A stretch of 64,000 nucleotides of DNA from assembly GCF_035084215.1 (NCBI RefSeq), contig NC_090353.1, forward strand, positions 25,296,001 to 25,360,000, given 5' to 3'. Position numbers and translations under genes: made by a program. The number at the start of each line of letters is the position of its first letter. The stretch's first letter is position 1. The notes beneath the pieces are model-generated. The model did no database searches, was not told where the DNA came from, and was given only the letters and a program-made list of their open reading frames with translations. Shown in pieces: positions 1 through 64,000 of the stretch. Source of the stretch: Heptranchias perlo (taxonomy: Eukaryota).

Positions 1-133
1 TGTAAATCTTGTACACTCAGCCTGTGTTCATACAGTAATAGCTTTATTCAAATTTATTTGTAAAATTACAGATGCTCTTTTCTGATGGCAATGGTTTACT
101 TGTTGTAATGTGTTGCATTTAATTTTTCTTTAG

Positions 134-280
134 ATTATTCACACTGACAGTAATACAATTTTGGGACAGAATGACACTGGTTTTAGCTGTGATGGATCAT
201 CCAACACTTTCAGGGTTATGTTCAAGGAACCAGTGGAGATTTTGCCCAATGTTAACTATACTGCATGTGCTACATTGAAG
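134..280 (+). CDS. BTBD2: BTBD2 penultimate coding exon (PHR domain)
   Basis: tttag|ATT...TTGAAG|gtatgt, 147 bp, phase 0-0. Translates [49 protein letters not shown], recognised as the BTBD1/2 PHR domain and closest to BTBD2. Confidence 0.92.
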
Positions 281-1958
281 GTATGTCAATAGACTTGTTA
301 AAAATGTTTTATCGTTTACAAGTTAAATGGTGGAAATTTTATCTCTTTACTCCAGTGCATACTCAGGATTTTAAACAGAACCTTGCACACAAATTTGATC
401 AACAGTTACAGCAACAAAGTGACTTTATTTTTTCATCTGGAAAATGTTCCCCTGAGCACATTCCTATTGGCTGTTGCTGTACTCTGTTTTTCCAATGCTG
501 TGATATTTAGAAACCATTTCTCCCTCCCAACTTCAGACCAGGCTCCAACTGCGGACCTTTTAGAGGGGAGATTTTCCTGGGTCTGCATCCAGAAACACTT
601 GATGACCTGGGTGCAGCGAATATGGAAAAATCGAATGGGTTCCTTAACAGGTGTGCACTCTGCTCGGCACATTTTCCAATATTTGTGTGCCCAGGTGATC
701 CAGTGCACCTGGGTATAGTCCTAGGAAGATCTCCCCTTGGAGCTCTCTCTTGCCTATTTTGCTTGTCTCCTTTTTTTAAAAATCAGCTACAGAAGCAGGG
801 ACTGAAGTCAGAAGGGGATCTACTTTTCAAAGATCACAGTACTGGAGGGTCAGAAAACTTTGAGAATCCGATTGGAAGAATTCTATTCCAACTGTTTTTA
901 TTTACTTCTGCACATACTTTTATTATACTTGAGTCCCTGAAAGATTATTGAACCAGTATAAAGACCACAAAAAGCTTTAAGTAAAATAATGTATCAGAAA
1001 CTGTGTTTCTCTGGAAGAATTGTGATTGTTAGTACTAACAGCCATAGAAATTAATAAACCACATAAAATAGAGTATTTCAAGTGGCTTGAACTATTAATT
1101 CTTGGGAATCAACAGTAGATTATCACTTACAAAATTTGGAATAAAGTAATTGAATATCAACACATCATGGTCTGATATTTCCACCGTGATAATAGCTATT
1201 GCCAATAACAAAAAGTGGAAATGAGGGCAAAACGTGTCCCATGAACATCACAGTTTACATATGTAAACTTTTTTTTAATAAAGAATTATCTGGCTGTAAT
1301 TTAATTTTGGCAAGGTCACGCCACTTATAAGAACAAAATGGTTCACTGTCTTCTGAACATTCTCCGAGATTAATGTCTTTAAATCATTCCCAAATATGTG
1401 TCATCAATTACTCCCTATCCTTCACTATTCTCCCCCTCTTTTCTGTTTTGTTTTTAAAAAGTAAACTTAAATTTCCCTTTTCCTACACCTCCTCAGATAA
1501 TGTGTCTAGGTGACTGCTCCACACCTCCTAGAAGTTGTACTTTCTAACAGTAACCAGCAGTAAAAGAGCATCTCATGGTCCCTCTCCCTTCCTCTTCAAG
1601 TGGGAAAGTGTCAACCTCTCTTATATGTTCTCACCCTGCTCTTCCCCTGCCTCTCCCAAGCCACCCCACAGAAAACACCCATACAGTAAATTCATTGAGC
1701 AGATGTGGGTCAACCATACTATACTATGAATCAATCTTTGCAGTTATGTGGTAGCACAGCCTGCTGTGTCTCCAGCCTTTCTTGAATACCATTTTACAGT
1801 TTTCAAAAGCTCCTTTTCATTGAGTAATTTTCAAAGCCAAAGTAAAGATAACAGATCACTTCTACAGCACTACAGTTTTAATTGTATGATTTTTTTAGTT
1901 TCCATGATCCTTAAAGATTTTTTTTACAATGATTCTTTATATGTATGTACATATATAG

Positions 1959-2120
1959 GGGCCAGATTCACATTATGGAACAAAAGGACTTCGTAAAGTC
2001 ATCCACGAATCTCCCACAACGGGCACAAAAACGGTCTTCACTTTCTGTTATGCTGCTGGAAATAATAATGGAACATCAGTAGAGGATGGACAGGTCCCGG
2101 AGATTATCTTTTATACGTAG
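1959..2120 (+). CDS. BTBD2: BTBD2 last coding exon
   Basis: atag|GGG...TAG. Translates [53 protein letters not shown], matching the BTBD2 C-terminus, and is in frame with the previous exon. Confidence 0.92.
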
Positions 2121-5100
2121 TCAAGCTCAGTGGGACCTCAAGAGACCTTGGCTGGGTCTATCAAATACAAACTGGTTGTATGCTACTGTATATTTGAAAT
2201 GAAGAGCAATGTGCCTACTGCTAGGCACAGGTTTTGAATATTGTGCTTTATTTTTAAATGTTAATGGCTGACAGTGTAAAAAAAAAGCTTTTTTTCCCCT
2301 CAGCTCTGTATTGTCGCAGAATGTGGGAGTATTGATATTGTGGTGCCAATTCTAAGCAAACATTTTGCTTATTGATGTGTGAAAAGCACTTATGTAACCA
2401 GGGCTGTAGCAAAGCTGAGTATTCAAGCCTTGAAGTTTCAGTTTAAGCAGCCAAAGTATTATTACAATGAAGAAATATCTTGCTGGTGGTCAAGGCCAAA
2501 GACATTAAACTGCCGAAGAGGAGGGCTTCAAATAAGCATATAACACATTGTTCTGTAAAAACCTTGGATTGGACCAGCAAAGAACAGTATCTATCCAGAT
2601 TTTAAAACGAGAATGTGTTAACTTGTAATGCTTGATGAAGTGAATTAGTAAATAAATGTGAGCATGTTTATCAGCACCAAAATGTAACTAGAAAGCTGCA
2701 ATGTGTACAACCCATTTTCAGCTAACCAGCTGCTGTTCTCCTTAACATTTGTAAATGGTGTACCCCTAACATTTCACTAGGAAATCAGTTCAGACTATTA
2801 CCATAATTACATGTGTTTTGCCAGCTATATATGGGTCCAATTTCTAGGAAAGTTACCTGATTAACAGTATTTTGTAATAACCTAATCAGTGGTGTATCCT
2901 GATACTGGTGTATTTTACAATTTTTAAAAAAAATACACACATTATGTTTAGTAAGATACCACTGCAAAATCTGCACACTTTTCCAAGTTAAAGATGATTT
3001 TGTATTCAGTTTAAGGGACTGTCACTCTTACTGGAGTACTATGTAAATATACGTTTCCACCCACTCAGCATTTAACTTCTACCCTGCTATACTGACAACT
3101 GCAGAGTGGAGCACTTTGAATTTCAGTGAAGATACTGCTGAGTTGCCTATTAGACTTGGAGTGGATTTGGCCAGACCTGCAGTCCTTGTTCTGCATTATC
3201 TGGTTCAGATAGAACTGGAACTCAATCAGAATAGTGCCAGATCCATGGACATCAGTATAAAAGGGACAGTATGAAGTAGAAAGTGTCCTCTGATCGGAAG
3301 GGATAGCAGCATAAAAGATGCACAGATTCAGGAAAGTCAGAAGAATCTTTCTAGGGGACTGTGTTGCATTCTAGGACGACGTAACCCAAACTGAGTAAAG
3401 TAAAATGAAAGTAAACAGTTTGAAACAAAGATCCCATTCAACGAAAGCTGCATCTTTGCATTCCCTTGTGCTAGTTTGTTTCGAGCTTTTTTTTCCCAGA
3501 AATCCTGTACTGCTGTCCTCCTGGCCACCACTTTGATTTTATGCACAAAAGATCTTGTAATAATTTACTAATTGACTTCATCTCTCTTCCTTTTTCCCCC
3601 CTCTTTTTTTAAAAAAAAAACCCTAAAAGATGTGTCCGAGCCCACTAAGCCTAGGGTGGTTTGTAAAAGTCTGGTATTGTAGAAAAATATATCTAATTGA
3701 TCTAAACTCCTATATTGTGAAAATTGTAGATGAAAGGTTTAACCTAGGTACCGCATTGGTTTCAGCTTATCACTAGGGCAGCATTTATTTTAAAGGACAT
3801 AGATACCAGTTTCACACACACTGGAAAAGAATTATAGAAATTTCAGCACTGAAAGAAGCTCTTTGGCCCATTTGCCTGTACCAGTGCTAGTGCCACACTG
3901 GACTTATCTTCTCTGATCCTATATCGCTGGGGTTTCCCTGTTCCCTGTAAACCAATTGTGCACACAACTGGAATTGAACCACGGACCTGACTCCGTTTAG
4001 CAGCAAACAAACCCAAACGTTTGTACCCAATGAGCCATCCGTGGAAGATGGTCTTTTTTTTCCCTTCTGTGTCTTGCGGTCAAAACTGTGTACAATAATG
4101 CAGTAAAATATTTTTAAATGTACGCTAAAAATTTAGCCTCTGTTTTTGTGCTAGCGCTGATTGAGGTAATACACACTAATGAAACCTCAAGGATGCTCCC
4201 TATCGTATTGTATTCAGACTAACAATAGAATAATTTGCATGTTGATTTTTGATTCTTTTGTTTTAATTGCATTAGTGCTCTCCAAGAGCATAACTGTTAT
4301 GCACATGTTGCCCTGCAGATACCATTGATCTTAATGAAATTAGATGTAGAAAAGTCCTTTTGTAACAAACGGCATTGTAGTTGCGTTTTTATTATCAATA
4401 CATAGTTGCACATGCAAGGCTAGAAAACACAAAGGTGCTAATTGACCAACCATCTTGGTATAAGACTCGTAGTTGTGGTCATTTTGAAATTCAAAACTTG
4501 CCTTGTAAATAAGATTTAGCAGTATTTTATTTTATCTTGCATATATCAGGAAAACCAGTTTGGTGCCTAAGCCCTGTGTGTGAATTTTGGTTTTCCCACA
4601 TTCACAAAATTACCAGATTTAATCCCAATGAGAAGATGAGGAATTGCTTCCATTGTACAAAGACATTTTTTCCACTACTTGGCCCCTAATAATCTTCAAG
4701 TGCTACACCGTTTGTAATCCTCCCACCCAGTTTCTCTTTTACAACTGCAAATGTACCATTGGGAAGTAGAATTCAGGGACTTGCCAAAATGCCGATTAAT
4801 TGTCAGTACTGTGAAATAGCTAACAAACCAGTTTACTTTTTTTATTTGGTGCAGAAATCCAATTGCAGTCATTGTTTAAGCACAATCAGTAAGATTTTTT
4901 TTCTTGGATTTGTTTGCCTTTAAATTAAGGTTAATCTTCTGATTGGTTGATATTTGAACTGCAGTATGCTGTGGTATATACTGTGATCTAACATACACTT
5001 TAGTGCTATTTTAAATAATGCCGTCGCTGCAGTTTTTTTTAACGTTTTACTTTAAAATTGTTTGAACCTGAGAAAATGTTGATACTTTATGTTTTTGAAG

Positions 5101-7655
5101 CAATTTAAATTGCAGCAATAAATTGCCCTAAATTACCTTAAGTAATAATATCTTTAATATATGGAAAACTACAGTGAAAATGGATTAAATACCTGGCTTA
5201 GTTAAAGAAAGGAATGATGTTAAAAATGGTAAAATGTGGCTAGAGTAATTTTTTCCTAATTGTTAAACAGTCTTCTAATCTTTTCATTATCTGAGCCAAC
5301 CTTTAAAGACAGTGGATCCATTTAAAACTGACTTGACAGAAGAATCAGCTGAATTCAAAATAAGAGTCAAACATGCAGTCCAAATGACGCGAGGACAGTA
5401 TCTATTGAGTTTTTATAGTACATTTTTTTTAGGATTTCAGACATGTCTTGATATTTACAGTGGTTCATAGTTACTGATCTATTGGGCTACTAACTCAGTC
5501 ATATGGAGGTGCACATTTTGTTAAGAAATATTCATCTAAAATGGTTAGTTCTTGCAAGGCTACAACAAGGGAGAGCTGAAGATCTGAAAAAGGCTTCTTT
5601 ACAATTGTGCGATGCTACCCAAACTAATAAGTAGGTAGGCCGACAGCCTGATGGTGGAAATTACAAATTTTTACCCAATTCGGCTAGGAGGTACCTCTTA
5701 GTTGATGCTGATTTCTAAGGTGTCACTGCTGTGTGAATTTTTTTAATTCTACATGCGCTTCTTTAATCTACTGGAACCAGCTACCAAGTACACAATTAAG
5801 CTTTGCATTATGGGAAAATGGGAATAAGAATGTCACAACTGCAGTTAGCCACCAATGATGCACTGAAACTTGAAGGCTTGCTCAACAGCAACATTGTTAT
5901 GGCCCTTTCAACTAGTACACAAGCATTACTTAATGAGACAATTTTTGCTTATTTAGACTGAATGTGTTGGTAATTTTATTTTAGAAACTGCCTGTTAGCA
6001 TTCACAAGCAAATATATCATGTAAATTCAAAAGGAGTACTTAGAATCTTAGATACTGTTTGATGAATGTATAAAATGATCAGTAAACTTATTCTAAATGT
6101 ATTCTCACTTCATAAACTTTGAGAGCCTATTTTGTCAAGATGTCTACAATTCAGCAAGACTGCAGTGGAAGTGTGTGGAGTGGCATTGTGTATGATTGCA
6201 GCAGTGCAGAGGTTCCCAAAAGCAGTATACAGACATCAAACATTATTTGTATTTGAAAGCTTTAAGAAGGAAATTAAAAATCATGTAAGCTTTTGTTACA
6301 AACTGAAACACAAGTATCTAAACATCCCAAAAAGGGATGAAGTGACAATATAATTCAGGCTGTATCCTGAATGTGAAGCCCATATAGTATTGATCCCAAA
6401 AAGTGGTTTCTCCAAATTCATTTTGAAGTTAAAACTCCAGTGTAATTGTGTCGAGTGGACATAGTTGTCACGCACCCCTTGCCCCCTCCCTCCCTCCTCC
6501 TCCCTCTCACCGTTCCAATCTAGGAATGACACTACAGTAATATGGCACAGACCTACTGTGGGGATCTGTATTTTGCTTGGCTCAGTGATTTACAGCTCTG
6601 AAACACCTGTATAGGTGATGCCATGATTTCAATTGAGTGCAGTGATTTTCTGTAGGTTCTCTTTGGAGTATTTTGAGGTTGAAAGGAGAAATTAACAAGT
6701 CAGTAAATGCAGTAGCTCCATTAATTTTTATGACCATTTGGCATTTTTAAAACTGAAAATTCATGATCATGAAATGTAGTTACTCCATATTAATATGCAC
6801 TTTACAAACCGCTGCAGAGCCATGAGCTTATAGAGATCACTGTTTCCAGCAGCACCATTAGTTGGCCATAAATGGTACTACAGTGCAGTCCTGGTATACA
6901 GCGTAGCAACTTAGAACCACAGTGTATTTTTTATCTCATTTATTTTGCGTGTCTATAACTTGTCATTTTGGAATACAGGTGCACAAAGTTCATGGGGTGT
7001 ATAGTAATCTAATAGCCTCTTGCAGGAGGCAGTTAGGGAAGTAAACCAGTTGGTCAGTGAATGTTGGGATGTTTAGGGTAAGAAATTGAAAAGTTGGTTT
7101 TGGGATCTCCTCACTTGGCACTGGAAATCCAACCCTGAGTGTAACTGAGCAGTCAATTATGAATATTTGCACGTGGGTTGCATTAATGGCATTAAGTGTG
7201 TAAGAGTGGCTTCTGTTTTAGGCCATGTATAATACTATTGATTATGGCTGGTCTGAGGTAATATATAGAATAATGAATTGGTAGGAGGGAGTTAACCAGG
7301 CAGTTATATCATTGAAGGGCTCTGATTGAAGCTTGAATGATGCATACATATTATCAGCCCCACAGATTGTTGATGCTTTTACTCCACTCCTACCTATTAT
7401 TTTTATAATATACAGTTTGAATCTTATTCATGGATGTGTATGAATTCCTGAATTCAAAACTGCTTCAAATCCTCAAGTGATGTCAATGTGTGCATGTTAC
7501 AAGTAGGGATGACACAAAAATTTTTAAAAATCACTGTGGCAAAAATATGATTGATATAACCTAATGTTGGTATGATAGTTGAAGTACAAGCTCAGAAAAA
7601 GTTGTGTTTCATGAATCTACTTTGTTACAAATAAAGGTTTTAAAAAAATCATCCC
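2121..7655 (+). other. BTBD2: Probable long BTBD2 3'UTR ending at AATAAA 7630-7635
   Basis: AT-rich, nearly transposon-free sequence after the stop codon, with AATAAA at 7630 followed by T/GT-rich sequence. The end point is inferred. Confidence 0.5.
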
Positions 7656-7940
7656 TGTGTAATTCACTTTAATGTCTATGCATCTTATAATTAAAATATT
7701 TAGAAAGAAAATAAACACCCTTAAACTTTGGAATCACAACCTAATTATTGCAATGCCTGTTTTTAAAAAAATTGTTTGATCTACACCCATTTCACTCGCA
7801 TCCTTTGTACAAACATCTTGGATTTCAAAAACCTTTGCCATTATCTAAAGTCACTGGTTGCGCTCTTCGTTCCTTTTGATCTCAACCTTTTTGTAATAAA
7901 GAACAAACTTAAATTTATGCAGCACTTATAGTGCCTTTCA

Positions 7941-8515
7941 TATTGTGTATGATTACAGCAATGGAGAGGTTCCCAAAAGCAGTATACAGACATCAAACGT
8001 TACATGTATTTGAAAGTTTTAAGAAGGAAATTAAAAATCATTCAAGTAAACTTTTGTTACAAACTGAGACACATTAAGTATCCAAACATCCCAAAAAGGC
8101 ATGAAGTGACAATATAATTCAGGCTGTATCCTGAATGTGAAGCCCAAATAGTATTGATCCCAAAAAGTAGTTTCTCCAAATTCATTTTGAAGTTAAAACT
8201 CCAGTGTAATTGTGTTGAATCTGCTGGACATAGTTGTCAGGAACCCCTTGCCAACCACCCCCCCCCCCCCCCCCCCCCCTCTAATTGTCCCAATCTAGGA
8301 GTGACACTACAGTAATATGGCACAGACAACCTGTGGAAATCTATATTTTGCTTGGCTCGGTGATTTACCGCTCTGAAACACCTGTATAGGTGATGCCATG
8401 ATTTCAATTGAGTGCAGTGATTTTCTGTAGGTTCTCTTTTTAGTGGAGTATTTTGAGGTTGAAAGGAGAAATTAACAAGTCAGTAAATGCAGTAGCTCCA
8501 TTAATACTACTATAG
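7941..8515 (+). repeat. Diverged direct copy of 6185-6725, flanked by the 14-bp direct repeat TATAGTGCCTTTCA
   Basis: Collinear match to 6185-6725; the direct repeat lies at 7927-7940 and 8516-8529. Confidence 0.9.
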
Positions 8516-8613
8516 TATAGTGCCTTTCACATCCTCAGGCTATCTCCAAGCATTCCACAGCCAAAATATGGATCTAGCCTATGAGCTCTTGTTATCTGAT
8601 CTACAAAGACATA

Positions 8614-10326
8614 GGGCCCGATATTAGGAGGGAGGCGGGTTGGCAGCGGGGGGTCGACTGGGCGTGTGGGTAATATGCTTAGTGAAATCGGTGGGTTTGG
8701 CACGCGATCGTAAGTAAATTGAAGCCACTTACCTTGGCATCCGGGTTTCGCACTGGAAAGCTGCGCAACGGGCGGACTGCGCACCCGCATCATAGGCTGT
8801 CAGCTGGAGGAGCCCTATTTAAAGGGGCAGTCCTCCATTGACATGCTGTAGAATATAAGCAAAATTACAGTATGGAGCAGCCCAGGGGGAAGGCTGCTCC
8901 CAGGTTTAATGATGCCTCACTCCAGGTCTTACTGGATGGGGTGAGGAGGAAGAGGGAGATCTTCCACCCGGCAGACGGGAGGAAGTGGCCTGCCTCTGCC
9001 ACCACGAAGGCCTGGCTCGAGGTGGCAGAGGAGGTCACCAGCACCACCAACATATCACGCACCTGCATACAGGGCAGGAGGCACTTCAATGACCGAACCA
9101 GTTCAGCTGAAGTGAGTACTCTTACTCATTCCCCTACACTCAGTCTCCCACATCACCGCCCCCACCCCACATCTCCTTCTGCACTGCCAATAAAACTATC
9201 AGATCACTCCTCACACCCACTGAACCCTCATCCTTATCTTACCTGCACTTCCTCACCTCCCAAGGACTCATCCCACCACTACCACTCAACCCAATCCTCA
9301 TACAATCTCATGGCTCTGTCTCATACTCACCCTCTCATGCATCTCTTTCACGGTCAGCCTCACCCCACCTGCTACAGGGCATGCATCACATATGTGTAGT
9401 AAGAAGCGTAAGGCAAACGTGTTGTGAGCATAAAGGGGATGCACAAGGGTGTTTGAGGGTTTGTCATGGTTTTTACTTATATTTGATTTCTGATCAACTC
9501 ACATTACATATTATATTGTCACCACTACTGCCACGTCTTGGCCATTCTTGACTGGCTTGTGCAATAAGACCTCTTCATGAGGTTCTCCATGAACACTCTT
9601 GATGCCACCCATTGGGTCACCCTACAGTGGGTGGGTGTGTAGTTGCATGACTACATTGTGCAGGTGCCTGTTGCGCAGCACTGTGTTGTGTAGCTCCACG
9701 TGGCGGAGGTGGACGGCATGCCCGGCGAGGCTGGTGATATTCCTCGTCCACCAATGAAGTGATGAATGCAGCTATGGAAACCCCCCTCCCCCATCCTGAC
9801 GGTGTGAGTGTGAGGGGGTCTGCAAAGTAGGTAATTGTGTTTGGACAGCAGAGTTAGGGTATGATGTAATAATTTTGAGTGTGGAGACAACGGTGTGGCA
9901 GGCAAAACTTTATCTGAGGTGACAGATCTGCTGCAATGAATGAGGTATTCCCCCCAACTGCCAAGGAATCCTCTGCATCTCCCAATGGCTGCTGACTGAA
10001 ACATGTCTGCAACAACAGGGAGTGTTTCCCACAGCATGTGAAACACGCTGAGGAGAGTCCAAAATCACATCCCTGCTAAAGTCTCTTCCCAATGAGGTTT
10101 GTCAATGATCTCAAGTACCTCCCTAACTATCTAAACTGTCATCCCACCAGCTTTAATTGCCAGTGGAAGTCCCGCATGCGGGGGCTGCACACGCATCGAT
10201 TCGCGTCATTGGGGAACCTGGAAGTGGGCGGGTTGAAGCCGGGCTCCGGACCCGCTCCGAGATTCCCCAATTTTAGGAACCCCCCGCCACGAACGCACCC
10301 ACTCGGGCCATCCTAAAATTGACCCC
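8614..10326 (+). mobile_element. Internally deleted PIF/Harbinger DNA transposon (Myb/SANT-like gene on +, transposase remnant on -)
   Basis: Imperfect TIRs GGGCCCGATATTAGGA / TCCTAAAATTGACCCC with an ATA duplication on both sides. ORF 8872 MEQPRGKAAPRFNDASLQVLLDGVRRKREIF...AWLEVAEEV...RRHFND is Myb/SANT-like. Homologous to 35599-37636. Confidence 0.85.
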
Positions 10327-11029
10327 ATAGTTCCTCTGTTCCGCTATTTTGGCCACTACATCTTTGAAAGAATGGTCTTTGCAATGTCCTTTTCCACCAA
10401 TCAGAAAGCAATGTTTTTCAATCTGCCAACCTTCTACCTAAACTTTGAAACATAAGGAAATTCCATCCACCACAATGTCCCAAGGCAGCAAGATATGAAT
10501 TCATGAGGTTTATCAACCTTACAGGTGGCAAATCTAGGGCTTTTGACTAAGGGGTAAGTAAGTAACACACCAAAGGGATTTAAAGTAGTTAAGAAAACCT
10601 GGGCCATGCTGAGCAGGTACACAATGCTAATAGTAGTAATACACCAGTTTTTATATATGGCCCACAGACTTCATGAAAAGCAACTGTGGCCTATGAAACA
10701 AAAAAAGTTTGGACATCCCTGTTTTAAGAAGGGGACAAGAAGGAAGGCAAAGCAGAGCATTGTCCTCCCAAGTAGGCTTTCTGCAGGAGACCAGGGGAAC
10801 GGTGTGGATCTAGTACACAGCACTCACATGATTGGACACTTCCGGCCATGCAGTCTGTAAACTGGCTGCATGTAGAGGATTTCTCTCAGCCTCAAAAATA
10901 GACACAGGAATTACATCTAAAATGTTAACTTATTTGTTCTCTGCACAGATGCTGACTGACTTGCTAAGTGTTTCTAGCATTTTCTGTTTTTGTTTCACGT
11001 TTCTTCTTATGAACATAATGGCAGGTATT

Positions 11030-12350
11030 TCAGAAACAATTCCCCAAATCAGGGTCAAAATGGTCTGTGCTCCTGGGTGGACCCAGGGTGGTAGAGAGTC
11101 AGCCCGACCCAACCAAGTTCCACCAGGTTGGCTTATTTAAATAATTTAAATATGCACCCTGCACACTTTTCCCATGCACAGAGAGCATTGTTCTATCTGA
11201 GGTGTGTGTGTGGGGTGGGGGGTGGGGGGGGGGTGGGTGGGTGATAGTTGAAGTTGGGTTACTAGGAGTGCAGCACCTCTTAAAGGGAGGCAGCTAGTTT
11301 TGGTTTGGAAGCTGGCTAAACGTGGCTGGAGAAGCTCCCAGAACTATGTCCAACACAGAGGAGAACTTGGAGGTTTTACTAACAAAGGTGGACTTGAGGA
11401 AAGTGTCTATTTTTGGGGCTAACAGAAATCCACCAAATATAGCTCAGTGTGCAGAAGGTAAGGCCAAGTATCCAATCAGATGAATGCTGTCTATGCATCA
11501 CTCAAAGGCACAAATGTAGAAAAAGTTCTCTGGACTGAGGAAGAGTGTCAAGTGGCCAATGGATGTCCATTCAAAGCAAAGGGGATAGCTGTACTATGAA
11601 TGCACCAAGCACTTAGCTCAGTTTGCTCCAAAATCTTTAATGCTGTCTGCAAAGCATTGGCCCCACTTCTCGCTTCTTAAACCTCCTAAGAAGGTATCTG
11701 AAGCTGCACCTCCAACTTGATGGCTGCCAATGTGGCTGAGGATGTGTGGCAACTGACTCTAGAGTCTACAGCTCTCATTTGCGGCAACGTCAGGCAAACA
11801 TTTTCTTCATTGCAGGCACTAATGGGGCATATGGCAGCTTCACTAGAATCTGCAGCAGACTCACAGCTAACAATTGGCCAGATATCAGTCAGTACCTCCA
11901 CCACCATGTAAGTACATACTGCAGCTGTGGTGGCAGTAGGGCAGGGAATAAAGACCACTCTGCAAAGCAGTTTCTAGATCATGGTGACTGTGATGCATGC
12001 TGCTGAATCTCAGAGTTTTCTAGATCTGATAGCTGCCATTAAACCAACCATCTGTACTTTGAGGGAGTGGAAGCCATTCTTGTTGAGGTAGTTGAGGGGG
12101 TTTTCTGTTGGAGCATGCAAAGCAATGTGGGTGCACTTTGGACCTTGGGGAAGCCAGCAGCTCCATAAACTAACTCGCTGCTACCTTGCTGCGATGCCAA
12201 AGTTGATGAATTCACCAGGTCTCTGTAAAGGGCATCAGTGACAAATGAATGCCAATAATGCAGCATAGCTGATATTACAGACATCACCCATGGCTGCCTT
12301 AAATGAGCCAGTACCATAAAATTTGAGGGCATCTTCATAGCCACAGAGAG
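11030..12350 (+). mobile_element. Older degraded Harbinger-like relic (Myb/SANT remnant)
   Basis: 11346 MSNTEENLEVLLTKVDLRKVSIFG and a frameshifted QCRKKFSGLRKSVK near 11511 resemble the Myb/SANT motif of the other two elements. Boundaries are approximate. Confidence 0.45.
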
Positions 12351-12397
12351 ACCAGTGAGCGCAGATAAGCGTGGCCGCAGGTTATCATGCAGAAGGT

Positions 12398-12917
12398 CCG
12401 TTCCTTATCTAAGGAAGGATATACTTGCCTTAGAGGCGGTGCAACAATGGTTTACTAGATTAATTTCTGGGATGAGAGGGTTGTCCTATGAGGAGAGATT
12501 GAGTAGAATGGGTCTATACTTTCTGGAGTTTAGAAGAATGAGAGCTGATCTCATTGAGACATGTAAGATTCTGAGGGGACTTGACAGAGTAGATGCTGAG
12601 AGGTTGTTTCCCCTGGCTGGAGAGTCTAGAACTAGAGGCTATAGTCGCAGAATAAGACTGAGATAAGGAGGAATTTCTTCACTCAGAGGGTTGTGAATCT
12701 TTGGAATTCTCTACCCCAGAGGGCTGTGGATGCTGAGTCGTTGAGTATATTCAAGGCTGTGATAGATAGATTTTTGGACTCATGGAGAATCAAGGAATAT
12801 GGCGATCGGGCAGGAAAGTGGAATTGAGGTTGAAGATCAGCCATGACCTGATTGAATGGTGGAGCAGGCTCGAGGGGAGGTTGGCCTACTCCAGCTCCTA
12901 TTTCTTATGTTCTTATG
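12398..12917 (+). mobile_element. 5'-truncated CR1 LINE 3' end
   Basis: PYLRKDILALEAVQ..FTRLISGMRGLSYEERLSRMGLYFLEFRRMRADLIE is the CR1 ORF2 C-terminus; ends in a TTCTTATG-type tail. Confidence 0.9.
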
Positions 12918-13440
12918 TCAAAGAGAATTACATAGAAATTTACAGCACAGAAACAGGCAATTCGGTCCAACATGTCTATGCCAGTGTTTATCCTCCACAT
13001 GAGCCTCCTTCCACCTTACTTCATCTAGCCCTATCAGCATATCTTCTATTCCTTTCTCCCTCATGTATTTATCTAGCTTCCCCTTAAATGCATCTATGCT
13101 ATCCTCCTCAACCACTCCATGTTCCACAGTCTCAGCACTCTCAGAGTAAAGAAGTTTCCCCAAAATTCCTTATTGGATTTATTAGTGACGATCTTATGTT
13201 TATTGCTCTGGTTTTGCACCACCCCACAAGTGGAAACATCTTCTCTATTTCTACCCTGTTGAACCCCTTCAGAATTTTAAACACCTCTAACAGGTCATCT
13301 CTCAGTCTTCTCTTTTCTAGAGAAAAGAGCCTCAGCCTGTTCAATCTTTCCTGATTGTTGTACCCTCTCAGTTCTGATACCATTCTTGTAAATCTTTTTT
13401 TGCACTTTCTCTAGTGCTTCTATATCTTTTTTTGTAATAT
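12918..13440 (-). mobile_element. 5'-truncated CR1 LINE 3' end, tail-to-tail with the previous copy
   Basis: Minus-strand ORFs ERLNRLRLFSLEKRRLRDDLLEVFKILKGF and SIDAFKGKLDKYMREKG. Confidence 0.9.
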
Positions 13441-13746
13441 GTTTCCTATTGATGAAACCACATTGGACTTGGACTGTACCAAGATCTACAAAGAAAAGGT
13501 AGGAATAACATCAAAATATTTTCAGATGGGTTTGTTTTGCAAGTTAATTTTAATTATGCAACATCTTAATAAACATGAAAAAAGCCAAGTCTTAGTGTTT
13601 GTTTATTTGACTTAAAATTGGTGCTTCGTTAAATAATTTATTTGTATTACAATCAAGGACTGTTTTTTCATTTCCTCCTAAACATGAGCTATTTCCTTGG
13701 GTAAATTTCATTTTCTGCTGGTTTCACTGGGTTCAGTTCTGTCAGC

Positions 13747-13783
13747 ATGTGGAGCAACATTATCACAATCCTTTTCATGTCTG
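13747..13783 (+). CDS. Selectin-like gene exon 1 (signal peptide)
   Basis: ATG TGG AGC...TCT G|gtatga encodes MWSNIITILFMS-G. Its phase 1 donor fits the lectin exon acceptor, giving the hydrophobic leader MWSNIITILFMSGSPYISES. Confidence 0.7.
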
Positions 13784-14049
13784 GTATGATAACTTATTAC
13801 ATGTCTTTATTTTTGCAACTAAGTAATTACAAAGATGTAGACATAGATTTTAGAGATGCAGTTGTAAAACAAATGCATATATTATAACCAATCTTACTAA
13901 TCTGAATTTAACATCTGTATAAAAGTATCATAGCTTGCTCAGTCTTTATGATTACAATAGTTCTCAAAGAATTCCAGCCTATTCATTAGGAATCTTAGTC
14001 AAAGATAAATTTTATTCATGGTTGTGTTTTTTCTTTCTCATGTGTTTAG

Positions 14050-14415
14050 GTTCTCCATATATTTCCGAAAGTGTAGTCTACAGGTTACAGAGAACTGAAC
14101 TATCCTTCCAATATTGTCATGAATATTGTGTAAGCTATTTTGATGGACTAGCTGAAGTCTACAATGAAAAACAGCAGCGGTATTTATCATTAATTGCAGA
14201 TGGCAAAAATGTCTGGATTGGAGTGTTAAAATGTAGGCAAAACTGGTGCTATACTGGCTCAGGTAGAATGGTGTCCTACACCAACTGGGCAAAGGGGGAA
14301 CCCAACAACCACTTCTCCTTCATTATTGGAGAAGAAAATTGTGTTTTGATGCTCAGTAGCCGTGAATGGAATGATGAAAATTGTTCTGACCAAAACTATT
14401 TTGTGTGCCAACAAT
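14050..14415 (+). CDS. Selectin-like gene exon 2, C-type lectin domain
   Basis: tttag|GT...CAA T|gtaagt, 366 bp, phase 1-1. Contains VWIG, YTNWAKGEPNN, ENCV, WNDENC and FVC, the canonical CTLD motifs. Confidence 0.93.
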
Positions 14416-14659
14416 GTAAGTACTAGTCTCTCATATCTCTCTATATTCGTAAAGCAGACGCTATGATATCTACAAGGATCTACTAGGGGATCCACGATCT
14501 GATGTGTCATCAGATTTCTTTATTTAGTAACATTGTTAAGATTTCCCACCCATTCACTATAAATGGGCTTCAGTTATTCCTATTGCTGTGTACCAGGAAA
14601 ATGTGTTTCTAGCAGGAATAGGGCTGTTTTTCTTTTTGGAGGATTCGATCGGGTTCCTG

Positions 14660-14780
14660 GTGACGAAGGAGGAAAGCTCCGAAAGCTTGTGATTTAAAAT
14701 AAAACTGTTGGACTATAACCTGGTGTTGTGCAAGTCCTTACATTTGTCCACCCCAGTCCATCACCGGCATCTCCACATCA
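14660..14780 (+). mobile_element. Penelope-like element terminal fragment with a degenerate hammerhead-like core
   Basis: TGACGAAGGAGGAAAGCTCCGAAAGCTTGTG...AATAAAACTGTTGGACTATAACCTGGTGTTG. The same family occurs on - at 58241-58296. Confidence 0.6.
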
Positions 14781-14789
14781 AAATAATTA

Positions 14790-15140
14790 AGGCTGGGGGA
14801 ACCAAAAGCACAATTGAAGAGGTAGATTTGAAGAGGCTTTTGAAAGAAGAAAGGTAGCAAGGAAAAGTAGTTTTGGGAGAGAGTTCCAAAGAACACAGTG
14901 AATGAAGATTTAGCTGATTATGTAGTGGGGGCAGGCAGTAATTTGGAATTGTAAGAGCGCAGGCTGTAGCTGGGACACAGCTGGAGAAGATAGCTTGGAT
15001 AAAGTGGAGCTAAACTGTGGAAGGATTTGAAAATTAGCATGAGGACCTTGAAGTTGGGGAACAGAGAGGGTTAATAGGTGTGTGGGACCTTGTGTGATAG
15101 AGAGAGCCACAGATTTCTGGATTAACTGAAGCTTATGAAG
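14790..15140 (-). mobile_element. Degraded L2-like LINE 3' fragment
   Basis: Minus-strand translation LHKLQLIQKSVA...THLLTL resembles the L2 ORF2 C-terminus. Confidence 0.5.
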
Positions 15141-15477
15141 GCAGCATTGCTCTACATAGACCAGACAAGTTGCGCTAATACAATGTTGTGTATTTTCTGA
15201 TTTTAGTGCTCTCAAGAAAATATATACATGAAATACGATTCTCTCTCATTAATGTAGCTGTTGTGCTGTCTTCAGCAGATTCTGATTTGTAAAAGATTGA
15301 GAGCAGGTTAAGCACTCATATTTTAGTCAGCTCACAATTCTGTATTACATTGCAGGACCTGTTGCATTATATCAAGGTCAAATTTTAAGCTTGTTTGCAA
15401 ATTGATTTCATTCACTTATTAATAGTGATTATTAATAGCATGAGCTCTGTGTGGAGTCCGATCCATAGGGATCTATG

Positions 15478-16312
15478 TTAGGGCCATTGCTCATCACTGT
15501 CTTTATCAATGATTTGGATGAAGGCATCGGGGGTACAGTCCTTATGTTTGCTGATTACACAAAGGGGTTCATGAGAGTTGGGATTTTGGACAAAATAAAT
15601 AGACTGCAGGCTGATTAAGATACAGTGGGAGAATATGTGGCATACGTCCTTCAATGTCAATAAATGCATTTGGGTTACAGTAATTCCAGCTATATGTACG
15701 GTATGCATGGTTACGCTCAAAAGGCTGCAGAACAGGTGAAGGAGTTGAAGTTCATGAAAATTGGAGGTTCATGACCAGTGCTGCAAGGCTGTAGAGAAAG
15801 TGAACAGGGTGTTAGGATATAGAGTTAGGACTGTTTAATACAAAACTAGAAATATGATACTTACCCTGTACGAGACCTTGGTTTGGCTGCATCTAGAATA
15901 CTGTGCCCAGACTTGGTCCCTTCACATGCTGCAGGATAGCAAGACCCTGGACGGCTACCAGAGTGACACCAAGTCTCAGAGCTTTTACCAGGACAGGCTC
16001 AGGGAACTGGGTCATTTTTCATTGGAGAAATGTAGATTCCAAGGGGATATGATTGAGGTCTTTAAAATAACCTAATTAACTGAGCAGTGGGGATTGATCC
16101 CTATTGATTTCCATGTTCTAACAGCTTTCAAGAATTATATTTGAATTGAAAGTGTTACAATGAGCAAGCACCAAGCTACCAATATGAACATAAGAAGGGA
16201 CTAAATTCTGTTCAGGTGAATTGGTTATTTGAGCTTGATGTTGCAAAGGCTGCATCTTATCTGGATGGGACAGGCTGGATGGATCACTTCTTGTCCTACA
16301 TTTTCTTATGTT
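15478..16312 (+). mobile_element. Degraded CR1 LINE (RT C-terminal part and 3' tail), interrupted by an inverted duplication
   Basis: LGPLL..FINDLD, FAD and LYETLVWLHLEYCAQTWS...RLRELGHFSLEKCRFQGDMIEVFK motifs; tail TTTTCTTATGTTC near 16301. Confidence 0.85.
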
Positions 16313-16427
16313 CATATTGGTAGCTTGGTGCTTGCTCATTGTAACACTTTCAATTCAAATATAATTCTTGAAAGCTGTTAGAACATGGAAATCAATAGGG
16401 ATCAATCCCCACTGCTCAGTTAATTAG
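16072..16427. repeat. Perfect inverted repeat with 125-bp arms (16072-16196 / 16303-16427) and a 106-bp spacer
   Basis: The arms read as exact reverse complements (CTAATTAACTGAGCAG...CATAAGAA / TTCTTATG...CTGCTCAGTTAATTAG). Confidence 0.95.
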
Positions 16428-16974
16428 ATTGTGTAAAATTCAATATCTGGTATCGATGCACAATACTGGATTTCCAACTATCATTTCATTGCCCAGAATC
16501 AGAATAAATTCACACTATTGCAATTGGAATTCAGTGCGGGGCATTATCAACTAATGGACTTTTTATCCTACAAAGCTTTTAAAACTTAAAATGAGTTTCC
16601 ATGAAATAAATAATATTGACATTTGATGGAGGATGGGCTATGGGAATTCTTTCACTTACAGGAAAGGCCATTTTAACTTACTTTGTATGTGTGTTGAAAG
16701 GTGTACAAGATAAATTTTTGGTGAAGTTTTTCAAGTTTTAATGTGGCTATATAATGTAGTAAAAGTCTTGTCTATGCACATACTTCCTGTAAATGCATTC
16801 ATTTCCTGTTGCACTTTTTGTGTCACTCTTTTTCTGTCACAGTCATACTATTGCTTTCATGCTACTTCTGTCAAACTTGAATTTTTCTATTCAGTCCTCC
16901 TGGTTGAACCTCCCAGCTAGGTGGTGCTGTGGGACAAATGTTGCTTTGTACTTACCTGTGATTGGATAGAGAGG

Positions 16975-18525
16975 ATCACATAAACATACGAAAATAACGG
17001 ACAACAAAAGTGTAGCTGGTCTATCAAGCCTGTCCCACACAATTATATTGTAAGTGAGCATCATGACTCCCGACCTACTAGCAGTCATGTAATCTCCTGG
17101 GAGAGGACAAAAAAACCCTCAGCCAATCCAGGAGGGAGAAAAGGATTCTGGGAAATTCCTATCTGACCACAGAAGGCAATCAAAATGAGTTCCAGGAGTC
17201 CACAGTGACCATGAAGCACATCACCCAACATCCCACCTACCTTTTGTACACAGTGATATCAGCCTCAGCCAGGAACTCATCCAACTTTCTTTTGGAAATT
17301 TGCAGCGATTCCACAATCATTGAACAAACAACTTGTTCCAAAGGTCGTCTGCGAAAAGAAAAACCTCCTCACGTCTAACGTGGTTCAAGGTTTATGTAAC
17401 TTACACGCTTGTTCCTGGTTCCCCCTAACCTACCTAATTCAAAGAGTCGATCCATATGGACACATTCTAGTTTCTTTATTATTGTAAATATCTCAATCAA
17501 ATCCCCCCAGAGTGTACACTTTCCAGTGTAAAAGGACCGAGCTCTTTAAGGGCTTTTGAACTAGGTATCAATCTAGTCACTCTCCTTTGAATCTTTTTCC
17601 AAGGCCTCTATATCACCCACCATGTAAGGGTTCACAGTATTCTAGATGAGGCCTAACCAAGGTCTTCTACAAGGACACTACAGTGCTTTTTGTCTTATAT
17701 TGGATTATCTGAGCTACACATCCTAATGCTCTATTTGCTTTTGCTATAGCCTTTTGCCATGGATCGTGAACATTTATGATCATAATAAACATTTATTTAG
17801 AGACTCATGCATTGTAACACGTAGGACTATTTCCTGCTCAAAGACTTTAGTTAGGAACCTCGCATAGTGTGAACGTGCTTGGCAAAATCCCTACCACGTG
17901 CATTACACTACATTTATTTATGTTAAATGCCATCTGGCAGCACATTCCCCCATTGCATCTAGATCTGATTGTAGTAGTTTATTCTCATCCAAGGTCCTAA
18001 CATCCAAGCCTAAATCTCTGTGTTATCCATAAACTAGTGGACAGTTTTCCCAACACCGTCATCAAAATCATTAATATAAATCGTGACATGGTCCCCTCAG
18101 CAGTGATCTCCAGGTCTGTCAGAAGTAAGAAGGCTTAACTGAAACAGCAGTTGTCTACAGTTAGGTTCTGCCAGTGTTACCCCTTCCCTGTTGTTTATTT
18201 CTTCTTTTCTTTCCCTTGTATTTGTTTTGAAGGACCTTTTTCTCCCCATGACCTGTTGCCTGCTGTCTTCACTCCTGGCCACCATTACTCATGCAGGTCT
18301 CTCCTCCCAGTGAACCTGACTCCAGTCACTCCTTCCCACTCACTGCCTGTCATCTTTCCCCAGTCAGATGCCTCGTCCCGATGCTCATCTGCACCCTTGT
18401 GCCACCCACTGCCACCCCTGCCATGTGATCTGTCAGCAATCCTTTCTTCCTGCTGGCTCTATTTTAGTGCTTACCTGCCCACTTCCCACAGCCCAAACCT
18501 CAGGCTTTCTGTCCCCTCTTGGTAA
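16975..18525 (-). mobile_element. Degraded CR1 LINE on the minus strand; the part from ~17330 onward is included in the tandem unit
   Basis: Paralogous copies translate FYKNLVRPHLEYCVPFWSP..DIKALEKIQRRITRWIPSLK on the minus strand. Confidence 0.8.
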
Positions 18526-18982
18526 TCCTCTCTTGCTACTGGTTACGCAGCACTGTTTTTGAAGATATGCGCTAGAATGAGGAGACCCACTGAGGCAAGT
18601 ATCCTCACAAATCTTCCATTTCATTCACTAATGAAGTTGAAATCCTGTTCCCAGCCAAGGTGAAACAGGCATTGTTTTCAAACAAAAATATTGGCCACAT
18701 CCTTCAATACTTTGAGGTGTGATGGAAGAACAATGTGATATGCATTTTGTTACAGCAAAATAATTGAGGATACGTATCCATATTGATTTGTAGAATTGAA
18801 CTGTGCTTTTGATGGATACTAGTTCTCTTAATACCTGGTGGTCATACAGATTACATTACTGTTTAATTATTGCATTCTCAGCAGCCAATCAGACTACATA
18901 ATGTAAATAATTAATCTACAAATGACAGTGAATAAGTCACATTTGAATGATAATAATAATCCTTATGCTACTATCTCTACAG

Positions 18983-19090
18983 TCCAATGCCAAGCAACAA
19001 CCTGCAACAGAAGAGGCACGTGTATTGAATTGGCTAATGGTTTTAGTTGCACCTGTGACCAAGGTTTTTATGGAAATAATTGTGAAAATG
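18983..19090 (+). CDS. Selectin-like gene EGF exon copy 1
   Basis: ctacag|TC...AAT G|gtaaga, 108 bp, phase 1-1. Encodes QCQATTCNRRGTCIELANGFSCTCDQGFYGNNCEN, a 6-Cys selectin-type EGF. Confidence 0.9.
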
Positions 19091-19211
19091 GTAAGAGCTG
19101 GAGAAAAAAAATGGCATAAAATATGTATTCAAGAAGGTAATCCAGACTCACTGCTTCTCTTGAGGACACTGACTCTTGCTGGAGTAGGACTTCATATGTA
19201 CTGGTGGTCCT

Positions 19212-20592
19212 TTGGTACCTACAGGATTCCTTTTTTACCCAGTATGTGAGAAGCCCATCAAGAGATGAATCACTGCTGGATCTACTAATGGGAAATGAAC
19301 CAGAACAGATGAGAGAAGTAAGCATAGGGGAACATCTAGGCAATAGCAATCATAACATGACAAGGTTTAAAATAATGATTGAGAAAGACATAAGTAAGAC
19401 AAAGACCAAAGTAATAGATTGGAAAAAAGCTAATGTTGAGGGGATGAGAATGGAACTAGGTCAGGTAAACTGTAAAGAATTTTTGACAGACAAAGAAATA
19501 GAATAACTGTGGATAATATTCAAAACGGTGATCAATAGAACTCAGGGAGAATATATTCCTCTAAAAAGCAAGAACAAACTAGCCAATAATGAAACACCAC
19601 GGATGAATAAAGAGATAAGGGTAAAATTGAAACTAAAGAAAAAGGCATACTTTAAGTACATAGACAATAAAGGAGAGGATGACAATCTTGTAGTTAATAC
19701 AAAGGAAGAATGCGTCAAAATGCAAAAGCACGTTAATAAATTTGCAAAATGGGCATGTAATTGGCAAATTAATTTCAATATAGATAAGTGTGAGGTGGTG
19801 CATTTTTGTAGGAAGAATAAAGAGGCCACATACTGCTTGGATAATAAGTCTAAACAGGATAGAGGAGCAATGGGATCTAGAGGTACAGATATACAAATCA
19901 CTAAAAGTAGCGATGCAGGTTAATAAGGACATAAAAAAGGCAAATCAAGCACTAGGGATCATTTCTAGAGGGACAGAATTGAAAAGCAAAGAAATTACGT
20001 TAAACTTGTATAGAACATTGGTTAGAACATACTTGGAGTATATGTGCACAGTTCTGGTCTCCATAATATAGAAAGGATGTAAAGGCATTGGCGGGAGTGC
20101 AAAAAAGATTCACAAGAATGATACCAGAAATGAGAGGAAGTACTTATCGGGAAAGGCTGAACAGGCTGGGGCTCTTTTCTCTAGAAAAGAGATGGCTGAG
20201 GGGTGACCTGATAGAGCTCTTTAAGACAATGATAGGGTTTTGATAGAGTAGACGTAGAGAAAATGTTTCCACTTGTGGGGGAGTCCAAAACTAGAAGTCA
20301 CAAATATAAAATAGTCACTAATAAATTCAACAGGGAATTCAGGAGAAACTTCTTTACCCAAAGAGTGGTAAGAATGCGGAACGCATTACCACAAGGAGTA
20401 GTTGGGGCAAATAGCATAGATGCATGTAAAGGGAAGCTAGATAAGCACATGAGGGAGAAAGGAATGGAAGGGTATCCTGAAAGGGTTAGATGAGGTCGGG
20501 GGGGAGGAGGCTCATGTTGAGCATAAACACCGGCAAAGACCAGTTGGGCTGTGCCTGTTTCTGTGCGGTAGTTGTGATGTAACTCGATGTAA
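19212..20592 (+). mobile_element. Internally deleted CR1 LINE at the unit junction (also ~22506-23875, ~25789-27169, ~29083-30462)
   Basis: LQDSFFTQYVRSPSRDESLLDLLMGNE...HLGNSNHN (end of the endonuclease) is joined, after a large RT deletion, to WACNWQINFNIDKCEVVHF and RRNFFTQRVV. Ends in a GATGTAAC-repeat tail. Confidence 0.9.
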
Positions 20593-22276
20593 CTTGTACC
20601 AAAGGTCCTCTGCGAAAAGAAATACCTCCTCACATCTAACTAGTTCAATGCTTATGTAACTTAAACGCATATCCCTGGTTCGCCCTAACCTATCTAATTC
20701 AAAGAGTTGATCCACATGGACACAGTCTAGTTTCTATATTATTGTTAATATCTCAATCAAATCCCCCCAAAGTGTACACTTTCCAGAGTAAAAGGACCGA
20801 GCTCTCTAAACCTACCATGATAACTCATGGCTTTTAAACTAGGTATCCATCTTGTGATCCTCCTTTGAATCTTTTCCAGGGCCTTTATATCACCCACCGT
20901 GTCAGGGGACCAAAATGGGACACAGTATTCTAGATGAGGCCTAACCAAGTTCTTGTAGAAGGACACTGTAGTGCTTTTTTTCTTGTATTGGATTATATCA
21001 GCTATACGTCCTAATGCTCTATTTGCTTTTGCTATAACCTTTCACCACTCATCGTGAACATTTATGATCATTATAAACATTTATTTAGAGACTCATGCAT
21101 TATGACACTAGGACTATTTCTTGCTCAAAAGACTTTAGTTAGGAACCCTGCACAGTGTGAACATGCTTGGCAAAACCTCTACCCGTGTGCACTGCACTAC
21201 ATTTATCTATGTCAAATGCCATCTGGCAGATGTGGACCTATTTCCCCATTGCATCTAGATCTGATTGTAGTTGTTTTTTTTCATCCAAGGTCCTAACATC
21301 CAAGCATAAATCTGTGTTATCCATAAACTAATGGACAATTTCCCCAACACCTCCATCGAGATCATTAATATAGATCGTGACATGGTCCCGTCAGCAGTGA
21401 CCTCCAGGTCTGTCACAGGTCAGAAGGCTTAACTGAAACAGCAGTTGCCTACAGTTAGGTTCTGCCAGTGTTACCCCTTCCCTGTTGTTTATTTCTTCTT
21501 TTCTTTCCCTTGTATTTGTTTTGAAGGACCTTTTTTTCCCCATGACCTGTTGCCTGCTGTCTTCACTCCTGGCCACCATTACTCATGCAGGTCTCTCCTC
21601 CCAGTGAACCTGACTCCAGTCACTCCTTCCCACTCACTGCCTGTCATCTTTCCCCAGTCAGATGCCTCGTCCCGATGCTCATCTGCACCCTTGTGCCACC
21701 CACTGCCACCCCTGCCATGTGATCTGTCAGCAATCCTTTCTTCCTGCTGGCTCTATTTTAGTGCTTACCTGCCCACTTCCCACAGCCCAAACCTCAGGCT
21801 TTCTGTCCCCTCTTGGTAATCCTCTCTTGCTACTGGTTACGCAGCACTGTTTTTGAAGATATGCGCTAGAATGAGGAGACCCACTGAGGCAAGTATCCTC
21901 ACAAATCTTCCATTTCATTCACTAATGAAGTTGAAATCCTGTTCCCAGCCAAGGTGAAACAGGCATTGTTTTCAAACAAAAATATTGGCCACATCCTTCA
22001 ATACTTTGAGGTGTGATGGAAGAACAATGTGATATGCATTTTGTTACAGCAAAATAATTGAGGATACGTATCCATATTGATTTGTAGAATTGAACTGTGC
22101 TTTTGATGGATACTAGTTCTCTTAATACCTGGTGGTCATACAGATTACATTACTGTTTAATTATTGCATTCTCAGCAGCCAATCAGACTACATAATGTAA
22201 ATAATTAATCTACAAATGACAGTGAATAAGTCACATTTGAATGATAATAATAATCCTTATGCTACTATCTCTACAG

Positions 22277-22384
22277 TCCAATGCCAAGCAACAACCTGCA
22301 ACAGAAGAGGCACGTGTATTGAATTGGCTAATGGTTTTAGTTGCACCTGTGACCAAGGTTTTTATGGAAATAATTGTGAAAATG
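22277..22384 (+). CDS. EGF exon copy 2
   Basis: Identical 108-bp exon with intact ag/gt sites. Confidence 0.85.
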
Positions 22385-25300
22385 GTAAGAGCTGGAGAAA
22401 AAAAATGGCATAAAATATGTATTCAAGAAGGTAATCCAGACTCACTGCTTCTCTTGAGGACACTGACTCTTGCTGGAGTAGGACTTCATATGTACTGGTG
22501 GTCCTTTGGTACCTACAGGATTCCTTTTTTACCCAGTATGTGAGAAGCCCATCAAGAGATGAATCACTGCTGGATCTACTAATGGGAAATGAACCAGAAC
22601 AGATGAGAGAAGTAAGCATAGGGGAACATCTAGGCAATAGCAATCATAACATGACAAGGTTTAAAATAATGATTGAGAAAGACATAAGTAAGACAAAGAC
22701 CAAAGTAATAGATTGGAAAAAAGCTAATGTTGAGGGGATGAGAATGGAACTAGGTCAGGTAAACTGTAAAGAATTTTTGACAGACAAAGAAATAGAATAA
22801 CTGTGGATAATATTCAAAACGGTGATCAATAGAACTCAGGGAGAATATATTCCTCTAAAAAGCAAGAACAAACTAGCCAATAATGAAACACCACGGATGA
22901 ATAAAGAGATAAGGGTAAAATTGAAACTAAAGAAAAAGGCATACTTTAAATAAAGGAGAGGATGACAATCTTGTAGTTAATACAAAGGAAGAATGCGTCA
23001 AAATGCAAAAGCACGTTAATAAATTTGCAAAATGGGCATGTAATTGGCAAATTAATTTCAATATAGATAAGTGTGAGGTGGTGCATTTTTGTAGGAAGAA
23101 TAAAGAGGCCACATACTGCTTGGATAATAAGTCTAAACAGGATAGAGGAGCAATGGGATCTAGAGGTACAGATATACAAATCACTAAAAGTAGCGATGCA
23201 GGTTAATAAGGACATAAAAAAGGCAAATCAAGCACTAGGGATCATTTCTAGAGGGACAGAATTGAAAAGCAAAGAAATTACGTTAAACTTGTATAGAACA
23301 TTGGTTAGAACATACTTGGAGTATATGTGCACAGTTCTGGTCTCCATAATATAGAAAGGATGTAAAGGCATTGGCGGGAGTGCAAAAAAGATTCACAAGA
23401 ATGATACCAGAAATGAGAGGAAGTACTTATCGGGAAAGGCTGAACAGGCTGGGGCTCTTTTCTCTAGAAAAGAGATGGCTGAGGGGTGACCTGATAGAGC
23501 TCTTTAAGACAATGATAGGGTTTTGATAGAGTAGACGTAGAGAAAATGTTTCCACTTGTGGGGGAGTCCAAAACTAGAAGTCACAAATATAAAATAGTCA
23601 CTAATAAATTCAACAGGGAATTCAGGAGAAACTTCTTTACCCAAAGAGTGGTAAGAATGCGGAACGCATTACCACAAGGAGTAGTTGGGGCAAATAGCAT
23701 AGATGCATGTAAAGGGAAGCTAGATAAGCACATGAGGGAGAAAGGAATGGAAGGGTATCCTGAAAGGGTTAGATGAGGTCGGGGGGGAGGAGGCTCATGT
23801 TGAGCATAAACACCGGCAAAGACCAGTTGGGCTGTGCCTGTTTCTGTGCGGTAGTTGTGATGTAACTCGATGTAACTTGTACCAAAGGTCCTCTGCGAAA
23901 AGAAATACCTCCTCACATCTAACTAGTTCAATGCTTATGTAACTTAAACGCATATCCCTGGTTCGCCCTAACCTATCTAATTCAAAGAGTTGATCCACAT
24001 GGACACAGTCTAGTTTCTTTATTATTGTTAATATCTCAATCAAATCCCCCCAAAGTGTACACTTTCCAGAGTAAAAGGACCGAGCTCTCTAAACCTACCA
24101 TGATAACTCATGGCTTTTAAACTAGGTATCCATCTTGTGATCCTCCTTTGAATCTTTTCCAGGGCCTTTATATCACCCACCGTGTCAGGGGACCAAAATG
24201 GGACACAGTATTCTAGATGAGGCCTAACCAAGTTCTTGTAGAAGGACACTGTAGTGCTTTTTTTCTTGTATTGGATTATATCAGCTATACGTCCTAATGC
24301 TCTATTTGCTTTTGCTATAACCTTTCACCACTCATCGTGAACATTTATGATCATTATAAACATTTATTTAGAGACTCATGCATTATGACACTAGGACTAT
24401 TTCTTGCTCAAAAGACTTTAGTTAGGAACCCTGCACAGTGTGAACATGCTTGGCAAAACCTCTACCCGTGTGCACTGCACTACATTTATCTATGTCAAAT
24501 GCCATCTGGCAGATGTGGACCTATTTCCCCATTGCATCTAGATCTGATTGTAGTTGTTTTTTTTCATCCAAGGTCCTAACATCCAAGCATAAATCTGTGT
24601 TATCCATAAACTAATGGACAATTTCCCCAACACCTCCATCGAGATCATTAATATAGATCGTGACATGGTCCCGTCAGCAGTGACCTCCAGGTCTGTCACA
24701 GGTCAGAAGGCTTAACTGAAACAGCAGTTGCCTACAGTTAGGTTCTGCCAGTGTTACCCCTTCCCTGTTGTTTATTTCTTCTTTTCTTTCCCTTGTATTT
24801 GTTTTGAAGGACCTTTTTTTCCCCATGACCTGTTGCCTGCTGTCTTCACTCCTGGCCACCATTACTCATGCAGGTCTCTCCTCCCAGTGAACCTGACTCC
24901 AGTCACTCCTTCCCACTCACTGCCTGTCATCTTTCCCCAGTCAGATGCCTCGTCCCGATGCTCATCTGCACCCTTGTGCCACCCACTGCCACCCCTGCCA
25001 TGTGATCTGTCAGCAATCCTTTCTTCCTGCTGGCTCTATTTTAGTGCTTACCTGCCCACTTCCCACAGCCCAAACCTCAGGCTTTCTGTCCCCTCTTGGT
25101 AATCCTCTCTTGCTACTGGTTACGCAGCACTGTTTTTGAAGATATGCGCTAGAATGAGGAGACCCACTGAGGCAAGTATCCTCACAAATCTTCCATTTCA
25201 TTCACTAATGAAGTTGAAATCCTGTTCCCAGCCAAGGTGAAACAGGCATTGTTTTCAAACAAAAATATTGGCCACATCCTTCAATACTTTGAGGTGTGAT

Positions 25301-25559
25301 GGAAGAACAATGTGATATGCATTTTGTTACAGCAAAATAATTGAGGATACGTATCCATATTGATTTGTAGAATTGAACTGTGCTTTTGATGGATACTAGT
25401 TCTCTTAATACCTGGTGGTCATACAGATTACATTACTGTTTAATTATTGCATTCTCAGCAGCCAATCAGACTACATAATGTAAATAATTAATCTACAAAT
25501 GACAGTGAATAAGTCACATTTGAATGATAATAATAATCCTTATGCTACTATCTCTACAG

Positions 25560-25667
25560 TCCAATGCCAAGCAACAACCTGCAACAGAAGAGGCACGTGT
25601 ATTGAATTGGCTAATGGTTTTAGTTGCACCTGTGACCAAGGTTTTTATGGAAATAATTGTGAAAATG
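25560..25667 (+). CDS. EGF exon copy 3
   Basis: Identical 108-bp exon with intact ag/gt sites. Confidence 0.85.
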
Positions 25668-28600
25668 GTAAGAGCTGGAGAAAAAAAATGGCATAAAATA
25701 TGTATTCAAGAAGGTAATCCAGACTCACTGCTTCTCTTGAGGACACTGACTCTTGCTGGAGTAGGACTTCATATGTACTGGTGGTCCTTTGGTACCTACA
25801 GGATTCCTTTTTTACCCAGTATGTGAGAAGCCCATCAAGAGATGAATCACTGCTGGATCTACTAATGGGAAATGAACCAGAACAGATGAGAGAAGTAAGC
25901 ATAGGGGAACATCTAGGCAATAGCAATCATAACATGACAAGGTTTAAAATAATGATTGAGAAAGACATAAGTAAGACAAAGACCAAAGTAATAGATTGGA
26001 AAAAAGCTAATGTTGAGGGGATGAGAATGGAACTAGGTCAGGTAAACTGTAAAGAATTTTTGACAGACAAAGAAATAGAATAACTGTGGATAATATTCAA
26101 AACGGTGATCAATAGAACTCAGGGAGAATATATTCCTCTAAAAAGCAAGAACAAACTAGCCAATAATGAAACACCACGGATGAATAAAGAGATAAGGGTA
26201 AAATTGAAACTAAAGAAAAAGGCATACTTTAAGTACATAGACAATAAAGGAGAGGATGACAATCTTGTAGTTAATACAAAGGAAGAATGCGTCAAAATGC
26301 AAAAGCACGTTAATAAATTTGCAAAATGGGCATGTAATTGGCAAATTAATTTCAATATAGATAAGTGTGAGGTGGTGCATTTTTGTAGGAAGAATAAAGA
26401 GGCCACATACTGCTTGGATAATAAGTCTAAACAGGATAGAGGAGCAATGGGATCTAGAGGTACAGATATACAAATCACTAAAAGTAGCGATGCAGGTTAA
26501 TAAGGACATAAAAAAGGCAAATCAAGCACTAGGGATCATTTCTAGAGGGACAGAATTGAAAAGCAAAGAAATTACGTTAAACTTGTATAGAACATTGGTT
26601 AGAACATACTTGGAGTATATGTGCACAGTTCTGGTCTCCATAATATAGAAAGGATGTAAAGGCATTGGCGGGAGTGCAAAAAAGATTCACAAGAATGATA
26701 CCAGAAATGAGAGGAAGTACTTATCGGGAAAGGCTGAACAGGCTGGGGCTCTTTTCTCTAGAAAAGAGATGGCTGAGGGGTGACCTGATAGAGCTCTTTA
26801 AGACAATGATAGGGTTTTGATAGAGTAGACGTAGAGAAAATGTTTCCACTTGTGGGGGAGTCCAAAACTAGAAGTCACAAATATAAAATAGTCACTAATA
26901 AATTCAACAGGGAATTCAGGAGAAACTTCTTTACCCAAAGAGTGGTAAGAATGCGGAACGCATTACCACAAGGAGTAGTTGGGGCAAATAGCATAGATGC
27001 ATGTAAAGGGAAGCTAGATAAGCACATGAGGGAGAAAGGAATGGAAGGGTATCCTGAAAGGGTTAGATGAGGTCGGGGGGGAGGAGGCTCATGTTGAGCA
27101 TAAACACCGGCAAAGACCAGTTGGGCTGTGCCTGTTTCTGTGCGGTAGTTGTGATGTAACTCGATGTAACTTGTACCAAAGGTCCTCTGCGAAAAGAAAT
27201 ACCTCCTCACATCTAACTAGTTCAATGCTTATGTAACTTAAACGCATATCCCTGGTTCGCCCTAACCTATCTAATTCAAAGAGTTGATCCACATGGACAC
27301 AGTCTAGTTTCTTTATTATTGTTAATATCTCAATCAAATCCCCCCAAAGTGTACACTTTCCAGAGTAAAAGGACCGAGCTCTCTAAACCTACCATGATAA
27401 CTCATGGCTTTTAAACTAGGTATCCATCTTGTGATCCTCCTTTGAATCTTTTCCAGGGCCTTTATATCACCCACCGTGTCAGGGGACCAAAATGGGACAC
27501 AGTATTCTAGATGAGGCCTAACCAAGTTCTTGTAGAAGGACACTGTAGTGCTTTTTTTCTTGTATTGGATTATATCAGCTATACGTCCTAATGCTCTATT
27601 TGCTTTTGCTATAACCTTTCACCACTCATCGTGAACATTTATGATCATTATAAACATTTATTTAGAGACTCATGCATTATGACACTAGGACTATTTCTTG
27701 CTCAAAAGACTTTAGTTAGGAACCCTGCACAGTGTGAACATGCTTGGCAAAACCTCTACCCGTGTGCACTGCACTACATTTATCTATGTCAAATGCCATC
27801 TGGCAGATGTGGACCTATTTCCCCATTGCATCTAGATCTGATTGTAGTTGTTTTTTTTCATCCAAGGTCCTAACATCCAAGCATAAATCTGTGTTATCCA
27901 TAAACTAATGGACAATTTCCCCAACACCTCCATCGAGATCATTAATATAGATCGTGACATGGTCCCGTCAGCAGTGACCTCCAGGTCTGTCACAGGTCAG
28001 AAGGCTTAACTGAAACAGCAGTTGCCTACAGTTAGGTTCTGCCAGTGTTACCCCTTCCCTGTTGTTTATTTCTTCTTTTCTTTCCCTTGTATTTGTTTTG
28101 AAGGACCTTTTTTTCCCCATGACCTGTTGCCTGCTGTCTTCACTCCTGGCCACCATTACTCATGCAGGTCTCTCCTCCCAGTGAACCTGACTCCAGTCAC
28201 TCCTTCCCACTCACTGCCTGTCATCTTTCCCCAGTCAGATGCCTCGTCCCGATGCTCATCTGCACCCTTGTGCCACCCACTGCCACCCCTGCCATGTGAT
28301 CTGTCAGCAATCCTTTCTTCCTGCTGGCTCTATTTTAGTGCTTACCTGCCCACTTCCCACAGCCCAAACCTCAGGCTTTCTGTCCCCTCTTGGTAATCCT
28401 CTCTTGCTACTGGTTACGCAGCACTGTTTTTGAAGATATGCGCTAGAATGAGGAGACCCACTGAGGCAAGTATCCTCACAAATCTTCCATTTCATTCACT
28501 AATGAAGTTGAAATCCTGTTCCCAGCCAAGGTGAAACAGGCATTGTTTTCAAACAAAAATATTGGCCACATCCTTCAATACTTTGAGGTGTGATGGAAGA

Positions 28601-28853
28601 ACAATGTGATATGCATTTTGTTACAGCAAAATAATTGAGGATACGTATCCATATTGATTTGTAGAATTGAACTGTGCTTTTGATGGATACTAGTTCTCTT
28701 AATACCTGGTGGTCATACAGATTACATTACTGTTTAATTATTGCATTCTCAGCAGCCAATCAGACTACATAATGTAAATAATTAATCTACAAATGACAGT
28801 GAATAAGTCACATTTGAATGATAATAATAATCCTTATGCTACTATCTCTACAG

Positions 28854-28961
28854 TCCAATGCCAAGCAACAACCTGCAACAGAAGAGGCACGTGTATTGAA
28901 TTGGCTAATGGTTTTAGTTGCACCTGTGACCAAGGTTTTTATGGAAATAATTGTGAAAATG
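28854..28961 (+). CDS. EGF exon copy 4
   Basis: Identical 108-bp exon with intact ag/gt sites. Confidence 0.85.
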
Positions 28962-31900
28962 GTAAGAGCTGGAGAAAAAAAATGGCATAAAATATGTATT
29001 CAAGAAGGTAATCCAGACTCACTGCTTCTCTTGAGGACACTGACTCTTGCTGGAGTAGGACTTCATATGTACTGGTGGTCCTTTGGTACCTACAGGATTC
29101 CTTTTTTACCCAGTATGTGAGAAGCCCATCAAGAGATGAATCACTGCTGGATCTACTAATGGGAAATGAACCAGAACAGATGAGAGAAGTAAGCATAGGG
29201 GAACATCTAGGCAATAGCAATCATAACATGACAAGGTTTAAAATAATGATTGAGAAAGACATAAGTAAGACAAAGACCAAAGTAATAGATTGGAAAAAAG
29301 CTAATGTTGAGGGGATGAGAATGGAACTAGGTCAGGTAAACTGTAAAGAATTTTTGACAGACAAAGAAATAGAATAACTGTGGATAATATTCAAAACGGT
29401 GATCAATAGAACTCAGGGAGAATATATTCCTCTAAAAAGCAAGAACAAACTAGCCAATAATGAAACACCACGGATGAATAAAGAGATAAGGGTAAAATTG
29501 AAACTAAAGAAAAAGGCATACTTTAAGTACATAGACAATAAAGGAGAGGATGACAATCTTGTAGTTAATACAAAGGAAGAATGCGTCAAAATGCAAAAGC
29601 ACGTTAATAAATTTGCAAAATGGGCATGTAATTGGCAAATTAATTTCAATATAGATAAGTGTGAGGTGGTGCATTTTTGTAGGAAGAATAAAGAGGCCAC
29701 ATACTGCTTGGATAATAAGTCTAAACAGGATAGAGGAGCAATGGGATCTAGAGGTACAGATATACAAATCACTAAAAGTAGCGATGCAGGTTAATAAGGA
29801 CATAAAAAAGGCAAATCAAGCACTAGGGATCATTTCTAGAGGGACAGAATTGAAAAGCAAAGAAATTACGTTAAACTTGTATAGAACATTGGTTAGAACA
29901 TACTTGGAGTATTGTGCACAGTTCTGGTCTCCATAATATGGAAAGGATGTAAAGGCATTGGAGGGAGTGCAAAAAAGATTCACAAGAATGATACCAGAAA
30001 TGAGAGGAAGTACTTATCGGGAAAGGCTGAACAGGCTGGGGCTCTTTTCTCTAGAAAAGAGATGGCTGAGGGGTGACCTGATAGAGCTCTTTAAGACAAT
30101 GATAGGGTTTTGATAGAGTAGACGTAGAGAAAATGTTTCCACTTGTGGGGGAGTCCAAAACTAGAAGTCACAAATATAAAATAGTCACTAATAAATTCAA
30201 CAGGGAATTCAGGAGAAACTTCTTTACCCAAAGAGTGGTAAGAATGCGGAACGCATTACCACAAGGAGTAGTTGGGGCAAATAGCATAGATGCATGTAAA
30301 GGGAAGCTAGATAAGCACATGAGGGAGAAAGGAATGGAAGGGTATCCTGAAAGGGTTAGATGAGGTCGGGGGGGAGGAGGCTCATGTTGAGCATAAACAC
30401 CGGCAAAGACCAGTTGGGCTGTGCCTGTTTCTGTGCGGTAGTTGTGATGTAACTCGATGTAACTTGTACCAAAGGTCCTCTGCGAAAAGAAATACCTCCT
30501 CACATCTAACTAGTTCAATGCTTATGTAACTTAAACGCATATCCCTGGTTCGCCCTAACCTATCTAATTCAAAGAGTTGATCCACATGGACACAGTCTAG
30601 TTTCTATATTATTGTTAATATCTCAATCAAATCCCCCCAAAGTGTACACTTTCCAGAGTAAAAGGACCGAGCTCTCTAAACCTACCATGATAACTCATGG
30701 CTTTTAAACTAGGTATCCATCTTGTGATCCTCCTTTGAATCTTTTCCAGGGCCTTTATATCACCCACCGTGTCAGGGGACCAAAATGGGACACAGTATTC
30801 TAGATGAGGCCTAACCAAGTTCTTGTAGAAGGACACTGTAGTGCTTTTTTTCTTGTATTGGATTATATCAGCTATACGTCCTAATGCTCTATTTGCTTTT
30901 GCTATAACCTTTCACCACTCATCGTGAACATTTATGATCATTATAAACATTTATTTAGAGACTCATGCATTATGACACTAGGACTATTTCTTGCTCAAAA
31001 GACTTTAGTTAGGAACCCTGCACAGTGTGAACATGCTTGGCAAAACCTCTACCCGTGTGCACTGCACTACATTTATCTATGTCAAATGCCATCTGGCAGA
31101 TGTGGACCTATTTCCCCATTGCATCTAGATCTGATTGTAGTTGTTTTTTTTCATCCAAGGTCCTAACATCCAAGCATAAATCTGTGTTATCCATAAACTA
31201 ATGGACAATTTCCCCAACACCTCCATCGAGATCATTAATATAGATCGTGACATGGTCCCGTCAGCAGTGACCTCCAGGTCTGTCACAGGTCAGAAGGCTT
31301 AACTGAAGCAGTAGTTGTCTACAGTTAAATTCGGCCAGTGTTACCCCTTCCCTGCTTTTTATTTCTTCTTTTCTTTCCCTGGTACTTTTTTTGAAGGCCT
31401 GTTGCCTGCTGCCTTCACTCCTGGCCACTATTACTCCTGTGGGTCTTGCCTTCCAGTTAACCTGACTCCAGTCACTCCTTCCCACTCACTGCCTGTTGCC
31501 TCTCCCCAGTCAGGTGCCTCATCTGGATGCTCACCTGCACCCTTGTGCCACCCACTGCCACCCCTGCCATGTGATCTGTCAGCAGTTCTTTCTTCCAGCT
31601 GGCTCTATTTTAGTGCTTACCTGCCCACTTCCCACAGCCCAAACCTCAGGTTTTCTGTCCCCTCTTGGTAATCCTCTCTTGCTACTGGTTACGCAGCACT
31701 GTGTTTGAAGATATGAGCTGGAATGAGGAGCCCATTGAGGCAAGTATCCTCACAAATCTTCCATTTCATTCACTAATGAAGTTGAAATCCTGTTCCCAGC
31801 CAAGGTGAAACAGGCATTGTTTTGAAACAAAAATATTGGCCACATCCTTCAATACTTTGAGGTGTGATGGAAGAACAATGTGATATGCATTTTATCACAG

Positions 31901-32127
31901 CAAAATAATTGAGGATACGTATCCATATTAATTTGTAGAATTGAACTGTGCTTTTGTTGGATACTAGTTCTCTTAATACCAGGTGGTCATACAGATTACA
32001 TTACTGTTTAATTAATGCATTCTCAGCAGCCAATCAGACTACATAATGTAAATAATTAATCTACAAATGACAGCGAATAAGTCACATTTGAATGATAATA
32101 TTAATGCTTGTGCTAATATCTCTACAG

Positions 32128-32235
32128 TCCAATGCCAAGCAACAACCTGCAACAGAAGAGGCACATGTATTGAATTGGCTAATGGTTTTAGTTGCACCTG
32201 TGACCAAGGTTTTTATGGAAATAATTGTGAAAATG
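32128..32235 (+). CDS. EGF exon copy 5
   Basis: 108-bp exon encoding the same peptide, with one synonymous change (ACG>ACA) and intact splice sites. Confidence 0.9.
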
Positions 32236-32924
32236 GTAAGAGCTGGAGAAAAAAATGGCATAAAATATGTATTCAAGAAGGTAATCCAGTCTCACTGCTT
32301 CTTTTGAGAACATGTTTCAAACTGTTGCTCTGGCTGAGATCAGTTAACTCAGCACAGCCCATGAATGAAATGGGATCTTTTGGCCTTGTTAGCTCTGCAT
32401 CACACCGGGCAGAGTCTTTGATAATTGAGACAGTGCATGTTTTTTAAGTGAATGTAGATCAAAAATCCAAAATTATTTCCCATTTGCAACCTTTGCTTTC
32501 ATTCCTGCTTAAGTCAATCATTTTAACTTTTATATATTTGCCCAGACTTACTGATTACAGCATATAGGTTTTCAAAGTCCCTAAAGGTCCAGAACAGGTC
32601 TCAGAGAGTCCACATAGTCCTCAGGTTTCTGCCCATATGTCATCAGGATTTTGCATTTATTGACTTACTTGTACATTATTTCATTTGCTGTATAATAATA
32701 AATATTTTCTGCAACAATAGCGCCATTTTCCTTTAGGTAGCTAGCACTGTCTTTCAGAAGTTAGGACAGGGTCTCCTGGTACGTCTCAATACTTTTAGTG
32801 GTGGCCCCACACAGAAAAGTTTGAAAACCATTTGTTTACAGCACAAATTACAACGTGTGGCATGACCTTTTGGTCTCTGTATTCATAACACAAAAAACCC
32901 TGCATTAATCTCTTTGTTTTACAG

Positions 32925-33110
32925 TTACGTCATGCCCAGTCATTACAAAACCAGACCATAGCGCAGTTAAATGTGAAGGAACACACGGCAAGAACCATTT
33001 CCAATCTGTGTGCACATTTATTTGTGATCAAGGATTTATTCTGAATGGGAATAATTCATCAACATGCCGAGCGTCAGGCTCCTGGACGACCTACAATACA
33101 ATCTGCCATG
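32925..33110 (+). CDS. Selectin-like gene sushi/CCP exon
   Basis: ttttacag|TT...CAT G|gtcagt, 186 bp, phase 1-1. Encodes VTSCPVITKPDHSAVKCEGTHGKNHFQSVCTFICDQGFILNGNNSSTCRASGSWTTYNTICH, the 6-Cys CCP pattern and exon size typical of selectins. Not in the ORF track. Confidence 0.92.
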
Positions 33111-34289
33111 GTCAGTGTGCTAGTTTATTAAAAGCAAATTGTAATATTTGATAAAGTTTATGGTTAGATGAATTTGAATAAGTTACTGGTTCCTTCAAAG
33201 TGAGTTTTTGTGTAAGTTCTGACATTTTTGATGCAATATAATTTGCTATGTTGGCACGAGGTAACTTTTCTTATATTAAACCTGTAAGCATATTTAATAC
33301 ACAGCTTTATAAAACAGCATCAATGGTACCGTGCCACTGCAGGTTCTAAATATTAGTTGATCCCCCAGGGTGTTGAGACAAAGTGCAGTATTCAAATCAA
33401 GGCTAGTGGGGGTTTGGAGGAAGAAGGCAGATGGGAGAAAGTGGGAGAGAGAAGGGTCTTGAACCCACAATTTTTTGACTCAGAGGCAAGAGTACTACCA
33501 ACTGAGCCAAGCAGAGTTCTTAGCCCTTTATGGTGAGAATATCTTCACTTCTCCTGATGTCTAGGTATGTTGTTGTAACGTGCCCAGGATGTTACCAAAA
33601 TGTACCTAATTTTTCCTTGTCTATTGGATCAATCCTCTGCCTGCACAAGACCTTCCTCTTTGAAACTTCCAAACGAACTCAATAATTTGAACAGTTCACA
33701 CTCATAAATATTCCCCAGCAGTTATAAAGTTGAATAAATTTGTCAGCTAAATTTAAAAGTAACTGCCAATCATACACATAATCTAGCAAATCACACAATA
33801 TATTTTGTTTGAATGTGACATGTCTCCCCAATCCAGTCGATATGAACAGAAACATATGAAATATTTGTGTCAAATAAAATTTTTACCACATCAGCTACAT
33901 GTCAAATCTTACCTCATCATGGCACCTATCTCCAAGCAAAAGAAAAACCTGAATAAACTAGATTACATAATTCAGCTATCTTATCCTTGCCAAGCTTTAT
34001 TGACCCTGCACCTAGCTTATCTAATTCAAATATCTTGTATTCATTTTCAAATCTCTCTATGGCCATGGCTCCAACTAAACGTTTCAGACTCTTATTTATT
34101 ACTTCCCCATTTTCTCAACTCTACTACCAGTGGCCAATCATTCAGTCACTATGTGTTGCCCATTTGAACTCTCGTATTAAACCACTGTCACACCACTTCT
34201 CTCACTTCCTTCAAAAGCTTCTTAAAAATATCTCCTCCACCATATTTCCCTCCCCCCACTTAATTTCGGTGTCAGCTTGGCTCATGCCC

Positions 34290-34670
34290 ACCTGAGGTAG
34301 CAGGTTCTGGGTTCAAGCCCCATTCTAGAAATGGAGCACATAATCTAGGCTGACACTTCAGTGCAGGAGTGAGGAGGTGCTGCATTGTCAGATGAAATAT
34401 TAAACCGAAGCCCTGACCGTCTTTTCAGGTGGACAAAAAAGATCCCTTAGCATTATTCAATGAAGAATAGGAAGATTTTGTGGTGTTCTGGCCAAAATTC
34501 CTCCTTCAAATAACAGCACCCAAAATCAGATTAACTGGACGTTTATCTAATGTTTCTGTTTATGCATAAATTGGCTGTCGCATTTGCCTACAAAACAACT
34601 AAAACTACACTTCAATATTACTTAATTGGCTATAAAGTGCTTTGGGACATCCTGAAGATGTGATATAAAT
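34290..34670 (+). mobile_element. tRNA-derived Deu-domain-type SINE (second copy on - at ~57000-57340)
   Basis: B-box-like GGTTCAAGCCC, then GAGCACATAATCTAGGCTGACAC...GTGCTGCATTGTCAGATGA core and an L2-like tail. Confidence 0.6.
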
Positions 34671-35139
34671 TCAAATTCTTTCTTTTTTTTTCTGTGCCCA
34701 CTTGATGTTCTCTTTCTCCTCATTAAGTGCCACAAGGCATTCTCCTGAGTGAGGGGGTCTATACCAATATAAATTGTTGTTGTTGAGGGAACAGGTAACA
34801 TCAATGAAACGACCGCCTTGTAATCAATCCTGGGCATCCATTATTGCCTAAACCTTGCTGAATGCTCCAACTCTGGATTTTAAATTGTTAATTTACATAA
34901 TTTTTCCTTTTTAAAGAAAAATTTGACTATTATTGAAAATAGTCAGCTAATAGTTGGCAACATGAGAATCTTGTGGACACAAGAACTCTGCGTATGCATG
35001 CTTCAGACGGTAAATTTTGATTGTTTTCAAAGCGCAGATGGGAGTGGCCACACTCTCAAAACATTTATATTATCTCTCCGTAGGTTTGTAAAGTACCCAG
35101 GACCCCCTGAACACTTTTTAAACTACAACAACAACAATA

Positions 35140-35480
35140 AGAATAACAACTTGCATTTATATATCGCCTTTAACGTAGTAAAACGTCCCCAGGCCACTTC
35201 ACAGGAGCATTATCGAACAAAATTTGACACTGAGCCACATTAGGAGATATTAGGACAGGTGATCAAAAGCTTGTCAAAGAAGCAGGTTTTAAGGAGGGTC
35301 TTAAAGGAGAAGAGAGAGGTAGAGAGGCGGAGAGGTTTAGGGAAGGAATTCCAGAGCTTAGGGCCTAGGCAGTGATTTGAAGGCAAAATTGGGGATGTGC
35401 AAGAGGCCAGAATTGGAAGGGTGCAGAGACCTTGGAGGGTGGTAGGGCTGGAGGAGGTTACAGAGATAGGGAGGGACTAG
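35140..35480 (-). mobile_element. L2-type LINE 3' end (similar relics at ~41560-42000 and ~45455-45790)
   Basis: (AAC)n tail followed by AACTTGCATTTATATATCGCCTTTAACGTAGTAAAACGTCCC and a purine-rich body. Confidence 0.7.
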
Positions 35481-35598
35481 GCTTGACACTGCACAGGATT
35501 TATACTCCATGCAGTGTTAACCTGGAGAGACCCATCCTCCAGGGAATCTCACACCACATCTCTCTGGAGTCAGATCAGAACCCAACTTCAGAGTCATA

Positions 35599-37636
35599 GG
35601 GGTCGATTTTAGCACCCGCGATCGGGTGCATTCCTGGGGGGGGGGAGCTCCGAAAATCGGGGGATTCCCAGGGCGGGTCGGGAGCCCGGCTCCAACCTGC
35701 CCACTTCCGGGTTTCCCACAGACACGCTGACATGCGCCCGCAGCCCCCGCATGTGGGACTCCCGCCAGCAATTAAAGCCGGCGGGGTGCCACTTAAAGTA
35801 TTTATTTTGGTATTTCAGGTCGTTTACAGACCTGATTAACGAGATATTTTAGGAGGGTTGGGATTTTACAAACAACTGGGACTGTTTCCCATACAGGGGG
35901 AAACACTTCCAGTTCAAATGGACGTGTTGCAGCCATCAGCCTGTGGCAGCTGCAAAGGTCCATTTGACAGGTGAGGGGGGGAGACCCTCACTCATTGCAG
36001 GAGGCCACTCTGTCACTTTGGACAAAGTTTGGCCTCCACCACCCTCCTCCTAACAATAAAATTCACGAACTTGCACACTTACCCCGGTGTCCAGACACAT
36101 GTACCTACCTTGTGGACCCCCTCAGATGTACATCTTCTGGATGGGGGCCGCCATAGCTGCAGTCATGACCTTCTTGGAGGGCGAACAGCATCACCAACCT
36201 CGCCGGCCACGCCGTCCACCTCTGACACGTGGAGCTCCACAACACAGTGCTGTGACACATCCACCTGCACAGCAGGAGGGAGGGCAACGGCAGAGAGAGA
36301 TGCGTTGCAGAGGGCAATACCCTCGCCACAGGGTCCACAGACCGAGGCTCAGCTTCCTGGACCTCTCTGAGCAGCAGTGCACACGGAGGCTCAGAGTCAC
36401 TCGACATGTAGTCGTGGACATCTGCAGCCTCTTTCATGCCGAGCTGCTCCCGGCTGGCCTGAGCACCATCTTCTTACCTGTCGCTGTCAAAGTCACCACT
36501 GCCCTCAACAACTTCTCCTCCGCATCCTTCCAGGGTGCCACCGGGGACATCGCCGACGTCTCTCAGTCGTCTGCACAAAAGAGCCCTGCAAATACACCTA
36601 CACCACTCTGCAGTGACACAATGGGTGTCATCAGTTGTGGGTCTTCATAATGATCCTCAGGAAAGGGCATTATTGCACAAACCAGACAAGATTCGCAAAG
36701 ACGTGGCAGTAGTGGTGCCAATATAATATGTAATGTGAGTTGATCAGAAATTAAATAGAAGTAAAAATTATGACAAACCCTCAAACACCCTTGTGCATCC
36801 CCTTCAAGCTCACGACAGGTTTGCCTTACGCTGCCTACTGCACATATGTGATGCATGCCCTGTGGCTGCAGCACAGGTAGTGGCAGGTTGAGTGAGGCTG
36901 ACTGTGAAAGAGATGCATGAGAGGGTGCGTATGAGATAGAGCCATGAGATTGTATGAGGATTGGGTTGAGTGGTAGTGGCGGGATGATTACTGGCGAGGT
37001 GAGTAAGTGCAGGTAAGATGAGGATGAGGTTTGAGTGGGTGTGAGGGGTGATGTGATAGAGTAGTGTTGGCAGTGCAGAAGGAGATGTGGGGTGTGGGCG
37101 GTGATGTGGCAGACGGAGTGTAGGGCAATGAGTAAGTGTACTCACTTTGGCTGACCTATTTAGGTCATTGCAGCGCCTCCTGCACTGTATGCTGGTGGTG
37201 CAGGTGACGTCCTCTGCCACCTCGAGCCAGGCCTTCTTGGTGGCAGAGGCAGGCCGCTTCCTCCCGCCCGCCGGGGGGAAGATCTCTGTCCTCCCCCTCC
37301 TCCTCACCCCATCCAATGATACCTGGAGTGAGGCATCATTAAACCTGGGAGCAGCCTTCCCCCTGGGCTGCTCCATGCTGTACTTTTTCCTATTTCTTGC
37401 AGCATCAGTCAGTGGAGGACTGCCCCTTTAAATAGAGCTCCTCCAGCTGACAGACCTTACTGCGCATGCGCAGTCCACCCGCCACGCAGCTTAGCAGCGG
37501 GGAACCCGGAACAAGAGGTAAGTGGATCCAATCAGCCTGCGAGTGCACGCGGGGCAGACTAATTTCACCGGGCGCGTTACCCACGCGCCCAATCGACCCC
37601 CTGCCACGAACCCGCCACCCTGGTAATATCGGGCCC
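35599..37636 (-). mobile_element. PIF/Harbinger element, inverted relative to 8614-10326, with a Myb/SANT-like gene (-) and a HARBI1-like transposase N-terminus (+)
   Basis: TIRs GGGGTCGATTTTA / TAATATCGGGCCC with ATA/GTA flanks. ORF 36087 ..HRPRLSFLDLSEQQCTRRLRVTRHVVVDIC..LPVAVKVTTALNNFSSASFQGATGDIADVSQSS is a Harbinger transposase N-terminus with no DDE domain. ORF 37376- is Myb/SANT-like. Confidence 0.88.
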
Positions 37637-39301
37637 GTACTATTATTCTTGTATTGATGTAAAGTCCAGACCATTTCAACGGTGTCACAAAAGTAACTTT
37701 ATAATTGCATTCTAGGATAACATTTAGCTGTGTGAAAAGCTTGTTGCTGGCATGCTAAAAAAAACCCTTGCTGAACTAAAGAAGCAGTGTTTATTAAAAT
37801 TTAATTGAAGGAAAACAATTGCAAAGGATTTAGTCTCAACTGCCATCTGCAAACTCTTACAAACATTGCACTCTGACATAACGGCCACCTATTTTCCAAT
37901 GCAGAAAATGCAAACAATAACAAGAATCTTGTATGTAGGAAAAAATGCCTAGGCCAGAATTTATTTCTTGAATTTCACAGCTTCCTCAAATTTCACCACA
38001 CAGGACTGAAAAATGTGTGTTAGTTCCTGTTTGCTTAGCTTTTTATAAAGCGGAAAGAACGTGGCAGCTAGTTCGAAACAGTTTAGATTTTCCACGTGAT
38101 ATAACCACACTGCACCGAGCCCCCAAAGGCCCCACGCATTGAAAACTGAAAAATGAAGCAATAGGATTTATTGAGGAAGGTTCTTTGAACAGAGGTTTGG
38201 CTCCCACATTACATAAAGACTAATATAGTTCACTAGAACCCTTCTAATGGAAATATTACCGTAGCACCAAACCATTACCCAATTGCTGTATTGAGAAAAT
38301 GGTGTTAAAATATTGGTATTTGTCAATGCAACACTACAAATACCCATACTCTGGTGTTCTCCTTCAACGTAATGAAAGTTTTTGACAGGAAAGAGTGGAA
38401 TTAACATTCTCTGTGCTAAAGAGAATAGCCTTCAGTGATAGAAACTCCCCATTCCCACCCCATATTGTTGTTGTACAGCAATGGTTGCAACTCACCCATG
38501 TTCCCCCATTAAGTCCTTTAAATAAAAGTTTCATCCAACTGTTTCAAGAGCTCAGCAGATTGACAAATGGGCCTGCAAATATAGAATGAACAAAATGCCT
38601 CATACCTCACCATTTGTGTAAAACTATACAAGTTTTACAAAATCCAGTAAAAATATTTCAAAACAAAATGATGCCAATTGGCAGCCATGAGTAAGTATGA
38701 ATACAATGCTCATACGCAGCTTCTTCTGGTTGCACATGGACATCAAGTAATTAAAATTTTAGTGGCATTTTAGCTTCTTTAGTTTCAGTGAAGTCTATTT
38801 ATTATAAACTGTAACACATACCAGGAGGGGTCATCATTAACTGACCTTTACTGATCTGTTTATTCCTTCACAGCCACTAACTGTCACATTCTTAAAGATA
38901 CTCTATTTTGTTTCTTTTTTTACATGTCACTATGCCACATAATCATTCCTTGAATGAAAGATTGGCACAGGTGAATTATTGCCAGGCCTCTGCCAATGGC
39001 ATCCATGGTTTGATTACAAGGAGCTTTGCAGGACCATTGTAGGATGACTTGGCTGTCAGTTTTTCCCCTTTACATGAGGAAATGCCAAGTCTTTAGTCTC
39101 TACATCTGCCTGGCAGTTGGGACCAGGAACTTACCATATGGGGAATCACAGGCACAAACCCAACATGTTTGGTATAATTTTCCGAATATGGAAACTTTCC
39201 ATATCCAAAATTAACCCTGTTGTGCCAACACCACACCTAGTTCACTGTGTGTAGCAATTCATTAATCTAATACTCTCATTTTCTGTGTTGTGGATTTCTA
39301 G

Positions 39302-39406
39302 GCACTGTTAATTACCTCAAATTAATCCTAATTACTGTTACCATGGGAGCAGTAGCTCTTTTGGTCCTATCAGTGATCTGTTGGTGGAAGAGGAGAAATG
39401 GTCAAG
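39302..39406 (+). CDS. Selectin-like gene transmembrane exon
   Basis: tttctag|GC...CAA G|gtaata, 105 bp, phase 1-1. Encodes GTVNYLKLILITVTMGAVALLVLSVICWWKRRNGQ, a hydrophobic helix followed by a basic stop-transfer. Confidence 0.88.
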
Positions 39407-39636
39407 GTAATATGTTGTGTTGATACAGTAACCATCATTATAATACTTAGTATTTCACTTTTCATTAAGAAAGAAGAAAGAACTTGCATTTATATAGCAC
39501 CTTTCACAACCTCAGGATGTCCCAAAGCATTTTACAGCCAATGAAGTACTTTTAACATATTGTTACTGTTGTAATGTAGGAAACACCAATTTGCACATGA
39601 ATCTACAGGTATTCTATACAGTTAAACCTAATTATT

Positions 39637-39792
39637 AAAACAGAAAATGCAGGAACTCCACAGCAGGTTGATCAGCATCAGAAAAAAAGGTTAATATTTC
39701 AATCCTGTTGAAGGGTCTCACCTGAAACCTTAACCTTTCTCGTTCAGATGCTGGCTGATTTCCAGCATTTTCTGTTTTTCTTTCAGATTTCC
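39637..39792. mobile_element. Inverted pair of Penelope-like terminal repeats with a degenerate hammerhead-like core
   Basis: AAAACAGAAAATGC...CTGTTGAAGGGTCTCACCTGAAACCTTAAC...GCATTTTCTGTTTT; same family as 55404-55506. Confidence 0.55.
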
Positions 39793-41029
39793 ACAATTGT
39801 TTTTTTCTTTTCATCTCAAATTGTTATTACAAGTTTGCAGAGAGCAGCAAACTAGTTTTTTTTTTAAATCTGGAATTCAGTTTATCCAGCTTCTTAATGT
39901 GATGGTTGCAATGAAGCCAGTCCTGGGAGCAGAGGAAACCTCACTTGTAATAGAGTTTGTGATAATGAAGTTTGACTGCATTAAAACAGTTGTTTTGGGG
40001 AAAGAAACCTGTATATCGCTCTACTAGATCCGCAATGGATGTTAAGCAAAGAATTGGCTTGGAATTTGCCTCAACTGTCAAATGCGGGCATTGATATCAC
40101 TAATTTTCAGTTAGTGAGACATTGTCTAAATTCCATATGAAACAATAAAGTGGTAGTAATGGCGGCAGGGCTTGTAATATTGGAGTATGTGCCTCAGGTG
40201 ATGAGCTGACCACCCATGCCCCTCCACTACCACAGGTTACAGGTTATGAAGGTAGATCTGTGAGATGGAGTCAATTAAAACCAGATTACTGGGACAGTAG
40301 AACAGAAAGACAAAAATAAATGACGATTGAGATCAAGACGGAAATGAAAAATGGAAGAGAAAGAAGCAAGAGAATAAAAATAGATAAATGAGGAAATAGG
40401 ATCGAAATGGAGAAGAGCTACTATGGATGTAGCCTGGCTTAAATTGAAAGGGGTAGAGGGAGGCATATCTGTCTACAAACTAGTGCTCACCCAGCTTGAG
40501 AGATGCAAGCCTCATGATGGATTTTTATTAGTTAAACTTGAGAGAGAAAGAGAGAGTCCACTATGGCCTAGCACCAGTATAGCTTGAGAAAAGAAAGTTG
40601 GATTGCCAGTCCATCTTGTTTTACACAATGAGAGACAGACAGTGCAGTTTGCAGCTGTTGGGCAGAACTCACCTTGAACTGGCATTAATCGAGTTCATTT
40701 TGTAATTTTTCGACTTGTATATTTCTATTTCCTGTATCTCTGTCAGCACTCAGTTCTCCTTCAGCCAGGAAGAAGGTATTTGAATTCAACCTTTGAATTC
40801 TCCACAATTGTGGTTAGTGTTGACTGGTGGAGTATTCAGTTGGTGAGGATAGATCCCTCCAAGAAATGCTACCACTCCTTAAGGTGAAGCAATCTACCAC
40901 CACGACATGCTTCATTTGGTAGTCTAGCCAACACTGGCAAAACTATCTGAGGAGGGTAACGCCTTTTAACGTTACTTGTGGTAGAAATTTGAACTCAAGC
41001 CATCGGAATAGGAAGGCATAGCTCTCATA

Positions 41030-41350
41030 TGTATGGTAGCCTAATGGTTTTGCACTGGACTAGTCAGCCAAGGATTGCGAGTTCAAATCCTATCATGGCA
41101 TGTTATGAAATTGAGTTCAAGAAATCTGGTAATTTGTGAGTTGGCACCAAAAAATGATAATGAAAGCCGCTGGAATGTTGTAAAAACCCACCTGGTTCAC
41201 TGATGTCCTTCGGAGAAGGAAACCTGCCGCCCCTACTTGGTCTGACCTGCGTGTGATTCCAGTCCCACACTATATGGTTGACCCTTGATACCCTTACGGT
41301 AATAAATACTGCCTGCCCATTGTCACCCACATCCCAAGAGCAATTATTTT
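41030..41350 (+). mobile_element. tRNA-derived SINE
   Basis: A-box-like GGTAGCCTAATGG and B-box GAGTTCAAATCC, followed by body and an A-rich end. Confidence 0.55.
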
Positions 41351-42079
41351 AAAAAATACACTTTTAAATAATTCGGTTCACATGGAATGTTGCCAAGCTT
41401 CATGTACCCAGGGATTAAAAAATGCCAATGTTCAAAATCTAAAATAAAAGTAGAATATTCTGGCAGTCTACAACTAATCGGTATTTGAAAGAGACTGAAA
41501 GACTAACATTTTATATGGGACACTTTATCAGTATCCCTGGCTCTGCCGTATTCAGTGGGTTGCATTTAATAAGGGAAAAAGGCATTTCACAGAGGTGTGA
41601 GGAATATGGACAGTGAACCAAAGGAGGAGATATGAGGAGGGGTGGCCAAGACCTAGTTAAAGAGTGGGTTTTAATGAAGGTCTTAAAGAAGGCGAAGAAG
41701 GTGGAGAGGTGGAGTGGTTTAGAGAGGGAATTCTTGAGAGTGGGGCCTACATGGCTGAAGGCATGGCTGCCAATGGTGGGGCGAAGGGAGGGGGAATTCT
41801 CAAAAGGTCAGTCAGAGTAATGGCGAGTTTGTGGGGGAGGCTGTAGGAGGTTACAGAGTTAGTGAAGGGAGAGGCCATGGAGGAATTTAGAAACAAGGAC
41901 AAGGATTTTAAACAGGAGGGAGTGGGAGCCAATGTATATCAGTGGAGATGGGGGTGATGGTGAGGAGGACTTGGTGTGGGATAGGATACAGGCAGCAGAA
42001 ATTTAGTGTTATAGATTATTTTAGCCTCTTGAGATGAATCCATCCCAATAACTTCTTTCTATTTTTTCATCTCCCTTAG

Positions 42080-42104
42080 AGCAAAACAATGCCTGCAATG
42101 ACCT
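42080..42104 (+). CDS. Selectin-like gene cytoplasmic microexon (25 bp)
   Basis: Strong polypyrimidine tract, cttag|A...CCT|gtgagt. Phase 1-2 exactly bridges the TM exon to the last exon; encodes EQNNACNDL. Confidence 0.7.
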
Positions 42105-42565
42105 GTGAGTATTGAAACCATCAATAGCCTTTGGTACTTCAAAATTGTATGCAGTTCCAGAAACTGCTATTTTCTATGTGTCAGTAACATTTTGTAGGAT
42201 AATGATTGTTTCTTTCATGGTACTGTAGGATAATTTCAGTCAAAAGCATAACAGGTGCGTGACTGAGACTGAAGGAACTCATAGAAATCTCTGCCTTTGC
42301 TGTACACTGCCCTAAAAGTACTGATATAAATCTAACTAAAAAGTTGGGAATTGTATTTAGTATTTGATTATCTTGGTTAAATAATAGCGAGTCCTTCCTA
42401 AAAATATTCTGCAAGGATATTTACTACAGTAGGGATACATTTTCAAAGATACCACTCTTGGGATTCCGTACCAGGAGTGGAGTCTATGAAAGTTCTTCTC
42501 ATATGGTTGTAGAATGTTTGAGCTACCTTTTTCAGCCACTCATAGTCAATGGGAAGAAAATCTAT

Positions 42566-43763
42566 TGCCCAGAAATTGCTGGAAAAGTAACGGCGAGTTC
42601 ACGCCACCCACCATTATTAGTGCGTAAAAAAACAGCAATTTGTGGTGAGGAAGAGATAAGTGATGAGTTGCAAATCGCCACAACTTGCTGGACGATTTGC
42701 GCTGCTCTGCAGTTAACCTCGCAAAAACGGACAAGGACCATGTTAATGACGTGATTTATGGTCCTGACATGACACTCAACTTTGGAAACCCAGAAAGGGA
42801 ACAATGAAGCTATGGAGTCTCACTCAGGCAGCTAGTGAATTGTTTCTAGAGGTTTTTTAAACCTTTTATCTGTCTTGGCATTATTGTTGTGCCAGTCTTG
42901 TCATCCACACTCCTGTTAGTGTCGGAAGGCAATAATTTTCAGGATCCAAAACTGTTTTGACATTCAGAAATGCAAATTAGATAGATCTCTTTCAGAAATT
43001 AGCATTTTGGGATACAGTATATAAGTAATTTGAGACACGATGTGGTAAGCATAGCACACTTGAGCAAAAAGGTGACTTTGGACCTATGATTCCTAAAGCT
43101 CTCCACTACTGGGGTTTTCCTTGTATAATTTTTGGGTCTGTTGTGGACTAATCGATAGAGATTGATTGCTATGATTAATCAACAACTCCATTATCATTGT
43201 ATCATGCAACTACCAGGATGGTAGAAGGTGAACTAGATGGACTTTGATCTAGCAATTCCTATGTTCCTATGAAAGCAGTTCTACTGTTCCTGATCATGTT
43301 GGATGGGGCCGCTGGTTCTATACTTCATAGGTCAAGAATGTTTGTACATTTCACATACCTACCCTGCCATTCACTCATTAACTTCTCAAGGACCAATACA
43401 ACAATTTCAAACACAATGGTGTTAAAATGTCCTCTTCTGCTTGTTCTTTTAAGTTTTTTCCTCCTTTTCCTTTCTGTCTCTTTTTTCTGCCTCAATCAAT
43501 CCACTCTCCTTCTTTCCCTTTCTTTATTTCTTTTTCTGTCTCTAAATTGATACTAATTTACCCTATTTCCTTCTCCATTAAGGAGATAGACCACTGGCAT
43601 GATGCTTATGAGGTCCCAGATGCATCGTTAACATCACTGCGCCATTATCAATTCGCATTTCCAGTAATTTCTGGTGCAAATGTAGTGTGATCTGAAGGGT
43701 GAGGTAAAAAGTATAATTCACGATGCTAGCCGTGAGATATGCCGCTCGAGCATTTCTAGGCCA
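42566..43763. mobile_element. Possible non-autonomous TIR (Harbinger-type MITE-like) element with a nested CR1 tail fragment
   Basis: The ends GCCCAGAAATTGCT / AGCATTTCTAGGCC are imperfect inverted repeats; the TSD is ambiguous. Confidence 0.35.
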
Positions 43764-46218
43764 TTGTTATTAAAACCAAGTTGTTTTGTAATTCAAGCAG
43801 ATTTGTGGCTAAGTGGCTCTGTACACTGACAGAAGTTTAGTTTCATCACTCACTTTGATTCAATGCAGATTAAACCTGTCAGATGTTAGTCTTGAAAAAT
43901 GTGGACACTATAGCCTAGAAATTACTGTCAGTGAACAGAGGCATCAACTCATTAATTTTAAGCAGGAGAGAAAAGAATCTAAATGAGTGCATATGATAAC
44001 ACTAACAGTAACTTTCAGCCAATAGTGCACACGACCTTAAATAAGAACTCAACCTAATTTAAAAAGGAAATTAAGATTTCAGTAGTTGCTGCCATATGAA
44101 AATCTCTGACAAGTGCTTAGAACCAGTACTGCTGTGTTGTGGAGACATCCAGCCAGTCTCCTTGGTTCATTCATTAATGTGGGGACACCGCTGCATTCCC
44201 TTCCTGCCACGGAGTCTGGATCATGAAATGTGGCATATTAATTTCCACAAAATATTGGACTCTCAAAAAACTAATAAGCCAGCGAGTTTTACAGCATATT
44301 TACAAATCCCCAGTGATTTAATCCTATTCAAGGAGAAGCAATGGTGTCCTCTTGGTAATGAAAAACTACAAGTGTTACAAGTGAATTTCTCAACAGCATG
44401 ACAGCCATCGTAAAAGTGACTGGTTTCTATGCAATTAAATTATTGAAGACTGCAATTTTGGATAGGGTACATTTAACACTGTATGTACAAAGGTTTCTTA
44501 TTTTCACTCCCATATCTATAAAAATAGTTCATAATAAATATTCATATGTACAAATTTAAAATATAAAATAAGAATATATTGTTGGTTTATTCTGAGAATA
44601 TTGAGATCTTCCTCTGTATTTCCTTTATTGCACTTTATAATATTAATAAATTTAAAATAAATGATAATATTAATAATATTAAATAATATAGGATCAAATA
44701 ATTCTAGCAGATTAATAAATACTGCAAACATCACTGAAAACACCATTTTGATAGCTATGATAGAATGTAGGACTTCCATAGTTCAACATTATTTTATAAG
44801 CCTGGAACCCTACCCCATGCTTTTGTAGGTGCTGCCTGACCCCTGGTACCTTGGCCAAATGGCCATTTTTCATTTATAAACCTGAACAGTGAATATTAGC
44901 AGACTATTCAACTGTGAAGCCATCAGAACCGACTCTTTGCCTGATGTACTTTCCATTAAGGGATCAACGGACAGTGATCAGGAGCAGAAACCCAAGCTGA
45001 TTTTTCTCCTCTCTGGTCCCAGGCCTTGAGAAATGTTTATCACCACTACCACTGCCGAGGCTGGGAACAGTTAACTCAGTACAGACTGGGGATCAGACCT
45101 GAGGCTTTCCTGAGAAAGTTCCATTCTGAGTTGTAAATATACAAACTGATACAAAAAGCAAAACTTCTTATTTCATAGAACTTGTCACTGTTGAACTATT
45201 ATCCTATATGCTGTAAGGTGGAAATTGAGTATTTTATGAACAACAGCTGCTTTTATATTGTAGTAAGACTCATGCTAGTGCCAGCTCCTGACTTATTAGG
45301 ATTTGCTAAGACCAGCAGCTGGTAAGACCCATTTTTAACAGATCTTCCTTCCCATTGATGTTAGTGAATCCCAGAGTTTACTTTCGGGCTCCACCCAATT
45401 GCATGAGATCCACATGCTGCGAGTCGATACCACCAGCACGGGTTTTGCACAGCTAGCAACAACAAATTGAATTTATATACCACCATTAATGTAATAATAA
45501 GCCCCAACGCACATCAGACAGTAGAAAGTGGCAACCGAGCAGGAGCAGCAGAGTTAGGAGAGATGTAAAGTAGGTGATTTAGGTTTTCAGGAGGTTTGTA
45601 AAGGTGTATAGAGAAGTAGCAAGGCGAGGACGTTTAGGAAGCGAGTTCCAGAGAATCAAACTAAGACGACTGAAAGTTCTGGCACCAGAGAGCATTGTGG
45701 GATGGGGAAATACCCAAAAGGCCAGAGTCGGAGGCCTACTGGGGCAAGGAGAGGCAGCTAAACGGTTGGTAGTAGGATGCTGAGCAGATTGAAAGAGCAA
45801 GAGATGGGTCTCGTAAAGAAAATGTCTGCTGAAGCCGGAGAAAGATAAAACAGGAGAAGTTTCTGTGATATGGGATCAGGCTGGGGTGAAGGTTAAGCTG
45901 TGTGGGGGTGGGGGGGAAGGCGGGGTGTAGGAATGGAGGGGAGAAGTCCTGATCTTTGAAACTAACATGTCCATATGCTTCTCCCACGTGAGATTGGAGG
46001 GGTTGGGTAGGGGTAAAGAGTTTGAGGAGTTAATTGGTCATTGAAAAAGGGAGTCCTGGATTGTCTTTCTCCTCAAGGATGATATTGGATTATTAGGACG
46101 ATTTTTCAAGTGACTGAAATGTCTGCATTAGATCTGATGATATTCTTAACCTGGATTTTTTGTGCACTTATTTTCTCAAAGAAAGAAAATTAATCAAACT
46201 TCACAATTTTTTTTCTAG

Positions 46219-46363
46219 CCCAATGCAACAGAACACATCAGCATATGAAAGTCATGGCGTATATATACTATCAACTCCACGCCAGAACATTGAGACCCCA
46301 CAAGATCAAATATATGCCAACAGCCTCAGCACACATCAGGTCATATATGAGAACTTAGAGTAG
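46219..46363 (+). CDS. Selectin-like gene last coding exon (tyrosine-motif tail)
   Basis: ttttttttctag|C CCA ATG...GAG TAG encodes PMQQNTSAYESHGVYILSTPRQNIETPQDQIYANSLSTHQVIYENLE*; AATAAA at 46562. Confidence 0.75.
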
Positions 46364-46989
46364 GTAATAATGAATGGCACCATCCAATGGGAAATCATCA
46401 GAATTTCTCTTGTTGAAATTCATGACATTAGATCAGAAGTTTGTCATTTAACATACATCAATGTTAAGCTACAAGTTACTGTTGCCGGTATTTTCAGGTG
46501 AACGCTTAATGGGTTTATATGATCCCTCATGTTATCTTAGTGGAGGCATTAATCCATTTAAAATAAATAATAGGTTAACACCTTTGTTAAAGTAACAAAC
46601 TGAGGACTGTCTTAGTAATGTGTTCGGCTACTAATATCGCCAGTAGTAATTTCTAGGCTATCATTTGCAATTAAACTGGAAAAAATATTGGGAGAAAAAG
46701 TGGATAAACAGATGCAAGAAATATCATGTAGAGCCAACAGCTGGCATTTGATTTGAAACAAGATGCATGTAACAAGCGTTTATGATATTATATTAGTTTA
46801 TCACAGCATTGCTATTAATTTTATATAATTCTGAATGCAGTATTACACATACATTGTAAAACCAGAACCCAGGTCCTGAAGTTACGCAGTTCTATATGTT
46901 TCATAGGACAGGACTGAAGATTCCCAGCCATACTTGAGGTTTCACACCATGAGAAATGGGGTCATAAAAAGTGATATGATAGCTGCTTC

Positions 46990-47360
46990 TCCTAATGGCT
47001 CAGCTGGTTAAAGGAATGAACAGCTAAGCCCTACAGACAAAGAAAGTCCCAAGTTGACTCTTTACTCTACTGTGAGTAACTGACCTCAGCTAAGGTGACA
47101 GCACAATTGAGCTCAGTGCCTTGTTTTCAGAATTGGTAAATTGGCTCCTACTCCAAAGAGAAAATAATTAGCTAGGGTTCTTGCTCCTCATCTAGTAACT
47201 TCTGCTGGGAAGTGTATATGTTGGGTCAGTGGGTGAGAACAGAATCAGGCCTGTTAACACTATGTCAGCTCATGGAGGATGAATGGACACTTAGATGAGG
47301 TATTGGAGGGTGACTGATCCCTATGGAATTGAGTCAGGTTCCTTTAGAAGAGGAGAAGTG
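46990..47360 (+). mobile_element. Old LF-SINE-like repeat (related copies at ~44830-45110 -, ~53350-53720 +, ~57870-58210 -, ~60740-61000 +)
   Basis: Shared motifs: ATGGCTCAGCTGGTTA head, TGTGCTGAGTTA.CTGA..TCAGC and CTCAGTGCC...CTGCTGGGAAGTG. Confidence 0.45.
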
Positions 47361-50300
47361 GGGGATAGAACATGGGCATAAAAGGAGGGGAAAGATAATC
47401 CAGCTGTATCGAAATAAGTAGACGGAGGGGAACAACTCTCAAACATTTCAAAATAAAGGGAAAACTAAAGATGTGAATGAGAGAGAAGGGATCAAATTTT
47501 GCTGGTAATGTTGATGGGAAGCAATAAAGATGGGTAAAATCAACCTGACCAGACTGTAGTAACCCAGGGGTGTCCGAACTGTGAGCCCTGGCAACCCTCC
47601 CTCAAAGGGCAGGCAACTCAGTCCTTGCACTTACATTTCTTATTCCTTCATTCATCCTGTTTGAATTTTGTGGAAGTTTGGAAAGGGTTATTCCTAGCAC
47701 TGTTGTCTCATTGGTGCATATACCCAAAATTGGAATATCAAGATTGGTTAGTATCTGCAAGTTAAGACATATACAATGTAATAGGAATATGGATTTTATT
47801 TAAATGTAGCCTCAAAGCTCCTTGATACACATCCCATGAGGACAAATAGTTTGGACAGCTCTAAACCTACCTTCTCAAAGCCTGTTTTCAAACTAATAAT
47901 GTTCCTTTTAATAGTCGTGCTTGTAGGTTGATTTTAAAAGTACTACCAAAAAGTCATCATTCTACAACATTGTCTACACAAGATTAAACCACAGATTAAC
48001 TGGACAAACAGTATATCTCATTTGTTGTTTTGTGGGATCTAGCTGTGTGTAAAATTGGCTGCTGCATTTGCCTATATAACAACTGTTATACTCTCACCAG
48101 CATAACTCTCAGGGCCATCCCATTACATCACGGTGCAGTCTGTAAGGAAGGAGTTATAATAATGATCTGTAATAACAATATATGTAATGCTGACAACATT
48201 ACTTTAAGAAGATTCATATTGTACAAATATAATAGAATTTGAAGCTGGGGATATGAAAACCTAAGTTAACTCTACATGGACTCCCTGTATTTCATTGTGT
48301 TTCATATATTATCAAATCAGGATCCTATTGTATAATGCCCTCCATTGATTAATTGTATAACCGAAGTGGCAATTTATAGTTAGTGAGGTTTTGATTTATT
48401 GTTCCTTATTTAATGTTGCAAAGGGAGTGTTCCATCCAATTAGCAAAGACAATCTATTTGGACAAAGTAATGGTTCATTTTATTTCCTGTAATTTTCTAG
48501 CTTTGTACAAATCCTTATAATAAAATTTCTGGACAATCTTGTGACTGTCATCCCCATCGGGTCTGTCTAGAAATTTTCTTCTTCCTCTTTAGTTAAGCTT
48601 ATTTTCTCCCCCATTATTTAAGTCTCTGTGTTTTCTCCTTTCTAATTAGTTATCTTCATTACCTACCAATTATTTTGTGCAAAATCTTTCTCCAAAATTC
48701 TTTCTCCAGTCACATTCCACCAAAGCAATTCTCCCCAATCATGTTACAGCAAAACAAAATTCTGCCCAAAGACATTGCAGTCCCTCCCCAAATGCTCCCA
48801 AACTCCAGCAAGTTCTATGTACTCCCAGGCCTGTCAGCTCCCTTTCAGTGAAGATTAAACTTAAAGTCAAATTCCTGACAATTAAATAAATATAAAATCG
48901 TAAATGTATAATTTGATCAAACTACAGAATGTACTGGTGACATGGATTGTTCCAGATTAAACTCAGATGGAATAAAAAGGGGCTAGTTCCCCAGGCTCCA
49001 TCTTCCAACCACTAAATACCCAAACCACACTCAATGCTTGTATCTTGTAAATAATGTGTCTCAACTTTGCCTTCACCCCACAACCCCCATAGCGTAGCCT
49101 GTGATCAACTATCAAAATGGAAACCATTCCCATCTCCAAGCAGTGCAACCCAATTGTACAACACAATCGATATATCTCTGTATGTCTGTTTGATCTTACG
49201 TGTAACAATGACTCATCATTTTACACGAACTCAGATGAATTTTAAGAAAAAGTTCTGTCCAATTTTCTTCCCCCTCTCCTGAAAACATTGACGGCTTGCT
49301 GGGGCATGCTTCCATTGGCAACAGTCACCCTCCAAATACTCAGCAGGGGAGCTGATCTTGTATTTATATAATGAGTGAATCTGAGTCTATAAGAAACACT
49401 CGCAGCTTTATCGCTCAAATATTGCACATGTTATATAAGCATGGGGTATCCACATTGAAAATTAAGATTAGGCTTTTCACTCAATTTCCTCTGAACTGAT
49501 TGTTGGTGCAGTTACTTCACGTCCTAATCCGCTCAAAATTAAGTTTCAGGCTGTATTTGACATTAATTGCTTTGAGACAATATCTACACCAGGACCCTGC
49601 TGTTCTCTCCAGAATACAATGCAAGGCTACCCCAAGACCCATCCCATCAGCACTGCTGGTGAGGCCTGGTACAGAGCACGCGCATGTCGGAAAAACATAA
49701 CCTCGCAGACAGCCAGTGCATATTGGAACATCACAAAAGACTGTGGATTGATCAGCTGGTTCATTTTAAGGAACCGTTACTCTCCAAGAGACTGTAAAGG
49801 GTTCTACTTTCTGTGGACTGTTTCCAGTTCTCTCATTAAATATTGTGCTGTTTTCTATTCTGCTGTGCTTTTTTTGCTTTGGTGTATCATTTTATTTGTA
49901 AATAAATTCAATGCAGTAGTTCAGCCAGTGTGGTATTTTCTAATTTCTGATGTGACAGAAGAATGTGGCGGGTGCCTTATGCATTCTTCAGTAAACAATT
50001 TAACTTACAATGTTGTTGATAATCCAGCCCCTGAGCAACACAAGCAGTGCTTGCATTGTTCAGGCATTGCATTCCCCTACAAGTAAATGAGCTGGCCTCG
50101 CTGAAAAATGTTCTGCTGCTCCAGCTGCACTGCTCGTGATGTGATGGAAGTGCTGGAAACTTTAGATACTGGTAAACAGTGAAGCATTGCTGGCTGCCTG
50201 TTCAGCTGGCTGATTTTCTATCGTGGTGTAGATAGCACAAAGCACATAATGGGACAGCTACCTAATTTTATTATTATTGGACCCGATGCTTGCACACAGC

Positions 50301-52482
50301 TTGCACCGTCCATTTGCACTGGCTGCCCCCATAGCGGCACGCTTGGTTCCTCAGGTACTTTGCAGGCCTCAAGCCTCCCCACCTGATAATATGGGCAGCA
50401 GCCACCTGATGTGCCATCAGATTATCTGTCCCTGTGTGTTTCTAAGAATTTGCTGAGAGCAGGTATAAGGATTAAAAATGCCCTCTTTGTTTCAAACAAT
50501 CAAACCAGTTTCTATGAAGTGTAACAAAAGCACAAAAGAAAAGTACTGCATATGCTGGAAATCTGAAATGAGAGCATCTCATCTACCACCTTATCTGGCT
50601 TCCTGCTAACAGCCCGTTAGAAAAGTAAAACGTCCTGTCTGTGTTTTTACCTGCTTCAAGTCACCAACCCGCACTCCCAATGATGGAGGGAGAGGCCCTT
50701 GAAATTTATGAATTATGTGCTCAAGTCTCTGGAATCAGGCCTGAACCCACAACCTTCTGACTCAGAGGTGAGTGTTACCACTGAGCCAAGGCTTACACCT
50801 AAAGACCATGATCTCCAAGCTTGAAGCTCCTGATGAACGTGAGACATTTGGTAGGCCTGGAATACACCCAGGAGTTTCTAGGAATGGATGATTAATCTCC
50901 CAGGCACTGCTGCCAGCAACCCAGGTGTAGAGTTTGGACTTCGCACCTGTGGTTTGTGCCTGTGTATGTTCTTCGCCTGCTTGCGGGTGGCCGCCTCATT
51001 CTAAGAACTTCTCGCACCATAGCTGCTGGCATGAAACCAGGAGCAAAGGTTCTCAACTATAGAGGACTTAACCTTTATAAGGTAATCGCAATAACATTTG
51101 CAAACTGTGGGTAAGTGTCATGCAATCATAATGTCACGTGATCAGACGACACATGATCAAGCCTCCAGGAATACCTCCAACCAGGGTCGGCAACCCTAAG
51201 TGAGCCACAGGAGGCAGCTGGTGGGTAAGGGAGGGTTCCGGGACACAGGCCTCATTTTCTGGTGGTAGATGTGGAGCGGGATCGGATCCAGTCAGGGTCC
51301 CAGGACGGCATTTACAACTTGGAAGGGATCTCGCCAGAGCAGTGGACTCGTATATTGGAGCAGAAAGGGATCCAGCCAGGGCCATAGATTGGCATCAGGG
51401 AACAGGAAGTGATCACACTAGAGAAAAAAGCAATGTGAGAGGGGTGGTGCTGTGGAGCTGTTACCTTTGAGATGCAAAACAGGAGCTAGGAGGACTGAAA
51501 TATATTATGGTAAGACTATGGGAATTTAAATCTCACATGCTTAAGCCTAATACCCAGAGGGGATACACAGGCGTGACACCCAGATGTGACAGGAATGGCC
51601 TGACTTGACCTTCCTGTAAGCACAGGAAGCCCGAACTATTTGCAATTTTAAAAAAATGTTATATAAAGAAGATTTATTCATATAAAATAACATAAGTAGC
51701 AGCAATTGTGAAAGTAGCAGCCATGACCAACAAACACACAGCAGGATCCACTTGAAGCCAAGCAACATCTAAATGTTTCCTGACATCATTAATTGTGTTG
51801 GAAAACCACTGAACATGAAACATACCAATAATTGACAATGATGTCAAGTCATTGTTAAAGACAAAAACACTGCCATCAAAACACCAAGGCAAATTGTATT
51901 TTAAACTAAATTATCAAAAATAAAAGATGAAATAGATTGCGTCAGGCAGAAGGGAGAATAATCGTTTTTTACTTCTTACACTCAAGAGGAAACTGTATGG
52001 ATGTATTGCAGAGAAAATGATTGAAGGGTATTAGAGAAGGAGCAGGATGTGGTGCTTTTTTAAACTTTGAAAGCAGCTAGATGAACCACTTTAGTCCTGT
52101 ATTTTGTACCTCCTTACAATCCAACAGGTCTCTTTAGTCAGACTTGATTGCAGGTTGCACTGCCGTCTACTGGCAGAAAAGAGAAAACACATTAATTATA
52201 TATTTTCCCAGTAATTCTATTTTCCATTTAAACCAGTGACAATGCTCCTGTTACTTTTATCTTATATTGACGTGTCTGCTTGACGTTTCGAAATATATCC
52301 GATTCATTATCTCATTTTAAATGCGTGTCCTCAACTTATCACTTGATTGATTGTATTGACATTAAATTCATTTTCCGAGCAACAGATTTCAAATCTGAAA
52401 AATTGTATAAAAATGAAAGTTAAAATTAATAATCTTTTGTACATGGTAGAATTTTCTCATATATCTAACAGCATTTTTTAAA

Positions 52483-52960
52483 AATTCATTCATGGGATGT
52501 GGGCGTCGCTGGCGAGGCCGACATTTATTGCCCATCCCTAATTGCCCTCGAGAAGGTGGTGGTGAGCCGCCTTCTTGAACCGCTGCAGTCCGTGTGGTGA
52601 AGGTTCTCCCACAGTGCTGTTAGGAAGGGAGTTCCAGGATTTTGACCCAGCGATGATGAAGGAACGGCGATATATTTCCAAGTCGGGATGGTGTGTGACT
52701 TGGAGGGGAACGTGCAGGTGGTGTTGTTCCCATGTGCCTGCTGCTCTTGACTTCTAGGTGGTAGAGGTCGCGGGTTTGGGAGGTGCTGTCAAAGAAGCCT
52801 TGGCGAGTTGCTGCAGTGGATCCTGTGGATGGTACACACTGCAGCCACAGTGCGCCGGTGGTGAAGGGAGTGAATGTTTAGGGTGGTGGATGGGGTGCCA
52901 ATCAAGCGGGCTGCCTTATCTTGGATGGTGTCGAGCTTCTTGAGTGTTGTTGGAGCTGCA
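52483..52960 (-). mobile_element. Relatively young LINE 3' fragment (CR1-group RT C-terminus and 3'UTR)
   Basis: The reverse strand encodes AAPTTLKKLDTIQDKAARLIGTPSTTLNIHSLHHRRTVAAVC; CpG-rich and sharply bounded. Confidence 0.75.
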
Positions 52961-55403
52961 AAAAGTGAATTTCAAGGCACCAGGTGGATTGCTTTTATCT
53001 GTAGATGAAATTTGAATTTTTTCCTCAAGTGAAAATTGAGATGAATATTCAGATATTCGTTTTCATTTAAGAAAATTTGACCATTTTAATAATTACTGGA
53101 ATTTTAAAAAAATCGCTGCAGTTCCTTAATAATCTTATTTAGTTCTCTAACTCTTCATAGTTCGACGAGCTGAATCCTGGAATTATCCTTATTTTCCATT
53201 TCTGAATCCTTTCCACTGTTTATGTAGCTTTTCAGAAGTAAGGTGATAACACTTGGACATAGCAATCCAGGTGCTGGTCTCACTAGAGCTTTATAGCTTG
53301 TCAACGTCATTTCCATGGATTTACCCATTTGTTATCCTTAGAGCTTAGAGCTCCCCCAATGTTTCAGCTTGTTAAGACAGTAAGTAATAGAGCTATACAG
53401 GCCACAATAGGCCCAGGTCTGATCTCCACTCTGTGCTGAGTTAATTGTTCTGAGCTGGATTGGTGGTAGAGGTGCTACAATTAGTCCCAGTACCTTTGGT
53501 TGGGAAGGGAAAAATTTATCTGGGTTCCAGTGGCCCCTGCTGGAAGTGTATGAGTATTGATACTGGCTGAGAACAGAATTGAGCTTGACTATAATCTTGC
53601 TGACACTGCCTAGATTTACAAATGTAGAATGGCTGCTTAACTGAGGTACTGGAGGATGATTGGTGCCTGTATAATCATGTCCCATCAAGAAGTTAAACTT
53701 TCAGGAGGAGAGAGAAGGGGAGAAGAGAAAACCAATGGAAAAAGGAGGAAGAATAAAATTGAGCCATACACTGAGGTATATTTTTGTTCAATGTTTGGTC
53801 AACTATTACTCCTAGGTTTTTCTTTTTGTAATCACATTGAGTACCAATATGTATTAACTTGCATTTCTCAATGTAAATTCCACTCACAATTCATCTGCCC
53901 AATTATTGAACCATTGTAGATATCTTTGAATGTTATCTCCTTCTTACCTACACAATTATATAATTGCACATTCTGTTTTTAACACCTTTATCAAGATCAT
54001 CTGTAATTGTTGCAAAAAGCCTGGATCTCAGAACGAAGCCTGAGGTAATCGTCTGGTGACAGCTTCTAATTACAATTGTTATCATTGATCACTCGTCTTC
54101 ATTTCCTATTATTTAGCCAATTTATTATCCAATTTACTACTTCCTCCTTTATCCCCCAGAGATATTGCTTTAACTGCAAGTCTCTCGTTGAAGGATCCTG
54201 ATTGAATGCCTCCTGAGAGTCTCAATATGTATATAAAACCTCCACCACATCGTCATTACACCAGTGGGCACCACAAGGAATGAACAACAATGTTATGATT
54301 TAGTTTTATATGTTTCCTTTTGTTTTGCATGTTTAAGTTTCATGTTTAAGTTCCTTTATTAGTTATGCTCCTTAAAAAAAGGGGGACTCGTATAAAAAAA
54401 AGTTATGTTGATGACACCCAGTGTCATCTTTATGGATCATTTAAAAAAGGCATTGCCATTATTCACCAATTCTGTTGCATCCCCAAAAGAATTCCAATAA
54501 ATTTATTGGACGTGATCTATGTGCTTTTCATAAACCCATGTTGTCTTCAACGTTCCGCCATTACTCTTATTAAATGCTCTTGAAATGCACCCTTCATGTT
54601 AGTCTCATTGTCCCGTCTGTGGTTGTGAGGATCATGTTTCTGTTGGATTTTAAAACATTAGCCATTTTCAAATGAACTGAAGAAAAAAAAATGTCAGTCA
54701 CAGCTCCTCCTAAATCCATCTTATTTTCTTAAAAATTTTGAATGTATTTATCTTGTCCTTCCCTAACGAATATTTGAGCATTCCAAATTTTTTGTGACCA
54801 TTTCGTTACTAATCTTCTTTACCAGGGCCTCAAAACTGTGAGCTCCTTGCCTACTTCAGTCTTTCCTTCCTCCTACAACTGTCATCTAGTCAATATTTGC
54901 TGATTTACTGTTTTTAACCCCATTAATGTCCTGTACTGTGATCCTTGGTGTTTTAAAAAGAAATCACTGGTCCCTTCATGAAATCCCTCCTAAATACAGA
55001 AAAAAGGATTATTGTTGATTTCTACTGTAGAAACTGTAAAACAAACCAAGATATGTGGTCACATTTTTCACTTCTTATCCTTAAATTAAAGTCTTAATAT
55101 TAACAGACCCTTCCCCACCAAAAAATGTTAATCCCCCAAAAAACCTTGAAATTTGTTTCTCCTTTTTTCATCCCTGATTATCTTTTTAATAGTATGAATT
55201 CCCTTTCAATTGCTTTGACATTTATCCCATCTGGATTATACGAGAACAATTTAACAAACATTACCAGTTCTTTACTGCTGCAGATGTGATGTTGATGCTT
55301 AGCCTTTCTATACAGATCTAAAAGCTTGTTTTTAATTTCTAGCAGATGAAGATTGAAGGTGCTTTTACATGGGTGATTGTTTAAATGAGACAACATTAGA
55401 GTT

Positions 55404-55506
55404 CTGAAATAAAAACAGAAAATGCTGGAAATACTCAGCAAGTCAGGCAGTATCTGTGGAGAAAGAAACAGAGTTAACGTTTCAGGTAGATGACCCTTCG
55501 TCAGAA
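55404..55506 (-). mobile_element. Penelope-like terminal repeat with a minimal hammerhead ribozyme-like core
   Basis: The minus strand reads CTGACGA-AGGGTCATCTACCT-GAAACGTTAACTC: CUGANGA, stem II, GAAA and the palindrome GTTAAC. Confidence 0.65.
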
Positions 55507-57859
55507 TCAGAATTCTGAAGTTAGGACAAGGGAGCCTGTTTCAGGGACCTGAAATTCTAGGCCTTACCTAGTTTAGATGTTGGTTATGATATTGTCAGAA
55601 ACTCTTTATCAGATCAATGCCCTGTAATCACTACTAGAGTCCATTTTTCGATATGCTAGCAGATTTCCTAGGGCGTTGCTTAAGACAAGTTAGGGAATAC
55701 ACTCTATTATAACAATGAGGGGGTATTGTGCCATGTAAAGCAGCAAAGTATTACTATCATGGCCATTGATTTTTGGCCCCTGAATAAGTCAAATTCTGTT
55801 CCATCAAATCAACAATCTGTGATGGGGAATTGTTACAGGAAGTAAGTGTGACGCAGGCAGGAAGTACACGCTAAATGCAAGACTGTTAATATAGTAAAGA
55901 CAATTTACACAATGAGTTCTGATGCTACAGACATGCATTGAAACTTAGTTGGAAAAGAAGAATAACTAATGAAGGTCCTTGAGCTGACACAAGGAAAGAG
56001 AGAAGTGATGAGATTGATTCTGATGAGAAAAATGACATATTCAGGGCACCTTATTCGGGAGGCACAAGGAATGTTGTTGTGGCTGTTACTGCCTGGTAAA
56101 GTTGACGGTGAAAGATTACAAGATAGAATGGCCACATAGAACAGTGCATTGGCAGCCCACCTCCGAAGCAAGGAGTCACATAGAAAAAAAAGATACCTCC
56201 CAAAACAGAGTGCATTGTTTCTCAGTAAAACTATTTATTCCTGTCAGTTGGTCCCATTAAACGCCTAGTGCTGTAAAATGCCCCTTTTCCTGTCACGTGC
56301 TAAACAATATGCCAAAAGTCATGGTAATGGAAGATGGGAAACCATACAATGCCTGTTTATGTTCAAGAAATAAATTATACTTGGGCGTATGTTTTTGTTT
56401 CTTTTTGATGTACTTTACCATTTATTATGTTATTCCTCTCCTATTCTCTTCCAGGCAAATATCTTCCCAGGTTGAAGGTGTTGCTCTGCAACTGGCCACC
56501 AGGAGGTGTCTAATAATCCTCCTCAGTAAATGGTCACCCAATTTTCCATCTCTCCGTAAGAGAAGAATCTGTCCTCTGCTTTGTGCCTCCCATTGTGGCA
56601 TAGTTGGGATCAGGAACTCACCATTCAAGTTATCCCATTACAAACACACATTCAGAATTCCGTGGTGTATGGTGCTGTTGCTACATGGTGCTCCATCATT
56701 GTGCTCCACCTAAGACTCTGTTCAAGGCTGTAACTCTTACCAGAACATACTGGCTGTTTTTCAAAATTTTGCTGAGCTTACAGAGATGGAGAAATGTAGC
56801 TACAGAGCTAATAAATCAACAGGATATGATTGGAGAGGAGCAAGACACAAAGGATGTGTTCACAGCATAGAAGTGGATTGGCTGCAGTGTCTCCAATGGC
56901 CTTATGTATTAAGCTAGTGCTGCTAATATCTTGGTATGGTACTGAACCATAGATCAGAAGGTCCCAGGTTTAACCACTAGCCTAAACTGAGTTACCTGAT
57001 TGCTCTGAAGTAGTCACTGTTGTCATGTAGGCAAACACAGCAGCTATTGTGTTCATAGACCACAATGAGATTAATGACCAGTTAATCTGTTTTTTTGGTG
57101 GTATTGAGGGAGGTATGTTAGCCTCCCTCAACTGGCAGAACTCTCTGTTCTTTTAATATTGCCATGGGATCTATAATGTTCACCGTGGCTTAATACCTTA
57201 TCTGAAGGACGGCACCTGAAATAATGCAGCACTCCTTCAGTACTGCACTGATGTCAGACGAAATTACCCTCTAATATCCTGTAGTGGGGCTTGAACCCAT
57301 AACCTTCTGACTTTGAAGTGAGAGTGCAACCATCTGATGCTACTAAATAAATAAATAGTTTTGTGGTCACTGCATTGTGACATTGTAACTAAATTGATGG
57401 AACTCATGCCTGTGTATTGCATTTAAAATGATGCACAGGTTGAAGTGATTCACATCATTCAAAATTAGTCCAAACAGTTAATATTTATAATATGTAAAGG
57501 CGGAGTTCATAGATGGGGCTTTTATTTTTTTGGGACAGCTGTGTTGCAGCTGGTGTTATGGTGGATAGGCCAACAGATAGAAGGTTTCCACATGATTTGA
57601 ACTTCAGTGATATTTAATTTTACTGCATGGTACAGGGAGTTGGAATATAATTTGGCAATCTGATATTGAAATGTACAGTGTGCAGTAAATATTATATAAT
57701 GGGCTGTCATAGCATTACATGGTAGTGCTCCAAAGGTACAAATAACATTACAAACCTCAGCACTGAATCCTGAAATTGTACTGCCAACCTTAATTATCTG
57801 ACTGTTATCTAGTATTTTACATGCTTTGCTTCCCCCATTTCTCTCCTCCTCTGCTGAAA

Positions 57860-58648
57860 GTGCTGACACTTGCTGGGATAGTTATACATATGGCAACAGT
57901 CTTTCGATACCTTGCACAAGCAGCCATTTTTCACGTATGAACCTGAACAGTGAGTGTTATCAGGATATTCCATCATGGAGGGCATCACAACAAACCTGAT
58001 TCCGTCCTTACCAGATGTCCACACATCCAGCAGGGGTCACTGGATCATCATTAGGAATGGAAACCTAGGTGATTTTCCTCTGCCTAGCCCAGGGGCACTG
58101 ATACTAGTTATGGCACCCCTACCAAGTCCTTGCTGGGATCAGCTAATTCAGCAGAGACTGGGGCATCAATCTTGGGATCTTCTTGACCTGTAAGTCTCAG
58201 CACCATAACTGTGTTAAAAAAATACATTTGTAAACAATTTTACAACACCAAGTTATAGTCCAGCAATTTTATTTTAAATTCACAAGCTTTCGGAGAAAGT
58301 CTCCGAAAGCTTGTGAAAGTCTCCGAAAGATCCCAAGATTGATGCCCCAGTCTCTGCTGAATTAGCTGATCCCAGCAAGGACTTGGTAGGGGTGCCATAA
58401 CTAGTATCAGTGCCCCTGGGCTAGGCAGAGGAAAATCACCTAGGTTTCCATTCCTAATGATGATCCAGTGACCCCTGCTGGATGTGTGGACATCTGGTAA
58501 GGACGGAATCAGGTTTGTTGTGATGCCCTCCATGATGGAATATCCTGATAACACTCACTGTTCAGGTTCATACGTGAAAAATGGCTGCTTGTGCAAGGTA
58601 TCGAAAGACTGTTTCCATATGTATAACTATCCCAGCAAGTGTCAGCAC
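57860..58648. repeat. Inverted repeat with 322-bp arms (57860-58181 / 58327-58648, one mismatch seen) and a 145-bp spacer holding a Penelope-like terminus and an 18-bp hairpin
   Basis: Mirror ORFs 57954+/58554- and 58024-/58484+ are identical over the arms apart from one residue (CCHMY vs CFHMY). Confidence 0.95.
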
Positions 58649-59145
58649 AGAGGCAATGGGACGAATGGGCTCCTTCTGTCCTGTATGATTTGGGTATTGA
58701 ATTTAGACATCTGCTACCCTCCATGAGATATACAGCAAGTGCACAAGATGATGACTGCATATGGATTATATATATATATATAGATCCCTAGGTAAATAAC
58801 ATTAGGTGGAGTGAAGTATGGAAATGTTGCAAATGAGGTGTATGTTTCTGTTTAGAAGCCAATGAGATGAGTGGATGGGTGTCACATGGCTGTTCAGAGA
58901 GGGTAGAACAAAGTAACGGAATGTGGTTACTGTCACCAGCTCTCTCTCTCTCTGCACGTTGGCTGATCGCTGCGGTTTCAGTGCAACGCGACTGAGCTGC
59001 GAAGTTTTGATGGAATAAGAAAGGAGACAATTTTATAACAGTCGCTGGTCGGGGTGGGGAGGATCTGCCACATCGGACCGTCCAGGAAGAAGAAAGAGGG
59101 GGGGGGGGCACAGAAAAAAAAATAGTATTCGCCGTTTGCAAGAAA

Positions 59146-59235
59146 ATGTTTTCTCGCAAGAAAAGGGAATTGATGAAAACGCCTTCAATATCTAAGAAGA
59201 ACAGAACAGGAAGTCCCGTACCGCACAGCACATCT
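59146..59235 (+). CDS. ARHGAP45: ARHGAP45 (HMHA1) first coding exon
   Basis: MFSRKKRELMKTPSISKKNRTGSPVPHSTS|gtaagt, 90 bp, phase 0. Recognised as the conserved ARHGAP45 N-terminus; preceded by a CpG-enriched 5' region from ~58930. Confidence 0.9.
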
Positions 59236-59569
59236 GTAAGTCGCAAGCATCCTCTCTGCCTGTGTAGGAATGTATTTAAATAATCTTCGGGGAGGTTGCA
59301 AAATACACAGCACTTGCAGTTTTAGCTGTCAGGGCAGGGCAGGTCTGGGCGGAAAGTAGTGAATTGATGCAGGTTTAACTGGAAATGAGCAGGATCCTTT
59401 CAACTCAAATTAATTGTAATGTAATAACGAAGTTGCAAAAGATTGACAAAGTTTGAATATTTAGACCCCTCTTATTTATTTGTGTGCGTGTGTGGATTCT
59501 GCGAGGTTGCTTTTAATAAGATTTTTTTTACAATATATACATATATGAGAGAGACAAGTTGGGAGAAGG

Positions 59570-59683
59570 ATGCTGAGCAAGCGAAGCACTGGGAAAAGCA
59601 GTTACAGTCCTTATACTGTGGGACTGAGGGGGAAGAAATCGAGAACAAAATCCGGCCTGGACGTGCTTCCCAATCGTCCAAAG
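59570..59683 (+). CDS. ARHGAP45: Probable alternative first coding exon of ARHGAP45
   Basis: GGATGC start; MLSKRSTGKSSYSPYTVGLRGKKSRTKSGLDVLPNRPK|gtatgg, 114 bp, phase 0 like the upstream exon. Confidence 0.6.
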
Positions 59684-61679
59684 GTATGGCTCACGGTAGG
59701 TAGAAGAAACTTGGGGAGATAAGACTATTTTATAACATGTAGCTCAGTAAATTTGCCTTTTATTCTCCTCTGTTTAATACTTCATAATAAGTGTTAGCAG
59801 TAACTCTGTTATTTTGCAGCACTGTGGGCAGTTGTGCAATAACCTCAACCCCTCTGCATCATTGTTATATTTATTATTAAATGCTGTGCACTTTTACTTG
59901 CCAGTGATGTTTCATTAACAGCTAAAGCTGCTTGGAAGCAGTTTTATAATATTTTTGTACGAACAGCACAATGACCATTGACACAGTTATAACATAAAGT
60001 CTACAATATTCGCTCAAAGGGGCCAGAAGTTCAGTCTTTGGTGGCACTGCCTATATGTCGGCCAATTAATCACCAGGAAAGATTTTGAGTCAGAACCATC
60101 AGGCGATGCTTCAACAAGTAGCAGCAGCCAATGGCAGGCAGCATCTGACACTGTCAGACCCCCACAACACCTATTTTAGGTAACACAAAGAAAGTAGGTG
60201 GAGTCAGTCCACAAGTTAAATTTTTTCTATCTTATTTCATCAACATTCTGTACAGTAATTAATTACTGAGGGCTACAAGGCACATGGTCTGTGTAAGCGT
60301 GTAGCTGATGGCATAAGTAAAGAAGTTTATAAAGCTTATTCGAACTGTGAAATTTCAATTCAAATACTTGAATATTGTCATGATATAATATAATATCCAT
60401 GTTTTAAAAAGCAAATTGAAACCGCGTCAGGACTCTTTACTCTTACAGTTTATCTGTTTGTTATATAGTTCATATTTATAACTTTAAACTGATATGATAT
60501 ATAGCATTCACCAAAAGGGAAGGAAACAAGCCCGCGATATCGACTGTGGAAGGAAATAGATTCTGACTGTCATCACACTACCATCTCTACGTATGTCCTT
60601 GGTCTAACCATAAGTTAACAAAAGACATTATGTGTCAAGGGAATTATTAATTACATAAGCAGATATTCAGCCTGTATTTTCTTTTTCATTTAGTGAATGT
60701 AATAGTTGTAATTTTATCAAATAAATGTAAAGAGGAATTCTGTGGTGCATTAGTGGCTCGTTAAGAAAATGCACTGCCTGTATGATAAGTAGCAGGAATG
60801 GCCTTCGCTTTGATTCCTGCTCTGCTGAATTAACCAGAACTGTAGTCAGGCTGTTACCATTTGCCTCAGTGCCCCCAGGTTAAGGGAGGGAAAAATTAGA
60901 TAGGATTCACCCTCTTGAATACTATCCTTACTGGAAAGTGCACATGGTTGAATTTTGAGTGAGGACAGGTTTGGGCCTAGCTGTGATAGCCTTACAGTTC
61001 AGAATGTGTATAATTACAAACAGTTCGTACTGCATCAGTTTTATAAAGAACCTTAGTGTGACCGGTCTCGATTCTAGAGCACAAACAGTCCTTAATTCAG
61101 CACTAACTGGCACTAAATTAGAAATCCCACTTAAGACTGGCCACAGAGTCGCCGGTGTAGAAAATGTAAAGATGCCACATTGGTGCAATAGGGGGTGCTA
61201 TTTTGTAGTTGGGGCTGAGGTACATTGTTAGGGCAGCATGTTGGGAACTTTACTCTGCATCTAACATTGCTATACCATATCTCATACTGTTGAAGCTGAC
61301 ACTTGATGCCCAAAATTCTCCAGCACTAACATCCCTCCCTCAGATTATTATTTGATGAAAAAGGAATATCTCTGATGTTGATAGAATTGGATTTGTTAAG
61401 ACTGGTGCCGAGTATCAAAGATGCTAAACAATTACGTATACATAGAAACAAATAGATAAATGGGTACAAAAACAGAAATATAAACACATAAATGATAGAC
61501 ATAAGCAGACCTAATCTGAATGTAAAATATAAATTGACAGGGGGAGCGGCACCAGGATGAAGCATTAGATAGGAGATACAAGGTGCACAGAGGACTGGGA
61601 GAGACAAATAGCATTAGAATAAAGAGTAGTTTAGAAATAAGAGGGATTAGACAGGAGGGAGATACAAGGCAGACTAAGA

Positions 61680-63965
61680 TGGGTTTGAAGAGCATGTGCA
61701 TAAATGCACGGGGCCTGGTAAATAAGGTTGGTGAACTGCAGGCACAAGTAGTCACATGGGATTATGATATAGTGGCAAAAACGGAGACCTGGCTCAAACA
61801 AGGGGAGGAATGGGCATTTAATATTCCTGGCTACAGTTTATTCAGGAAAGATAGGGAAGGAAAAAGAGGAGGGGGAGGGGATGGCAGTATTGATGAAAGA
61901 TACTGTCACAGCACCAGAAAGGGATGATGTACGTGAGGGTCCAAAGACAGAATCTATTTGGTTAGAATTAAGGAACAATAGAGGAGCTGTTACGCTATTG
62001 GGTGTATACTATAGGCCACCAAATAGTGGGAAGGAGACGGAGCAAATTTGCAGGCAAATTACAGAAAGGTGCAAAAACGTTAGAGTAGTGATAATGGGGG
62101 ACTTCAATTATCCTAACAGACTGGGAAAATAACAGTGTAAAGGGCAAAGAGGGGGAGGAATTCCTGAAGTGTGTACAAGAGAACTTTCTTGATCAGTATG
62201 TTTACAGCACAATGAGGAAGAAAGCAGTGCTGGATCTAGTTCTGGGAAATGAAGTGTGCAAGTGGAGCATGTTTCAGTGGGGAAACATTTGGGAATCCGT
62301 GATCAAAATATCATTAGGTTTAGAGTAGTTCTGGAAAAGGACAAGGATAAATCAAATGTGAAAATACTCAACTGGAGGAGGGCTAATTTCAGTGAGTTGA
62401 ACAGGGATCTGGCCCAAGTGGATTGGAATCAAAAATTGGCAGGTAAAACAGTAGATGAGCAATGGGAGGCCTTTAAAGAGTTGATAGTTTGGGTACAGAC
62501 TAGACACTTTCCCATGAGGGAGAAAGGAACAGCATTCAAAGCTAGAGCTCCTGGATGAGTAAAGTTATAGAGATTAAAATGAAACAGAAAAAGGAGGCTT
62601 ATGATAAATGTCAGGTTCATAATTCAGTAGAGAACCAAGCTGAATACAAAAAGTACAGGGGAAATTTGAAAAAGGAAATAAGAGGGGCAAAGAGAGTGTA
62701 CGAGAGTAGATTAGCGGGTAACATAAAAGGGAACCCAAAAGTCTTTTATAAACATATAAATAATAAAAGGTAGTCAAAGGAAGGATGGGACCGATTAGTG
62801 ACCAAGAAGGAGATCTTATGGAGGTAGAGGGCATGCATGGCTGAGGAACTAAATGAGTACTTTGCATCTATCTTCACTAAAGAAGAGAATGCTGCCAATG
62901 TAAAGGAGGAGGTCCAATGTCACAGTAAAGGAGGAGGTAGTAGAGAAATTGGATAGGATAAAAATAGGTAAAGAGGAGGTATTTAAAAGGTTGGCAGCGC
63001 TCAAAGTAGAAAAGTCACCCGATGCATCCTAGGTTACTGAGGGAAGTAAGAATGGAAATGACGGAGGCTTTGGCCACAATCTTCCAATCCTCTTTAGATA
63101 TGGGAATGGTGCCAGAGGACTGGTTACACCTCTATTCAAAAAAGGGGAGAGAGATAAACCCAGCAACTATAGGCCAATCAGCCTAACGTCGGTGGTGGAG
63201 AAACTTTTAGGGACAATAATCTGGGACAAAGTTAATTGGCACTTGGAAAAAAATGAGTTACTAAATGAAAGCCAGAATGGATTTGATAAAGGCAAATCTT
63301 GATTGAGTTCTTTGATGAAGTAACAGAGAGAGTTGGTGAGGGTAGTGCGGTTGATGTTGTGCATCTGGACTTTCAAAAGGCGTTTGATAAAGTACCACAT
63401 AATAGACTTGTTAGCAAAAATGAATCTCCTGGGATTACAAGGAATGTGGCTGCGTGGATACGAAATTGGCTAAGGGACAAAAAGCAGAGAGTAGTGGTGA
63501 ACAGTTGTTTTTCAGAATGGAGGGAAATGTGCAATGGTGACCCTTAGGGGTCAGTATTGGGACCACTGCTCTTTTTGATATATATTAATGTCCTAGACTT
63601 GGGTATATAGGGCATAATTTCAAAGTTTGTAGATGACACGAAACTCAGAAATGTAGTAAACAGCGAGGAGGATTGTGACAGATTTCAGGAGGACATAGAC
63701 AGACTGGTGAAATGGGCAGAGACATGGCAGATGAAATTTAGCGCAGAGAAGTATGAAATGATACATTTTGGTAGGAAGAATGAGGAGAGGCAAAATGGTA
63801 AATGGTACAATTTGAAAGAGGGTGTACATACACATATCTTTGAAGATGGAAGAAGTTGAAAAGGCTGTTATAAGGGTACATGGGATCCTTGGCTTTATAA
63901 ATTGAGGCATAGAGTACAAAAGCAAGGAAGTTATGCTAAACCTTTATAAGAACATAAGAGTGTAA
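61680..63965 (+). mobile_element. Degraded near-complete CR1 LINE ORF2 (APE endonuclease + RT) in the ARHGAP45 intron
   Basis: Motifs MCINARGLVNK, ETWL, GVYYRPP, IMGDFNYP, VDVVHLDFQKAFDKVPH, GSVLGPLLF and KFVDDTKL, with multiple frameshifts and stops. Confidence 0.93.
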
Positions 63966-64000
63966 GAAATAGGAGCAGGAATAGGCCACACAGCCTCTTG

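Follow-up and report, generated by a model that had tools for sequence, protein, structure and literature searches.

A selectin-related C-type lectin receptor gene with a tandem array of EGF exons in the shark Heptranchias perlo

Two papers treat the selectins as a family of three members to which no other vertebrate protein built in this way is closely related (PMC514892, PMC11232095). A locus of Heptranchias perlo, contained in the window (the whole 64,000-nucleotide stretch of DNA analysed here), raises the question of whether it encodes such a relative and, if so, what that receptor would do. The initial annotation, made from the sequence alone, proposed a gene of 11 exons, 1404 nt and 467 amino acids, and we reproduced its coordinates, splice sites and frame exactly (Table 1): every intron is bordered by AG/GT and the only stop is terminal. 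Pfam recovered the lectin, EGF and sushi domains called earlier (Lectin_C, E 2e-15; EGF, 1e-7; Sushi, 1e-9), and in tblastn searches orthologues aligned to every exon, including the signal, transmembrane, 25-nt and tail exons. All modules are phase 1-1 exons, and an AATAAA lies past the last coding exon at 46562. Overlooked sushi exons had been named as a hazard to the single-sushi claim; a probe taken from an orthologue's second sushi domain found no second sushi exon in the window. None of the runs listed was recorded as RNA; a 509-nt contig from run X5, whose RNA origin is our guess, agrees at every base with 32924-33110 and diverges at both exon ends, and one X5 contig extends 17 nt into intron 2; the exon-junction table is dominated by intronic repeats, and junction results refer to the contigs listed. 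We lean towards the view that the locus encodes an intact type I receptor (signal peptide, C-type lectin domain (CTLD), five EGF domains, one six-cysteine sushi domain, transmembrane segment and 64-residue tail) of a lineage that stands apart from the E-, P- and L-selectins as their likely sister; the receptor would act as a Ca2+-dependent glycan sensor through Grb2-type adaptors, not as a sialyl-Lewis-x rolling receptor.

Table 1. Features of the receptor gene, in window coordinates
Feature	Position	Strand	Basis or remark
Coding exon 1, signal peptide start, 37 nt	13747..13783	+	Aligns with orthologue N-termini; identical in P0001
C-type lectin exon, 366 nt	14050..14415	+	Pfam, gene model, residue comparison
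Tandem array of EGF-exon units	17330..32312	+	Unit comparison, depth
EGF exon 1, 108 nt	18983..19090	+	Phase 1-1; selectin-type Cys spacing 4-5-8-1-8
EGF exon 2	22277..22384	+	Identical to EGF exon 1
EGF exon 3	25560..25667	+	Identical to EGF exon 1
EGF exon 4	28854..28961	+	Identical to EGF exon 1
EGF exon 5	32128..32235	+	One silent difference
Sushi/CCP exon, six-cysteine, 186 nt	32925..33110	+	Orthologous to family CCP1
Transmembrane exon, 105 nt	39302..39406	+	Orthologue alignment
Cytoplasmic exon, 25 nt	42080..42104	+	Orthologue alignment; present in P0013
Last coding exon, 145 nt by coordinates	46219..46363	+	Four tyrosines (AYES, VYIL, IYAN, IYENL) and stop

The five EGF exons described initially are all present, but their near-identity and array origin had been missed. 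Four are identical at the DNA level and the fifth differs by a single silent base because the exons sit in a ~3.29-kb tandem array, introns included. The units are spaced by 3294, 3283, 3294 and 3274 bp; the middle ones are hybrid, made up of the last and the first copy with a crossover near the equivalent of 18140, and the spacers carry LINE-like repeat fragments. It is very improbable, in our judgement, that five EGFs arose as an artefact of assembly from fewer real copies, that the form with five is unexpressed, or that the public two-gene annotation is correct. The near-identity of the units would suit such an account, as would the public models, with three EGFs and a separate 3' gene, and the absence of any EGF-EGF junction among the contigs listed. 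However, depth relative to unique contigs is 3.4-6.0x (mean 4.4x) for contigs from the repeated unit, in keeping with 3.8-4.4 copies in the assembly, contig depth being a crude measure and the depth sample, X3, possibly the assembly's own; this disfavours false duplication by the assembler, with the same reservations. In addition, the units show, besides their hybrid structure, one indel of 11 bp and one substitution, and orthologues are single genes with three to four EGFs. The array is real and is the product of unequal crossing-over, and the five EGFs reflect a very recent array, not an old design.

Eight other records from sharks, rays and skates, together with one from the coelacanth, support the architecture. 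EGF number varies between one and five in these relatives, with five in H. perlo, one in the coelacanth and skates and three to four in rays and carpet sharks; sushi domains number one or two. The coelacanth member has the layout CTLD-EGF-2xCCP, as in L-selectin. A design defined by five EGFs and one sushi domain, as initially described, does not survive this comparison. Since the coelacanth and skates have one EGF, the ancestor of the family was likely L-selectin-shaped, judging by domain layout. Word-limited searches, which are weak evidence of absence, found no member in chimaera, ray-finned fish, lungfish, tetrapods or lamprey. The public annotation splits the H. perlo gene into XP_067824728 and XP_067824816 ('E-selectin-like' and 'L-selectin-like'), which come from the same locus sequence as our model but are two fragments that hold four EGFs altogether, skip the transmembrane exon and carry best-hit names only. 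The gene is thus already in databases, as automatic 'E-/L-/P-selectin-like' or 'jagged-like' models, though we found no published description of the family in the literature searched.

Is this receptor one of the known selectins? In the CTLD tree the family, coelacanth included, forms one clade (99/97) outside the selectin clade (100/98), within a three-way split between the family, the selectins and fish multi-CTLD lectins. An AU test of a joint family and selectin CTLD clade (p 0.49) neither rejected nor showed that clade, and with the family CTLD profile two fish 'MMR-like' CTLDs scored 71 and 69 bits, higher than any selectin (at best 64 bits). In the CCP tree, CCPs of the family and the selectins (37 rows) grouped against 26 other CCPs (98/84, bootstrap not settled), although the selectin CCPs were not monophyletic and one of the 26 outgroup CCPs likewise has six cysteines. 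The EGF tree, with 35 columns, resolves little. The receptor gene is on C32, and its matches elsewhere in the genome fell largely in the selectin cluster on C9 (G000:C9:57.17-57.47 Mb), which held 21 of 21 non-self sushi matches, six of nine CTLD matches and the best EGF match. The best nine Foldseek matches were selectins, the query being the second predicted model (pLDDT 64.5), which serves for fold search only and cannot show the extra disulfide described below; AlphaFold gave a poor prediction for the coelacanth protein (pLDDT 49), which was left unused. Its own clade and the separate selectin cluster rule out that the receptor is E-, P- or L-selectin, and the CTLD and CCP trees support the proposal of a distinct, selectin-related lineage.

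Selectins (SELE, SELP and SELL; CTLD group IV) share with the receptor the domain order CTLD-EGF-six-cysteine CCP-transmembrane segment, one exon per domain, a two-exon tail, the EGF cysteine spacing and the EPN/E/WND calcium site; they differ in clade and chromosome, and in having exactly one EGF, against one to five in the family. Members of CTLD group XIV (thrombomodulin, CD93, CD248 and CLEC14A) resemble the receptor in their type I membrane topology and in combining a CTLD with several EGFs. Look-alike values in Atlas were 0.85-0.90 for group XIV versus 0.95-0.96 for selectins, and Atlas searches returned no clusters other than those of selectins, group XIV and lecticans. Group XIV genes mostly lack introns, and in their proteins a sushi-like domain precedes the EGFs and a mucin stalk is present, an order (CTLD-sushi-EGFs-mucin) that contrasts with CTLD-EGFs-sushi without a mucin stalk in the receptor; L117, a CTLD that we ourselves labelled group-XIV-like, did not join the family in the tree. 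Against PDB, the best sequence matches of the CTLD were collectin/mannose-binding domains (MBP and SP-D; E 5e-11 versus 1e-9 for E-selectin), which have the same EPN-WND site and short loop, but collectins are soluble trimers of a different clade and the receptor has no collagen region.

The receptor keeps the Ca2+-site residues Glu80, Asn82, Glu88, Asn105 and Asp106 (numbered from the alignment, which compares eight family with 12 selectin sequences), and across the family EPNN and Glu88 are present in 8/8 CTLDs and WND in 7/8. Tyr94, which has a role as a sialyl-Lewis-x contact in selectins, is found in none of the eight family CTLDs, as is Tyr48, and Glu92 in four. In the window, Asn, Leu and Leu stand at Tyr48, Glu92 and Tyr94, and the Arg97 loop is absent, five residues being missing there: the loop has eight residues in the family versus 13 in all 12 selectins. 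An extra cysteine pair, which follows WIG in the receptor, occurs in 8/8 family members versus 0/12 selectins, and an aromatic loop after EPN in the receptor is absent from skates. Tyr48, Glu92 and Arg97 are sialyl-Lewis-x contacts in selectins (PMC11232095). From these motifs, the EPN/E/WND site would bind Ca2+ together with a sugar of the mannose, fucose or GlcNAc type, and the aromatic loop and extra disulfide would set a specificity other than sialyl-Lewis-x. The EGF stalk would set the reach from the membrane, and would lengthen or shorten by unequal crossing-over between exon-bearing units.

The tail contains the four tyrosines counted initially. Family tails have 47-64 residues and two to four aligned tyrosines, versus none to two in selectin tails, and all four align in four of five shark tails. 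YxN, to which Grb2 docks in ITT motifs (PMC4263166), is present in eight of nine family tails, the ninth being a short model, and likewise in 3/12 true selectin tails. This docking core is shared with the ITT-like costimulatory tails of mIgG, CD28 and DAP10 (PMC4263166), but those are Ig-family receptors with one motif, and the likeness is that of a short motif, not homology. The conserved multi-tyrosine tail suggests signalling rather than pure rolling, as had been proposed. Ligand clustering would lead to phosphorylation of the acidic-hydrophobic-Y-x-N tyrosines, and the phosphorylated motif would recruit Grb2, GRAP or GADS and give a costimulatory signal, as with ITT-like motifs. A costimulatory glycan sensor is the likely role predicted for the receptor.

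The initial annotation considered the receptor possibly inhibitory. In an inhibitory or mixed receptor like Siglecs or CD22, the tail tyrosines would recruit SHP-1/2 or SHIP and damp leukocyte activation on self glycans. The last motif in the window, VIYENL, fits the ITIM consensus, four shark tails end in Y-x-N-L, and ITT-like motifs are reported also in the inhibitory receptor TIGIT. However, conservation does not extend to the hydrophobic residue at -2, sialic-acid contacts are not kept, and the consensus (I/L/V/S)xYxx(I/L/V) is confined to the H. perlo tail; because one of nine tails has an ITIM and eight have YxN, the inhibitory reading is not supported and we regard it as unlikely. We think it quite unlikely that the receptor is a divergent adhesion or tethering molecule, with a non-sialyl-Lewis-x fucosylated or mannosylated ligand under flow, an EGF stalk replacing the sushi stalk and a tail mainly for sorting or endocytosis. 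The selectin-type domain order, exon sizes and CTLD-EGF geometry fit such a molecule, as does a stalk repeatedly lengthened in sharks and rays, but the long tail with aligned tyrosines and the absence of sialyl-Lewis-x contacts argue against it.

As to origin, an ancient selectin paralogue is the best reading, possibly one that arose in a whole-genome duplication. The shark/coelacanth split is more than 400 million years old, and the presence of the lineage in both would place its separation from selectins earlier still, with whole-genome duplication as the putative event. C32 and C9 are linked by paralogues of NFI and of a RhoGAP gene next to the receptor gene. A PBX probe gave no such link (PBX is on C9, C34 and C40, not C32), and an ATP1B (Na/K-ATPase beta) probe found no gene on C9 or C32, and an F5-type ATP1B paralogon link was rejected; one supplementary file of an ohnolog database (PMC13450315) held no match. 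The gene could instead be a mosaic, in which exon shuffling attached a lectin exon of a different group to a selectin-derived EGF-sushi stalk, or could have reached its site by segmental duplication instead of whole-genome duplication, an origin compatible with any of the receptor mechanisms above. In favour of this, all modules share one exon phase, the CTLD tree splits three ways and fish multi-CTLD lectins score slightly above selectins, and the C32-C9 link comes from two of four family probes. We nevertheless consider this rather unlikely, given that the order of the domains, the CTLD in one exon, the spacing of the EGF and the tail in two exons are as in selectins, and given a joint CTLD clade that the AU test did not reject.

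We tentatively propose, as a possible history, that whole-genome duplication gave early jawed vertebrates two selectin lineages. One would be the E/P/L rolling cluster; the other, which persists in sharks, rays and the coelacanth but has disappeared or escaped recognition in most bony vertebrates, would be a Grb2-coupled glycan sensor with a reach adjusted, accordion-fashion, through its array of EGF exons, and may preserve the form of selectins before sialyl-Lewis-x specificity. All of its domains are familiar and its function is read from motifs. The array itself is a clear example of domain-number change by unequal crossing-over. For the shark immune system, the gene is a further candidate signalling lectin, one that automatic annotation breaks up and labels wrongly, and for the selectins, a sister lineage would provide an outgroup for the changes that created sialyl-Lewis-x binding and catch bonds.

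Scanned in six frames, the window showed a single C-type lectin frame, five EGF motifs and a single sushi motif, all on the forward strand. The 11-exon selectin-like receptor proposed in the initial annotation was borne out: its exons, with AG/GT boundaries, join into 1404 nt encoding 467 amino acids with no internal stop, and Pfam confirmed Lectin_C, EGF and Sushi domains in the predicted protein. Orthologous proteins matched every exon, including those of 37 and 25 nt, whose matches were weak (E 0.4–0.5) yet positioned where predicted. Probing with the second sushi domain of orthologues revealed no extra sushi exon in the window. In the 3.25 Gb source genome, close second copies of the CTLD and sushi exons were absent among the scored candidates, and the EGF exon was recovered in five copies. 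A 509-nt contig from sequencing run X5 matched the sushi exon with no differences and diverged at both exon ends, which is consistent with splicing, X5 being only guessed to be RNA; its 3′ part, 294 nt long, would fit the 275 nt of the TM, 25-nt and final exons. No EGF–EGF exon junctions were seen among the contig matches listed.

Coordinates of the receptor gene, its surroundings and related loci (G000, source genome; C, contigs; L, loci)
Feature	Location	Strand	Remarks
Receptor gene locus	G000:C32:25296001-25360000	+	exons at window 13747-46363
EGF-exon array	window 17330-32312		
First and last array units compared	window 18530-19130 and 31660-32310		upstream part 10–13% divergent, near exon 2.5–3.5%
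BTB-BACK-PHR gene, 3′ end	window 134-280, 1960-2120 (L028, L030, L031)	+	upstream neighbour, same strand as receptor gene
KLF-type zinc-finger exon	L035		upstream, beyond BTB-BACK-PHR gene
RhoGAP gene, SHIPPO-repeat gene, RNA polymerase Rpb5, Strawberry notch homologue	G000:C32:25.46-25.66 Mb (L048-L067)		downstream neighbours
Element with Myb/SANT-like ORF	window 8614-9663 and 36571-37636		inverted copies, 82% identical
Near-perfect inverted repeats	window 57860-58648 and 16069-16430		arms 322 bp and ~125 bp
True selectin cluster	G000:C9:57.17-57.47 Mb (L068-L084)		6 CTLD exons, both orientations
Tandem CTLD array	G000:C42:6.76-6.88 Mb (L095-L116)		at least 16 CTLD exons

The true selectins of this genome lie on contig C9, and one of their CTLDs matches the human L-, E- and P-selectins with E-values of 1e-38 to 1e-45. 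In a CTLD tree of 36 rows, built without near-duplicate C9 and C42 loci, the long row L117, one selectin and two invertebrate proteins, the eight rows of the family (the window gene with its shark, ray, skate and coelacanth relatives) formed one clade (99/97), the 12 selectins another (100/98) and multi-CTLD lectins a third, a three-way split with which an earlier 26-row tree agreed. A constrained clade of family and selectin CTLDs was not rejected (AU p 0.49). The lectin domain alone is no proof of selectin sisterhood, since two fish MMR-like CTLDs (71 and 69 bits) outscored selectins (52–64 bits) against the family CTLD profile. In a 63-row sushi tree, which used 26 of 30 outgroup loci, family and selectin CCPs grouped together (98/84), with the family monophyletic (97/92); the bootstrap had not settled, and the selectin rows did not form a single clade. 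All 21 non-self genomic matches of the sushi exon fell in the selectin cluster; selectins were the top nine Foldseek matches of a predicted CTLD–EGF model (pLDDT 64.5), and selectin clusters ranked first in an Atlas search. The window gene, a member of a selectin-related lineage, falls outside the selectins proper.

Within the C9 cluster, EPT and WNN replace EPN and WND at L088, L093 and L094, so that their sugar site may be altered. The C42 array carries YP, HP or NP in place of EPN; many of its exons are near-identical, at a spacing of ~7.5 kb, and it may encode a multi-CTLD receptor akin to the ‘MMR-like’ proteins of fish.

With CTLD residues numbered after E-selectin by alignment, the calcium and primary sugar site was found throughout most of the family (EPNN and Glu88 in 8/8 CTLDs, WND in 7/8); EPN in C-type lectins favours mannose, fucose or GlcNAc. 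Aromatic residues follow EPN in sharks, rays and coelacanth, not in skates. Unlike selectins, family CTLDs lack Tyr48 and Tyr94 (0/8 each), have Glu92 in only four of the eight, the window’s not among them, and have a strand-loop, the one that carries Arg97 in selectins, five residues shorter than in 12/12 selectins. Two extra cysteines lie between WIG and EPN in all eight, compared with 0/12 selectins. A passage of PMC11232095 describes Tyr48, Glu92 and Arg97 as the residues that touch sLex at its sialic acid and galactose. From these residues, we infer that the family would bind mannose/fucose/GlcNAc-type glycans rather than sLex, and that a hydrophobic partner, for example a glycolipid, may take part.

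The 64-residue tail of the window gene carries four tyrosines, which align to four in Carcharodon, Cetorhinus and Scyliorhinus, to three in the shorter Stegostoma model and to two in rays and one skate. YxN, which according to a section of PMC4263166 is the conserved core through which ITT-like costimulatory motifs bind Grb2, occurs in 8/9 family tails, compared with three of 12 true selectin C-termini (two of those three identical), which have 0–2 tyrosines. Together with the aligned tyrosines, this leads us to favour, moderately, Grb2-type costimulation as the predicted role. The initial annotation had considered the receptor possibly inhibitory; with the ITIM consensus in only one of nine tails, inhibition is not favoured and seems unlikely. 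L-selectin, with a short tail and one tyrosine, may signal via adaptors, according to a passage of PMC5820395. That the family receptor is a plain adhesion molecule appears somewhat less probable still than inhibition.

The five-EGF form in the window is a recent expansion. Its EGF exons follow one another at a spacing of 3294, 3283, 3294 and 3274 bp; exons 1–4 share one sequence, from which exon 5 departs by a single silent change. Exon-plus-intron units 1–3 differ by 0–1 substitution and one 11-bp indel, and the first and last units of the array are 89% identical. A middle unit is last-copy-like until ~18140 at all informative sites except one, then first-copy-like. Such a hybrid pattern is what would be expected if two older copies had undergone unequal crossing-over and amplification had followed recently. 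The low divergence of first and last units near the exon may hint at gene conversion. Depth in the DNA run X3, a crude contig-based measure from what is possibly the assembly’s own sample, was 42–68 on five unique contigs (weighted mean 55) and 189, 271 and 329 on three repeat-unit contigs, a mean of 4.4-fold against 3.8–4.4 assembly copies; this depth disfavours false duplication by the assembler.

Relatives were gathered by protein searches and cluster look-ups; each of them is an automatic prediction that bears a selectin-like, jagged-like or notch-like name. The window locus itself has two such models, P0001 (signal, CTLD, three EGF, then an intronic end) and P0013 (EGF, sushi and tail, without TM). 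Stegostoma has four EGF, one or two CCP, TM and tail; Chiloscyllium three EGF and two CCP; Hypanus, Hemitrygon and Mobula three EGF; Amblyraja and Leucoraja one EGF and one CCP; and Latimeria one EGF and two CCP. Records of Scyliorhinus, Carcharodon and Cetorhinus are partial. The simplest ancestor would be CTLD-EGF-2xCCP-TM, the L-selectin layout, with EGFs gained and the second sushi lost later. In the ray and zebra shark models P0005, P0007, P0008 and P0009, EGF2 and EGF3 are 94–100% identical within each and EGF1 is different, which suggests that the exon may have been repeatedly duplicated or homogenised in several lineages. Some public models skip the TM exon, second sushi, one EGF or tyrosine tail (P0013; P0003 versus P0007; P0011, P0019-P0021) and may be real splice isoforms.

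By gene order, we take the BTB-BACK-PHR neighbour to be BTBD2-like; the RhoGAP gene is presumably ARHGAP45-like, and the downstream neighbourhood resembles human 19p13.3. The element with the Myb/SANT-like ORF, one copy of which sits inside the CCP–TM intron, is presumably Harbinger-like. C32 and C9 share paralogues, as the RhoGAP exon has its best paralogue on C9 (62%) and NFI genes occur on both (and on C4 and C40). PBX and ATP1B probes gave no C32–C9 link, and the shared C9 paralogues lie 15–38 Mb from the selectin cluster. Whole-genome duplication is a plausible origin of the receptor gene; a passage of PMC13450315 counts 135 ohnologs kept in sharks alone, and part of bioRxiv 10.1101/2025.09.16.676548 gives general paralogon background.

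The literature searched held no description of this receptor family. In the relevant section of a Fugu CTLD survey (PMC514892), three selectins and the single-domain ‘NLSLH’ appear and no protein with this architecture does, and selectins go unmentioned in the matching portion of PMC11788884. Shared by cartilaginous fishes and coelacanth, this selectin-related lineage of receptors is real and apparently undescribed, though already automatically annotated.

What the first reader, a model, noticed from the sequence alone, without database searches (positions are those of the whole stretch)
17330..32310. EGF exon cassette amplified as a 3.29-kb tandem array: a potentially length-tunable receptor stalk
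Seen: five symmetric (phase 1-1, 108 bp) exons with intact splice sites all encode the same peptide. Units carry private variants: an 11-bp deletion near 22948; TATTGTGC, ATATGG and GGAGGG near 29910-29962; CTAT vs CTTT near 20735/30605 vs 24018/27312. These argue against simple assembly stutter. Inference: any copy number or exon skipping preserves frame, so the distance of the lectin from the membrane could vary between alleles (CNV) or isoforms.
Basis: partly seen in the sequence, partly recalled or inferred. Interest (0 to 1): 0.75.

Follow-up and report, generated by a model that had tools for sequence, protein, structure and literature searches.

The report
Shark selectin-like receptor with amplified stalk
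A shark gene for a selectin-like, likely sugar-binding surface protein carries five tandem copies of one spacer (EGF) exon, and its relatives in other sharks and rays carry one to four, so this uncharacterised receptor likely varies its reach by gaining and losing whole exons.

Summary
The array is real. Five 108-bp phase 1-1 EGF exons encode one peptide in 3.27-3.29-kb units. An old two-copy duplication recombined once, and the chimeric unit was then copied; the four internal units differ at only 7 events. Read-derived DNA contigs over the unit have 3.0-6.8 times single-copy depth, which excludes 1-2 copies. Two RNA runs each give a 138-nt contig that fits an EGF-EGF splice; one run gives a transcript without the transmembrane exon (one individual, possibly the source).

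The gene is lectin-EGF5-CCP-TM-tyrosine tail, named 'E-selectin-like' by NCBI in Heptranchias perlo. It lies outside the true selectin cluster, is only 25-30% identical to those lectins and lacks their sialyl-Lewis-x contacts. Orthologue models have 1-4 EGFs, some with identical neighbours.

Length variation between species is shown. Variation between individuals and any adaptive tuning are untested. The mechanism is a known kind (LPA/DMBT1-type exon VNTR); I found no paper on this receptor family in four searches.

The parts
13747..13783 (+). Signal-peptide exon (37 bp, ends phase 1)
   Evidence: ATG and GT donor; matches the start of the NCBI model P0001
14050..14415 (+). C-type lectin exon (366 bp, phase 1-1) with EPN and WND motifs
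   Evidence: Pfam Lectin_C E=2e-15; 100% to P0001
17330..18143 (.). 5' flank of old copy A: decayed CR1 LINE fragment on the minus strand, 10.9% diverged from the same part of the other copies
   Evidence: the same segment is a dispersed repeat in this genome; CR1 label recalled from the ORF translations
18128..18143 (.). Crossover interval in copy-A coordinates, between the last B-type and first A-type diagnostic column; the same switch occurs in all three chimeric units
   Evidence: alignment columns 836 and 853; junction alleles seen in DNA contig X4 record 9
18140..31303 (.). Four near-identical internal units (3294, 3283, 3294, 3293 bp)
   Evidence: 7 variant events in total
18983..19090 (+). 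EGF exon 1
   Evidence: Pfam EGF E=1.2e-7
19169..20590 (+). Spacer X: truncated CR1-like LINE on the plus strand, present once per unit
   Evidence: weak RVT_1 hit E=0.005, below cut-off; ORF remnants; CR1 label recalled
22277..22384 (+). EGF exon 2
25560..25667 (+). EGF exon 3
28854..28961 (+). EGF exon 4
31308..32312 (.). 3' part of old copy B, 3.5-9% diverged from copy A
32128..32235 (+). EGF exon 5 (one synonymous difference)
32925..33110 (+). Single CCP/sushi exon (186 bp, phase 1-1, six cysteines)
   Evidence: Pfam Sushi E=9.9e-10; covered by RNA contig 18; no second CCP exon found by tblastn with two-CCP orthologues
39302..39406 (+). Transmembrane exon (105 bp, phase 1-1), absent from RNA contig 18
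   Evidence: orthologue matches; length arithmetic
42080..42104 (+). 25-bp cytoplasmic exon
   Evidence: AG/GT and open frame; fits the 26 letters between CCP and last exon in RNA contig 18
46219..46363 (+). Last coding exon with four tyrosine motifs and the stop codon
   Evidence: orthologue match E=4e-13; RNA contigs 18 and 31; motifs

Best explanation
The window holds a tandem array of one frame-preserving EGF exon, likely made by recent unequal crossing-over, inside a shark selectin-like receptor gene, where the repeated EGFs are predicted to act as a spacer that lifts a likely sugar-binding lectin off the membrane. History (inferred from the divergence pattern): a 1.84-kb segment holding the exon duplicated long ago (copies A and B, about 11% apart), and the part around the exon was later homogenised (about 3.5%). 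One crossover between A and B made a chimeric 3.29-kb unit, and further unequal crossovers raised the count to five exons. Protein (gene model shown, function inferred): signal peptide, Ca-dependent EPN-type lectin, up to five EGFs, one CCP, TM and a tail of about 64 residues with tyrosine motifs, 467 aa in all. It would bind mannose/fucose/GlcNAc-ended glycans rather than sialyl Lewis x, and would signal through SH2 adaptors (YxN motifs). Skipping the TM exon would give a secreted form. EGF number is most likely a tolerated, recurrently drifting trait of the family, not a dedicated switch.
For: Shown: array anatomy, one shared crossover point, and two derived alleles shared by the three chimeric units. 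DNA contig depth over the unit is 3.0-6.8x the mean of single-copy contigs (7 of 7 unit values; 6 and 7 flank contigs in X3 and X4). A tandem back-joint 32312>29040 occurs in both DNA runs. A 138-nt EGF contig occurs in 2 of 2 RNA runs; in X5 the letter before the exon is G (an EGF end), not the lectin's T, and 29+108+1=138. All 12 exon combinations tested stay open to the stop. Orthologue models carry 1-4 EGFs and 1-2 CCPs, with identical adjacent EGFs in Hypanus and Hemitrygon. The EGF exon has the same 108-bp length and 3' boundary as this genome's true selectin EGF exons. E-selectin is the best PDB match (E=7.5e-22). From papers: CCP number sets P-selectin's reach and rolling ability (PMC2120654, abstract); soluble P-selectin arises by skipping the TM exon (PMC7355470, passages).
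Against: All reads come from one sample that may be the assembly's source, and the tool warns that contig depth is not a copy number. The two halves of the unit give different ratios (5.5-6.8x versus 3.0-3.9x), so the exact count is not fixed. The RNA junctions are inferred from lengths and one letter, not read out, and an EGF-EGF join could come from a circular RNA. No contig shows five EGFs in one transcript, use of exon 5's allele, or inclusion of the TM exon. NCBI's own model stops after three EGFs at a cryptic exon. Orthologue counts come from automated gene models, several truncated. Ligand, cell type and signalling are untested.
Confidence: 0.72

Rival explanations
1. Adaptive length tuning: EGF count is polymorphic among alleles and/or spliced into a ladder, and selection uses it to set the lectin's reach.
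For: The units are young enough for ongoing unequal exchange. Carcharodon NCBI isoforms X1 and X3 differ by one EGF and Stegostoma X1 and X2 by 60 aa, one CCP. Several lineages show near-identical neighbouring EGFs. Length matters for P-selectin (PMC2120654, abstract). Depth over the exon-bearing half (3.0-3.9x) is slightly below the assembled 4 copies, as a shorter second allele would give.
Against: No second individual, no ladder seen, no function measured. Depth noise among single-copy contigs is about 20-25%. Symmetric exons in repeat-rich introns turn over without selection. The exon is not significantly more conserved than its immediate flank (1/108 versus 17/490, P=0.22; versus the wider flank P=0.035).
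Confidence: 0.25
2. The genomic array is real but most extra exons are skipped or yield only circular RNA, so the protein normally has one or two EGFs, or is mainly secreted.
For: RNA shows only that at least one EGF-EGF join exists. The only contig crossing the TM position lacks the TM exon. NCBI's model does not reach exons 4-5.
Against: All five exons have intact AG/GT sites and exons 1-4 have identical surroundings. Full-length orthologue models include 2-4 EGFs plus TM. The join appears in 2 of 2 RNA runs.
Confidence: 0.15
3. Assembly stutter: a one- or two-copy locus was over-expanded by the assembler.
For: The internal units are about 99.9% identical and their private variants were not verified in reads.
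Against: Unit depth is at least 2.5x even against the deepest single-copy contig. The chimeric junction with its derived allele is present in a read-derived contig (X4 record 9), which needs at least three copies. Multi-EGF orthologues exist. An error of one unit either way remains possible.
Confidence: 0.06

Closest known systems
Selectins (E-, L-, P-selectin; C-type lectin group IV)
   Same: Domain order lectin-EGF-CCP-TM; one exon per domain in phase 1; 108-bp EGF exon with the same 3' boundary as this genome's selectins; EPN/WND calcium site; best PDB match; a TM-skipped form as in soluble P-selectin (PMC7355470, passages).
   Different: Five EGFs and one CCP instead of one EGF and 2-9 CCPs. 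Lectin only 25-30% identical to the genome's true selectins, which cluster on another contig (C9) and form their own clade. Tyr48, Glu92 and the following loop are not kept. Tail of about 64 aa with four tyrosines, against 17 aa in L-selectin (PMC5820395, passages).
Exon-containing protein-coding VNTRs: LPA KIV-2, DMBT1, NEB
   Same: Kilobase units that each carry a domain exon, near-identical core units and degenerate flanking repeats. PMC11201333 (passages) lists units of 5104, 4059 and 10,553 bp and 0.02% sequence difference among DMBT1 repeats.
   Different: Here the unit carries one EGF exon in a membrane lectin receptor; population polymorphism is not shown.
Group XIV C-type lectins (CD93, thrombomodulin, CD248, CLEC14A)
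   Same: Type I membrane proteins with a lectin domain followed by several EGFs (search listing abstracts).
   Different: Recalled: their sushi-like domain precedes the EGFs, they have a mucin stalk and are intronless or nearly so. Here CCP follows the EGFs and each domain is its own exon.
NCBI-annotated elasmobranch orthologues ('E-selectin-like', 'L-selectin-like', 'jagged-like', 'notch 2-like')
   Same: Same lectin (57-69% identity), EGF spacing, CCP, TM and tyrosine tail.
   Different: They have 1-4 EGFs, usually a distinct first EGF followed by a second type, and 1-2 CCPs. Here all five EGFs are one sequence.

Membership tests
Selectin (group IV) | Order lectin-EGF-CCP(n)-TM-tail | tested here: met
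Selectin (group IV) | A single EGF between lectin and CCPs | tested here: not met
   five exons; orthologue models 1-4; definition in PMC5820395 passages
Selectin (group IV) | Lectin 60-70% identical among family members (PMC7355470, mammalian values) | tested here: not met
   25-30% to the six C9 lectin hits, which are 43-52% identical to a mammalian P-selectin
Selectin (group IV) | Calcium/fucose site residues (EPN, following Glu, WND; numbering recalled) | tested here: met
   alignment
Selectin (group IV) | Sialyl-Lewis-x contacts Tyr48 and Glu92 (PMC7355470 passage) and the Tyr94 loop (recalled) | tested here: not met
   Asn and Leu at those columns, loop absent; ray orthologues keep the Glu
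Selectin (group IV) | Six-cysteine CCP (recalled feature) | tested here: met
   translation
Selectin (group IV) | Location in the selectin gene cluster | tested here: not met
   this gene is on C32 next to a BTB-PHR gene; true selectins lie on C9 at 57.17-57.46 Mb
Selectin (group IV) | Short cytoplasmic tail | tested here: not met
   about 64 aa with four Tyr motifs
Selectin (group IV) | Mediates rolling adhesion under flow | not testable with these tools
   needs a flow assay
Exon-containing coding VNTR (LPA/DMBT1 type) | Kilobase tandem units each with a frame-preserving exon | tested here: met
Exon-containing coding VNTR (LPA/DMBT1 type) | Near-identical core units with degenerate flanking repeats | tested here: met
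Exon-containing coding VNTR (LPA/DMBT1 type) | Repeated exons are spliced in tandem | tested here: inconclusive
   at least one EGF-EGF join inferred in 2 of 2 RNA runs; number per transcript unknown
Exon-containing coding VNTR (LPA/DMBT1 type) | Copy number varies among individuals | not testable with these tools
   all same-species runs listed are one sample
Group XIV C-type lectins | Sushi-like domain before the EGFs, mucin stalk, intron-poor gene (recalled) | tested here: not met
   gene model
ITIM-bearing inhibitory receptor | Conserved (S/I/V/L)xYxx(I/V/L) motif (consensus recalled) | tested here: not met
   the last motif fits in this species only; in shark orthologues the -2 residue is acidic, and the conserved feature is YxN

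The most novel reading that the evidence does not exclude
Sharks and rays keep a separate, selectin-related receptor lineage, possibly a whole-genome-duplication sister of the selectin cluster that bony vertebrates lost. It uses EGF exons rather than CCP repeats as a variable-length stalk, couples the lectin to a tyrosine signalling tail, and tunes its reach within species by an active exon VNTR and exon skipping.
Probability: 0.2. Interest if true: 0.7.

Novelty: new variant of a known kind. Interest (0 to 1): 0.42.

Why it matters
Selectins set their reach with CCP number and keep one EGF. This family inverts that design, and its EGF count changes repeatedly across sharks and rays, with one expansion caught while the units are still 99.9% identical. 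If count is polymorphic and functional, it is a natural length series for testing how spacer length controls lectin binding and signalling, and a record of an otherwise unstudied branch of selectin-type receptors. If count is neutral, it remains a clean example of exon amplification by unequal crossover and a correction to misleading annotations (E-selectin-like, jagged-like, notch-like; the NCBI model here is truncated).

Tried and rejected
Structure prediction gave nothing usable: single-sequence P0007 pLDDT 34; P0001 with a 9-row alignment pLDDT 55.5, pTM 0.31, lectin mostly under 50. No fold search was run and no stalk length was measured. The profile search of representatives was crowded by multi-lectin proteins; only 3 of the 150 listed were single-stretch hits (P0004, P0005, P0095), so it cannot show absence in bony vertebrates. 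The EGF tree has only 36 columns and 8 of 17 inner branches open; it places the window's EGFs among first-position EGFs with weak support (80/78) and is not relied on. The lectin tree has three groups only, so it separates this family from selectins but cannot show that they are sisters. RNA contig depth is similar for EGF (7.8, 5.9) and downstream exons (5.9, 4.7), but contigs cannot rank parts of a gene, so I drew no conclusion. Lack of cover over the TM exon bin and the cryptic terminal exon is likewise uninformative. No holder is on record as RNA; X5 and X6 are guessed RNA, and X5 behaves as RNA because contig 18 joins exons 13 kb apart. The ITIM idea was dropped as a family feature. Excess depth over the CR1-derived half is not explained by close copies elsewhere: the best other copies are 68-83% identical, with 40 of 2073 candidates scored. 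An EGF-counting pattern was wrong and was redone. Three look-ups of earlier findings returned nothing. Four literature searches listed no paper on this gene; I saw listings and abstract starts only, apart from the six papers named in the full report. Supplements were not read, and the library lacks most subscription journals.

Full report
Observation. Self-BLAST of the window shows a tandem repeat from 17330 to 32312. Five 108-bp exons (18983, 22277, 25560, 28854, 32128) have AG/GT ends, phase 1-1 and the same EGF translation; exon 5 differs by one synonymous base (Pfam EGF). A DNA search of the genome finds only these five copies.

Anatomy and origin. Aligning the copies shows three layers. 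The 5' 0.84 kb of copy 1 differs from all others by 10.9%. From column 853 onward copy 5 is the odd one: 9% at first, 3.5% near the exon and 1 of 108 in the exon. The four internal units (18140-31303) differ at only 7 events. The array therefore reads A5'A3'-X-B5'A3'-X-B5'A3'-X-B5'A3'-X-B5'B3'. An old duplication (A, B) separated by a LINE fragment X recombined once in the interval 18128-18143. The chimeric unit picked up two new alleles absent from copy 1 (positions 18154 and 18242 in unit-1 coordinates) and was copied twice more. This history is inferred; it is the standard result of unequal crossing-over. The CR1 label for the intronic fragments is recalled from their ORF remnants (weak RVT_1 hit).

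Is it real? Public runs holding the lectin exon at 0.30 or more are all one sample, possibly the source. I laid 4 of the 12 listed runs on 29040-46500. In DNA run X3 six single-copy contigs average 49 and unit contigs or joints give 270.6, 189.2 and 183. In X4 seven single-copy contigs average 20 and unit values are 135.9, 72.5, 60.8 and 90.8. Ratios are 3.0-6.8, and at least 2.5 against the deepest flank contig. Both runs show the tandem back-joint, and X4 shows the chimeric junction with its derived allele. One or two copies are excluded. The exact count is not fixed, because the two halves of the unit disagree and the tool warns that contig depth is not copy number.

Is it expressed? Both putative RNA runs give a 138-nt EGF contig with the allele of exons 1-4. 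In X5 it lies on 32127-32235: the letter before the exon is G, as at an EGF end and unlike the lectin's final T, and 29+108+1=138. This is what an EGF-EGF splice gives. It shows at least two EGFs joined, not five, and a circular RNA is not excluded. X5 contig 18 (509 nt) runs from 29 letters before the CCP exon, through CCP, 26 unlisted letters, and the last exon 13 kb away. Twenty-six equals the CCP's last base plus the 25-bp exon at 42080, so the 105-bp TM exon is absent: a frame-preserving, predicted secreted form (inferred from lengths). No contig showed TM inclusion.

The gene. Exons for signal peptide, lectin, five EGFs, one CCP, TM, a 25-bp exon and a last exon give a 467-aa open frame, and all 12 combinations of 0-5 EGFs with or without TM reach the natural stop. 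NCBI names it 'E-selectin-like' in Heptranchias perlo, 100% identical but truncated after three EGFs at a cryptic exon that recurs in every unit. It is single-copy. It sits just downstream of a BTB-PHR gene, with a GMIP/ARHGAP45-like exon about 135 kb further on (the names BTBD2 and ARHGAP45 are recalled). The genome's true selectins lie on contig C9; their lectins are 43-52% identical to mammalian P-selectin and only 25-30% to this one, and they form a separate clade. The ARHGAP-like exon has a weak paralogue on C9 (E=0.003) and one on C40, a faint hint, no more, that C32 and C9 are duplicated chromosomes.

Relatives. Three homologue searches and one profile search found orthologues named only from sharks and rays, plus one unnamed protein. 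Models with both lectin and TM have 4 EGFs (Stegostoma), 3 (Hypanus), 2 (Scyliorhinus torazame) and 1 (unnamed P0095). Partial models have 3 (Chiloscyllium punctatum, Hemitrygon, Mobula), 2 (Carcharodon X1, Cetorhinus) or 1 (Carcharodon X3, and two mis-started models); CCPs number 1-2. Adjacent EGFs are identical in Hypanus and Hemitrygon, 35 of 36 in Mobula and 34 of 36 in Stegostoma, so recent duplication or homogenisation recurs; identity at the protein level in the three rays could also reflect slow change since a shared duplication. Carcharodon isoforms X1 and X3 differ by exactly one EGF. These are automated annotations. The searches are word-limited or crowded and do not show absence elsewhere.

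How it likely works. The lectin keeps EPN, the following Glu and WND, so Ca-dependent binding of mannose/fucose/GlcNAc-type sugars is predicted (established C-type lectin rule, recalled). It lacks Tyr48, Glu92 and the loop that selectins use for sialyl Lewis x, and has an aromatic insert after EPN and an extra cysteine pair. The EGFs have no calcium-binding consensus but fit the O-fucosylation pattern C2-X4-S/T-C3 (consensus recalled). By analogy with P-selectin, where constructs with 2-3 repeats fail to capture flowing neutrophils (PMC2120654, abstract), they would act as a spacer. At a recalled 2.5-3 nm per EGF, five versus one would add roughly 10-12 nm; my folds were too poor to check this. 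The tail has four tyrosines conserved in sharks, mostly YxN, so SH2-adaptor signalling is predicted; a canonical ITIM fits only this species.

Comparison and novelty. It works like a selectin in layout but fails membership on EGF number, lectin identity, ligand contacts, tail and location. The array is a known kind: LPA KIV-2, DMBT1 and NEB have kilobase exon-bearing units with near-identical cores and degenerate flanks (PMC11201333, passages). TM-exon skipping is known for P-selectin (PMC7355470, passages). The selectin definition is from PMC5820395 (passages). A Fugu lectin census (PMC514892, passages for 'selectin', 'EGF' and 'CETM') describes no protein of this layout in what I saw, and the whale shark genome paper (PMC8455134, passages) gave no relevant hit. 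Four searches listed no paper on this family. Supplements were not read.

Verdict. The most valuable result is the family: an uncharacterised elasmobranch selectin-like receptor with a recurrently changing EGF count, a signalling tail and a probable secreted form. Polymorphism and adaptive tuning remain untested. New variant of a known kind; interest 0.42.

Noticed in passing
window 57860-58648: Inverted repeat of 322 bp at 99.7% identity with a 145-bp centre that includes a small near-palindrome; could be a fold-back element or an assembly artefact.
   Followed up: no
window 16069-16430: 128-bp inverted repeat at 99% in the intron between lectin and EGF exon 1.
   Followed up: no
window 8614-10326 and 35599-37636: Two oppositely oriented copies (72-82%) of a GC-rich element with a Myb/SANT-like ORF, probably a Harbinger-type transposon (label recalled); very high copy in read contigs.
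   Followed up: partly
window 6185-6725 and 7942-8505: 90% identical direct duplication just downstream of the BTB-PHR gene's last exon.
   Followed up: no
window 17994, 21290, 24573, 27867, 31160: A cryptic acceptor followed by six codons and a stop recurs in every unit; NCBI's model ends there. If used, it would give secreted lectin-EGF(n) proteins.
   Followed up: partly
window 39302-39406: The TM exon is absent from RNA contig 18 of run X5, implying a secreted isoform.
   Followed up: partly
L007, L009-L011, L013, L014 (G000:C9 57.17-57.46 Mb): A cluster of at least six true selectin lectin exons; three have EPT in place of EPN, and two pairs are near-identical.
   Followed up: partly
window 1-2120; L019:7911-8432; L033:8378-8713: Neighbours: a BTB-PHR gene upstream and a GMIP/ARHGAP45-like exon downstream, the latter with weak paralogues on C9 and C40.
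   Followed up: partly
P0031-P0035, P0009-P0011: NCBI models for Carcharodon, Cetorhinus, Hemitrygon and two others lack all or most of the lectin domain; probably truncated models, possibly real loss.
   Followed up: no
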